Part shown: positions 1 to 64,000 of the stretch, in pieces | Layout: every line of letters starts with the position of its first letter | How positions within the stretch are numbered: the first letter of the stretch is position 1 | DNA from: Candidatus Poriferihabitaceae bacterium | Lineage (GTDB): Bacteria > Pseudomonadota > Gammaproteobacteria > Arenicellales > Poriferihabitantaceae | Direction: 5' to 3' | Length of the DNA stretch: 64,000 nt | Assembly (NCBI GenBank): GCA_965206445.1 | Contig: CBDBJR010000002.1 | Location: forward strand, 2,417,469-2,481,468 | Notes under the pieces: generated by a model | Databases searched by the model: none | What the model saw: only the letters and a program-made list of their open reading frames with translations | Told to the model about the DNA's origin: nothing | Position numbers and translations under genes: made by a program

Positions 1-703
1 GCTCGAACCCCATGTGGGTCGAGCCGTTGCGTGACACCAGCGCCGGGATCCCCATCAGCGCCGCCTTCATGACGATTTCAGAGGTCAGCCGGCCGGTGGA
101 ATACAGGATTTTGTCGTGCCCGCTCATGCCCTGCAGCCACATCTCACCGGCAATCGCGTCCATCGCGTTGTGCCGCCCCACGTCCTCGATAAACACCAGC
201 ACGTCGCCCCCCTCCCCCTGACACAGGCCGCAGCTGTGCACCGAGCCGGCGGCGCGGTACGCCTTGTTGTACGGCGCGACGTTTTTGAGCACGGTATAGA
301 TGTCGGATTGCCGGATGCGAATATCCGGCAGTCGGTGGTCGTATAATTTATCCAGCGTACAGCTGAGAATCGTGCCCTGCCCGCAGCCGGTGGTCACGGT
401 GCGCTTGAGCGCACTAAAGCCCGGCACCCCCTCGCCGGCCACCGTCGTCACCTCGGCCAGCTCGCGCTCCCAGTCAACCCGAATCGAATCGATCTCGGCC
501 GGCGAGTCAAACAACGCCTGGTTGCGCAGGTAGCCCAGCGCCAGTTTTTCCGGGTGCGTGCCCAGCGTCATCAACGTGACCAGCTCCTGGCCGTCCACCT
601 TGATCGTCAGCGGCAGCTCGCCAACGATATTGATGGTTTTCTCCTCGCCATACTGGTTGTGCGCCGCCACCTGATAAATCGACTCAATTCCGGCGTCGCT
701 CAT
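1..703 (-). CDS. fdhD: FdhD-family formate dehydrogenase accessory sulfurtransferase (3' end cut by left window edge)
   Basis: Not in the ORF track because no stop lies in the window. My own reverse-complement translation from the ATG at 703-701 gives MSDAGIESIYQVAAHNQYGEEKTINIVGELPLTIKVDGQELVTLMTLGTHPEKLALGYLRNQ...VHSCGLCQGEGGDVLVFIEDVGRHNAMDAIAGEMWLQGMSGHDKILYSTGRLTSEIVMKAALMGIPALVSRNGSTHMGFE. This is 234 codons with no stop down to position 2. EDVGRHNA(M/V)D and the SCGxC motif are FdhD signatures. The start codon choice is only moderately certain. Confidence 0.85.
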   Translation of the reverse strand, partial: MSDAGIESIYQVAAHNQYGEEKTINIVGELPLTIKVDGQELVTLMTLGTHPEKLALGYLRNQALFDSPAEIDSIRVDWERELAEVTTVAGEGVPGFSALKRTVTTGCGQGTILSCTLDKLYDHRLPDIRIRQSDIYTVLKNVAPYNKAYRAAGSVHSCGLCQGEGGDVLVFIEDVGRHNAMDAIAGEMWLQGMSGHDKILYSTGRLTSEIVMKAALMGIPALVSRNGSTHMGFE

Positions 704-930
704 TTTCGGCGGCTTGAACCGCGGCTGACCCGCCCCCCCGGTGGCCACCGGCGCGATTTCAGTCGGCTGCAAACGGCTTGATGATGTCATACAGGCCCTC
801 GTCGAATCGGTGCGCACATAGTCGGCAGTCGTGGGTTGGTCGAGCGCGTATCATAGCGCACCAGCCCACCGGGTGGGGCAACCGGCAGACGGCGCGGCAC
901 CGACCGCAACGGGTGCGCCGATGTTTACGC

Positions 931-1764
931 TCAGGCATCAACGGCGCCCAGCATCCGGCGCGTCTGCCGGCTATCGGCGAGCGGCCGGTCGCGGTCGGCC
1001 AGCAGGGCTTTGGCTTGCCGGATCAGATCCAGATTCGACCCGGCCATTTTGCCGTCGCGGGTCACCAGGCTGTTTTCAAACCCGACCCGGATATGGCCGC
1101 CGGTGTCGACGGCGCGTTCGAGGTGGTGATATTCGTGCGCGCCAAAACCGCACACCATCCAGTCTGCATTGGCCTGCCACCGGTCGACAAACCCGGCCAG
1201 CAGATCGGCGCCCGCAGGCGCCGCCGGGTATCGCCCGAGCACAAATAAAAGACTATGGCCGTGCGCCGGAATAAGCCCGCGCTGCAATAAGTGATAATAA
1301 TGCGCCAGCTCCGCCGGCGCATAGACAATCACCTGCGCCAGAATGTTTTCCGCCGCCAGCCAGTGGAAAAACGCCGCCGCCCGGCTCTCGGACGCGGCAT
1401 CGGGCGCCAGCTCGCGCAGCGCCACCGTCACCGCCTCCGGGTGCATTGCCTTGACTGCCGCAATCTGCTGCGGCGGCGAGTACAGGCCCATCGACTCGGT
1501 GGTCGCCTGAATCACCAGTTGATCGCCCACCGCCCGCCGGATGGCGCGCATCGTATCGACATAGATATCGGGGTCAAGGCTGTGCGCGCCGGTGGCCGTT
1601 CGGATATGCAGATGCAGCAGCGTAACGCCGGCGGCGCAGGCCTCGACAGCGGTTGCCACCAGCTCACGCTTGCTCAGCGGAATCGCCGGATGGTCGCACT
1701 TTTGTTTGCTGGCGCCGTTCGGGGCGAGCCCGATAACGGCGGGATGGCGCGCGGTTCTGGTCAT
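931..1764 (-). CDS. beta-keto acid cleavage enzyme family protein (BKACE / DUF849, 3-keto-5-aminohexanoate cleavage enzyme-like)
   Basis: 277-aa ORF in the track. The N-terminal ...AVIGLAPNG...HPAIPLSKRELVATAVEACAAGVTLLHLHIR...G.HSLDPDIY, then LVIQATTES, then C-terminal GGHIRVGFENSL match the conserved blocks of the BKACE TIM-barrel family. ATG at 1764-1762, stop at 931. Confidence 0.85.
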   Translation of the reverse strand: MTRTARHPAVIGLAPNGASKQKCDHPAIPLSKRELVATAVEACAAGVTLLHLHIRTATGAHSLDPDIYVDTMRAIRRAVGDQLVIQATTESMGLYSPPQQIAAVKAMHPEAVTVALRELAPDAASESRAAAFFHWLAAENILAQVIVYAPAELAHYYHLLQRGLIPAHGHSLLFVLGRYPAAPAGADLLAGFVDRWQANADWMVCGFGAHEYHHLERAVDTGGHIRVGFENSLVTRDGKMAGSNLDLIRQAKALLADRDRPLADSRQTRRMLGAVDA

Positions 1765-1893
1765 ACGCTCGGGCGGTCGGGGCGGGTTTTGCGGTCTATC
1801 GATAACAGACCAGCTGAGCTTACCATCGAATGCCCGGCGGCGATACTAACGGAGCACAGGCATTCCCGCCTGTGTTTATTTGCTCCGCAGGCA

Positions 1894-1952
1894 GGAAATC
1901 CGCCTGCGGCGGGAATTAGGAATTAGGAATTAGGAATTAGGAATTAGGAATG
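1894..1952. repeat. Left arm of long inverted repeat: GGAAAT + CCGCCTGCGGCGG palindrome + (GGAATTA)x5.7
   Basis: 1894-1952 reads ggaaatccgcctgcggcggg(aattagg)x5aatg. The reverse complement of 2101-2153 reads ggaaatccgcctgcggcggg(aattagg)x4aatga. The two are identical apart from one heptamer copy. Confidence 0.9.
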
Positions 1953-2046
1953 CCGCCTGCGGCGGGAATTAGGAATTAGGAATTAAGGATTGGAAATTGG
2001 GGACTGGGGATTGGGAATTGAGGATTAGGAGTCAAGAATCAGGAAT
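1912..2046 (+). repeat. Heptanucleotide microsatellite (GGAATTA)n, perfect then degenerate
   Basis: There are 5.7 perfect copies at 1912-1951, interrupted by the palindrome CCGCCTGCGGCGG at 1953-1965. Three more perfect copies lie at 1965-1985. Degenerate 7-mers follow (aggattg gaaattg gggactg gggattg ggaattg aggatta ggagtca agaatca ggaatgt) to about 2046. Confidence 0.9.
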
Positions 2047-2100
2047 GTCGCCGGTAACTCCGTCAAACCGGGCTATCACCTCGGTCAGCAAACCCCCTGA

Positions 2101-2153
2101 TCATTCCTAATTCCTAATTCCTAATTCCTAATTCCCGCCGCAGGCGGATTTCC
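2101..2153. repeat. Right arm of long inverted repeat: (TAATTCC)x4 + CCGCCGCAGGCGG + ATTTCC
   Basis: This is the reverse complement of the left arm (see 1894-1952). About 148 bp separate the arms. A further copy of the palindrome lies at 2153-2165, abutting the giant ORF stop codon. Confidence 0.9.
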
Positions 2154-2165
2154 CGCCGCAGGCGG
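2135..2165 (-). terminator. Two GC palindromes (CCGCC-TGC-GGCGG in mRNA sense) directly 3' of the giant ORF stop; candidate transcript-end or stabiliser structures
   Basis: Hairpins at 2153-2165 and 2135-2147 have 5-bp all-GC stems and 3-nt loops, starting 4 nt after the TAG. No canonical U-tract follows, so this is not a textbook intrinsic terminator. The 52-bp inverted repeat could form a much longer stem in the RNA. Confidence 0.3.
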
Positions 2166-2168
2166 CGG

Positions 2169-5100
2169 CTACCAGGTCCATTGCCACTGCAACTCGATGC
2201 GGTGATCGGCGTCGGCGTCGGTTCGTTCGCGGCGGCTGCCTTTTAGTTCCAGCTTGACGCCGTGGCCCAAATCAAAACTGGCACCCAGTCGCTGCGTGCG
2301 GCCGCCGCCTTCCAGTAGCGACGCACCCAGATACGGGCGCACCGTGCCGCCCAGCAGCCACAGGCCGTAGCCTACCTCGCCGTCCATCCGCAGCGCCGCC
2401 GACCGGTTCGACGTCGCTACATCCGACGCGCCGCGATCCCACAATTGCTTGACGCCGCTGCTGTCCCGGCCGTAGCTCGGCGACAGGCTGAACGACAGCC
2501 CGCGACCGCCCTGCCCCGGCGCCAGCCGCAGCCCACCGCTGATGCCCCATTCTTCGTAGTCCGCCAGCGCCAGCAGCCGGGTGCGGCCCGATAGCGTCAG
2601 ACCGCGCGTCGCATCACGCCACTCGAGGCCGACGCCCACCTCCATTCCCTGACCGCTCTGGCCGTCGCCGCCGTCATGCCGCAGGCCGATCTCACCGGTG
2701 CCGCGCAGGCTGCCGCCCGACTCGGTGTTGCGGGTATGGCTCGCCTCCAGGATCATCCGCAAGCGATGGCTCGATACATCCCCAAAACCGTCGGTGCTCA
2801 GATCAAAACTCACCTGCGACAGCGTCGCATCGCCGCGCAGCCGCAGCTCGTTGCGGCCACCCTCTGACACCGCACCCGACGCATGCAATCGACCGTTCGC
2901 CGCCACACTGATCGAGCCGACATTCAGATCGCTGCTGCGCGGGCCGTCGCTGTCGTCCAGCTCGACCTCGCCGACGCCGTAGCCCACACTCGCCCATAAA
3001 TCCAGATCATCCGACGGCGACCAGCCGATGTACGGGTTCACGCTGCTGACATTCAGATCGTACTTGCCCCCGCCCTCGATGGCCGCGTCGGTATACTCGA
3101 ACTCGCCTTCGGTATACGACAGCAATACCCCCACCAGCACGTCATCACGCAGCCGCGTGTCGATGCCCACCAGCCCGCTGTACAGATCGCCGTTCCAATT
3201 CACCCCGTCCTCGTCGCCCGCCAGGTGGCTGTAGTTGCCGATGCCGTACAGCGAACTGGTGGGCATGCCAACCCGCTCGCCGTCGGCCGAGAACGCCAGG
3301 TCATCAATCAAGTCGCGCAGATCAAACGTGTCCAACTGCCGCAACCGCCGGCTCAGCTCGAGCTCGGCCGCATCGCTGGACAGCCATTGCTCCAACTGCT
3401 CCATCATACTCAAGCCGGATGCTGACTCGCCGACGCCATCCGGTGTACTGCCGACCACGCCGCCGAGCGACCCGGCGCCCGCGCTCAGCCGCCCGGCTAT
3501 CAAGCCATTGCCGACGTCCGCCAGTCTCGAGAATACCCGCGGCAAGACACCCTCATTCAACTGCACGGTCTGCGGCGCGCCATCCGCGCGCACCACCGTC
3601 AGCGTGTACGTCCTGGTCGTGCTGCCGTCCGCCGCCGTTACCTCAATCTCGATCCGGTTCTCGCCAAACGCCAGTGCAATGGGGCTGCTGGCGCTGCCGC
3701 TGGTGACGCTGGCGCCGTTGACGGTAATCGTGGCTCTGGAGTCGGTGGCGGTCGGCGTCACGGTGACCGTGCCGACGCTGTTGGCGAGCGCGACGGTATA
3801 GGCCGTGGTGGTGGAGTCAAACGCCGGGTTCAGGATGCCGTCGGACACGCTCAGGCCGCTCAACGTGGCGTCGGTCGAGGCGTCGTCATCCTCGACCGCG
3901 ACACTGGCGCTGTCGGCGGTGCCGTCCACCGTGTAGTCGATGCCGGCGGTCACGGTCGCGGTGATGCTGCCGTTCTCCTCATCAGTGCCGTCGTCGGTGG
4001 TGGGCACCGTCAGGGTGGCGGTGGTGGTGGTGGCGGCGATGGTGACCGATGTCGGCGCGACGCCGGCAATGAAGTCGCCCGCCTGCGTCACCGTCACCAG
4101 GACGGTCAGGTCGCTCGCCGGAGCCGTGTCCGCCGTCAGCGTGAAGGTGGCCGCCGTGCCCTCGGTCACCGAGGAAGTCCCGGCGGCGATGGAGATGGCG
4201 GGCAGCGCCGTACGGGTGGCGGTGACCGTGTAGGTCAGCGTGGTGGTGGTGTCTTCGGCGGTGACGATAATGTCAATGTCCAGCGGCGTGTCGATCTCCA
4301 GGACAATATCGGCGCTTTCGCTGCCGCTGGTGACGCTGGCGCCGTTGACGGTAATCGTGGCTCTGGAGTCGGTGGCGGTCGGCGTCACGGTGACCGTGCC
4401 GACGCTGTCGTCAACCGCGACGGTATAGACCGTGGTGGTGGAGTCAAACGCCGGGTTCAGGATGCCGTCGGACACGCTCAGGCCGCTCAACGTGGCGTCG
4501 GTCGAGGCGTCGTCATCCTCGACCGCGACACTGGCGCTGTCGGCGGTGCCGTCCACCGTGTAGTCGGTGCCGGCGGTCACGGTCGCGGTGATGCTGCCGT
4601 TCTCCTCATCAGTGCCGTCGTCGGTGGTGGGCACCGTCAGGGTGGCGGTGGTGGTGGTGGCGGCGATGGTGACCGACGTCGGCGCGACGCCGGCAATGAA
4701 GTCGCCCGCCTGCGTCACCGTCACCAGGACGGTCAGGTCGCTCGCCGGAGCCGGGTCCGCCGTCAGCGTGAAGGTGGCCGCCGTGCCCTCGGTCACCGAG
4801 GAAGTCCCGGCGGCGATGGAGATGGCGGGCAGCGCCGCACGGGTGGCGGTGACCGTGTAGGTCAGCGTGGTGGTGGTGTCTTCGGCGGTGACGATAATGT
4901 CAATGTCCAGCGGCGTGTCGATCTCCAGGACAATATCGGCGCTTTCGCTGCCGCTGGTGACGCTGGCGCCGTTGACGGTAATCGTGGCTCCGGAGTCGGT
5001 GGCGGTCGGCGTCACGGTGACCGTGCCGACGCTGTTGGCGAGCGCGACGGTATAGGCCGTGGTGGTGGAGTCAAACGCCGGGTCCAGGGTGCCGTCGGAC

Positions 5101-8100
5101 ACGCTCAGGCCGCTCAACGTGGCGTCGGTCGAGGCGTCGTCATCCTCGACCGCGACACTGGCGCTGTCGGCGGTGCCGTCCACCGTGTAGTCGGTGCCGG
5201 CGGTCACGGTCGCGGTGATGCTGCCGTTCGGCTCGTCAGTGCCGTCGTCGGTGGTGGGCACCGTCAGGGTGGCGGTGGTGGTGGTGGCGGCGATGGTGAC
5301 CGACGTCGGCGCGACGCCGTCAATGAAGTCGCCCGCCTGCGTCACTGTCACCAGGACGGTCAGGTCGCTCGCCGGAGCCGGGTCCGCCGTCAGCGTGAAG
5401 GTGGCCGCCGTGCCCTCGGTCACCGAGGAAGTCCCGGCGGCGATGGAGATGGCGGGCAGCGCCGCACGGGTGGCGGTGACCGTGTAGGTCAGCGTGGTGG
5501 TGGTGTCTTCGGCGGTGACGATAATGTCAATGTCCAGCGGCGTGTCGATCTCCAGGACAATATCGGCGCTTTCGCTGCCGCTGGTGACGCTGGCGCCGTT
5601 GACGGTAATCGTGGCTCTGGAGTCGGTGGCGGTCGGCGTCACGGTGACCGTGCCGACGCTGTTGGCGAGCGCGACGGTATAGGCCGTGGTGGTGGAGTCA
5701 AACGCCGGGGTCAGGATGCCGTCGGACACGCTCAGGCCGCTCAACGTGGCGTCGGTCGAGGCGTCGTCATCCTCGACCGCGACACTGGCGCTGTCGGCGG
5801 TGGTGTCCACCGTGTAGTCGGTGCCGGCGGTCACGGTCGCGGTGATGCTGCCGTTCTCCTCGTCAGTGCCGTCGTCGGTGGTGGGCACCGTCAGGGTGGC
5901 GGTGGTGGTGGTGGCGGCGATGGTGACCGACGTCGGCGCGACGCCGGCAATGAAGTCGCCCACCTGCGTCACCGTCACCAGGACGGTCAGGTCGCTCGCC
6001 GGAGCCGTGTCCGCCGTCAGCGTGAAGGTGGCCGCCGTGCCCTCGGTCACCGAGGAAGTCCCGGCGGCGATGGAGATGGCGGGCAGCGCCGCACGGGTGG
6101 CGGTGACCGTGTAGGTCAGCGTGGTGGTGGTGTCTTCGGCGGTGACGATAATGTCAATGTCCAGCGGCGTGTCGATCTCCAGGACAATATCGGCGCTTTC
6201 GCTGCCGCTGGTGACGCTGGCGCCGTTGACGGTAATCGTGGCTCCGGAGTCGGTGGCGGTCGGCGTCACGGTGACCGTGCCGACGCTGTTGGCGAGCGCG
6301 ACGGTATAAGCCGTGGTGGTGGAGTCAAACGCCGGGTTCAGGATGCCGTCGGACACGCTCAGGCCGCTCAACGTGGCGTCGGTCGAGGCGTCGTCATCCT
6401 CGACCGCGACACTGGCGCTGTCGGCGGTGCCGTCCACCGTGTAGTCGGTGCCGGCGGTCACGGTCGCGGTGATGCTGCCGTTCTCCTCGTCAGTGCCGTC
6501 GTCGGTGGTGGGCACCGTCAGGGTGGCGGTGGTGGTGGTGGCGGCGATGGTGACCGACGTCGGCGCGACGCCGGCAATGAAGTCGCCCACCTGCGTCACC
6601 GTCACCAGGACGGTCAGGTCGCTCGCCGGAGCCGTGTCCGCCGTCAGCGTGAAGGTGGCCGCCGTGCCCTCGGTCACCGAGGAAGTCCCGGCGGCGATGG
6701 AGATGGCGGGCAGCGCCGCACGGGTGGCGGTGACCGTGTAGGTCAGCGTGGTGGTGGTGTCTTCGGCGGTGACGATAATGTCAATGTCCAGCGGCGTGTC
6801 GATCTCCAGGACAATATCGGCGCTGTCGCTGCCGCTGGTGACGCTGGCGCCGTTGACGGTAATCGTGGCTCCGGAGTCGGTGGCGGTCGGCGTCACGGTG
6901 ACCGTGCCGACGCTGTTGGCGAGCGCGACGGTATAAGCCGTGGTGGTGGAGTCAAACGCCGGGTCCAGGATGCCGTCGGACACGCTCAGGCCGCTCAACG
7001 TGGCGTCGGTCGAGGCGTCGTCATCCTCGACCGCGACACTGGCGCTGTCGGCGGTGGTGTCCACCGTGTAGTCGGTGCCGGCGGTCACGGTCGCGGTGAT
7101 GCTGCCGTTCTCCTCGTCAGTGCCGTCGTCGGTGGTGGGCACCGTCAGGGTGGCGGTGGTGGTGGTGGCGGCGATGGTGACCGACGTCGGCGCGACGCCG
7201 GCAATGAAGTCGCCCACCTGCGTCACCGTCACCAGGACGGTCAGGTCGCTCACCGGAGCCGTGTCCGCCGTCAGCGTGAAGGTGGCCGCCGTGCCCTCGG
7301 TCACCGAGGAAGTCCCGGCGGCGATGGAGATGGCGGGCAGCGCCGCACGGGTGGCGGTGACCGTGTAGGTCAGCGTGGTGGTGGTGTCTTCGGCGGTGAC
7401 GATAATGTCAATGTCCAGCGGCGTGTCGATCTCCAGGACAATATCGGCGCTTTCACTGCCGCTGGTGACGCTGGCGCCGTTGACGGTAATCGTGGCTCTG
7501 GAGTCGGTGGCGGTCGGCGTCACGGTGACCGTGCCGACGCTGTTGGCGAGCGCGACGGTATAGACCGTGGTGGTGGAGTCAAACGCCGGGTCCAGGATGC
7601 CGTCGGACACGCTCAGGCCGCTCAACGTGGCGTCGGTCGAGGCGTCGTCATCCTCGACCGCGACACTGGCGCTGTCGGCGGTGCCGTCCACCGTGTAGTC
7701 GATGCCGGCGGTCACGGTCGCGGTGATGCTGCCGTTCTCCTCGTCAGTGCCGTCGTCGGTGGTGGGCACCGTCAGGGTGGCGGTGGTGGTGGTGGCGGCG
7801 ATGGTGACCGACGTCGGCGCGACGCCGGCAATGAAGTCGCCCACCTGCGTCACCGTCACCAGGACGGTCAGGTCGCTCGCCGGAGCCGTGTCCGCCGTCA
7901 GCGTGAAGGTGGCCGCCGTGCCCTCGGTCACCGAGGAAGTCCCGGCGGCGATGGAGATGGCGGGCAGCGCCGCACGGGTGGCGGTGACCGTGTAGGTCAG
8001 CGTGGTGGTGGTGTCTTCGGCGGTGACGATAATGTCAATGTCCAGCGGCGTGTCGATCTCCAGGACAATATCGGCGCTTTCGCTGCCGCTGGTGACGCTG

Positions 8101-11100
8101 GCGCCGTTGACGGTAATCGTGGCTCCGGAGTCGGTGGCGGTCGGCGTCACGGTGACCGTGCCGACGCTGTTGGCGAGCGCGACGGTATAGGCCGTGGTGG
8201 TGGAGTCAAACGCCGGGGTCAGGATGCCGTCGGACACGCTCAGGCCGCTCAACGTGGCGTCGGTCGAGGCGTCGTCATCCTCGACCGCGACACTGGCGCT
8301 GTCGGCGGTGCCGTCCACCGTGTAGTCGGTGCCGGCGGTCACGGTCGCGGTGATGCTGCCGTTCTCCTCGTCAGTGCCGTCGTCGGTGGTGGGCACCGTC
8401 AGGGTGGCGGTGGTGGTGGTGGCGGCGATGGTGACCGACGTCGGCGCGACGCCGGCAATGAAGTCGCCCACCTGCGTCACCGTCACCAGGACGGTCAGGT
8501 CGCTCTCCGGAGCCGTGTCCGCCGTCAGCGTGAAGGTGGCCGCCGTGCCCTCGGTCACCGAGGAAGTCCCGGCGGCGATGGAGATGGCGGGCAGCGCCGC
8601 ACGGGTGGCGGTGACCGTGTAGGTCAGCGTGGTGGTGGTGTCTTCGGCGGTGACGATAATGTCAATGTCCAGCGGCGTGTCGATCTCCAGGACAATATCG
8701 GCGCTTTCGCTGCCGCTGGTGACGCTGGCGCCGTTGACGGTAATCGTGGCTCCGGAGTCGGTGGCGGTCGGCGTCACGGTGACCGTGCCGACGCTGTCGT
8801 CGAGCGCGACGGTATAGGCCGTGGTGGTGGAGTCAAACGCCGGGTCCAGGATGCCGTCGGACACGCTCAGGCCGCTCAACGTGGCGTCGGTCGAGGCGTC
8901 GTCATCCTCGACCGCGACACTGGCGCTGTCGGCGGTGCCGTCCACCGTGTAGTCGGTGCCGGCGGTCACGGTCGCGGTGATGCTGCCGTTCTCCTCGTCA
9001 GTGCCGTCGTCGGTGGTGGGCACCGTCAGGGTGGCGGTGGTGGTGGTGGCGGCGATGGTGACCGACGTCGGCGCGACGCCGGCAATGAAGTCGCCCGCCT
9101 GCGTCACTGTCACCAGGACGGTCAGGTCGCTCGCCGGAGCCGGGTCCGCCGTCAGCGTGAAGGTGGCCGCCGTGCCCTCGGTCACCGAGGAAGTCCCGGC
9201 GGCGATGGAGATGGCGGGCAGCGCCGCACGGGTGGCGGTGACCGTGTAGGTCAGCGTGGTGGTGGTGTCTTCGGCGGTGACGATAATGTCAATGTCCAGC
9301 GGCGTGTCGATCTCCAGGACAATATCGGCGCTTTCGCTGCCGCTGGTGACGCTGGCGCCGTTGACGGTAATCGTGGCTCTGGAGTCGGTGGCGGTCGGCG
9401 TCACGGTGACCGTGCCGACGCTGTTGGCGAGCGCGACGGTATAGGCCGTGGTGGTGGAGTCAAACGCCGGGGTCAGGATGCCGTCGGACACGCTCAGGCC
9501 GCTCAACGTGGCGTCGGTCGAGGCGTCGTCATCCTCGACCGCGACACTGGCGCTGTCGGCGGTGGTGTCCACCGTGTAGTCGGTGCCGGCGGTCACGGTC
9601 GCGGTGATGCTGCCGTTCTCCTCGTCAGTGCCGTCGTCGGTGGTGGGCACCGTCAGGGTGGCGGTGGTGGTGGTGGCGGCGATGGTGACCGACGTCGGCG
9701 CGACGCCGGCAATGAAGTCGCCCACCTGCGTCACCGTCACCAGGACGGTCAGGTCGCTCGCCGGAGCCGTGTCCGCCGTCAGCGTGAAGGTGGCCGCCGT
9801 GCCCTCGGTCACCGAGGAAGTCCCGGCGGCGATGGAGATGGCGGGCAGCGCCGCACGGGTGGCGGTGACCGTGTAGGTCAGCGTGGTGGTGGTGTCTTCG
9901 GCGGTGACGATAATGTCAATGTCCAGCGGCGTGTCGATCTCCAGGACAATATCGGCGCTTTCGCTGCCGCTGGTGACGCTGGCGCCGTTGACGGTAATCG
10001 TGGCTCCGGAGTCGGTGGCGGTCGGCGTCACGGTGACCGTGCCGACGCTGTTGGCGAGCGCGACGGTATAAGCCGTGGTGGTGGAGTCAAACGCCGGGTT
10101 CAGGATGCCGTCGGACACGCTCAGGCCGCTCAACGTGGCGTCGGTCGAGGCGTCGTCATCCTCGACCGCGACACTGGCGCTGTCGGCGGTGCCGTCCACC
10201 GTGTAGTCGGTGCCGGCGGTCACGGTCGCGGTGATGCTGCCGTTCTCCTCGTCAGTGCCGTCGTCGGTGGTGGGCACCGTCAGGGTGGCGGTGGTGGTGG
10301 TGGCGGCGATGGTGACCGACGTCGGCGCGACGCCGGCAATGAAGTCGCCCACCTGCGTCACCGTCACCAGGACGGTCAGGTCGCTCGCCGGAGCCGTGTC
10401 CGCCGTCAGCGTGAAGGTGGCCGCCGTGCCCTCGGTCACCGAGGAAGTCCCGGCGGCGATGGAGATGGCGGGCAGCGCCGCACGGGTGGCGGTGACCGTG
10501 TAGGTCAGCGTGGTGGTGGTGTCTTCGGCGGTGACGATAATGTCAATGTCCAGCGGCGTGTCGATCTCCAGGACAATATCGGCGCTGTCGCTGCCGCTGG
10601 TGACGCTGGCGCCGTTGACGGTAATCGTGGCTCCGGAGTCGGTGGCGGTCGGCGTCACGGTGACCGTGCCGACGCTGTTGGCGAGCGCGACGGTATAAGC
10701 CGTGGTGGTGGAGTCAAACGCCGGGTTCAGGATGCCGTCGGACACGCTCAGGCCGCTCAACGTGGCGTCGGTCGAGGCGTCGTCATCCTCGACCGCGACA
10801 CTGGCGCCGTCGGCGGTGCCGTCCACCGTGTAGTCGATGCCGGCGGTCACGGTCGCGGTGATGCTGCCGTTCTCCTCGTCAGTGCCGTCGTCGGTGGTGG
10901 GCACCGTCAGGGTGGCGGTGGTGGTGGTGGCGGCGATGGTGACCGACGTCGGCGCGACGCCGGCAATGAAGTCGCCCACCTGCGTCACCGTCACCAGGAC
11001 GGTCAGGTCGCTCGCCGGAGCCGGGTCCGCCGTCAGCGTGAAGGTGGCCGCCGTGCCCTCGGTCACCGAGGAAGTCCCGGCGGCGATGGAGATGGCGGGC

Positions 11101-14100
11101 AGCGCCGCACGGGTGGCGGTGACCGTGTAGGTCAGCGTGGTGGTGGTGTCTTCGGCGGTGACGATAATGTCAATGTCCAGCGGCGTGTCGATCTCCAGGA
11201 CAATATCGGCGCTTTCGCTGCCGCTGGTGACGCTGGCGCCGTTGACGGTAATCGTGGCTCTGGAGTCGGTGGCGGTCGGCGTCACGGTGACCGTGCCGAC
11301 GCTGTTGGCGAGCGCGACGGTATAGGCCGTGGTGGTGGAGTCAAACGCCGGGTTCAGGATGCCGTCGGACACGCTCAGGCCGCTCAACGTGGCGTCGGTC
11401 GAGGCGTCGTCATCCTCGACCGCGACACTGGCGCTGTCGGCGGTGCCGTCCACCGTGTAGTCGATGCCGGCGGTCACGGTCGCGGTGATGCTGCCGTTCT
11501 CCTCGTCAGTGCCGTCGTCGGTGGTGGGCACCGTCAGGGTGGCGGTGGTGGTGGTGGCGGCGATGGTGACCGACGTCGGCGCGACGCCGGCAATGAAGTC
11601 GCCCACCTGCGTCACCGTCACCAGGACGGTCAGGTCGCTCGCCGGAGCCGTGTCCGCCGTCAGCGTGAAGGTGGCCGCCGTGCCCTCGGTCACCGAGGAA
11701 GTCCCGGCGGCGATGGAGATGGCGGGCAGCGCCGCACGGGTGGCGGTGACCGTGTAGGTCAGCGTGGTGGTGGTGTCTTCGGCGGTGACGATAATGTCAA
11801 TGTCCAGCGGCGTGTCGATCTCCAGGACAATATCGGCGCTTTCGCTGCCGCTGGTGACGCTGGCGCCGTTGACGGTAATCGTGGCTCCGGAGTCGGTGGC
11901 GGTCGGCGTCACGGTGACCGTGCCGACGCTGTTGGCGAGCGCGACGGTATAAGCCGTGGTGGTGGAGTCAAACGCCGGGTTCAGGATGCCGTCGGACACG
12001 CTCAGGCCGCTCAACGTGGCGTCGGTCGAGGCGTCGTCATCCTCGACCGCGACACTGGCGCTGTCGGCGGTGCCGTCCACCGTGTAGTCGGTGCCGGCGG
12101 TCACGGTCGCGGTGATGCTGCCGTTCTCCTCGTCAGTGCCGTCGTCGGTGGTGGGCACCGTCAGGGTGGCGGTGGTGGTGGTGGCGGCGATGGTGACCGA
12201 CGTCGGCGCGACGCCGGCAATGAAGTCGCCCACCTGCGTCACCGTCACCAGGACGGTCAGGTCGCTCGCCGGAGCCGTGTCCGCCGTCAGCGTGAAGGTG
12301 GCCGCCGTGCCCTCGGTCACCGAGGAAGTCCCGGCGGCGATGGAGATGGCGGGCAGCGCCGCACGGGTGGCGGTGACCGTGTAGGTCAGCGTGGTGGTGG
12401 TGTCTTCGGCGGTGACGATAATGTCAATGTCCAGCGGCGTGTCGATCTCCAGGACAATATCGGCGCTTTCGCTGCCGCTGGTGACGCTGGCGCCGTTGAC
12501 GGTAATCGTGGCTCCGGAGTCGGTGGCGGTCGGCGTCACGGTGACCGTGCCGACGCTGTTGGCGAGCGCGACGGTATAAGCCGTGGTGGTGGAGTCAAAC
12601 GCCGGGTCCAGGGTGCCGTCGGACACGCTCAGGCCGCTCAACGTGGCGTCGGTCGAGGCGTCGTCATCCTCGACCGCGACACTGGCGCTGTCGGCGGTGC
12701 CGTCCACCGTGTAGTCGGTGCCGGCGGTCACGGTCGCGGTGATGCTGCCGTTCTCCTCGTCAGTGCCGTCGTCGGTGGTGGGCACCGTCAGGGTGGCGGT
12801 GGTGGTGGTGGCGGCGATGGTGACCGACGTCGGCGCGACGCCGGCAATGAAGTCGCCCGCCTGCGTCACCGTCACCAGGACGGTCAGGTCGCTCGCCGGA
12901 GCCGTGTCCGCCGTCAGCGTGAAGGTGGCCGCCGTGCCCTCGGTCACCGAGGAAGTCCCGGCGGCGATGGAGATGGCGGGCAGCGCCGCACGGGTGGCGG
13001 TGACCGTGTAGGTCAGCGTGGTGGTGGTGTCTTCGGCGGTGACGATAATGTCAATGTCCAGCGGCGTGTCGATCTCCAGGACAATATCGGCGCTTTCGCT
13101 GCCGCTGGTGACGCTGGCGCCGTTGACGGTAATCGTGGCTCTGGAGTCGGTGGCGGTCGGCGTCACGGTGACCGTGCCGACGCTGTTGGCGAGCGCGACG
13201 GTATAAGCCGTGGTGGTGGAGTCAAACGCCGGGTCCAGGATGCCGTCGGACACGCTCAGGCCGCTCAACGTGGCGTCGGTCGAGGCGTCGTCATCCTCGA
13301 CCGCGACACTGGCGCCGTCGGCGGTGCCGTCCACCGTGTAGTCGATGCCGGCGGTCACGGTCGCGGTGATGCTGCCGTTCTCCTCGTCAGTGCCGTCGTC
13401 GGTGGTGGGCACCGTCAGGGTGGCGGTGGTGGTGGTGGCGGCGATGGTGACCGACGTCGGCGCGACGCCGGCAATGAAGTCGCCCGCCTGCGTCACTGTC
13501 ACCAGGACGGTCAGGTCGCTCGCCGGAGCCGGGTTCGCCGTCAGCGTGAAGGTGGCCGCCGTGCCCTCGGTCACCGAGGAAGTCCCGGCGGCGATGGAGA
13601 TGGCGGGCAGCGCCGCACGGGTGGCGGTGACCGTGTAGGTCAGCGTGGTGGTGTCTTCGGCGGTGACGATAATGTCAATGTCCAGCGGCGTGTCGATCTC
13701 CAGGACAATATCGGCGCTGTCGCTGCCGCTGGTGACGCTGGCGCCGTTGACGGTAATCGTGGCTCCGGAGTCGGTGGCGGTCGGCGTCACGGTGACCGTG
13801 CCGACGCTGTTGGCGAGCGCGACGGTATAGACCGTGGTGGTGGAGTCAAACGCCGGGTCCAGGATGCCGTCGGACACGCTCAGGCCGCTCAACGTGGCGT
13901 CGGTCGAGGCGTCGTCATCCTCGACCGCGACACTGGCGCTGTCGGCGGTGCCGTCCACCGTGTAGTCGATGCCGGCGGTCACGGTCGCGGTGATGCTGCC
14001 GTTCTCCTCGTCAGTGCCGTCGTCGGTGGTGGGCACCGTCAGGGTGGCGGTGGTGGTGGTGGCGGCGATGGTGACCGACGTCGGCGCGACGCCGGCAATG

Positions 14101-17100
14101 AAGTCGCCCACCTGCGTCACCGTCACCAGGACGGTCAGGTCGCTCGCCGGAGCCGGGTCCGCCGTCAGCGTGAAGGTGGCCGCCGTGCCCTCGGTCACCG
14201 AGGAAGTCCCGGCGGCGATGGAGATGGCGGGCAGCGCCGCACGGGTGGCGGTGACCGTGTAGGTCAGCGTGGTGGTGTCTTCGGCGGTGACGATAATGTC
14301 AATGTCCAGCGGCGTGTCGATCTCCAGGACAATATCGGCGCTGTCGCTGCCGCTGGTGACGCTGGCGCCGTTGACGGTAATCGTGGCTCTGGAGTCGGTG
14401 GCGGTCGGCGTCACGGTGACCGTGCCGACGCTGTCGTCGACCGCGACGGTATAGACCGTGGTGGTGGAGTCAAACGCCGGGTTCAGGACGCCGTCGGACA
14501 CGCTCAGGCCGCTCAACGTGGCGTCGGTCGAGGCGTCGTCATCCTCGACCGCGACACTGGCGCTGTCGGCGGTGCCGTCCACCGTGTAGTCGGTGCCGGC
14601 GGTCACGGTCGCGGTGATGCTGCCGTTCTCCTCGTCAGTGCCGTCGTCGGTGGTGGGCACCGTCAGGGTGGCGGTGGTGGTGGTGGCGGCGATGGTGACC
14701 GATGTCGGCGCGACGCCGTCAATGAAGTCACCCGCCTGCGTCACCGTCACCAGGACGGTCAGGTCGCTCGCCGGAGCCGGGTCCGCCGTCAGCGTGAAGG
14801 TGGCCGCCGTGCCCTCGGTCACCGAGGAAGTCCCGGCGACGATGGAGATGGCGGGCAGCGCCGCACGGGTGGCGGTGACCGTGTAGGTCAGCGTGGTGGT
14901 GGTGTCTTCGGCGGTGACGATAATGTCAATGTCCAGCGGCGTGTCGATCTCCAGGACAATATCGGCGCTTTCGCTGCCGCTGGTGACGCTGGCGCCGTTG
15001 ACGGTAATCGTGGCTCCGGAGTCGGTGGCGGTCGGCGTCACGGTGACCGTGCCGACGCTGTTGGCGAGCGCGACGGTATAGACCGTGGTGGTGGAGTCAA
15101 ACGCCGGGTCCAGGATGCCGTCGGACACGCTCAGGCCGCTCAACGTGGCGTCGGTCGAGGCGTCGTCATCCTCGACCGCGACACTGGCGCTGTCGGCGGT
15201 GCCGTCCACCGTGTAGTCGGTGCCGGCGGTCACGGTCGCGGTGATGCTGCCGTTCTCCTCGTCAGTGCCGTCGTCGGTGGTGGGCACCGTCAGGGTGGCG
15301 GTGGTGGTGGTGGCGGCGATGGTGACCGACGTCGGCGCGACGCCGGCAATGAAGTCGCCCGCCTGCGTCACCGTCACCAGGACGGTCAGGTCGCTCGCCG
15401 GAGCCGTGTCCGCCGTCAGCGTGAAGGTGGCCGCCGTGCCCTCGGTCACCGAGGAAGTCCCGGCGGCGATGGAGATGGCGGGCAGCGCCGCACGGGTGGC
15501 GGTGACCGTGTAGGTCAGCGTGGTGGTGGTGTCTTCGGCGGTGACGATAATGTCAATGTCCAGCGGCGTGTCGATCTCCAGGACAATATCGGCGCTGTCG
15601 CTGCCGCTGGTGACGCTGGCGCCGTTGACGGTAATCGTGGCTCCGGAGTCGGTGGCGGTCGGCGTCACGGTGACCGTGGCGACGCTGTTGGCGAGCGCGA
15701 CGGTATAGGCCGTGGTGGTGGAGTCAAACGCCGGGTTCAGGATGCCGTCGGACACGCTCAGGCCGCTCAACGTGGCGTCGGTCGAGGCGTCGTCATCCTC
15801 GACCGCGACACTGGCGCTGTCGGCGGTGCCGTCCACCGTGTAGTCGATGCCGGCGGTCACGGTCGCGGTGATGCTGCCGTTCTCCTCGTCAGTGCCGTCG
15901 TCGGTGGTGGGCACCGTCAGGGTCGCGGTGGTGGTGGTGGCGGCGATGGTGACCGACGTCGGCGCGACGCCGGCAATGAAGTCGCCCACCTGCGTCACCG
16001 TCACCAGGACGGTCAGGTCGCTCGCCGGAGCCGTATCCGCCGTCAGCGTGAAGGTGGCCGCCGTGCCCTCGGTCACCGAGGAAGTCCCGGCGGCGATGGA
16101 GATGGCGGGCAGCGCCGCACGGGTGGCGGTGACCGTGTAGGTCAGCGTGGTGGTGTCTTCGGCGGTGACGATAATGTCAATGTCCAGCGGCGTGTCGATC
16201 TCCAGGACAATATCGGCGCTTTCGCTGCCGCTGGTGACGCTGGCGCCGTTGACGGTAATCGTGGCTCCGGAGTCGGTGGCGGTCGGCGTCACGGTGACCG
16301 TGCCGACGCTGTCGTCGACCGCGACGGTATAGACCGTGGTGGTGGAGTCAAACGCCGGGTCCAGGATGCCGTCGGACACGCTCAGGCCGCTCAACGTGGC
16401 GTCGGTCGAGGCGTCGTCATCCTCGACCGCGACACTGGCGCTGTCGGCGGTGCCGTCCACCGTGTAGTCGGTGCCGGCGGTCACGGTCGCGGTGATGCTG
16501 CCGTTCGCCTCGTCAGTGCCGTCGTCGGTGGTGGGCACCGTCAGGGTGGCGGTGGTGGTGGTGGCGGCGATGGTGACCGACGTCGGCGCGACGCCGGCAA
16601 TGAAGTCGCCCGCCTGCGTCACCGTCACCAGGACGGTCAGGTCGCTCGCCGGAGCCGTGTCCGCCGTCAGCGTGAAGGTGGCCGCCGTGCCCTCGGTCAC
16701 CGAGGAAGTCCCGGCGGCGATGGAGATGGCGGGTAGCGCCGCACGGGTGGCGGTGACCGTGTAGGTCAGCGTGGTGGTGGTGTCTTCGGCGGTGACGATA
16801 ATGTCAATGTCCAGCGGCGTGTCGATCTCCAGGACAATATCGGTGCTTTCGCTGCCGCTGGTGACGCTGGCGCCGTTGACGGTAATCGTGGCTCTGGAGT
16901 CGGTGGCGGTCGGCGTCACGGTGACCGTGCCGACGCTGTTGGCGAGCGCGACGGTATAGGCCGTGGTGGTGGAGTCAAACGCCGGGTTCAGGATGCCGTC
17001 GGACACGCTCAGGCCGCTCAACGTGGCGTCGGTCGAGGCGTCGTCATCCTCGACCGCGACACTGGCGCTGTCGGCGGTGCCGTCCACCGTGTAGTCGATG

Positions 17101-20100
17101 CCGGCGGTCACGGTCGCGGTGATGCTGCCGTTCTCCTCATCAGTGCCGTCGTCGGTGGTGGGCACCGTCAGGGTGGCGGTGGTGGTGGTGGCGGCGATGG
17201 TGACCGACGTCGGCGCGACGCCGGCAATGAAGTCGCCCGCCTGCGTCACCGTCACCAGGACGGTCAGGTCGCTCGCCGGAGCCGTGTCCGCCGTCAGCGT
17301 GAAGGTGGCCGCCGTGCCCTCGGTCACCGAGGAAGTCCCGGCGGCGATGGAGATGGCGGGCAGCGCCGTACGGGTGGCGGTGACCGTGTAGGTCAGCGTG
17401 GTGGTGGTGTCTTCGGCGGTGACGATAATGTCAATGTCCAGCGGCGTGTCGATCTCCAGGACAATATCGGCGCTTTCGCTGCCGCTGGTGACGCTGGCGC
17501 CGTTGACGGTAATCGTGGCTCTGGAGTCGGTGGCGGTCGGCGTCACGGTGACCGTGCCGACGCTGTTGGCGAGCGCGACGGTATAAGCCGTGGTGGTGGA
17601 GTCAAACGCCGGGTCCAGGATGCCGTCGGACACGCTCAGGCCGCTCAACGTGGCGTCGGTCGAGGCGTCGTCATCCTCGACCGCGACACTGGCGCTGTCG
17701 GCGGTGCCGTCCACCGTGTAGTCGATGCCGGCGGTCACGGTCGCGGTGATGCTGCCGTTCTCCTCGTCAGTGCCGTCGTCGGTGGTGGGCACCGTCAGGG
17801 TGGCGGTGGTGGTGGCGGCGATGGTGACCGACGTCGGCGCGACGCCGGCAATGAAGTCGCCCACCTGCGTCACCGTCACCAGGACGGTCAGGTCGCTCGC
17901 CGGAGCCGTGTCCGCCGTCAGCGTGAAGGTGGCCGCCGTGCCCTCGGTCACCGAGGAAGTCCCGGCGGCGATGGAGATGGCGGGCAGCGCCGCACGGGTG
18001 GCGGTGACCGTGTAGGTCAGCGTGGTGGTGGTGTCTTCGGCGGTGACGATAATGTCAATGTCCAGCGGCGTGTCGATCTCCAGGACAATATCGGCGCTTT
18101 CGCTGCCGCTGGTGACGCTGGCGCCGTTGACGGTAATCGTGGCTCCGGAGTCGGTGGCGGTCGGCGTCACGGTGACCGTGCCGACGCTGTTGTCGACCGC
18201 GACGGTATAGGCCGTGGTGGTGGAGTCAAACGCCGGGTCCAGGGTGCCGTCGGACAGGGTCAGGCCGCTCAACGTGGCGTCCACCAGCGAAATGGCGGTG
18301 GCGAGTTGTGCCGCACTTACCAGGAGGCAATCGCTCACACCGGCGGAGGTGGCAATGGCAGCGAAATCGTTCCGGGAGCAGACAAAATGGGCGGCGCGGA
18401 CGGTGTCGTCGATAACAAAACCGTCGACGCTGCTGGTGGCAATGTCGCCCAGAGTGTCGAGCACAGGGTCAAACACGCCGGAGGGCAAACCGGTTCCCGC
18501 CGTGAACGGATTGTTGCTCAGTGCCAAATTCATAAGGTTATCCAGGCCGTCAAAAATATCGGCAGGCAGTCCGGTGAGTCCGTTGGAGAACAAAAGCAAG
18601 GACTCGAGCGCCGTCAAGCCGTCAAAAATGTCTTCGGGCAATGTGGTGAGGCCTCTGTTGCCGGATAAGTCCAAACTCGTCAGCCCCGTCAAGCCATCAA
18701 AATCACCGCTTAGCAATGTAGAGATAGTTTGACTATTCAGAGCAAGCGTCGTAATTGAAGCCAGTTGCATTGCAGTCACACTCGTGCATTCGGTGGCTGC
18801 AGAATTCGCGATCGCATTCCGCACCTGTGCCGTGCGGCCGCAGATATTCATGCCGGCGCTGGCGGTAATAGCGATGGTGTCGGTCATCAGGTCGCTGGCG
18901 ACGGTGTGGCCGGCGGCGGCGAGGGTGACAGACAGCATGCCGTCGGCAGTGATGTCCTCGCCGCTGTACGCCAGCGTCAACGTGGCGACGGTGTCGCTGT
19001 CACGGGTGAAATCGCTCACGCTCACAGTCCCGGCGACGGTATCCGTCACGCTGAAGTGGCTTTGCAGCAGGGTGCCCGGGGCCGCCTCGTATGCGGTGTT
19101 GGCCAGCGTGACGGTGACGGTCGGCGCCGGTGTGGCAAACAGGTTGGCTTCGGTCAGCGTGCCGGCCAGGGTGGCGACCGGGATGGCGGACGGGTCGACA
19201 ATCTGGATCGTGAACATCAGCACGCCGGCGTCGGTGGTGGCGGTATCCGTGTCGCTGTCGCTGGCCGTGTAGGTGTAGGCGGCCTGCGCGGTGCCCACCA
19301 CCGGGGTGCCGGTGAGGGTGCGGTCGGCGGCGGTAAAGGTCAGACCGGTCGGCAGGGTCGGGGCGAGGGCATAGGTCAACGCGCCGTTGCCGCCGGTGGC
19401 CGACGGCAGTGTGACGGTGCCGATACTCGTGCCCACGGTGTAGGTCTGGGCGGTGACGGTCGCCGAGCCGAAATCCGGGGCGGTGTTGGTCACCGTAATC
19501 GGCAGCACATTGCCGGCGAGCAGGTCGCCGGTGCCGACGTGCGCGGACGCCAGCACCGTGACCGACAGGGTGCCACTGTCGGGAATGGCCTCGCCGCTGT
19601 GCGCCAGGGCCAGCGTCGCCACGGTGTTGCCGCTGCGGGTGACACCGCCGGCGGGCACGCTCACCGTCCCGGCGATGGTGTCGGTCAGCCTGAAGTCCTC
19701 CAGCCCCAGCGCCGACGCGTCTGCATAGGTGGTGTTTTCCAGTGTGACCGTGACCGTGGCGGTGGTGAGGTTGGCCCCGGTCAGCGCCGTCGGCGCGGCC
19801 AGCGTGGCCGACAGCACCGCCGGATTGACGGTCAGCATAAACATGAACGTGTCGCTGTCCGGGTCGCTGGCGTCGGCATCGGTCGCCGTCAGCGTGTAGG
19901 TGGTCTCCAGCTGGGTGACGGTCGGCGCGCCGGTGATTTGGCGATTGGTCGCATCAAACGTCAGACCGGTCGGCAGCGCCGGCACCAGGGTGTAGGTCAG
20001 CGAACCGTCGCCGCCGGTGGCGGTCGGCAGGGTGACGGTGCCAACGTCACGGTTGATGGTATAGATTTGCGGCGCCAGCGGCGACGTGCCGGCAAAGCTC

Positions 20101-23100
20101 GGTATTGCATCGGTGTTGTTCTCTATCGCCTGGTTCGCGAAACCGGCGACCGGGTTGCCGGCCCGATCGCGCAGCGGATTCGCCCTGGCGGTGTACGCCA
20201 GCGTCACCGTATCGGTCGATACCACGGTTGCGCTCAGCGTCAGCGTCACCGTCGTCCCGTCAATCTCCACGCCGCCGGCGTTCACCGTCGGGGCGACGCC
20301 CGGCGCCAGGGTCAGACTGTAGTCGTCCGGCATCGGCACCGAGCCGGGGTCAAGCGCCTCGCTGTAGGTCAGCATCAGCAGCGCGCCATTAATGGTTGCC
20401 GTGTCCAGTGTCGGCTCGTCGGTGTCCACTCGATTGGCGGCGACCGCGGTAATGGCAACATGGTCAAGCATCGCATCGTTGCCGACGGCGTCCCGGATGG
20501 CGCCGCTGTTGGCCGTCAGGGCGTTGCCCGCCACCGCGACCCCATCGTCATCGTTGTCGCCGTCGACCACCGTGTAGCTGAACGTCAGTACCGGCGGCGT
20601 GTCGCTGCCGCTGGTGTAGATCGCCTGGCGCGTCTCAGTGCCCACCATCAGCGGTATCTGCGGCGTGCCGCTACTGACATCCACCGTCACCGCTTCGCTG
20701 AAGGTCGCCGTCAACGTAATCGCAGTGCGGGTAGTATTATTATACGGCCCGGCGGCCAGCACCAGCCCGGTGACCCGTGGCACAACGCCGTCTACCTGAT
20801 GTTCAGCGTCAGCCACCGCCTCACTGTGCGTGCGCACCGCATCCATGCTATCGGCGGTGTCCCGAATCGCGCTGTCGGCGGGCAGGCTCAGCGCATCGGC
20901 GGCAATGCTCACGCCGTCAGTGTCGTTGTCGCCGGTGACCACCGTATAGCTGAACACCAGCGTCGTCGGGCCGCTGGCGTCGGCGTCGTAGACCGCCTGG
21001 CGCGTCTCGGTGCCCACCGTCAGCGCCAACTGCGGCCTGCCGGTGACCGCGACCTCCTCGCTGAAGGTCACCGTCGCTTCAATCACCTCGCCAATCGCAT
21101 AGATACCGTCGTCGGCAATCGAGGGCAACCCGATGGTGTCGGCATCCGAGGTCAACTCGACGCCGGTGATCATGGGCGGCGGCGGGGTGTTGTTGGTGAC
21201 CGTCCGGTTGGTGAAATTGGCGGCCCGGTTGCCGGCCCGGTCGCGCAGCGGCTCCGCCCCGGCGGTGTACGCCAGCATCACCGTATCGGTCGATACCACG
21301 GTTGCGCTCAGCGTCAGCGTCAGCGTCGTCCCGTTGATTGCCACGCCGTCGGCGGCGACCGTCAGGGCGACGCCCGACTCCAGGGTCAGGGTGTAGTCGG
21401 TCGGCGCCGGCACCGAGTCGGCATCGAGTGCATCGTTCTCGAGGTAGGACAGCACCAGCGTATCGCCGGTGACGGTGGCCGTGCTGACCGTCGGTATCAG
21501 GGTGTCCACTTGATGGGCGGCGTCCGCGACAATGGCAACGTGGTCAAGCAGCGCATCGTTGCCGGCGGCGTCCCGGATGGTGCCGCCGTTGACCGTCAGG
21601 GTGTCTGCCGTCACCGCAACCCCATCGGCAGCGTCATCGACGAGGAGCACCGTGTAGCTGAACACCAGCTCCGTCGAGCCGCTGCCGCTGGCGTAGACCG
21701 CCTGGCGCGTCTCCGTGCCCACTCTCAGCGGTATCTGCGGCCGGCCGCTACCGACGTCCACCGTCACCGCCTCGCTGAACGTCGCCGTCAGCGCAATCAC
21801 ATCGCCGCGCATCGTATACGGGCCGGTGCTGCTGATGACGACACCATCCACCGTCGGGACGACGCCGTCTACCGACTGGGCAGGGTCAGCGGCCACCGTC
21901 ACACTGTGCGTGATGGCCGCGACGACGGTGTCGTCGTCCGCCGCCCGAATCGTCCCGCCGGCCAGACTCAGCGCATTTTCATCGATGCTCACGCCGTCAG
22001 TATCCTCGTCGCCGGCGACCACCGTGTAGCTGAACACCAGTTCCGTCGAGTCGCTGCCGCTGGTGTAGGTCGCCTGGCGCGTCGCCGTGCCCACCGTCAG
22101 CGCCAACTGCGGCCTACCGGTGACGGCAACCGCCTCGCTGAAGGTCACCGTCGCCGCAATCTCATCGCCAGGCACATAGACGCCGTCGCCGGCGTTCGAC
22201 GTCAACGCTATCGCCGTGATGCTCGGCATCTCGGTGTTGTTGATGACCATCTGGTCGGTGAGATTGGCGGCCTGGTTGCCGACCTGATCGCGCAGCGGGG
22301 TCGCGTCGGCGGTGTACACCAGCGTCACCGTATCGGTCGATAGCACCGTCGCACTCAGCATCAGCCGCACCGTCTGCCCGATGATGGTCACGCCGGCGAC
22401 CGTCGGCGCAGTGCCCGCCGTCAGTGTCAACGTGTAGTCTGCCGGCGCCGGCGCCGCGCTGGCGTCGAGCACCTCGCTGTAGATCAGCGTCAAGACACCG
22501 TCGCTGACGGTTGCCGTGTCCAGCATCGGCACCACGGTGTCCACTCGATTGGCGACGACCGGGTCAATCGACTCGTGACTCAGCACCGCGTTGTTGCCGG
22601 CGGCGTCCCGGATGGTGCCGCTGTTGCGCGTCAGGGCGTTGCCTGCCACCGCAATCCCATCGGCATCATTATCGCCGACGACCACCGGGTAGCGGAATAC
22701 CAGTGCCGCCGTGCCGCTGCCGCTGGTGTAGACCGCCTGGCGCGGCTCCGTGCCCACCGTCAGCGGTATCTGCGGCGTGCCGCCACCGACCGCCACCGTC
22801 ACCGCCTCGCTGAAGGTCGCCGTCAGCTCAATCACATCGTCGGCTATATACGGGCCGCCAGCGGTCAGCACCAGCCCGGTGACCGTCGGCACGACGCCGT
22901 CTACCCGATGCGCAGTGTCAGCCACCGTCTCACCGTGCGTGATCACCGCGTCGATGATATTGGTGCGGTCTCGTAGCGCACCGCCGACGTGGCTCAGCGC
23001 ATTGGCGTCGATGCTCACGCCGTCACCGTCGCTGTCGCCGGGGGCCACCGTGTAGGCAAACACCAGCGCCGTCGTCGGGACGCTGCCGCCGGTGTAGACC

Positions 23101-26100
23101 GCCGGGCGCGGCTCGGTACCCACCGTCAGCGCCAACTGCGGCGTACCGGTGACCATGACCGCCCTATCGAACGTCACCGTCGCTTGAATGATGTCGCCAA
23201 GCGCATAGACGCCGTCGCCGGCATTCGAGGTCAACGCGATGGTGGTGATGCGCGGCCGCGGCGGGGTGGTGGTGGTCACCGCCACGTCGGTCAGATCAGC
23301 GGCCGGGTTGCCGGCCAGATCGCGCAGCGGAGTCAGCATCACGCTGAGCGTCACCGAATCGGTCGATTCCACGGTTGCACTCAACCTCGCCGTCACCGTC
23401 ATCCCGTCGATCGCCACGCCGTCGGCGACGACCGTCGGGGCGACGCCCGACCTCAGGGTCAACCTCCAGGCCGCCGGCGCCGGCGCCGAGCCGACGTCGA
23501 GTAACTTATCGTAGGTCAGCACCAGAACATCGCCGGTGACGGTGGCCGTGCTGAACATCGGCGCGACGGCGTCCACGCGATGGGCGGCGGTCGGGCCAAT
23601 GGCAGCGTGCCCCAGCGTCACCGGCGCGTTGCCGGCGGCGTCCCGGATGGTGCCGCCGTTGCGCATCAGGGTGTCTTCTGCCACCGCAATCCCATCGACA
23701 TCCGTATCGCCGGCAACCACCGTGTAGCTGAATACCAGTGCCGCCGTGCCGCTGCCGCTGGCGTAGACCGCCTGGTGCGTCACCCCGCCCACCGCCAGCG
23801 GTATCTGCGGCGACCCACTACCGACGTCCACCGTCACCGCTTCGCTGAACCCCACCGTCAACGCGATCTCCTCGCCCCCGGCATACGGGCCGGTGCTGCT
23901 GATGACCACACCGGCCACCGTCGGGGCAATACCATCTACCGCATGATTGGCGTCAGCCGGCACCGCAGCGTGCGTGATCACCGCAGCGTGGCCACCGGCG
24001 CGGAGCGTGCTGCTGCCGACGTGGATCAGCGCATTGGCGGCAATGCTCACGCCATCAGCGTCGCTGACGCCAACCGACACCGTGTAGCTGAACACCAGCA
24101 TCGCCGTGTCGGCGCCGCGAACATAGTTCGCCGGGCGCGGCTGGTTGCCCACCATCAGCGCCAACTGCGGCGTGCCGGTCACCGCCACCGAGTCGCTGAA
24201 GGTCACCGTCGCCTCAATCACCTCGCCCGCCGCATACCGGTTGTCGGCGCCGGCAACCGACGTCAACGCAACCCCGATGATGGTCACCACTGTGCCGTTG
24301 GTCACCGCCCGGGCGGTGAGATTGTCGGCCCTGTTGCCAGCCAGATCGCGCACCGGATTCGCACCGACGGTATAGGTCAGCAACACCACATCACTCGGCA
24401 ACACCGGCGCGCTTAGCCGCAGCGTCACCGTCCGCCCGCTGACGGTCACATCGGCCACCGTCGGCGAACTGCCCGCGGTCAGCTGCCAGGCGGTCGGCGC
24501 CGGCGCCGAACCGGCGTCGAGTTCCTCATCGTAGGTCAGCACCAGCGTATCGCGGTTGACAGTCGCCGTGCTGACCGTCGGCGCGACGGTGTCCACGCGA
24601 TGGACGGCGTCGGCGACGACGGCGGCATGATCAGGCACCGCGGCGTTGCCGGCGACGTCCCGGATGCTGTCGCCGTTGGTCATCAGGGCGTTGCCGGCCA
24701 CCGCAAACCCATTGTCATCGCGGTCGCCGGCAACCACCGTGTAGCCGAACCCCAGCGCCATCGAGCCGCTGCCGCTGGCGAAGACCGCCTGGCGCGTCGC
24801 CCCGCCCACCGTCAGCGCTATCTGCGGCATGCCGCCGGTGACATCCACCGCCACCACCTCGCTGAAGCGCACCGTCAGCGCAATCTCCTCGCCCACGGCA
24901 TACGGCCCGGTACTGCTGATGACCACACCGTCCACCGTCGGGGCAGCACCGTCTATCCGGTGCTCGGTGTCAGCAGCGACCGCCATAAACGTAATCACCG
25001 CATCGTCGCCGTCGGTCACCGCCCGAATCGTACTGCCGGGCAGGTTCAGATTCAGCGCATTGACGCCGATGCTCACGCCGTCAACGTCGCTGTCACCGGC
25101 GACCACCGTGTAGCGGAACACCAGCGCCGTGGTCGTGCTGCTGTCGATCGCATAGGCCGCCGGGCGCGTCTCGGCGTCCACCGTCAGCGCCAACTGCGGC
25201 GTACCGGTGACCATCACCGGCTCGCTGAAGTTCACCGTCGCGTCAATCACCTCGCCTGGCGCATAGATACCGTCGCCGGCATCCGAGGTAATCTCAATCG
25301 TCGTAATGCTCGGCGCTACCGTAGTGGTATTCACCACCGCCCGACCCGCCAGATCAGCCGCCTCGTTACCAGCCCGGTCGCGTAGCGGCACCGTCCCGGC
25401 GATATAGTCCAGCGTCACCACATCACCCAGCCCCACCGCCGCACTCAGCGTCAGCATCACGTCCCGCCCACTGATCCGCACGCCGTCGGGGACCACCGTC
25501 GGCGCCGTCCCCGCCACCAGGGTCAGCGTCCAGGCGGTCGACGCCGGCAGCGCAGCGGCGTCGAGCGCCTCATCATAAGCCAGCACCAGCACCCCGCGGT
25601 TGACGGTCGCCGTGCTGAACACCGGCACAACCGTGTCCACTTGATGGGCGACGTCCGCAGCAATCGCAGCATGCGCCAGCACCGCGTCGTTGCCGGCCAC
25701 GTCCCGGATGCTGCCGCCGTTGGCCGTCAGCTCGTTGCCCGCCACCATGACCCCATCGCCATCAGTATCGCCGTCGACCACCGTATAGCTGAACACCAGC
25801 GCCGGCGTACCGCTGCCGCTGGCATAGACCGCCTGGCGCGTCGCCGTGCCCACCGTCAGCGCTATCTGCGGCGTCCCGCCACCGACCGCCACCGTCACCG
25901 CTTCGCTGAAGGTCGCCGTCAGCGTAATCACATCGGCGGCCATATACGGGCCGTCACCGGTCAGCACCAGCCCGTCGGTGGTGGTGACCATCGGCACGCC
26001 GGTGTCCACCAGATGGGCGACGTCCGCAGCAATCGCAGCATGCGCCAGCACCGCGTCGTTGCCGGCCACGTCCCGGATGCTGCCGCCGCCGGTGATCAGG

Positions 26101-29100
26101 GCATTGGCCGCCACCGTCACCCCATCCGCATCATTATCATCGCCGGCGAACACCGTATAGCCGAACACCAGCGCCGGCGTGCCGCTGCCACGGACATAGA
26201 TCGCCTCGCGCGTCTGCATGCCCACCGTCAGCGGTATCCGCGGCGTGCCACCGCCGACGTCCACCGTCACCGCCGCATCAAAGGTCACCGTCGCCTCAAT
26301 CGCCTCGCCAATCGCGTAGCCGCCGGCGGCATCCGAGGTCAACGCAATGGCGGTGATGCGCGGCGGTGTCAGCCGGGTCACCGTCAATCGATAGGTGTCC
26401 GTGATACCGGCGCGGGTGACCGCAATCGCCACCGACACCGGCGTATCGTGCAGCGGCAGGTCAATCGCCCGACTGGCGCTGCCGCTGTCCACCGGCGCGG
26501 CGTTGACGGTAATCAACGCGTCGCTGCGGGTGGCGGTCGGCGTCACGGTCACGCTGTCAACGCCGTCGGCGACGGCGACGGTGTAGTCGGTGATGCCGGT
26601 GTTAAACGCCGGGTTGAGGCGGCCGGCGGAAATGCGCAGGCCGCGCAACGTGACGCCGGTCTGTGCCAGATAGGTGTTGAATTGCGCCGCCCTGACCCGC
26701 AGGCAGTCCTCCACCCCGGCAAACGTGGCAATGGCGGCGAAGTCGTCGCGCGAGCAGGCAAAATGGGCCTGGCGCACGGTCGCGTCCACCAGGAAGCCCT
26801 CGTTGACAACCGTGGCCACAAACGGGCCCAGCGTACCGAGCACCGCGTCAAACACCCCGGCGGGCAGGCCGCCGAGCACGAACGCGTTGTCGCGCAAATC
26901 CAAAAACGTCAGCGCCAGGCCGGCAAAAATGCCGACCGGCAACGCGGTCAGGCCGGTGTCGTCAAGCTCCAGCCGCACCAGACTGCGCAAGCCGGCAAAA
27001 ATGTCGCTCGGCAACGCGGTGAACAGGTTGTTATCCAAATCCAGCCGCGTCAGCCCCGACAAGTCGGCAAAATCGCCGCGTTGCAGCGCCGTGATGCCTT
27101 GCGTACGCAGGCTCAGGCTGGCCACCGCTTGCAGCCCCGCCAGCGGCACATCGGTACAGTCGCCGGGGGCGGGCGTGACGGCATCGAGGAGCGCATCCCG
27201 CACCGCTGCCGTGCGGGCGCAGATATTGACCCCGGCACTGGCGCTGATCGAGATCGGGTTGGTGGCCAGGGCGCCGCTGCCGGTGTGCGCGGCGGCGGCG
27301 ACGGTGAGCGCCAGACTGCCGTCGGTGTCGAGGTCCACGTTGTCATACCCCAGCGTCAACGTGGCGGTGGTGGCGTCGTCGCGGCTGACCGCCATGACCG
27401 TCACCGCGCCGGGCACCGTGTCGGTCGGCACGAAGTGGCTCGCCCGCAGATCAGCGGCGACCACGTACTCGGTGTCGGGCAGGGTAACGCTGACCGTCAC
27501 CGGCGCAGCGGCGAACAGCGCCGCCTCGGTCAGCGTGCCGAGCAGCGTGGCCGTCGATGCCGCGGTGTTGTTGGTGACCGCCTGGCCGGTGAAATCGGCG
27601 GCTGGGTTGCCGGTCGGGTCGCGCAGCGGATTGGCGGCGGTGCCGGCGTAGGCCAGCGTCACCATATCGCCAAACTGCACCACCACGCTCAGCATCAACG
27701 TCACCACCGTCTCGCGGACAGACACACTGGCCACCACCGGCGCGGCGCCCGCCCCCAGCGTCAGCGTCCAGGCCGCCGGCGCCGGCGTCGCGCCAGCGTC
27801 GAGCGCCTCGCTATAGGTCAATGTCAGGACAGCGCCGTTGACGGTGGCACTGCTGAGCGTCGGCGGGACGGTTTCCACGCGATTGTCGGCCACCGCGTCA
27901 ATCGCAATGTGATTCAGCAGCGCATCGTTGCCGGCGGCGTCCTGGATGGTGCCGCTGTTGGTCTCCAGCGCATTGGCCGCCACCGTCACCCCATCGTCAT
28001 CGCGCTCACCGGCGACCACCGTATAGCCGAATACCGCCGTCGTCTCGGTCGGGCTGCTGCGGTAGACCGCGTGGCGCGTCACCGTGCCCACCGTCAGCGC
28101 CACCCGCGGCTGGCCGAACACCACCACCGCCTCGCTGAAGCTCGCCGTCAGCTCAATCGCCTCGTCCCTGGCGGTCGGGCCGGCGGCCAGCACCAGCCCG
28201 GTCACCCGCGGGACGACGCTGTCCACCCGGTGATTGTCGTCATCCGGCAACGCCGCGTGCGTCAGCACCGCGTCGCTGCGGCCGGCGCGAATCGTGCTGC
28301 CGGCATAGATCAGCGCATTTTCGGCAATGCTCACGCCGTCGGCGTCAAGCTCATCGGCGGCCACCGTATAGCTGAACACCAGCGTCGTCGGGCCGCTGGC
28401 GTCGGCGTCGTAGACCGCCGTGCGCGCGCTGGTGCCCACCGTCAGCGCCAACTCCGGCCGCCCGACCACCGTGACCGGCTCGCTGAAGGTCACCGTCGCC
28501 GCAATGGTGTCGCCCAGGGTATAAAAGTCATCGCCGGCATCCGAGGTCAACGCAATGCCATCGACGCCCGGCAGCGGCAAGGTGGTGTTGCTGACCTCCA
28601 GGGACGCGAGATTGGCCGCATTGTTACCGGCCCGGTCGCGCAGCGGATTCGCCCCGGCGGTGTAGGCCAGCGTCACCACATCGGCCGCCACCACCACCAC
28701 ATCCAGCGTCAGCGTCAGCACCGGCCCGGCAATCGCCACGCCGCCAGCGCGCACCGTCAGCGTCGTGCCCGCCCGCATCAGCGTGTAGTCTGCCGGCGCC
28801 GGCACCGAGTCGGCGTCGAGCGCCTCGCTGTAGGTCAGCATCAGCAGCGCGCCATCAATGGTTGCCGTGCGCATCAGCGGCACCACCGTGTCCACTTGAT
28901 TGTCGTCGGTCGCGGCAATCGGATTGTGCTCCAGCACCGCGCGGTTGGCGGCCAGGTCCTGAATCGTGGCGCCGTTGGCCGTCAGGGCGTCCAGCGCCAC
29001 CGCAACCGCAGCGCCATCGTTGTCGTCGGCCGCCACCGTATAGCGGAACACCAGCGTCGTCGTCGCGCCGCCGCTGGCGTCAGCGTCGTAGACCGCCACG

Positions 29101-32100
29101 CGCGCCGTGCCGCCCACCGTCAGCGCTATCTGCGGGATCTGCGCCGTGCCGCTACCGGCCGCCACCGTCACCATCTCGCTGAAGGTCGCCGTCAACGTAA
29201 TCACCGCAGCGCGCCTGTACGGGCCGTCGGCCAGCGCCAGCCCGGTGACCCGTGGCGCCACGCCATCCACCCGGTGCCGGTCGCCGCCAACCACCGCCGC
29301 GTGCGCGAGCACCGCATTCGCGGTATCGTCGGCGTTGTAAATCGCACTGCCGAGGGGCAGGTTCAGCGCATCGGCGGCAACGCGCACGCCGTCGGCAGCG
29401 TTGTCGCCGGCCACCACCAGATAGCTGAACACCAGCGCCGTGTCGGTGCTGCGGCGGCTGTCGTAGATCGCCTGGTGCGTATCCAGGCCCACCGTCAACG
29501 CCACCTGCGGGCTGCCGATGACCGTCACCGCCGCGTCGAACGTCACCGTTACGTCAATCGGGTTGCCAATCATATAGACGTTATCCGAGCCGGCATCCGA
29601 GGACAACCGGATGGCGCTGACCATCGGCATCGACAGCGCGGTGTTGTCCACTGCATGGGCGGCGTCCGCGATAATGGCGGCATGGTCAAGCACCGCGTCG
29701 TTGCCGGCGGCGTCCTCGATCGTGCCGGCGCCGGTCGTCAGGGCGTTGGCCGCCACCGTGACCCCGTCACTATCGCTGTCAGCGGCGACCACCGTGTAGC
29801 TGTACACCAGCTCCGGCGAGCCGCTGCCGCTGGTGTAGGCCGCCGGGCGCGCCGTCGTGCCCACCGTCAGCGGCAGCGGCGGCAGGTCGATGACCGTCAC
29901 CGCCTCGCTGAAGCTCGCCGTCACCGCAATCGCATCGCCAACCCGGTACGGGCCGGTGCTGCTCAGCACCAGATCAACCAGCGTCGGGGCGACACCGTCC
30001 ACCAACTGGGCGGCGTCAGCGGCCACCGTCAGACTGTGCGTGATGTCTGCGTCGACGGTGTCGGCCGCGTCTCGAATCGTCCCGCCGGCCAGACTCAGCG
30101 CATTTTCACCGATGCTCACGCCGTCCGTGTCCTCGTCGCCGGCGACCACCGTGTAGCGGAACACCAGTTCCGTCGAGTCGCTGCCGCTGGTGTAGGTCGC
30201 CTGGCGCGTCGCCGTGCCCACCCTCAGCGCCAACTCCGGCACACCGGTGACGGCAACCGCCTCGCTGAAGCCCACCGTCACCGTAATCCTCTCGCCAGCC
30301 GTATAGCCGCCATCGCCGGCGCTCGACGTCAACAACACCACGTTGACGAACGGCACCGCGGCGAGGTTGTCCACCTCCTCGGCCATCAAATCGGCGGCCT
30401 GGTTGCCGGCCAGATCGCGCAGCGGGGTCGCGGCGGCGGCGTAGGTCAGCTGCACCGTCGTATCGGTCGACAGCACCGCCGCACTCAGCCTCAGCTGCAC
30501 CGTCTGCCCGCTGACCGTCACGCCGGCGACCGTCGGCGCAGTGCCTGTCAGCCGGTAGTCTGCCGCCGCCGGCACCGCGCCGGCGTCGAGCGCCTCGGCG
30601 TAGATCAGCGTCACCACGTCCCCCCTGACGGTTGCCGTGTCCAGCATCGGCACCACGGTGTCCACCCGCTGGACGGCGTTCGCGACAATGCCGAGATGCG
30701 CCAGCACCGCATCGGCGCCGGCGTCCCGGATGGTGGCGCCGTTCAACGCCAGGGCATTCGGCGCCACCGTAACCCCATCGGCATCGTTGTCGCCGGCGAC
30801 CACCGTGTAGCTGAACACCAGCGCCGTCGAGCCGCTGCCGCTGGTGTAGACCGCCACGCGCGCCGTGCTGCCCACCGTCAGCGCTATCTGCGGCGTGCCA
30901 CCCCCGACGTCCACCGTCACCGCTTCGCTGAACGTCACCGTCAATTCAATCTCATCGCCCGCCATGTACGGGCCGATGCTGCTGATGGCGACACCATCAC
31001 CCTCGCGTATCGCCGGGGCGACGCCGTCTACCGCATGGGCAGGGTCAGCGGCCACCGTCGCATGATGGTTCGCGAGCACCGCGTCGAGGCCGGCGGCGTT
31101 GTGAATCCTGCTGCCGCCGACGTGGGTCAGCGCATTGGCGTTGATGCGCACACCGTCCGTGTCCTGGTCGCCGGCGGCCACCGTGTAGCGGAACACCAGC
31201 GCCGTCGAGCCGCTGCCGCTGGTGTAGACCGCCGGCCGGGTCGCCGGGCGACCCGGCGCGCCCGCGCCCACCTGCAGCGCCAGCTGCGGCGCACCGGCGA
31301 TCGTGACCGCCTCGCTGAAGGTGACGGTCGCCGCAATCGCGTCGCCAATCACATAGACGTCATCGTCGCCGGCGTCCGAGGTCAACGCAATGCCGTCGAC
31401 GATGATGGTCGGCGCCCCGACCACGACGGTGTTGGTTACCGCCCGGCCGGTGAAACTGGCCGCAATGTTGCCGCTCTGATCGCGCACCGTGCTCAGCGGA
31501 TCCGAGCTGGCGGTGTAGTCCAGCGTCACCACGTCCGCCGCGGTCACGGCGGTGCTCAGCCGCAACGCCACCGTCAGCCCGCTGATCACGGCGCCGACGA
31601 CCGTCGGCGCCGCATCGCCCGACGCCAGTGCCAGCGTCCAGGCTGCTGTCTGCCCCTGCGCGTCGGCGAGTGCCTCGTTGTAGCTCAGCACCAGCACCTC
31701 CCCCGTGCCGTCAATAGTGGCCGCGCTGAGTGTCGGCGCGGTGTTGTCCACCCGCTGGGCGGCGTCCGCGGCAATCCGATTGTGGGCCAGCAGCGCAGCG
31801 TAGCCGACGGCGTCGCGGATGGTGGCGCCGTTGGCCGTCAGGGCATTGGGCACCACCACGACCCCATCGTCATCATTGTCGCCACCGACCACCGTGTAGC
31901 TGAACGCCAGCACCGTCACCGTGCCGTTGCCGGTGTCGATCTCCCGGCTGTTGGTGTAGACCGCCTGGCGGACGGTATTGCCCACCGTCAGCGCACTCTG
32001 CGGGGTGCCGCCGGCGACGTCCACCGTCACCGTCTCGCTGAACGTCACCGCCAACGTAATCGCGTCGCCGCGGGTATACGGGCCGGTGCTGCTGATGGCG

Positions 32101-35100
32101 ACCGCGGCCACCGTCGGGACGACGCCGTCCACCTGATGGGTGGCGGCATCGGCCACCGTCAGCGTATGCGTGATATCCGCGTTGTTGCCGGGCTCGTTCA
32201 CCAATTGAATCGTGCTGCCATCGGCGTGGGCCAGCGCATTGGCGGCAATGCTCACCCCGTCCGCGTCCGCGTCGCCGGCGGCCACCGTGTAGCTGAACAC
32301 CAGCACCTGCGAGTCGCTGCCGCGGGTGTAGGCCGCCTGGCGCGTCTCGGTGCCTACCCTCAGCGTCAACTGTGGCACTTCGGTGACCGTGACCATCCCG
32401 CTGAACATGACGGTCGCCTCAATCACGTCACCAATCACATAGACGTCATCGTCGCCGGCGTCCGAGGCCAACGCAATGGCGGTGATGCGCGGCGGGAGCT
32501 GGCGGAACACCGACACCGTGTAGGTCTGCATCGTGGTTGTGTCGGCGGCAGTCACGACAATGGTAATTGGCACATCCACGCCCGGCGTCGGCAGGTCAAT
32601 GGCCGCACTGGGGTCGCCACTGGCTACGGGGGCAGTGTTGACGGTAATTGTGGCCCCGGCCTGGTTGGCGGTCGGCGTGACGGTCACGCTGGTGACGCTG
32701 TTGGCGACGACAAGGCCATAGGCGGGGGCGTTGAAGTCAAAGGCCGGCGACAGCGCGCCGGCGGAAACCGTCAGGCCGCTCAGCGTGGCGTCGGTCTGAT
32801 TGTAGTCGGCGAGTTGTGTGGAGCTGATGCGGATGCAGTCGGTGACGGCGGCGGTGAAGGCGACAATGTCGGCGACGTCGGGACGGGTGCAGACAAAATG
32901 GGCGGCTCGGACGGTGGCGTCGACTGTGAGAGTGGACAAGGTATCCAACACGGCGTCAAAGATGCCGACGGGCAACCCGGTTTCCGGCGTGAATGGATTG
33001 AATGCATTGGATGCCACCCCCAAAATCTCCAACGCATCCAGGCTGTCAAACAAACCTGCAGGCAGGGTGGTCAATTCGTTGTTGCTCAAATCCAGATTCC
33101 CAAGCGTTGTCAAGCCGGCAAACGTGTTGGCATCAATTGAGTCGAGCAGATTATTATCCAGGCGCAAAGTTAGAAGCGCCGACAAACCGGCAAAAATGTT
33201 GGCATCAAGTGCGCCGTCGAGCTGGTTGTTCTCCAATTGCAACGTCTCCAGCGCCGTCAAGCCGGCAAACGTGTTGGCATCAAGTGCGCCGTCGAGCTGG
33301 TTGTTCTGCAATTGCAACCCCTCCAGCGTTGTCAAGCCGTTAAACAGACCGGCGGGCAGTGTGGCGAGGCCGTTCCTCTGCAACAGCAAATCCTTCAGCG
33401 CCGTCAAGCCGTTAAACAAACCGGCGGGCAATGTGGCGAGGCTGTTGCCTTGCAAACTCAACGTCTCCAGCGCCGTCAAGTCGTTAAACAGATCGGCGGG
33501 CAGGTCGGTGAACCTGTTCTCATCCAAATCCAACCTCACCAGCGCCGTCAAGTCGTTAAACAGATCGGCGGGCAGGTCGTCGGCGAGCCTGTTCCGCTCC
33601 AAATCCAACGTCTCCAGCGCCGTCAGCCCGGCAAAATCACCGCTTTGCAAGGTACTGATCCCCATGTTCACCAGATCAAGTCCCGTAATCGCAGCCAGCT
33701 CCGCCGCACTCACACTCACACAGTCGGTGGACGTGACGCCGGCGTCGGCGAGGAGGGCATCGCGCACCTGTGCCGTGCGGGCGCAGATATTGATGCCCAT
33801 GCGGGTGTCGGCGGTAATCGGGATGCTGCCGGCGGGCAGGTCGGCAGTGCCGGTGTGGGCGGCGGCGGCGACGGTGACGAACAACTCGCCGTCCATCAGA
33901 ATGTCGGCGCCGCCATCGCCCAGCGTCAGTGTGGCGACGCGCGCGCTGTCGCGGCTGACCCCGGTCACGCGCACCGTCCCGTCTACGCTGTCACTGACGA
34001 CGAAGCCGTCCGCCCGCAGCTGGTTGGCGGGCACGTATTCGCTACCGGACAAGGTCACCGTCACCGTCGGCGCCGGGTCGGCGAACAGCTCGGCCTCGGT
34101 CAGGCTACCGGCCAGCAGCGCGCTCGCCGGGCGGGTGACGGTGACGGTATAGGTCTGCGTGGTCGCCATGTCGGTGGCGGTCAGCGCAATCGCCACCGCC
34201 ACCGGCAAGTCGATGCTCAGCGCAATCGCCGCACTCGGGCGGCCACTGTCCACCGGCTCGGCGTTGACGGTAATCGTGGCGCCGGACTGGCTGGCGACCG
34301 GCGTCACCGTCACGGCGGTGACGGCGGTGTCGACGGTGACGGTGTAGTCGGTGGTGGCGGCGGCAAACGCCGGCGTCAGTGTGCCGGCGGAAATCGTCAG
34401 GCCGCTCAGCGTGGCGTCGGCCAGCACAAAGGCGGCGTATTGCGCCGCGGTGACGCGCAGGCAGTCGGTGACGCCGGCGGCGGCGGCAATGGCCGTGGCG
34501 GCGGCGCGCGAGCAGACAAAATGCGCCGCGCGGACGGGGGCATCAACCGCGAAATAGGGGCCCGACCCCGGGATGGCGTCCGGGGCGTCGACAATGTCGC
34601 CCAGCCCTGCCAGCACCGGGTCAAACACCCCGACCGGCAGCCCAATCAGCGGGGTGAACCGGTTGGTGCGCAAATCCAGCGTCGTCAGCGCCAGGCCGGT
34701 CAGCACCCCGGCCGGCAGCGCGGCCAGTTGGTTGTCGCCCAGATCCAGCGTCGTCAGTGCCGCCAGGCCGGCAAACACCCCGGCCTCGAGCGCGGCCAGA
34801 CGGTTGTCGCGCAGACGTAACGCCGCCAGCGCTGGCAGGTCGTTAAACGCCCCACTCGGCAGCGTCGTCAGGTGGTTGCTGTCGAGGCGCAAATCGGTCA
34901 GCGCCAGACCGGTAAACACCCCCACCGGCAGCGTGGCCAACTGATTGCCGCTCAAATCCAGATTGGTCAACGCCGCCAGCCCGGCAAACAGCCCGACCGG
35001 CAGCGCGGCCAGTTGGTTATCGTTCAAATCCAGATTGGTCAACGCCGTCAGGCCGGCAAACAGCCCGGCATCGAGCGCGGTCAGCCCGGCGCTATCCAAC

Positions 35101-38100
35101 TCCAGCACCTGCAACGCCACCAGGCCGGCAAAAATGTCGCTCGGCAGCGCGGTGGCAAACGGGTTGTTGCTCAAATCCAACGACGTCAGCGCGGACAAGC
35201 CGGCAAAATCACCGCGTTGCAGCGCCGTGATGCTCTGCCCATCCAGATCCAGGCGGCCCGTAATCGAACCCGGATCAGCCACACTGGTGCAGTCGGTCGC
35301 CGCCGCGGCGGCGACAATCGCATCCCGCACCGCCGGCGTGCGGCCGCAGATATTGCTGCCGACGCTGGCGGTAATCGCCACACTGCCGGCGGCCAGGTCG
35401 GCGGTGCCGCTGTGCCCGGAGGCCAGCAGCGCCACACGCAGCTGGCCGGCGGCGGTAATGTCGCCGCCGTCATGCGCCAGTGTCAGCGTCGCCACGCTGG
35501 CGCTGTCGCGCGCGACCCCGGTCACGCGCACCGTCCCGGCCACGTCATCGGCGAGCAGGAAATCCGCCTCGGTCAGCTCGTCGGCGGCCACATAATCGGT
35601 ATTTTGCAGCGTCACCGTCGCCCGCGTGCCGGCAACCAGATTGGCCTCGGTCAGCGTACCGGTCAGCGTCGCCCTCGCCGCGCTCGCCGCCGGGCGGGTC
35701 ACGGTCACCGTGTAGGTGCCGGCGGTGCCGCCGCCGGCGGCGGTCACCACAATCGAAATCGCCGTCTCGGCGCCCGCCGGCAGCGTAATCGGCGCACTCG
35801 GGCTGCCGCCGGCCACCAGCGCGCCGTTCACGCCAATGGTCGCTCTGGTCTGGCTGGCCACCGGCGTCACCGTCACGCTGGCGACCGGGCTGGCCACGAC
35901 GACCGTATAGGCGTCGGTGTCCGGGTCGAACGGCGGGGTCAGAATGCCGACGGAAATCGTCAACTCGCCCAGCAGCGCGCGGAAAGCGGCCAACTGCGCC
36001 GCGGTGACGCGCAGGCAGTCGGTGACGCCGGCGGCGGCGACAATGGCCGCGAAGTCGGCCCGCGGGCAGACAAAATGGGCGTCACGGACGTCGTCGTCAA
36101 CCGCGAAATAGGCGCCCACCCCGGGGGCGGCCACAATGCCGCCCAGACTATCGAGCACCGGGTCAAACACCCCGACCGGCAGCCCGCTGCCCGAGGCGAA
36201 ATTATTGCCGCTCAGATCCAGCGTGGTCAGACTCGACAGATCGCTAAAAACCCCGGCCTCGAGCACGGTCAGGCCGTTGCTCATGGGGCTGTTGTTCAAA
36301 AACAACTGCTCGAGCGTCGACAGCCCGGCAAACACCCCGCTCGGCAGGGTCGTGAACCCGCCCTCGCCCAGCGCCAGATTGGTCAACGGCAGCCCGGCAA
36401 ACAGATTGGCCGGCAGCGTGGCCAGGGGGTTGCCACTCAACCCCAGATTGGTCAGCGCCGACAGGCCGGCAAAAATGTCGGCCGGCAGCGCGGTCAAATC
36501 ATTGTCCCGCAGATTCAACCTCGCCAGCGCCGACAGGCCGGCAAAATCACCGGGTTGCAGCGCCGTGATGCGTTGCCCATTCAACATCAACCGGTCGATC
36601 AATTGCAGCCCCGCCGCCGGCACACTGGTGCAATCGTCCGGGGTCGGGTCGAGCGCCGCCAGAATCGCCGTCCGCACCACCGGCGTGCGGCGACAGATAT
36701 TCACCCCGGTGCTGGCGGTAATCGGCACACTGCCGGCATCCAGATCGAGCGCGTCTTCGGCGGTGTGCCCGGCGGCCAGCACGGTCAGCTGCAGCTGGCC
36801 GTTGGTGGTCACGTCGGACACGCTGGTGGTCAGCGTCAGCGTGGCGACGGTGTCGCTGTCGCGGCTGACGTTGGTGATCATCAGCTCGCCCACGGACGCC
36901 GACAGCCGGAAGTCGCTCGCATTGAGGTCGGCCACCGGCGCGTATTCGGTGTTGAGCAACGTCACCGTCACCGTCGGCGGCTCGGCGAACAACGCGGCCT
37001 CGGTCAGGCTGCCGGCCAGCGTCGCCGCCGGCGCCTCGGTGGCGACCACGCGGACGGTCACCTCAGCCGAATCCGCGTTGCCGTCATTGACTACCAGCCC
37101 GATGATGTAGGCGCGCTCCATCATCGGCAGCGTGAAGCGCAATTCCGCCTCGTCGGTCGTGTCCAGCGTCACCGGCGGGACGGCGTTGCGCACCACCCGC
37201 CAGCGGTAGGCGGCGATGGCGTCGCCATCCGGGTCGGTGCTGAGACCGCCGTTCAACACCACCGTGCCGCCGAAGTCCACCCGCAGCGTCGGCGCCTGCT
37301 CGATCCGCGCCTGCGGAGCGCGGTTGACGGCGACCGGAATCGACAGCGTCGTGCGCGACGGGCTGCCCGGCGCATCGGTCGCATCGGCCGCCGTCGCCAG
37401 TATGGTCGTGCTGCCAACCGCCACCGCGGTGATGGTGACCACGCTGCCGGCCAGCGTGGCGGTGGCGATGGCCGGGTCAGCCGACACCACCGTGTAGGTC
37501 AGGACATCGTCTTCCGGGTCGTCGAACCGGGTCACGACGTCAACCGTCACCGGCGTGCGCCCCAGCGTCACCGTCTGCCGCGCGACGCTGCCCAGCGTCA
37601 CCGGCGGCTCGTTGACACCGGTGACGGTGACGCTAACCGTCGCGGTCGCCATGACCGTCGTCGGGCCGGCGGTCGCGGCCAGTTGCAGCGTCAGCGTGTA
37701 GCCCCGCGACGACGGCGACAACACCGGCGCGGTCTCGAAATCGATCGGCGCGGCGACCGTCAGCTGACCGCTGTCCGGGTCGATCGCAAACCGCCCGGCG
37801 GCGTTGCCGGCGGTGATCGTCCACACCCGGCCAGCCTCCGGGAACCGGCTCGGCGTCAGCGGCACACCGACCTCGGTGTCGAGCGCGGTGTTTTCGGCCA
37901 GCGTGAAGGCCGTCAGCGCCGGCAGCGTCGGCGTCGGCGCCGGCGCGACGGTCACGGCAAACGTCTGCGTCGCCCGCGACGGCGCCTCGGGGGTGTTGGA
38001 CGGGTCCGTCGCGGTCACCGTCACCGTGGTCGTGCCGGCCGCCACGGCGGTAATCGTGACCACACTGCCGGTCACCTCGGCGGTGGCGATGGCCGGGTCA

Positions 38101-41100
38101 GCCGCGGTGGCGGCATACCGCAACGGCGCCCCCTCCGGGTCGCTGAAACCGGCGGCGACGTCCACGGCGACCGGCGGCAGGCCCAGCGTCACCGTCGGCG
38201 CCGCGAGCACCTCGGCCACGACCGGCGGCTCGTTGACATCGTCGACCGTCACCGTGACCCTGGTCGACGACGTGACGGTGCCGGACGCCAGCGTCACCGT
38301 CAGCGTCACGGTCAGCGTATAGCTCGGCGTGTGCTCGAAATCGAGCGGCGCAATCAACCGCAACTGACCGTCGGCCGCGCCGACCGCAAACACCGTCCGC
38401 GGGCTGCCGTCGGCGGTGTTGTCGTCGGTATGACCGGCGGTGATGCGCCAGGCCGACGACACCCCGGTCGGGAAACCGTCCGGCGGCGTCAGCGGCTCGC
38501 CGACCAGGGTCTCGAGCTCGGTGTCTTCGGGCAGCGCCACCGCCCCCGTCGGCGACGGCACGACGGTGACGTCAAACACCTGACGCGCCCGCGACGGGCG
38601 GCCCACGCTATCGGACGGGTCGGCCGCGTCCACGCTCAACGTCGCCGTGCCGGGCGCCGCCGGGCGGATGGTCAGCAGGTCGCCCACCAGGTCGGCCTCA
38701 ACCGACCCGGCACCCGCCAGCGCCAGCGCCAGCGTCCAGGTCAGGGCTTCGCCTTCCGGGTCGCTGAAGTAATCGGTGAGGTCGAACATCACCGGCGGCA
38801 GCCGGCCGACCGTGATTATCTGCGCCGCAATCACCGCATCCACGGCCGGCGGCTCGTTGACCGCCTCGACCGTGATGGTGACCTCGGCCTCGGCCATTAT
38901 CGCGCCGACCGCCAGCCGCACCGTCAGCGTATAGCGCGGCGTGTGCTCGAAATCGAGCGGCTCAATCAACGCCAGCTGGCCGTCGGTCACGCCGATCTCA
39001 AACACCACCCGCGGGCTGCCGTCGGCGGTGTTGTCGTCGGTGTGGCCGCCGATGATGCTCCAGACCGGCGCCCCGGACGGGAAATCGCTCGCCGTCAGCG
39101 GCACGCCGACCGGGCGGTTGTCGGGCGTGTTTTCCGGCAGCATGACCGTCAGCGGCGCCAACGACGGCGGCGGCCCGACGGTCACGTCAATCGTCTGCTC
39201 CGCCCGCGACGGGTTGTCGGCGGTATCAAACCGGTCGGTCGCGGTCACCCTGATCATCGTGCCGCCCTCCGCCACCCCGGTGATGACGACCACATTGTCC
39301 GTCACCGCGACCGTGGCCACGGTCGTATCGTCACTGGTCGCCCGGTAGGTCAGCAGATCGCCTTCCGGGTCGCTGAAGCCGGTGGTGGCGTCCACCGTGA
39401 CGCTCGCCCCGACCACCACCGGCGGCGACGCGATGCTGCCGTCCGCGATCGGCGGCGCATTGGCGATGATGGTCACACTAAAGCGCACCCGGGCGGTGCC
39501 GACGGTGTCGGTCGCGCTGTAGGTCAGCATCACCGCCGCGCCGATGGTGGTCGGCGACCCGCTCAGCAGCGGCGGCTCGGCGGCGGGGTCAAACACCAGC
39601 CCGGGCGGCAGCGCACCGGTCAGCGTGTAGCTGATGCTGCCGCCGGTCGCCGCCGGCAGCGTCAGCGGCGGGATCGCCGCGCCGGCGCGATAGATCTGAT
39701 CCGCCGGTGCGGGCAACACCGGCCCGCCGACGGTCACCGTAAAGCGCACGCTGGCCATGCCGGTCACGTCGGCGCCGTCGCGCTCGGTCGCGCTGTAGGT
39801 CAGCGTCACCGCCGCGCCGCGGGTCGGCGTGCCGGACAGCCGCAGGCTGGCCGGCGTAAACGTCAGCCCCGGCAACACACTCGCCAGCGCCGCGCCATCC
39901 GACCCGGTCAGCGTGTAGGCCACCGTGCCGGTGGTGCCGCTGGCGGTCGGCAACACCAGCGGCGGGTTGAGCGCCACGCCGGCCGACAGCAGCCGATCGG
40001 GCAGGGCCGCCGGCAGCCGCGGGCCGCTGACGGCGACCGCAAAATGCACCGTGGCGGTACTGACGTCGTCGGTGGCGGTGTAGGTCAGCAGCATCGACGC
40101 GGCGCCGGTGCGCGGCGTGCCGGACAGCGTGCGGCTATCCGCCGCGCGGTTAAAGCGCAGCCCCGGAAAGGCCGACCCCAGCGCCACCCGGCGCGGCGCA
40201 ACCAGCGCATAGACCACCGTGCCGGTGGTGCCGCTGGCCGCCGGCAGCGTCAGCTCGGCGAGGGCGCTGCCGGCCATCAGGCTCAGATCAGCCGGCGCGG
40301 TCAGCTGCGGCCCGACCACGACGACGGCAAACGTGGCGGTCGCACTGCTGCCGCCGTCGGTGACGCCGTAGGTCAGCCTCACCGGCGCGCCGCCGGTGCC
40401 GACCAGCGGCGTGCCGGACAGCGTGCGCCGGTCGGCCGCGGGGTCAAACGTCAGCCCCGGCAGCGCGCTCAAATCCACCCCGTTCGGCCCGGTCAGCGTA
40501 TAGGTCAGGGCCTCGGTGATGTCGCTCGCCGCCGGCAACTGCAACGGCGTGATGGCGCTGCTGATCCGGTACGTCAGCGCCGCCTCCGGCGCCGTCAGGC
40601 CGAGGCCGGTCACCGCCACCGCAAAGGCGGTGGTCGCGCTGCCGGCGGTGTCGGTGACGCGGTAGGTCAGCATGACCTCGGCGACCGTGGTCGGGGCGCC
40701 GGTCAGCCGGCCGGTGGCGGCGTCCAGCGTCAGCCCGGGCACGGCCTGCGCCAGCGCCAGGCCGTCCGGCCCGGTCAGGCCATAGGTCAACGCGCCGTCG
40801 CTGCTGGTGGGCGGCGGCAGCGTCTCGTCAACCAGGCCGCCGCGCAGATAGCTGCGCATCATCAGCGTCGGCAGCTGCGGGCCGGTGACGGTCACCGGAA
40901 ACGCCACGCGGGCGGTGCCGAGGGCGTCGCCGGTGGCCGTCTCGGTGATGCTATAGGTCAGCATGACCGCGGCGGCGGCACTGAGCGGCGTGCCGGTCAG
41001 CCTGCGCGTGGCGGCGTCAAACGTCAGCCCCGGCACCGCCTCCGCCAGCGGCATGCCGCCCGGCCCGGTCAGCGTGCGGGTGCCGCCGAAGCCGAAGGTA

Positions 41101-44100
41101 CCGCGATTGGGGCGAATCAGCGACCCGAGCGGCAACTCCAGCGCGCTGATCGCCACGCCGGCCGGGTAACGCTGCGCCGCCGGCTGGGTCAGCAGCGGGC
41201 CGATGATCAGCAGCTCAAAGCTCTCCCGGATGACCGCCGTGGCGACCCCCAGGTCGTCGCGCTGGGTGACCACGTAGGTCACCGTGTCGGCCACCCCGTC
41301 CTGGAGGGCGACGGCATTGCGCGGCGTGCCGGACAGCGTGCGCCGGTCGGCGTCAAACGTCAGCCCCGGTACCGCCAGCCCGGTCAGTGCGTAGGTCGCC
41401 GTGCCGACCACCTCGGCCTGCGGCAGCCGCAGCGGCGCGATCCGGCTGCCGACCGCATAGACCTGATCGACCAGCAGCGGCAGCGACGGCCCGATAACCG
41501 CAACCGTAAAGGTGACGCGGGCGGTAGCGACGGTGTCGCGCGCGGTGTAGGTCAGCCGCACCGGCGCGGCGATGGCGGGCGGCGTGCCGGTCAGCCGGCG
41601 TTCGGCGGCGGCGGGGTCAAACGTCAGCCCCGGCAGCTGGCTCAAATCGGTGCCGTTCGGGCCGATCAGGCGGTAGACCACCGTGCCGATCGCGCCGCGC
41701 GCCGCCGGCAGTTGCTGATCGGCCGCGACGCCAGACGACAGGCGCAGATCGGCGGGCGCCGTCAGCGTCGGCCCGGCGGCGATGGTGGTGATGTCAAAGC
41801 TGACCCGGGCGCTGCTGTTGTCGTCGGTGGCGGTGTAGGTCAGCGTCACGCTGCCGGTGGCGAGCGGCGTGCCGGTCAGCACGCGGGCGTCGGCGGCGGG
41901 CGCAAACGTCAGCCCCGGCAGCGCGCTCAAATCGGTGCCATTCGGGCCGGTCAGCGTGTAGCTCACCGGGCCGTCGGTGTCACGCGCCGCCGGCAGCGTC
42001 AGCGGGGTGATGGCGCTGGTGACCACATAGCTCTGATTGGGCAGCGGCGGCAGCCGCGGCCCGGTCAGGGTGACGTCAAAGAACACCGTGCTGTGAACGG
42101 AGGTGCGGGAGACCGCGTAGCGCAGTGTGACCGTGTCGCCGGAGTTGCCGGTCGGCGTACCGGACAGGATGCGTTCGGTGGCGTCAAACGTCAGCCCCGG
42201 CACCACGCTCCCCACCGCTTCGTCGTCCGGCCCGCGCAACTGGTAGAATAGTGGCAGGGCGCTGTCGGGGTCGGGGTCGACGTTCGACGGCATCGGCAGC
42301 GTCAGCGGGGTGATGGCGCGCCCGATGGCAAAGCGCTGCGCGGGCACCGGCGGCAGCTGCAACGACGCGGTGACGGTCAACGAAAACACCACGCTGACGA
42401 TGCTGTCGCGGTCGCCGACGGTGTAGCGCAGCATCACCGGGTCGGTGGGGTTGATCGTGCTACCGGACAGCACGAGGCTGTCCGGCGCAAACGTCAGCCC
42501 GGGCACGAGCGCGGCCAGCGGCTCGCCGTTCAGCCCGGTCAGCTCGTAATACACGCTGCCAACGGTGTTGGTGGCCGCCGGCAGCGTCACAGAGATCGTG
42601 CCGCCGCCGGAGACATAACGCTGATCCGCCGGCGTCGGCAGCCGCGGGCCGCTGATGAAGACGGTAAAGGTGGTGCTGGCGAAGCCATCAAAGCGGTCAA
42701 CCGCAAGGTAGGTCAGCGTCACCGGGTCGGCGGCAATGGTCGGCGTGCCGAACAGCGTGCGGCTGGCCGGGTCAAACGTCAGCCCCGGCAGCTGGGTCAA
42801 ATCCTGGCGGTTCGGCCCGACCAGCGAGTAGACCGGGGGCGTCTCGATGCCGGCGCGGGTCGCCTCCGGCAGCGTCAGCGGCGGGGCGACGGCGTTGACC
42901 GCATAGGTAAGGCTCGCCCCCCCAATCATCTCGTCCAGCCTCAGCTCGGCGATGCCGACGCTGACCGCAAAGATCGCGCTGGCGCTGCTGACGTTGTCGG
43001 TCGCGGTGTAGGTCAGCATCACCTCGGCGGCGGCGGTCGGGGTGCCGGTCAACCGGCGCTCGGCGGCGTCAAACGTCAGCCCCGGCAGCACCGCCGCCAG
43101 CGCCACCGGGTTGCCGTCGGCGGCGGCCGGGCCGGTCAGCGTATAGGCGATCGCGCCGGTGGCGTCGGTGGCCGACGGCAGCGTCAGCGGCGGTATGGTG
43201 TCGCCGACCTCAAAGGCCTGCGCGACCGGCGCGGACACCTGCAACCCGACCACCGTCACCGCAAAGCGCGTCGTGACGGTGCCGACCGTGTCGGCGACGG
43301 TGTAGGTCAGCATCTGCGCCGCGGCGACCGTGGTCGGCATGCCGGACAGCGTGCGCGTAGCCGGCGCAAACGTCAGCCCCGGCACCACCTCCGCCAGCGG
43401 CGCGCCGTCCGCGCCGGTCAGCGTATAGGTAGTCGCGCCGATGGTGTCGGCCTGCGGCAGATTCAGCGTCAGCGCCTGACCGACCGGCAGATCCTGCTCC
43501 CCCGGCGTGCTCCTGAACCGCGGCCCGACCACCGTCACCGCAAACTGCCGTGTGGTGGTGCCGACGCGGTCGGTGGCGCTGTAGGTCAGCAACACCGGGG
43601 CGTCAACGTCGGTGAGGCGGACCGGGGTGCCGCTCAGCCGACGCTCGGCGGCGGCAAACGTCAGCCCCGGCAGCGCCGCCGCCAGTGCCACCGGGTTGCC
43701 GTCGTCGTCGCCCGGCGGGGTCAGCGTATAGGCGGTGTCGCCGCTGGTGGCGGTGGCCGACGGCAGCGGCGCGACCGCGCTCGCCCGACCGGCCGACAGG
43801 CGCAGATCGGGCAGCACCGCCGGCAGCCGCGGCCCGCTGACGGCAATGGTAAAGCGCGCCGTGGCGATGACGCGGGTATCATCGGCGGCGGAGTAGGTCA
43901 TCGTCATCGGCGCCGTGGCGGTGGTCGGCCGACCGGACAGCATGCGCGCCGCGGCATCAAACGTCAGCCCCGGCACGGCGCGCGACAGCGGCGCGTTTTC
44001 CGGCCCGACCAGCCGGTAGACCACCGGGCCGACCTCGGCGTTCACTGCCGACAGCGTCAGGTCGGGGATCGGCAGGTCGAGCGGATAGCGCTGATTGACC

Positions 44101-47100
44101 GGCCCGACCAGCCGCGGCCCGGTGATTGCGATCCGGAAGTGGCGGCTCGCGGTGCCGTCGGCGTCGGTCGCCGTATAGGTCAGCTCGGTCGCGTCGGTGA
44201 CGCGCGTCGGCGTGCCGGACAGCCGCAGGTTGACCGGGTTGAACACCAGCCCGGCCGGCAGATCGCTGTCGTCCGGGCCGCGCAGGGTAGTGGTGGTCGG
44301 GCCGTTGGCCTGGGTCACCTCCGGCAGTTGCCGGCTGACCACGCGGTTGATCGGATAACTCTGGTCGGCCACCGTCGGCAGCCGCGGCCCGGGCAGTGCC
44401 AGCTCAAACAACTCGGTGGCCACGCCGACGTCGTCCGCGGCGGTGTAGGTCAGCGCAATCCGGTCGCCCATGGTCGGCGTGCCGGACAGCACCCGCGCAT
44501 CCGGGTCAAACGTCAGCCGCGGCGGCAGCCCGACGGGGGTCAGCGTGTAGGTGGCCGCGCCGGTGGTGTCGCCGGCCGCCGGCAGCGTCAGGGACAGCGG
44601 CGCACCGGCGGCGAAGCGCTGGTTGGCGATGGCCGTCAGCCGTGGCCCGTTGACGGTCACGGAAAAGGACACCGAGACGGTGCGCTCGGCGGCGGTGAAC
44701 GCGTCCGCCGGCCCGGCGGGATTGGTCGCGTTGTAGGTCAGCAGCACCGCCTGGGCAGTGCGCCGCAGCGTGCCGGACAGCACCCGGTTATCCGGGTCAA
44801 ACGTCAACCCCGGCAGCGCCGCCGCCAGCACCACCGGGTTGCCGGTGGCGTCGGCCGGGCCGGTCAGCGTATAGATCGGCGCGCTCATGCCGGTCGCCGC
44901 CGGCAGCGTCAGCGGCGGGATCGGGACACCGACCGTATAGACATAGCGCAGCTCATCCGGTGCGCTCAACTGTGGCCCGGCGAGGCTGACGGTGATCGTC
45001 AAGGGCGTCGTGGCGAAGCCGACCGGATCGGCGACCGAATAGATCAACGACCGCATACCGCTGTCGGTGGAGGGGAGCAGAGTACCGGACAGGATGAGCG
45101 TGGCCGGGTCAAACACCAGCCCCGGTAACACCGCGGCCAGGCTCCGGTCGTTCGTCCCGGTCAGCGTGTAGGTGGTCGGGCCGATCAGGCCGGTGGCTAT
45201 CGGCAGCGTCAGTTCGACCGGGACGCCGACCGTATAGAACTGATTGACCAGCGGGGTCAGACGCGGGCCGGTGACGGTGAGGTCAAAGGTGGCGGTGGAG
45301 TCAAAGGTGGTGGTGAAGACGATCATATCCATGCCGTCGTCAGACTGCCGGGTGATGTCGTCAGACTGGGTGATGCGGTAGGTCAACGTCAGCGGGCCGT
45401 CGGTGGGGTTGACCGGGGTACCGGACAGGGCGCGGGAGCGCGGGTCAAACGTCAGCCCCGGCACCGCGGTCGCCAGATCGGTGCCGTCCGGGGCGGTCAG
45501 CGTGTAGGTCGCTCCGCCGTCATCGGACCGAGCCGGCGGCAGAATCAGGAGCGGGATCGACCGGCTGTTCGGGTAGCTGCGGTCGGCCAGCGGCTCCAGC
45601 ACCGGCCCGGTGACGACCAGGTCAACCGCGACCGTGGTGCTGCCGACGGTGTCGGTGGCGGTGTAGCTCAGCGTCACCCGGTCGACGCGGGTCGGCACGC
45701 CGGACAGCACCCGGGTGGCCGGATCAAACCGCAGCCCCGGCACCGCCGCCGCCAACGGCTGGTCGTCCGGGCCGGTCAGCGTGTAGTCCACCGCGCCGAC
45801 GCTGCCGGTGGCCAGCGGCAGGGTCAGCGGCGCGAGCGCCAGACCGACCGCATAGTCGCCGTCAAACAGCGGTGCGGTCAGACTCGGCCCGGCGGCGGCC
45901 ACCACCACGTCAAAGGTGACCGCGTGGGTGGAGTCCCGTGTGATGCCGAAGATGCGGTCGTTGAAGACGCTGGCCGCCGTATAGGTCAGCGTGGACACCC
46001 CCGCGTCGGTCGGCGTGCCGGACAGCGTGCGCGTCGCCGCGGTAAACGCCAGCCCGGTGGGCAGCGCGCCGGTCAACGTGTAGGTTAGCGGGCCGCCGCT
46101 GGTGAAGAAACCCGGGCTCTCCACCACCACGGCATCCGGCAGCACCACGGGGTCGATCGCCTGATTGACGGGATAGACCTGGGTCGCCGGCACGCGCAAA
46201 GACGGCCCCGCAACCCGGACTAACCGAAATCTCGAGTCGCTGCCGGCTTCGTCGGTGGCGGTGTAGCGCAGCCGGCTGACACCGGGGGTGGTCGGGGTGC
46301 CGGTCGCCCCGTTGCCGGTAAAGGTCAGGCCGGGCACCAGCACCTCCGGCGGCTCGCCGTGCTGCCCGGTCGTGGTGTAGGTGATGGTGCCGGTGTTGGT
46401 GCGGCTGTTGACGCCACCCAGGACCAACAATACCCTCACGCCGACAAGGAGGTTTAGATCCGGTGGCACAGGCAGCTGCGGCCCCCGGAGATTCAGGGTT
46501 ACTGTGGTCTGAATGGCGTCAATAATTACATCGTCAACCCGCTCGGTGATGCCATAGGCATGTGTGCTGCGCGCCAGTGGCGTGCGGACCGTGGGGGACG
46601 GCGGTCTGCTGACTGGCGTACCGAACAGCGTGCGGCTGGCGGCATCGAACGCCAGCCCCGCGGGCAAGCTGCCGCTTAGCGCGTAGGTGATATTGTCCTC
46701 CACCGGCAGGCTGCCGCGGAAGGCCGTCGGCAGTGGCGTGGGGGGCAACGGTTGGCCGAACGCAATGTCCAGCACCAGGTCGCCCGGCGGCTCCAGCCGC
46801 AACGCGGACGGGGTGGGCGGGATGGGCGGGGTGAAGACCAGGCCAAACGACACGCCGATGGTGCTGACCTCGTCGCTGACGCGGTAGGTCAGCAGCACCG
46901 CGTCGGGAAACGTCGGCACCAGCGGCGTGCCGGACAGCACGCGGGTCACCGGGTCGAACCGCAGCCCCGGCGCCACGGCCGCCAGGTCAACGCCGTTGGC
47001 GCCGGTCAGCGCATAAGTGGTGTCGCCGGTGGTGGCGGTGGCCGCCGGCAGCGGCAGCGGGGGGATCGGGGCGCCGGCGGGATAGCTGAAATCCGGCAGC

Positions 47101-50100
47101 GCGCCCAGCCGCGGCCCGCTGATGGTGACGGCAAACGTGGCGCTGGCCGGGCCGACGCTGTCGCTGGCGGTGTAGGTCAGCAGCACCGGGTCGGCGGCGA
47201 CGGTCGGCGTGCCGGACAGCCTGCGCCGGTCCGGGTCAAACGTCAGCCCCGGGATGGCGCTCGCCAGCGCGGTCGGCCCGTCGACGCCGAGCGGCCCGGT
47301 CAGCGTATAGCGCGGCGACTCGCCGGTGACGCTGCGGCTGACCGCCGGCAGCACCAGCGCGTCAATCGGACGGCCCACCGGCCAGGTCTGCGCGCGCGGC
47401 ATCTCCAGCAGCCGCGGGCCGTCGACGGTGACCGTGAACTGCGCAGTCGTGTCTCCAAAAACCAGGGAGTCGGGAACCGACTCGCGGACAATGTAGTTCA
47501 GCACCGTGCTGCCGGCCGTGACCGGCGTGCCGGTCAGCCGGCGGCTGTCCGGGTCAAACGTCAGCGCCGGGTCAAACGTCAGCCCCGGCAGCGCGTCCAG
47601 CGCGACGCCGTTGGGGCCGGTCAGCGTGTAGGCCAGCACCCTCCCGGGGTCGCTCGGCGTGGCCATCGGCAGCAGCAGATCAATCGGCACACCAGACGGC
47701 CATTTTTGATTGGTCACCGCCACCGTCGGGCCGACGACCACGAAGTCGAAGATGCGCGTGGCGGTGCCGGTTAGTTCGCTGTCAGTACTGATCGCGGCAG
47801 TGGCCGTGTAGGTCAGCGTCGTGGTGCCGGCGACCAGCGGACTGCCACTCAGTTGCTGGGAGGACGGGTCAAACATCACCCCGGCGGGTGGCGGGCCGCC
47901 GTTCGGGCCGGTCAGCGTGTAGGTGACGTCAACATTATTGGGGACAACGGCCATCGGCAACGTCTCGGTGCTGCCGGTGCCGGCAAAAAACAGCACATTC
48001 TCCACTGCCGCCAACACCGGGCCCTGGATTCGTATTTCAAACTCGGTCGAGGTGGTGCCGCGGCTATCGGTCGCGGTGTAGGTCAGCACCTGCGCCGCCA
48101 GGGTGCCAGAGAGCGGCGTGCCGAACAGAACACGGTTATCCGGGTCAAACGCCAGCCCCGGCAGCACCGCCGCCAGCGCCACCGGGTCGCCGAGGTCGTC
48201 GTCCGGGCCGGTCAGCGTGTAGGCTACCTCGCCGTCGGCATTGGTGGCCGGCGGCAGCACCCGCAACACCGGCCTGCCGGCTATCGGCGTAAAAAGGTCC
48301 AGCGACGGCAGGGCCAACGGCAGGTCGACAGTGGCGGTGGCGGTAACCGTAGCGGTCGCGGTGCCGACGTCGTCGGTGGCGCGGTAGGTCAGCTCCACGC
48401 TGCCGCCGTTGATCGGGGTGCCGAACAGGATGCGGCTGTCCGGGTCAAACACCAGCTCCGGCAGCGCCTGCGCCAGGGCGATGCCGCCCGGCCCGGTCAG
48501 CGTGTAGCGCACGCGGCCGCTGCTGCGCTCGGCCGCCGGCAGCGGTGGCTGCGTCGGCAGCGCGACGCCGGTCGGAAAGCGCAGCGCGACCGGCGCCGCC
48601 AGCGTCGGCCCGTTGACGGTGACGGCAAACGGCACGCTGGCGGTGCCGACGCGGGCGGTGGCGGTGTAGTGCAGCATGACCGCGTCGCTGCCGCCGGCCG
48701 GGGTGCCGGACAGGAGGCGCGTGGCCGGGTCAAACCTCAGCCCCGGCAGCACGGTCGCCAGCGCCGCGCCGTCCGCCGCGGTCAGCGCATAGTCGGTGGC
48801 GCCGTCGTCGTTGGTCGCCGCCGGCAGCGTCAGGCTGACGGCGCTGCCGGCGGTCAGCACCGGCACCGCCGACGTCGGCAGCTGCGGCCCGACGATGGTG
48901 AAGTCAAAGTGCACCGTGCTGCTGCCGCTGTCGTCGGTGGCGCCGCCGTCGCCGCTCTCGGTGGCGGTGTAGGTCAGTGTCACCGGGCTGACGCCGACCG
49001 TCGGGGTGCCGGTCAGCATGGGCGCCGCGGGGTCGGGGTCAAACCTCAGCCCCGGCAGCACACTGCCGACGGCGGCGCCGTCCGGCCCGGTCAGTGTATA
49101 GGTCAGCCTGAACGCAGTGCCGTCGGTGGTGGTGGCGTCGGTGGCCGTCGGCAGCGCCAGCGCCAGCGCTCTGCCGACGACGGTGCTGGTGTCGACGCCG
49201 CGCAACGTCAGCGTCGGGCCGGTGCGGTTGATCCGGACGGTGAAGCGCTGCGTGGCGACGCCGACGGCGTTGATGGCGGTATAGACCAGCGTAGCGGTGA
49301 CATCCTCGGCCTCGGCGCTGCTGTCGAGCAGGGTCAGCTGCCCGGTCAACCGGCGGCTGGCGGCGGTATAGGTCAGCGCCTCCACCGCGAGTGCCGTGGC
49401 CACCGGGATGCCGCCGACGCCGGTCAGCGCGTAGTCGGTCGCGCCGTCGTCATCCAGGGACAGCGGCACCGGGGCCAGCGGCAGCGTGAGGTCGATCTCC
49501 ACGCCGGCGGCATAGGTGCGATCGAGCAGCGGCGGTAACCCTGGCCCGGCGACCGTCACGTCCACGGTGTGCACAACGGTGCCGTCGTCGTCGCTGGCGA
49601 CATAGACCAGCGCGACCGGCGTGATGCCGGTGCCGTTGAGCGGCACGCCGGACAGGGTGCGGCTGACCGGGTCAAACGACAGCTCCGGGAGTCTCTCCGC
49701 CAGCGTGCTCCCGCTCGGCCCGAACAGCGCATAGGTGGTGGTGCCGTCGTCGTTGTCGGCCGCCGCCAGCCGGTCGTTGACCGGCGTGCCGGCGGTATAG
49801 GTCAGCGCCGCCGGGGCGCGCAGCTGCGGGCCGGCGACGGCAACGTCAAAGGTGACGCTGACCGGGCCGAGGTCGTCGGTGACGGTGTAGGTCAGCGTCA
49901 GCGCGGCGCCGATGGTCGGCCGGCCGGACAGCACCTGTGTGGCCGGCGCAAACGCCAGCCCCGGCAGCACCGCGGCCAGCGCGGCGCCGGCCGGGCCGGT
50001 CAGGGTGTAGGTCGGCGGGCTGGTGGCGCCGGTGGCGGCCGGCAGCGTCAGTGATTCAATCGCGACGTTGACGCGCCAGGTCTGATCCGCCGGCGCGGCC

Positions 50101-53100
50101 AGCTGCGGGCCGGTGACGGTGACCACAAACGTGACGCTGGCGGTGGCCGCGGCCAGCGTGGCGGTGGCCGGGTCGGTGGCGGTGTAGGTCAGCGTGGTGG
50201 CGCCGGTGGTGGTCGTGGTCGGGGTGCCGGACAGGATGCGCATCACCGGGTCAAACGTCAGCCCCGGCAGCGCCACGGCCAGCGGGATGCGAGTCGCTGC
50301 GGTGGCGCCGTCCGCCGGCACGGTCGCACTCAGCGCGTAGACGGTGTCGGCGCCGGCGGCGGCGGTGGCCGGCAGCGTCAGCGGCGTGATGGCGGTGCCG
50401 AGCGTATAGGCCGGCGGCGTGGCCGGCGCGCTCAGGGTCGGCCCGATGACGCTGACGGTGAGCGCCTGCGCGGCGCTGCCGATGGCGTCGGTGGCGGTGT
50501 AGGTCAGCACCACCGGCGCGGCGGTGCGCGCGCTCGGGGTGCCGGACAGCGTCCGCGCCGCGGGGTCAAACGTCAGCCCCGGCAGCCGTGTCGCCAGCGC
50601 GGCACCGCCGGCGGCGGTCAGCGTGTAGCCGGTCGCGCCGAGCACGTCGGTGGCCACCGGCAGCGTCAACGGCGGCAGCGGGCTGCCGAGTGCCAGGCTG
50701 CGCGGCGGCAGCGCGGCCAGCTGCGGCCCGCCGCTGACGGTGACGGTGAAGACGCCGGTGGCGGTGCCGTCGTCGGCGGTCGCGGCGGTGTAGGTCAGCG
50801 TGGTGACACCGGTCGCGCTCGGCTGGCCGCTCAGCGTGCGGCTGGACGGGGTGAAGGTCAGCCCCGGCACCGCGACCGCCACGTTGCGACCGGTCGCGTC
50901 GGCCAGGCGGTAGGTGACAGCGCCGGTGACGCCGATGGCCTGCGGCAGGATGACCGTGCCCAGCATGCGGTCGCGCCGCCAGGCGCGGTCCGGCAGCCCC
51001 AGCGGCGGCAGCGACGGCCCGACCACGGTGAGTGTGAAGCTGACGCCGACGGTGCCGGCGTCGTCGCGGGCGGTGTAGGTCAGCGTGACCGCGGCGACGG
51101 TGGCCGGGGTGCCGCTCAGCCTCCGGGTGGCGGCGTCAAACGTCAGCCCGGGCACGCTGACCGCCAGCGGGCTCGGGTTGTCGTCGGCGTCGGGCGGCCC
51201 GGTCAGCGTGTAGCGCACGTTGCCGGTCGGGTTGTCAACCGGCGGCAGCGTCAGCGTCGGCGGCAGCGGGTTGCCGACCAGATAGACCTGGGCCACCGGC
51301 GCGGTCAGCGTCGGCCCGGTGACGCTGACATCAAACTGCACCCGGGTGGCGACACGGCGGGGGGGGTTGAAGAACCTGTCTGTGGTGGTGACGACCCAGG
51401 TCAGCCGCACCGGCCGCTCGGTGACCGTGGTCGGGGTGCCGATCAGCCGGCGCTGGTCAACCTCCAGCGTCAGCCCCGGCAGCGCGGTCGCCAGCGTGGC
51501 CTCCACCAGCGGCAGCTCCTCCGGTGCGTCCATGCCGTCGGGTTCTGTCTCGGGCGGCTCCGGGCGCACTTCGACCCGTAGCGTGTAGTCAATGCTGTCG
51601 GCCTCGCTGTCGATAGTGTCGATCAGCGGCAGCGCAAACACCAGCGGCTCACCCACCGGCCAGCGCTGGTCGGCCAGCGGCGCCAGCCGTATCCCGGTGA
51701 CCGTGTAGGCAAAGGTCCGGGTCACGCTGCTGACCGCGTCGGTGGCGGTGTAGTGCAGCAGCACCGGGTCGGCGCTGGCGAGCGGCGTGCCGGACAGCAT
51801 GCGCAGCGCCGGGTCAAACCTCAGCCCCGGCGCCACCGCCGCCAGCGCAACGTCGCCGCCGGTCAGCGTGTAGGTCGGCACGCCGGCACCGCCGGTGGCC
51901 GACGGCAGGCGCTGCGGCAGGATCGGCAGGCCCACCGGCCAGCTCTGCGGCGGCGGCGACGCCAGCCGCAGCACGGCGACGGTGACCGCAAAGCGGGTGC
52001 GCGCGGTGCCGACGTCGTCCGTGACGGCATAGACCAGCGACAACCGGCCGGGGGTGGTCGGCGTGCCGCTCAGCCTGCGCAGCGCCGGGTCAAACGTCAG
52101 CCCCGGCACGCTGGCCGCCAGCGCGGCGCCATCCGGCCCGGTCAGGGTGTAGGTCGCCGCGTCGGTCAGGCCGCTGGCCTGCGGCAGCGTCAGCGCGGGG
52201 ATGGCGACGCCGGGCGCGTAGCGCTGCTCGACCGGCGGCGCCAGCGTCGGCCCGGGGACGGTGACCAAAAAGCGCACCGTCGCCGCGCCGGCGCGGTCCA
52301 CCACCCGGTAGCGCAGCCGCACCGGCGCCACAGCGACGCTCGGGGTGCCGGTCAGCACGCGGGTTTCGGGGTTAAACGCCAGCCCCGGCAGCACCGCCGC
52401 CAGCGGCCGGCCATCGTCCGCAGTCAGCGTGTAGCGCGCCGGCAACTGCACGTGCTCCGCCGTCGGCAGCAGCAGCCGGTCGATTGGCTGCCCGACCGGC
52501 CAGATCTGATCGCCCGGCGAGCGCAGCGCCGGGCCGGCCACGGTGACGGCGAAAGTGGCCGTGGCGTCGCTCAACGCGTCGGCCACCGCATAGCGCAGCG
52601 TGACCGCGCTGCCGGTGCCGGCGAGCGGCGTGCCGGTCAGCGTGCGCGTGGCCGGCGTAAAGGTCAGCCCCGGCACCGCCGCCGCCAGCGCAATCGGCTC
52701 GCCGTCGGCGCCGAGCGGCCCGCTCAGCGTGTAGGTCGGGACGCCGTCGGTGTCGCTGGCGGCGGGCAGCGTCAGCGCGGGGATGGCGACGTCAACGGTG
52801 TAGCGCTGCGCCGCCGGCGCGGTCAGCTGCGGGCCGGTCACGCGCAGCACAAACGTGGTCGTGGCGATGCCGACGGCGTCGGCCGCGGTGTAGGTCAGCG
52901 TGGTGCTGCCGTCGGTGGTCGGGGTGCCGCTCAGCAGCCGGCCCGACGAGGCAAACGCCAGCCCCGGCACCGCCGCCGCCAGCGCGGTCGGCACACCGGC
53001 GGCGTCGGGCGGCCCGGTCAGCGTGTAGCGCACGCCACCGATCGGGTTGTCGGCCGGCGGCAGCGACTGGCTGACCGGGCGGCCGCGGCCCAGCGTCAGC

Positions 53101-56100
53101 GTGGCCGGCGGGCGCAGACTCGGCCCGGGGACGGTGACCTCAAGCTCGGCGGTGATGACGCCGAGGGTGTCGGTGGCGGTGTAGGTCAGCAGCACCGGCG
53201 CGCCGACGGCGGTCGGGGTGCCGGACAGCGTGCGCGTGGCCGGCGCAAACGTCAGCCCCGGCAGCAGCGCGCCGACCGCCTCGCCGGCCGGCCCGGTCAG
53301 CGTGGTGATGGTGGCGCCGATCGGGTTGATGGCCGGCGGCAGCACCAGGCTGGTGGTCCGGCCGACCGGGAACGCCGCCGGATTCAGCGGCGGCAGGCCG
53401 GGGCCGACCACGGCAATGCTGAAGCGCGCGAACGCGCTGCCCTGGTCGTCGGTCGCGCGGTAGGTCAGCAGCTGCGGCGCGGCGGCGGCGCGCGGCGTGC
53501 CGGACAGCCGGCGGCCGGTCGGGTCAAACGTCAGCCCCGGCAGCAGCGCGCTGACCGACGCGCCGGCCGGCCCGGCCAGCGTGTAGGCGGTCGGCCCGAT
53601 AATGTCGGTGGCCAGCGGCAGCGTCAGCGTCGCGGGCAGCGCGCGGCCGACCGCAAAGACCTGGTCGGACGCACTCAGCGCCGGCGCCGGCGGGGTGACG
53701 GTGACCCGAAAGTCGGTCTGCGTGCGGCCGACGTCGGCGGTGCTGACGGCCCAGGTCAGCACGGTGGTGCCGACCGTGGTCGGGGTGCCGGTCAGCGTGA
53801 GCGACGCCGGGTCAAACGTCAGCCCCGGCACGCTGGCCGCGAGCGCGGCACCGGCGGCACCGGTCAGCGTGTAGGTGGCGCTGACGCCGGGGTCGAGATT
53901 CCGGGCGACCGGCAGTGTCAGCGCCGTAATCGGGCGCCCGGCCGGGTAGCTCTGGCCGGCCGGCGCGTCCAGCTGCGGGCCGGCCACGGTGACGTCAAAG
54001 TGCACCGTGACGGTGTTGACGTCGTCGGTCACGGTATAGGTCAGCGTGATTGCAGCGGCGCCGGCGGGTGGCGTGCCGGTCAGGATGCGGGTCGCCGGGT
54101 CAAACGTCAGCCCCGGCACCCCGCGCAGGTCGCGGCCATTCGGCCCGGTCAGTATAGTGATGGCGTCGCCGGTCAGGTGGGTGGCCGCCGGCAGCAACTG
54201 CGGCGCCAGCGGCAGGCCGGACACCAGATTCAGTGCGGCCGGCGCGACCAGCCGCGGGCCGAAGATGGTGACGTCGAACCTGACCTCGGTGAATTCGTCG
54301 GTGGTGACCGAGTAGATCAGCGTGACCGGGTCGGCGGCCCGCTCCGGGGTGCCGGACAGCACCCGGGTGTTGCTGTCAAACGTCAGCCCCGGCACCGCGG
54401 TCGCCACCGGCCTGAGGATCCCCTCTTCGTTGAAGTTCAGGCTGATGATGGTGGCGAGGAACGGGTGATCGGCGTTGGTGGGCGCCGGCAGCGTCAGCGG
54501 CGTAATCGGGCGGCCAGCCGGCCAGCGCTGATTGCCCGGTGCGGTCAGGGTCGGCCCGCCAGCGCGCACCTCAATCTCAAACCGGGCGCGGCTGCTGCCG
54601 ACCCGGTCGGTGGCGGTGTAGACCAGGGACACGATGGGGCTGTCCAGCTCCGGGGTGCCGGACAGGATGCGGGTCGCCGGGTGGAACACCAGCCCGGGCA
54701 TCAGGAGGTTGACCGGCAGGCCGCTCACACCGGTCAGCGTATAGACCGGGGCGGTGCTGTCGGTGGCCTGCGGCAGTGTGACCGGGGTGATGGCGATGCC
54801 GACCGTGAAGCTGTGGTCGCCCAGCGGGGGCAGCCGCGGCCCGGCGACGCTGACGGTAAAGCGCCGCACCGAGACGGCCCTCGACGCGGCGCCGTCCTCG
54901 GTGGTGCCGGTCTCGATGGCACGGTAGGCCAGCGTCACCGGGTCGGCGGCGACCGCCGGGCTGCCGGACAGGATGCGGGTCGCCGGGTCAAACGTCAGCC
55001 CCGGCACCGCAGTCGCCAGCGGGCCGCCGGCGGCGGCGGCGGTCAGCGTGTAGCGGGTGGTGAACGCGGCCATGCCGGCGGGCAGACTGACCGCCGGCAG
55101 GGTCAGGTTGACCGTCTCGCCGGTCACGAAATCCTGATTATCGACCGCAGCCAGCCCCGGCCCGATGATGGTCAGCATGAAGTCGAAATCGACCGCGACG
55201 CCGGCGTCGGTGACGGTATAGCGCAGCGGGGTCACCTGCTCGCGCCCGGGGCGGTCGTTGGTGTCGACGGTGCCGAACAGCAGCCGGTTGACCGGGTCGA
55301 AGCGCAGCCCGGGCGGCAGCGCACCGCCGGCGACGACGGTCAGCGCGTAGCGGGCGCCGGCACTGACGCCGGCGGCCGGCGGCAGCGCCAGCGCCAGCGG
55401 CACGCCGACGAATCGGGTCAGGCCGTCCGCAACCAGCGCGACCAGCGCCGGCGTCGCGCGCGGCCCGGCGATGGTGACGGTGAAACGGTGCGTGGTGGTG
55501 CCGCTGTCGTCGATGACGATGTAGCGCAGCGTCACCGGCGCGGCGGGGGTGGTCGGGGTGCCGGACAGCGTGCGCGTCGCCGGGGTAAAGGTCAGCCCCG
55601 GCACCGCGTCCGCCAGCGGGGTGTCGAGGTCCGGGCCGGCCAGCCGGTAGACGGTGGCGGCGGTCGGGTTGGTGGCGGCCGGCAGCACCAGATCGACGGC
55701 GACGCCGGCCGGCAAGCGCAGATCGCCCGGCGGCGTGGCCTGCGGGCCGGTGACGGTGAGGTCAAAGGTGGTGGTGGCGATGCTGAGGCTGTCGCCCGCG
55801 CTGCTGCGGCCGGAATAGGTCAGCGTCACCGGGTCGGCGGCGATCGGCGGCGTGCCGATCAGGGTGCGGCTGTCCGGGTCAAAGCGCAGGCCGGGCGGCA
55901 GCCCGCCGTCCGGGCCGGTCAGCGTGTAGGCGATGGCGCCATAACCGGTGGTGCGGCCGGGGATGGTGAGACCGGCCGGCAGCACGGTTTGAAACGGCAC
56001 CGGCTGGCCGGCCGACAAGCGCAGAGCGGCCGGCTGCGGCAGCCGCAGCCCGCTGGTTCTGAGCACGACCAGCGCCGTGGCGGTGCTGACGCTGCCGGTG

Positions 56101-59100
56101 GCGGTGTAGCGCAGCGGCACGTCAACGAAGGTCAGGTCGGCTTCACGCCCTTCGACCTCTGCGCCGGGCGCCGGGCGGTTGCGCAGCGTGCCGGACAGGG
56201 TGCGGCGGTCCGGGTCAAAGCGCAGCCCGGGCAGCAGGTCGCCCAGCGGCTGACCGTCCGGGCCGGTCAGCGTGTAGACCACCGGCTCGGTGGCGTCACG
56301 CTGACCACGGCCACCCGGCAGCGTCAGGGCTCTGATGGCCCCGTCGGCGTCGGTCGAAAGGGGAATAACTCCCCCCGTCACCCCCAGCCCGGGGATGGTC
56401 GCGTCAAACCTGACCGTCGCGGTGCCGCTCGCGTGGTCGGCGGCATACAACAAGGTGATCGGGTCCGGGGAGCCGTTGGTCGGGGTGCCGGACAGCGCGC
56501 GCGTGGCGGAGTCAAAGGTCAGCCCCGGCGCCGCCTCCGCCAGCGGGGCGCCGTCGCCGCGCAGCAGATGGTAGCTGATCGCGCCGGTGACGCCGGTGGC
56601 CATCGGCAGCACCTGATTGACCGGCACGCCGACCGGCCAGACCGCCGGCGGCGGGGCGGTCAGCTGCGGCCCGGCGCCGAAGACCGTAATGGTGAACCGG
56701 GTGCTGGTGGTGGTCCGCTCGTCGGTCGCGCTGTAGGTCAGCGTGCGCGTGCCGACAAAATCGGGGAAGCCGGTCAGCGTGCGCGTGCCGGTGCGCGGCG
56801 TAAACTCAAACACCAGCCCCAGCGCGTTGTCCTCCACGGCCAGGTCGGTGCCGTCCGGGCCGGTCAGCGTGTAGGCCACCGGGCCGGTGGCGTCGCGGGC
56901 CGCCGGCAACGACACATCGTCGATCGCGCCAGCCACGTTAAGCGCCGCCTGCGTATAGTGCCGGTTGGCCGGGGTCGGCAGCCGCAGCCCGGTGATGGTG
57001 ACGTCAAACGTAGTCGCCACGGTGAGGTCCTCGTCGTGGGCGGCGGGGGTGGCGGTGACGGCCAGGGTCAGCGTCACCGGGTCGGTGAGGGTGGTCGGCC
57101 GACCGGACAGCGTGCGCGTCGCGGGCGCAAACACCAGCCCCGGCACCGCCTGCGCCAGCGGGATGCCGCCCGGCCCGGTCAGGGTGTAGACCGCCTCGAC
57201 GTCCGGGTCCGGCGGGTCGGCGGTGGTGTCGGTGACCGTCGGCAGCACCAGCGGGTCGATGGCGACGCCGGCCGGCCAGCTTTGATCCGCCGCGGCGCCC
57301 AACTGCAGGCCGCTGCCGATGAGGTCAAACTGCACCGTGACGGTGTCGACGATTGCGCCGCGGAAGGGGTCGATGAAGGTGTCGATGGCGGTGTAGTCCA
57401 GCGTCACCGGGTCGGTGGCGGCGCTGGTCGGCGGGCTGCCGGACAACTGTCTGTCGGAAAATCCTATCCACGACGGCAGCGGGCCGCCGTCCGCGCGGGT
57501 CAGCGTGTAGCGGACCGTGCCGCGGACACCACTGGCACTGGGCAGCACGGCCTGGACGAGGGCGCCGAAGGCGCGGAAGGGGAGCGTACCGTCGCTGATA
57601 TCCTCCCCCAGCGACAGCCGCAGGCCGCTCACGCTGAGCGTAAACGACACCGCAACGGTGCTGATGTCGTCGCGCACGGCGTAGACCAGCGTCACCTGGC
57701 CGGCGGCGTCGGTCGGGGTGCCGGACAGCACGCGCGTGTCCGGCGTAAAGGTCAGCCCCGCCAGCGCCTCGGCCAGCGGCAGGCCGCCCGGCCCGGTCAG
57801 CGTGTAGGTCGGGATGCCGGCCAGATTGGTGGCCCTCGGCAGCGTCAGCGGACGGATGGGCTGTCGGACCGGATAGGTGACGTCGCGCGGCGGGCGCAGC
57901 TGTGCGCCGGCGACGCGGATGGTAAAGACCGCGTCGGTGGTGCCGCTGTCGGCGGTGACGGTGTAGGTCAGCGTGACGTTGGCGGCGACGGCGGGGGTAC
58001 CGGACAGCGTCGGCACCGGTGTGGCGGTCGAAAACACCAGCCCCGGCAGCAACTCGCCGACGCCGGTGCCGGCGGCGTCGGTCAGCGTGTAGGTCAGCGT
58101 GGTGCTGGCGGCGACGGCGGTGGCGACCGGCAGATCGAGAAACGGGATCTGCTGGCCGACCACATAGCGCTGGTCGGGCGGGGTGGCCAGCTGTGGCCCG
58201 AAGACAAACACGACCAGGCCAACCTGGTCGCGGGAGACACTGTCTTCGGCGGTGTAGACCAGCTCGAGCCGGGGCAGTATGCGGCCGGCGCGCGGCTGAC
58301 CGGACAGCACGCGGCTGGTGACATCAAACACCAGCCCCGGCACCAGCTGGTCGACGGCGGTGCCGGCGGCGTCGGCCAGCGTGTACGTGACCGCGCCGGT
58401 GGTTTCGGTGGCCGCCGGCAGCGTCAGCGGCGTGATCGCCTGCCCGGCGGCATAGACCAGCGACGGCAGCGGCGGCAGCGCCAGCACCAGCCCGTCGACG
58501 GTGACGTCAAACCGCACCGCGACCGCGCCGGCGTTGTCGCGCGCGGTGTAGACCAGCGTGCTGGTGCCGCGTTGCTGCGGCCGGCCGGACAGCACGCGGC
58601 TCGAGGCCCTGAAGCGCAGCCCCGGCGGCAGCGGCCGGCCACCGAGGCCGGTCAGCGTGTAGGCCGCGGCGCCGGTCAGCCCGGTCGCCTGTGGCAGTCG
58701 CAGCGTGCGGATGCGGCGGCCCAGCTGCCAGCGCTGGTCGGCCGGCGGGGTCAGCTGCGGGCCGGTGATGGTGATGCTGAACTCCACCGTGGCGGTGCCG
58801 ACGTCGTCGCTGGCGGTGTAGCGCAGCCGGACCACGCCGACCACGGTCGGGGTGCCGGACAGCAGGCGGCTGGCCGGGGTGAACACCAGCCCGGTGGCCG
58901 CGCTCAGGCTGCCGCCGGCGACGGTGGTGAGCGCGTAGCGGACGTCGCCCCGGCTGTCGGCGGCGCGCGGCAGCAGCAGCGGGTTGATCTCGCTGCCGGC
59001 GGCGATTTCCAGATCGTCCGGGGCGGCCAGGCGCGGGCCGGCCACGGTGACGCGGAAGGTGGTGCGGGCGGCGGCGATGCTGTCGACCACGCCGTAGGTC

Positions 59101-62100
59101 AGCGCGACCGTGGCGGTGGTGGTGCGCGCGGCGCCGGACAGCGTGCGGCTGAGCGGGTTAAACGTCAGCCCCGGCAGCACCGCCGCCAGCGCGGCGCCGT
59201 CGGCGCCGGTCAGCGTGTAGCGCGCGTCGCCGCGCAGGTTGTCGGCCGCCGGCAGCAGCAGCGCGGTGGCGGTGCCGACCGCCAGGGTGGCGTCGTCCGG
59301 GGCGCGCAGGTCGGGCCCGATGACGGCGACCACCAGCGTGGCGACCGCGGTGCCGACGGTGTCGCGGGCGGTGTAGCGCAGCGTGACCGGGGCGATGCCG
59401 ACGCTGGGCACGCCGGACAGAAACCGGCTGGCCGGGTCAAAGGTCAGGCCGGGCACGACCGCGGCCAGCGCTTCGCCGGCGGGGCCGGTCAGCGTGTAGA
59501 CGACGGGGCCGATGGTGCTGTCCGCGGGCGCCGCGGGCAGGGTCAGCGGCACCAGCGCCTCAAGGGTGGCGAAGGTCTGCGGCGGCAGCGTCGGCGGCAG
59601 CAGCGGGCCGGGGACGGTGACGGTGAAGCGCCGGGCGGCCACGCCGGTGTCGTCGGTGGCGGTGTAGCGCAGCAGCACCGGCGCGGCGCCGGTGCCGTGG
59701 GTCGGGGTGCCGGACAGGATGCGGCTGACCGGGTCAAACGTCAGCCCCGGCAGCGCACTGGCCAACGTGGCGCCGACGGCGGTGGTCAGGGCGTAGACCG
59801 GCAGGCCGGTGGCGGCCCGGCCCGGCGGCAGCGTCAGCGGGGGGATGGCGACGCCCAGCGGCCAGATCTGGTCGGCGATGGCGGTCAGCTGCGGGCCGGT
59901 GATGGCGATGGTGAAATTGGCGGAGACGACTGCGTTCGGGCTGGTGGCCAGGTAGAGCAGGTCGACCGGCGCGGTGCCGACGGTCGGGGTACCGGACAGG
60001 ATGCGGCGCACCGGGTCAAACGTCAGCCCCGGCAGCGCGGCCAGGTCGACGCCGTTGGGGCCGGTCAGGCGGTAGACCGGCAGGCTGATGCCGACGGCGG
60101 GCGGCAGCGTCAGCGGGGTGATCGGGCGCTCCACCGGGAAGCGCTGGTTGGCCGGCGCGGTCAGCGTGGCGCCGGCGTTGACGATGACGGTGAACACCGT
60201 GGCGACGCTGCCGGCGTCGTCGGTGACGGTGTAGGTGAGGCTGACCGGGCCGGGGGTGGCGGCGGTCGGGGTGCCGGACAGCAGGCGGCTGTCGGCGGTG
60301 AAGGTCAGCCCCGGCAGGACGGTGTCAACGGCGGCGCCGGCGGTGCCGGTCAGGCTGTAGGTGGCGGTGCCGGTGGTGGCGGTGGCCGCCGGCAGCGGCG
60401 CCAGGGCGAGCGGTCGGCCGCGGCGCAGGGTCTGGTTGGCCGGTGTGCTCAGGCGCGGCGCGGCGGCGTTGACGGCAATGGTGAAGGTGACCGCGGCGGT
60501 GCCGACGGTGTCGGTGGCGGTGTAGGTCAGCCGCACCGGGGCGGCGGTGGCGGCGGTCGGGGTGCCGGTCAGGGTGCGGCTGGCGGGGGCAAACGTCAGC
60601 CCCGGCACGGCGACCGCCAGCGCGGCGGATGGGCCGGTCAGGCTGTAGGTGGCGGCGCCGTTGAGGTTGGCGGCGGCCGGCAGCACCCGGCTGCTGAGCG
60701 CCTGGTCGACCGGGACGGCCAGCGACGGCGGCGCGCTCAGGCTCGGCCCGGTGGCGCTGACGGTGACGCGGAAGGTGGCGGCGGCGGTGCCAACGGTGGT
60801 GCTGTCGGTGGCGGTGCCGGTGGTGTTGGTGGCGCGGTAGGTCAGCGTCAGCGGCGTGACGGCGGCGATCGGGGTGCCGGACAGGGTGCGCTCGACGGGG
60901 TTGAAGACCAGCCCCGGCACGGTGTCCGCCAGCGCGGCGTCGGCTGGCCCGGTCAGGCTGTAGGTCACCGCCGGGCCGACGGCGTTGGTGGCCGCCGGCA
61001 GGGTCAGCGCCGGCAGCAGCGCGCTGCCGACCACCCAGCTTTGCGCCGGCGGCGCGGTCAGCCGCAGGCCGATGGTGGTGACGGTGAAGGTGACGGTGGC
61101 GATGCCGTTGTCGCCGCCGACGGTGTAGCGCAGCGTGACCGGGCCGACGACGGCGGTCGGGGTGCCGGACAGGATGCGGCTGGTGGGGTCAAAGGTCAGC
61201 CCCGGCAGCGCGGCCTGGGCGTCCAGCCCGTAGCTGGGCGAGCCGTCCAGGCCGGTGGCCGCCGGCAGCGTCAGCGGGGTAATCGCGGCGCCGAGCGGGT
61301 AGATCTGGTTCGGCGGCGCACTCAGGCCCGGCCCGCGCGGGGCGACATTGATGGTGAAGCCGACGGCGGCGGCGCTGGTGTCGTCGGCGACGCGCCAGGT
61401 CAGCGTGCGCGGGCCGGCGGTGGCGGCGGTCGGGGTGCCGGACAGGATGCGCCCGGCGGCGGTGAAGGTCAGCCCCGGCAGCGCGCTCAGGTCGAGGCGG
61501 TAGACCGGGGCGCCGTCAAAGCCGCGCTCCGGCGGCACGAAGCCGCGCACCTGCGGCAGGATGACCGGGCTGATGGCGACGCCGACGGTGTAGCTCTGGT
61601 TGTCCGGCGCCGGCAGCTGTGGGCCGGTGACGGTGACGGCAAACGTGACTGGGACGGTGATGAACGGGTCGGTGGCGCTGTAGGTCAGCGTCAGCGGGCC
61701 GACCGCGGCGGTCGGGGTGCCGGACAGGATGCGCCGGGCGGCGTCAAACGTCAGCCCCGGCAGCGCACTCAGGTCGAGGCCGTTGGTGGTCAGGCGGTAG
61801 CTGACCGGGCCGTCGGTGACGGTGGCGTCCGGCAGGGTCAGGTTGGTAATCGCGACGCCGACCGGGTAGGTCTGCTCTGCCGGCGCACTCAGCAGCAGCC
61901 CGGTGGCGTCGAGCGCAAAGGTGACGCGGGCGGTGCCAACGATGTCGGTGGCGGTGTAGGTCAGCGTCACCGGGTCGGGAATGTCCATGGTCGGGGTGCC
62001 GGACAGCGTGCGCTCGGCGGCGTCAAACGTCAGCCCCGGCACGGTGGTTGCCAGCGTGGCGCCGGCGGTGCCGGTCAGCGTGTAGGCCGTGTCGCCGGTG

Positions 62101-64000: not shown

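What the first reader, a model, noticed from the sequence alone, without database searches (positions are those of the whole stretch)
18282..37040. Five eukaryote-style, cysteine-capped LRR modules; they hold nearly all cysteines of the protein
Seen: five modules share one grammar. Each has a ~105-aa beta-sandwich (..TL.G.LTEA.LF..), then an N-cap NIC.RT..VR.A......(D/E)C(T/V)(S/D)V, then 4-10 LRRs of 24-25 aa (L..L.L..N.L..LP...F.GL..), 33 in total. A C-cap HF(V/A)C.R.......I.....V.DC(L/I)(R/L)(V/I) and a cadherin-like beta-sandwich follow. That makes 4 Cys per module. Apart from one pair at 62592-62621, these 20 are the only cysteines I can find in more than 20,600 residues. Established: paired-Cys LRRNT/LRRCT caps flanking 24-residue LRRs are typical of eukaryotic extracellular LRR proteins. 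Autotransporter passengers are known to be Cys-poor, with tolerated pairs closely spaced. Here the pairs are about 16-22 residues apart. Inference: these are ligand-binding heads displayed at intervals along the fibre, possibly mimicking host or partner-cell receptors. They would form short disulfide loops compatible with export.
Basis: partly seen in the sequence, partly recalled or inferred. Interest (0 to 1): 0.7.

Follow-up and report, generated by a model that had tools for sequence, protein, structure and literature searches.

The report
Cysteine-capped LRR heads in giant adhesin
A bacterial surface protein of more than 20,600 residues carries five leucine-rich-repeat binding modules, each closed at both ends by a small cysteine-pair cap; the repeats look like those of animal receptors, but the caps are a bacterial type, and the C-terminal cap matched no Pfam family or solved structure.

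Summary
One minus-strand ORF (2169..63902, open at its 5' end) has 22 Cys in 20,577 residues. Twenty of them sit at aligned positions in five modules. The modules hold 6, 9, 10, 4 and 4 LRRs, 33 in all.

The repeats are the 24-residue "typical" class, and the closest solved structures are VLRs, repebodies, Nogo receptor, LRRTM2 and NGL. The caps are not LRRNT or LRRCT. Each has one Cys pair instead of four cysteines, both are predicted helical, and neither hits Pfam even at E<=10.

The N-cap (IC.RT..V..AI...C..V...L) is common in metagenomic bacterial LRR proteins and weakly resembles the internalin cap. The C-cap is rare: 74 representatives among 1.84 billion proteins. It matched no Pfam family and no PDB sequence, and contains a likely duplicate of the N-cap hairpin.

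Cysteines are kept or lost together (358 both, 4 neither, 0 single), which favours disulfides. No Cys-Cys distance could be measured.

Whole modules recur at 47-66% identity in giant ORFs of MAGs from three phyla; a fourth matches only the upstream domain.

A C-terminal autotransporter beta-domain passes Pfam's threshold. Verdict: a new variant of a known kind, of moderate interest.

The parts
2169..63902 (-). Giant ORF of 20,577 aa, open at its 5' end to the window edge. Domain order: He_PIG Ig array, cadherin domains, three LRR modules, SWM_repeat array, LRR module 4, SWM_repeat array, LRR module 5, 23-24 tandem 209-aa units, then a beta-barrel.
35694..37025 (-). Module 1 (aa 8960-9403): beta-sandwich, N-cap, 6 LRRs, C-cap, Cadherin-like domain
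34131..35672 (-). Module 2 (aa 9411-9924): same order of parts, 9 LRRs
32502..34121 (-). Module 3 (aa 9928-10467): same order of parts, 10 LRRs
26373..27551 (-). Module 4 (aa 12118-12510): same order of parts, 4 LRRs
17994..19175 (-). Module 5 (aa 14910-15303): same order of parts, 4 LRRs. This is the module modelled with AlphaFold2.
36594..36704 (-). N-cap of module 1 (Cys 9070 and 9091)
35979..36185 (-). C-cap of module 1 (Cys 9279 and 9296)
35253..35357 (-). N-cap of module 2 (Cys 9519 and 9538)
34425..34643 (-). C-cap of module 2 (Cys 9797 and 9814)
33684..33794 (-). N-cap of module 3 (Cys 10040 and 10061)
32799..32978 (-). C-cap of module 3 (Cys 10338 and 10356)
27120..27230 (-). N-cap of module 4 (Cys 12228 and 12249)
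26667..26870 (-). C-cap of module 4 (Cys 12383 and 12400)
18750..18851 (-). N-cap of module 5 (Cys 15021 and 15039). Model: Cys, an 11-residue helix, Cys, a short helix, then the first LRR strand; pLDDT 90-98.
18291..18491 (-). C-cap of module 5 (Cys 15175 and 15192). Model: an extra strand (GLPxGVFD), a beta-hairpin, a helix (TVRAAH), Cys, a helix, Cys, then a long helix leading into the Cadherin-like sandwich; pLDDT 89-97.
62592..62621 (-). The only other cysteines, Cys428 and Cys437 (9 residues apart), inside the He_PIG array
2172..3455 (-). C-terminal helical linker plus beta-barrel, ending in ...QWQWTW. The PF03797 Autotransporter match itself covers window 2877-3245.

Best explanation
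The five modules are bacterial LRR binding domains built into a giant outer-membrane-anchored surface fibre. The organism is a high-GC, probably gammaproteobacterial and probably sponge-associated bacterium.

Each module is a short solenoid of 4-10 'typical' 24-residue LRRs. A helical hairpin closes each end, and one Cys pair probably locks each hairpin as a disulfide.
- N-cap: an internalin-like helical cap carrying an added Cys pair.
- C-cap: an extra rung, a beta-hairpin, and a second copy of the same Cys hairpin. It joins the solenoid to a Cadherin-like Ig sandwich.
The resulting order, Ig-like domain, cap, LRR, cap, Ig-like domain, works like an internalin head, with a concave face for a protein or glycan ligand on a rigid stalk.

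The protein is otherwise almost Cys-free, and its few Cys pairs are 9-21 residues apart. This fits export of an unfolded passenger through a type V (autotransporter) route, where only short disulfide loops pass.

Which steps are shown and which inferred:
- Shown: the LRR class, the cap sequence families, the both-or-neither pattern of the N-cap cysteines and the near-invariance of the C-cap pair, the predicted secondary structure, the beta-domain match, and the occurrence of the module in other giant ORFs.
- Inferred: that the pairs are disulfides, that the modules bind ligands, that the targets are host or neighbouring cells, and that export runs through the beta-domain.
For: - LRR_8 and Cadherin-like hit in all five modules.
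- Model 1: the N-cap and solenoid reach pLDDT 90-98. Model 2: the C-cap reaches 89-97.
- Foldseek's top PDB hits are repebodies, which I recall carry an internalin-B cap on VLR repeats. VLR, NgR2, LRRTM2 and NGL-3 follow.
- The N-cap profile's only PDB match is the cap of internalin H, at E 0.026.
- N-cap and C-cap profiles align with both Cys in register: hhalign probability 88.5%, E 2.8e-6. Each HMM also cross-hits the other cap.
- Among full-length N-caps, 358 have both Cys, 4 have neither and 0 have one. The 358 include two long-loop copies whose second Cys I placed by eye. The spacing varies from 18 to 28 while the Cys stay.
- Among C-caps, 261 have both Cys and 1 has Tyr at the first position.
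- PF03797 scores 31.5 bits against a cut-off of 26 on the last 478 aa.
- Cys are 7.6-fold depleted overall.
- The non-cap Cys read in relatives also come mostly in close pairs inside other domains.
- The rule that only closely spaced Cys are tolerated in autotransporter passengers is stated in PMC3546941.
- The same gene sits next to a 97%-identical BKACE gene in an independent assembly, so it is not an assembly artefact.
Against: - No Cys-Cys distance could be measured.
- Each predicted disulfide loop encloses a helix. As I recall, Leyton et al. 2011 reported that rigid elements inside such loops resist autotransporter secretion. I could not read that paper here.
- A passenger of more than 20,000 aa is, to my knowledge, far larger than any characterised autotransporter passenger. 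The Pfam match covers only model positions 5-129 of 255, and no solved barrel matches by sequence.
- The internalin link for the N-cap is weak: E 0.026, and no Internalin_N Pfam hit.
- No ligand, expression or localisation data exist.
- The habitat is inferred from two named homologs and from the mix of taxa.
Confidence: 0.6

Rival explanations
1. The modules are eukaryote-derived extracellular LRR domains, acquired from a host, with true LRRNT and LRRCT caps. They act as mimics of host receptors.
For: - The repeats are the 24-residue typical class, and the nearest solved structures are animal proteins: VLR, NgR2, LRRTM2 and NGL-3 at 28-47% identity.
- The order LRR, cap, Ig-like domain resembles NGL, LINGO and AMIGO, but only with poor superposition (rmsd 14-16 A).
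- LRR proteins are counted among the eukaryotic-like proteins of sponge symbionts (PMC6506613).
Against: - No LRRNT, LRRCT or LRRNT_2 hit at E<=10 on cap segments.
- The caps have two Cys, not four. They have no CxC, no NPWxCxC and no Trp, and are helical rather than a beta-strand cap.
- The N-cap occurs in hundreds of copies across the bacterial metagenomic proteins and MAG loci scanned here.
- Every hit to the C-cap that could be traced lies in a bacterial genome or an ENA metagenome assembly; the origin of most of the 74 representatives is unknown.
- Mimicry of a particular receptor was not tested.
Confidence: 0.07
2. The cysteine pairs are metal ligands or another functional pair, not disulfides. 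For example, the C-cap could form a structural Zn site from the invariant His (AHFVC), the Asp (DC) and the two Cys.
For: - His, both Cys and the Asp before the second Cys are invariant or nearly so in the C-cap.
- Loss of both Cys together would also be expected for a metal site.
Against: - The N-cap, which appears homologous, has no conserved His.
- For an exported surface protein, disulfides are the usual fate of paired Cys (general knowledge).
- The spacing between the Cys varies from 16 to 28 residues, which a simple staple tolerates more easily than a four-ligand site.
Confidence: 0.08
3. The LRR modules are structural or self-association elements, for example joints or fibre-to-fibre contacts. 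They are not heads that recognise a foreign ligand.
For: - The modules sit in the middle of the visible protein (44-74% of its length), not at the distal tip.
- Relatives carry up to 19 modules in tandem, which looks more like a building block than a unique head.
- Two of the five solenoids have only four repeats.
Against: - LRR solenoids are, from established knowledge, overwhelmingly interaction surfaces.
- Repeat number (4-10) and sequence (about 50% identity) differ between modules, as expected for diversified binding specificities.
Confidence: 0.2
4. The reading frame or the Cys pattern is an artefact of assembling a highly repetitive, GC-rich region.
For: - The gene contains 23-24 nearly identical 627-bp units.
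- Related ENA contigs show frameshifted fragments.
Against: - The frame is open for 61.7 kb.
- The five modules are only about 50% identical to each other, so they cannot collapse onto one another in assembly.
- The same gene end and neighbouring gene occur in an independent assembly.
- The same modules occur in closed MAG chromosomes.
Confidence: 0.02

Closest known systems
Internalin-type bacterial LRR adhesins (InlA, InlB, InlH of Listeria)
   Same: - A helical N-terminal cap, then an LRR solenoid, then an Ig-like domain fused to its C-terminal end, all displayed on the cell surface.
- The N-cap grammar (hydrophobic residue, helix..V(T)...L..I..L) aligns weakly with the internalin H cap.
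- Repebodies head the Foldseek list. That they carry an InlB cap is my recollection.
   Different: - Internalin repeats are 22 residues long (my knowledge); here they are 24-residue typical repeats.
- To my knowledge internalin caps have no cysteines.
- No Internalin_N or LRR_adjacent Pfam hit.
- Here a separate Cys-stapled C-cap lies between the solenoid and the Ig-like domain.
- The anchor is a beta-barrel in a diderm, not LPXTG or GW modules.
Animal extracellular LRR proteins with LRRNT and LRRCT (VLR, Nogo receptor, Slit, LRRTM, NGL, LINGO, AMIGO)
   Same: - The 24-residue consensus LxxLxLxxNxLxxLPxxxFxxL.
- The best structural matches, at 28-47% identity in the repeats.
- Cysteine-containing caps at both ends.
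- An Ig-like domain follows the LRRs, as in LRR-Ig proteins.
   Different: - The caps differ in Cys number (2 against 4), pattern, secondary structure and sequence family.
- LRRCT is reported to be exclusive to animals (PMC2637281).
- The context here is a bacterial giant autotransporter-like protein.
Eukaryotic-like proteins (LRR, cadherin, FN3, ankyrin) of sponge symbionts
   Same: - LRR plus Cadherin and Cadherin-like domains, with an autotransporter domain, occur in large mixed-architecture surface proteins (PMC6506613).
- The only named homologs of the LRR part come from sponge cyanobacterial symbiont MAGs (PMC7883664).
   Different: - I did not find the Cys-stapled caps, the fixed module grammar or the sharing of the module across phyla in the few papers I read.
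- The habitat of this window is inferred, not shown.
Classical (type Va) autotransporter adhesins
   Same: - A C-terminal PF03797 beta-domain preceded by a helical linker.
- The passenger is very poor in Cys, and the Cys present are closely spaced pairs.
   Different: - The passenger exceeds 20,000 aa and is built of Ig-like and LRR domains, not the beta-helix usual for classical autotransporters (my knowledge).
- The match to the barrel model is partial.
- The N-terminus and any signal peptide lie outside the window.

Membership tests
LRRNT (PF01462, SM00013) | Four cysteines in a CxnCxCxmC pattern | tested here: not met
   The N-cap has two Cys, C-x(18-21)-C in the window's five copies (longer loops in some relatives), with no CxC, across 362 full-length unique copies. 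Definition from PMC2637281.
LRRNT (PF01462, SM00013) | A beta-strand antiparallel to the main sheet, and a match to the family profile | tested here: not met
   The model shows Cys, an 11-residue helix, Cys, a short helix, then the first LRR strand, at pLDDT 90-98. No PF01462 or PF08263 hit at E<=10.
LRRCT (PF01463, SM00082) | Four cysteines forming two disulfides, the NPWxCxCx3Wx3W start, and a profile match | tested here: not met
   The C-cap has two Cys, 17-18 residues apart, and no Trp. The last LRR ends in NPF or NAF with no Cys. No PF01463 hit at E<=10.
Typical-class LRR (24 residues, Pfam LRR_8) | LxxLxLxxNxLxxLPxxxFxxL repeats of about 24 residues, and a profile match | tested here: met
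   33 repeats, mostly 23-25 residues long. LRR_8 E-values run from 1e-12 to 5e-53, above the gathering score in all five modules. The nearest structures are typical-class proteins.
Internalin family | Internalin_N cap, 22-residue LRRs, and an LRR-adjacent Ig-like inter-repeat domain | tested here: inconclusive
   The N-cap profile hits the internalin H cap only at E 0.026, and there is no Internalin_N or LRR_adjacent Pfam hit. The repeats are 24 residues, not 22. The order of cap, LRR and Ig-like domain is the same.
Cadherin-like beta sandwich (PF12733) | Profile match above the gathering score | tested here: met
   E-values from 3e-11 to 9e-20 after each C-cap. The modelled sandwich has pLDDT above 90 and matches accessory domains of bacterial glycoside hydrolases.
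Type Va autotransporter | A C-terminal 12-strand beta-barrel domain (PF03797) | tested here: met
   PF03797 at E 2e-7, 31.5 bits against a cut-off of 26, on the last 478 aa. The match is partial (model positions 5-129 of 255). The protein ends in an aromatic residue. No solved barrel matches by sequence. The strand number was not determined.
Type Va autotransporter | An N-terminal Sec signal peptide and surface exposure of the passenger | not testable with these tools
   The N-terminus lies outside the window. No experimental data exist.
Disulfide-bonded cap (general) | Cys pairs within bonding distance and oxidised in the mature protein | not testable with these tools
   The models return no coordinates. 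Indirect support comes from the both-or-neither pattern: 358 both, 4 neither, 0 single.

The most novel reading that the evidence does not exclude
The cassette (Ig-like domain, Cys-stapled cap, LRRs, Cys-stapled cap, Cadherin-like domain) is a horizontally exchanged recognition unit shared by unrelated bacteria living in one animal host. Nitrospirales, Gammaproteobacteria and Thermodesulfobacteriota carry the whole cassette; Dehalococcoidia match only the upstream sandwich. The bacteria multiply it to dozens of copies in lysine-free giant fibres. Its C-cap is a fold not yet represented among solved structures, made by duplicating the N-cap hairpin. If so, different symbionts would be addressing the same host or matrix ligands with a common, disulfide-hardened toolkit.
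Probability: 0.25. Interest if true: 0.7.

Novelty: new variant of a known kind. Interest (0 to 1): 0.5.

Why it matters
LRR domains are a main way in which bacteria engage eukaryotic surfaces. In the sources read here, caps with cysteine clusters are described for animal and plant extracellular LRR proteins.

This window shows a bacterial solution to the same problem of capping a solenoid. One small helix hairpin, held by a single Cys pair, is used at both ends and conserved in hundreds of copies. That gives a precise sequence signature (C.RT..V..AI..C and AHFVC.R..DC) for finding and annotating these domains. It also corrects the easy misreading of them as host-derived LRRNT and LRRCT domains.

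The C-cap matched no Pfam family or solved structure and is confined to a small set of giant proteins, so it is a candidate new domain family.

The module is shared at about 50-66% identity by genomes of three phyla from what appears to be one sequencing project, with a partial match in a fourth. The proteins carrying it are stripped of lysine and of unpaired cysteine. Both facts point to strong common selection on exported fibres in that habitat. These fibres offer a tractable entry to how symbionts attach to, or are recognised by, their host.

Tried and rejected
1. Pfam at E<=10 on cap-only segments and on the upstream beta-sandwich. It returned nothing relevant: no LRRNT, LRRCT, LRRNT_2 or Internalin_N.

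2. NCBIfam on a whole module. It gave only weak LRR-level hits to Xop effectors, far below their cut-offs, and nothing for the barrel.

3. PDB sequence searches.
- The C-cap profile found nothing.
- The N-cap profile found only a marginal internalin H hit.
- The barrel found nothing.

4. The first AlphaFold model had a poor C-cap (pLDDT 42-78). A second model with more C-cap sequences fixed this (pLDDT 93).

5. Foldseek on the second model found no analogue of the C-cap itself. It found only LRR fragments, Ig-like domains and poorly superposed LRR-Ig ectodomains.

6. The word-indexed protein search with the C-cap profile returned a single protein and missed known members. I therefore did not use it to judge rarity; the exhaustive search was used instead.

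7. Exact-sequence look-up of the neighbouring gene failed. A 97%-identical copy was found through a homology search.

8. Searching papers for the accession numbers of the related MAGs and assemblies found nothing, so the habitat remains inferred.

9. Leyton et al. 2011 (PMC3234927), on size limits of disulfide loops in autotransporters, is not held.

10. TRF did not report the 627-bp array because its longest period is 500. I counted the units by motif instead.

11. I considered and rejected the idea that the long plus-strand ORFs (up to 3,671 aa) are genes. They are antisense to the giant ORF in DNA of about 70% GC.

Full report
**What is there**

The window is almost filled by one minus-strand ORF, 2169..63902, of 20,577 codons. 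It continues without a stop to the window edge. GC content is about 0.65-0.75.

Pfam gives this architecture:
- a very long He_PIG Ig-like array, roughly aa 1-8,600
- cadherin domains
- three consecutive LRR modules
- a SWM_repeat array
- a fourth LRR module
- a second SWM_repeat array
- a fifth LRR module
- 23-24 tandem units of 208-209 aa, each containing a Cadherin-like PF12733 domain and 95-99% identical to one another
- a C-terminal helical linker and barrel

The last 478 aa, scanned alone, match PF03797 (Autotransporter beta-domain) at E 2e-7. The score is 31.5 bits against a gathering score of 26.

**Check of the observation**

Every countable statement holds.
- There are 22 cysteines. 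One pair is at aa 428 and 437 (window 62592-62621). The other 20 are four per module at aligned positions.
- Spacing is 18-21 residues in the N-caps and 17-18 in the C-caps.
- Position-specific base composition predicts about 166 Cys, so the protein is depleted 7.6-fold. Twenty of the 22 lie in 5.8% of the length.
- The five modules align at 52-55% identity and share one order of parts: an unannotated beta-sandwich of about 105 aa (..ATLAGTLTEA.LF..), N-cap, LRRs, C-cap, Cadherin-like sandwich.
- Each signature motif occurs exactly five times, and no LRR consensus match lies outside the modules.
- The modules hold 6, 9, 10, 4 and 4 repeats, 33 in all, mostly 23-25 residues long.

**What the repeats are**

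LRR_8 hits all five modules strongly.

An AlphaFold2 model of module 5 (431 aa) has pLDDT 90-98 over the N-cap and the solenoid. Foldseek against the PDB puts these first, at 28-47% identity over about 100-170 columns:
- repebodies
- lamprey and hagfish VLRs
- Nogo receptor 2
- LRRTM2
- NGL-3

So the repeats belong to the 24-residue typical class, the class of animal extracellular LRR proteins.

**What the caps are**

They are not LRRNT or LRRCT.

The published definitions (PMC2637281) are:
- LRRNT: four Cys in CxnCxCxmC, with a beta-strand antiparallel to the sheet.
- LRRCT: four Cys forming two disulfides, a start of NPWxCxCx3Wx3W, and apparently restricted to animals.

Here each cap has two Cys, no CxC and no Trp. 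Scanning cap-only segments at E<=10 gives no LRRNT, LRRCT, LRRNT_2 or Internalin_N hit.

In the models the N-cap runs Cys, an 11-residue helix, Cys, a short helix, then the first LRR strand.

The C-cap was modelled at pLDDT 89-97 once more homologs were added. It runs:
- an extra rung (GLPxGVFD)
- a short helix
- a beta-hairpin
- a helix (TVRAAH)
- Cys
- a helix
- Cys
- a long helix that leads into the Cadherin-like sandwich

**Where else the caps occur**

The N-cap motif ((N/G)(I/V)C.RT..V..AI(L/V)...C..V...L..I..L.L) is common. It heads most of the metagenomic bacterial LRR proteins whose sequences I read. An HMM finds 362 full-length unique copies in the sequences gathered here. Its only PDB sequence match is the cap of internalin H, aligned over ..VTDTVTQADLDGITTLS, at a marginal E of 0.026. 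Together with the repebody hits, this makes an internalin-like helical cap the best available description. The evidence for that is weak.

The C-cap is rare. An exhaustive HMMER scan of 1.84 billion representative proteins finds 74 at E<=1e-3 and 61 at E<=1e-10. Many are multi-thousand-residue proteins with up to 19 copies. The ten looked up are unnamed and held in ENA, one also in NCBI. The C-cap has no PDB sequence match, and Foldseek found no structural analogue of the cap itself.

The N-cap and C-cap profiles align with both cysteines, the Arg, the AI and the (D/E)C..(V/I)...QL in register. hhalign gives probability 88.5% and E 2.8e-6. Each HMM also cross-hits the second half of the other cap. 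The C-cap therefore probably contains a duplicated copy of the N-cap hairpin.

**Are the pairs disulfides?**

I could not measure distances, because the structure tool returns no coordinates. The indirect evidence is good:
- Among full-length N-caps, 358 have both Cys, 4 have neither (P0005, P0044, P0057, P0157) and none has just one. Two of the 358 are long-loop copies that the automatic count scored as lacking the second Cys; I placed it by eye a few residues further on.
- Among C-caps, 261 have both Cys and one has Tyr at the first position.
- Loop length varies from 16 to 28 residues while the Cys stay.
- The non-cap Cys read in related giant ORFs also come mostly as pairs about 17-25 residues apart inside other Ig-like domains.

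This matches the rule that autotransporter passengers tolerate only closely spaced disulfides (PMC3546941, citing Leyton 2011 and Jong 2007).

One caveat, from my own memory of Leyton 2011: rigid structure inside such loops was reported to hinder secretion, and these loops enclose a helix. Oxidation after export, or a non-classical route, cannot be excluded. A Cys2-His-Asp metal site in the C-cap is a minor rival.

**Context and relatives**

A scan of one genome per species found complete modules at 47-64% identity in:
- a Nitrospirales MAG (19 loci in a 2.6-Mb chromosome)
- two Gammaproteobacteria MAGs
- a Thermodesulfobacteriota MAG

A Dehalococcoidia MAG matched only the upstream sandwich. 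From their neighbouring accession numbers and naming style, all five MAGs appear to come from one project.

Most of the 7-kb loci are a single open frame from end to end, and several others nearly so, so the modules sit in giant genes there too.

Window module 5 is closer to the Nitrospirales and Gammaproteobacteria copies (59-66%) than to its own paralogs (47-53%). Module 4 has a 79% match in another metagenomic protein. This suggests that the modules have been exchanged between genomes.

The window's organism is not among these genomes, since its GC is 0.69 against 0.51-0.65 for them. A contig in ENA assembly ERZ25069326 carries a 97%-identical BKACE neighbour and the same giant gene end. 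It is followed by dapF, DUF484 and xerC, and by rhodanese, secB and gpsA. From my knowledge, that arrangement is gammaproteobacterial.

The only named homologs of the LRR part come from MAGs of cyanobacterial sponge symbionts (PMC6506613; PMC7883664). The phylum mix is, to my knowledge, typical of sponge microbiomes. A sponge-associated origin is therefore likely but not shown.

**Mechanism proposed**

Confidence is about 0.6.

Each module is a short, doubly capped LRR solenoid held between Ig-like domains on a very long, outer-membrane-anchored fibre. The concave face binds a host, matrix or neighbouring-cell ligand. One short-range disulfide per cap stiffens the ends without blocking export of the otherwise Cys-free passenger.

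Rivals, with evidence given in their own sections:
- eukaryote-derived LRRNT/LRRCT mimics (0.07)
- metal-binding pairs (0.08)
- structural or self-association joints rather than heads (0.2)
- assembly artefact (0.02)

**Novelty and score**

The kind is known: a bacterial surface LRR adhesin domain with cap and Ig-like partner, in a protein rich in eukaryotic-like domains. The variant is not:
- a fixed cassette with the same Cys-stapled hairpin at both ends
- a C-cap with no Pfam or PDB match found
- sharing across phyla
- residence in lysine-free fibres of more than 20,000 aa

I rate it a new variant of a known kind, interest 0.5.

Noticed in passing
window 2169-63902 (whole ORF): Extreme lysine depletion. 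There are 7 Lys in 20,577 residues (0.03%), against about 385 expected from position-specific base composition, and 4 of the 7 lie in the C-terminal barrel. Arg is present at 3.7%. The neighbouring BKACE gene has 6 Lys in 277 aa. Related giant ORFs in MAGs of other phyla, including lower-GC ones (GC 0.51-0.54), also have 0-0.3% Lys. This looks like selection rather than GC bias, for example against Lys-directed proteases or cross-linking.
   Followed up: partly
window about 3600-18280 (aa 15208 to about 20100): There are 23-24 tandem units of 208-209 aa (627 bp), 95-99% identical. Each is a Cadherin-like PF12733 domain followed by a second segment. They form the stalk between LRR module 5 and the barrel. 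TRF missed them because the period exceeds 500.
   Followed up: partly
window 2172-3455: An autotransporter beta-domain (PF03797, above the gathering score) sits at the end of a passenger of more than 20,600 aa. To my knowledge that is far above the size of characterised autotransporters. The match is partial, and no solved barrel matches by sequence.
   Followed up: partly
L003-L030 (genome contigs); P0099-P0169: The same cassette occurs in MAGs of Nitrospirales (19 loci in 2.6 Mb), two Gammaproteobacteria and Thermodesulfobacteriota, with a partial match in Dehalococcoidia. Up to 19 C-caps occur in one 6,777-aa protein. Some window modules are closer to copies in other phyla than to their own paralogs, which suggests horizontal exchange.
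   Followed up: partly
L003, L004, L005, L015, L024, L026, L030: Other domain types in the related giant ORFs also carry conserved Cys pairs about 17-25 residues apart, for example ..ICTVN..(17)..GDCVITVTA and ..SCGI..(25)..TCNF. The rule 'only close Cys pairs' seems to hold widely in these relatives.
   Followed up: no
window 3903-18902 (aa 15001-20000): Pfam reports Peptidase_C3 (picornain 3C), A2M_BRD and DUF4269 with good whole-protein E-values but 0 significant stretches. These look like weak scores summed over 23 identical repeats, not real domains.
   Followed up: no
window about 19400-19750 (aa about 14720-14835): A sixth copy of the module's upstream beta-sandwich (..TLENTTYAD...VATLALAHSGE..VTVLASAHVGTGDL..) stands alone between He_PIG-like units, with no LRR after it. 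I saw it in the translation.
   Followed up: no
window, + strand (e.g. 51753-62768, 25641-33140, 34872-42251): Very long plus-strand ORFs (up to 3,671 aa) lie antisense to the giant gene. This is expected for DNA of about 70% GC with strong codon bias, and they are not genes.
   Followed up: no
window 931-1764 (-): The neighbouring gene encodes a BKACE (DUF849) 3-keto-5-aminohexanoate cleavage-type enzyme. A 97%-identical copy lies beside the same giant gene in ENA assembly ERZ25069326. The flanking genes there (dapF, DUF484, xerC; rhodanese, secB, gpsA) suggest a gammaproteobacterium.
   Followed up: yes
and outputs: The word-indexed protein search returned only proteins of 365 aa or less. 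With the C-cap profile it missed members it had itself returned earlier. Giant proteins seem poorly reachable through that index, so counts from it should not be read as rarity.
   Followed up: partly
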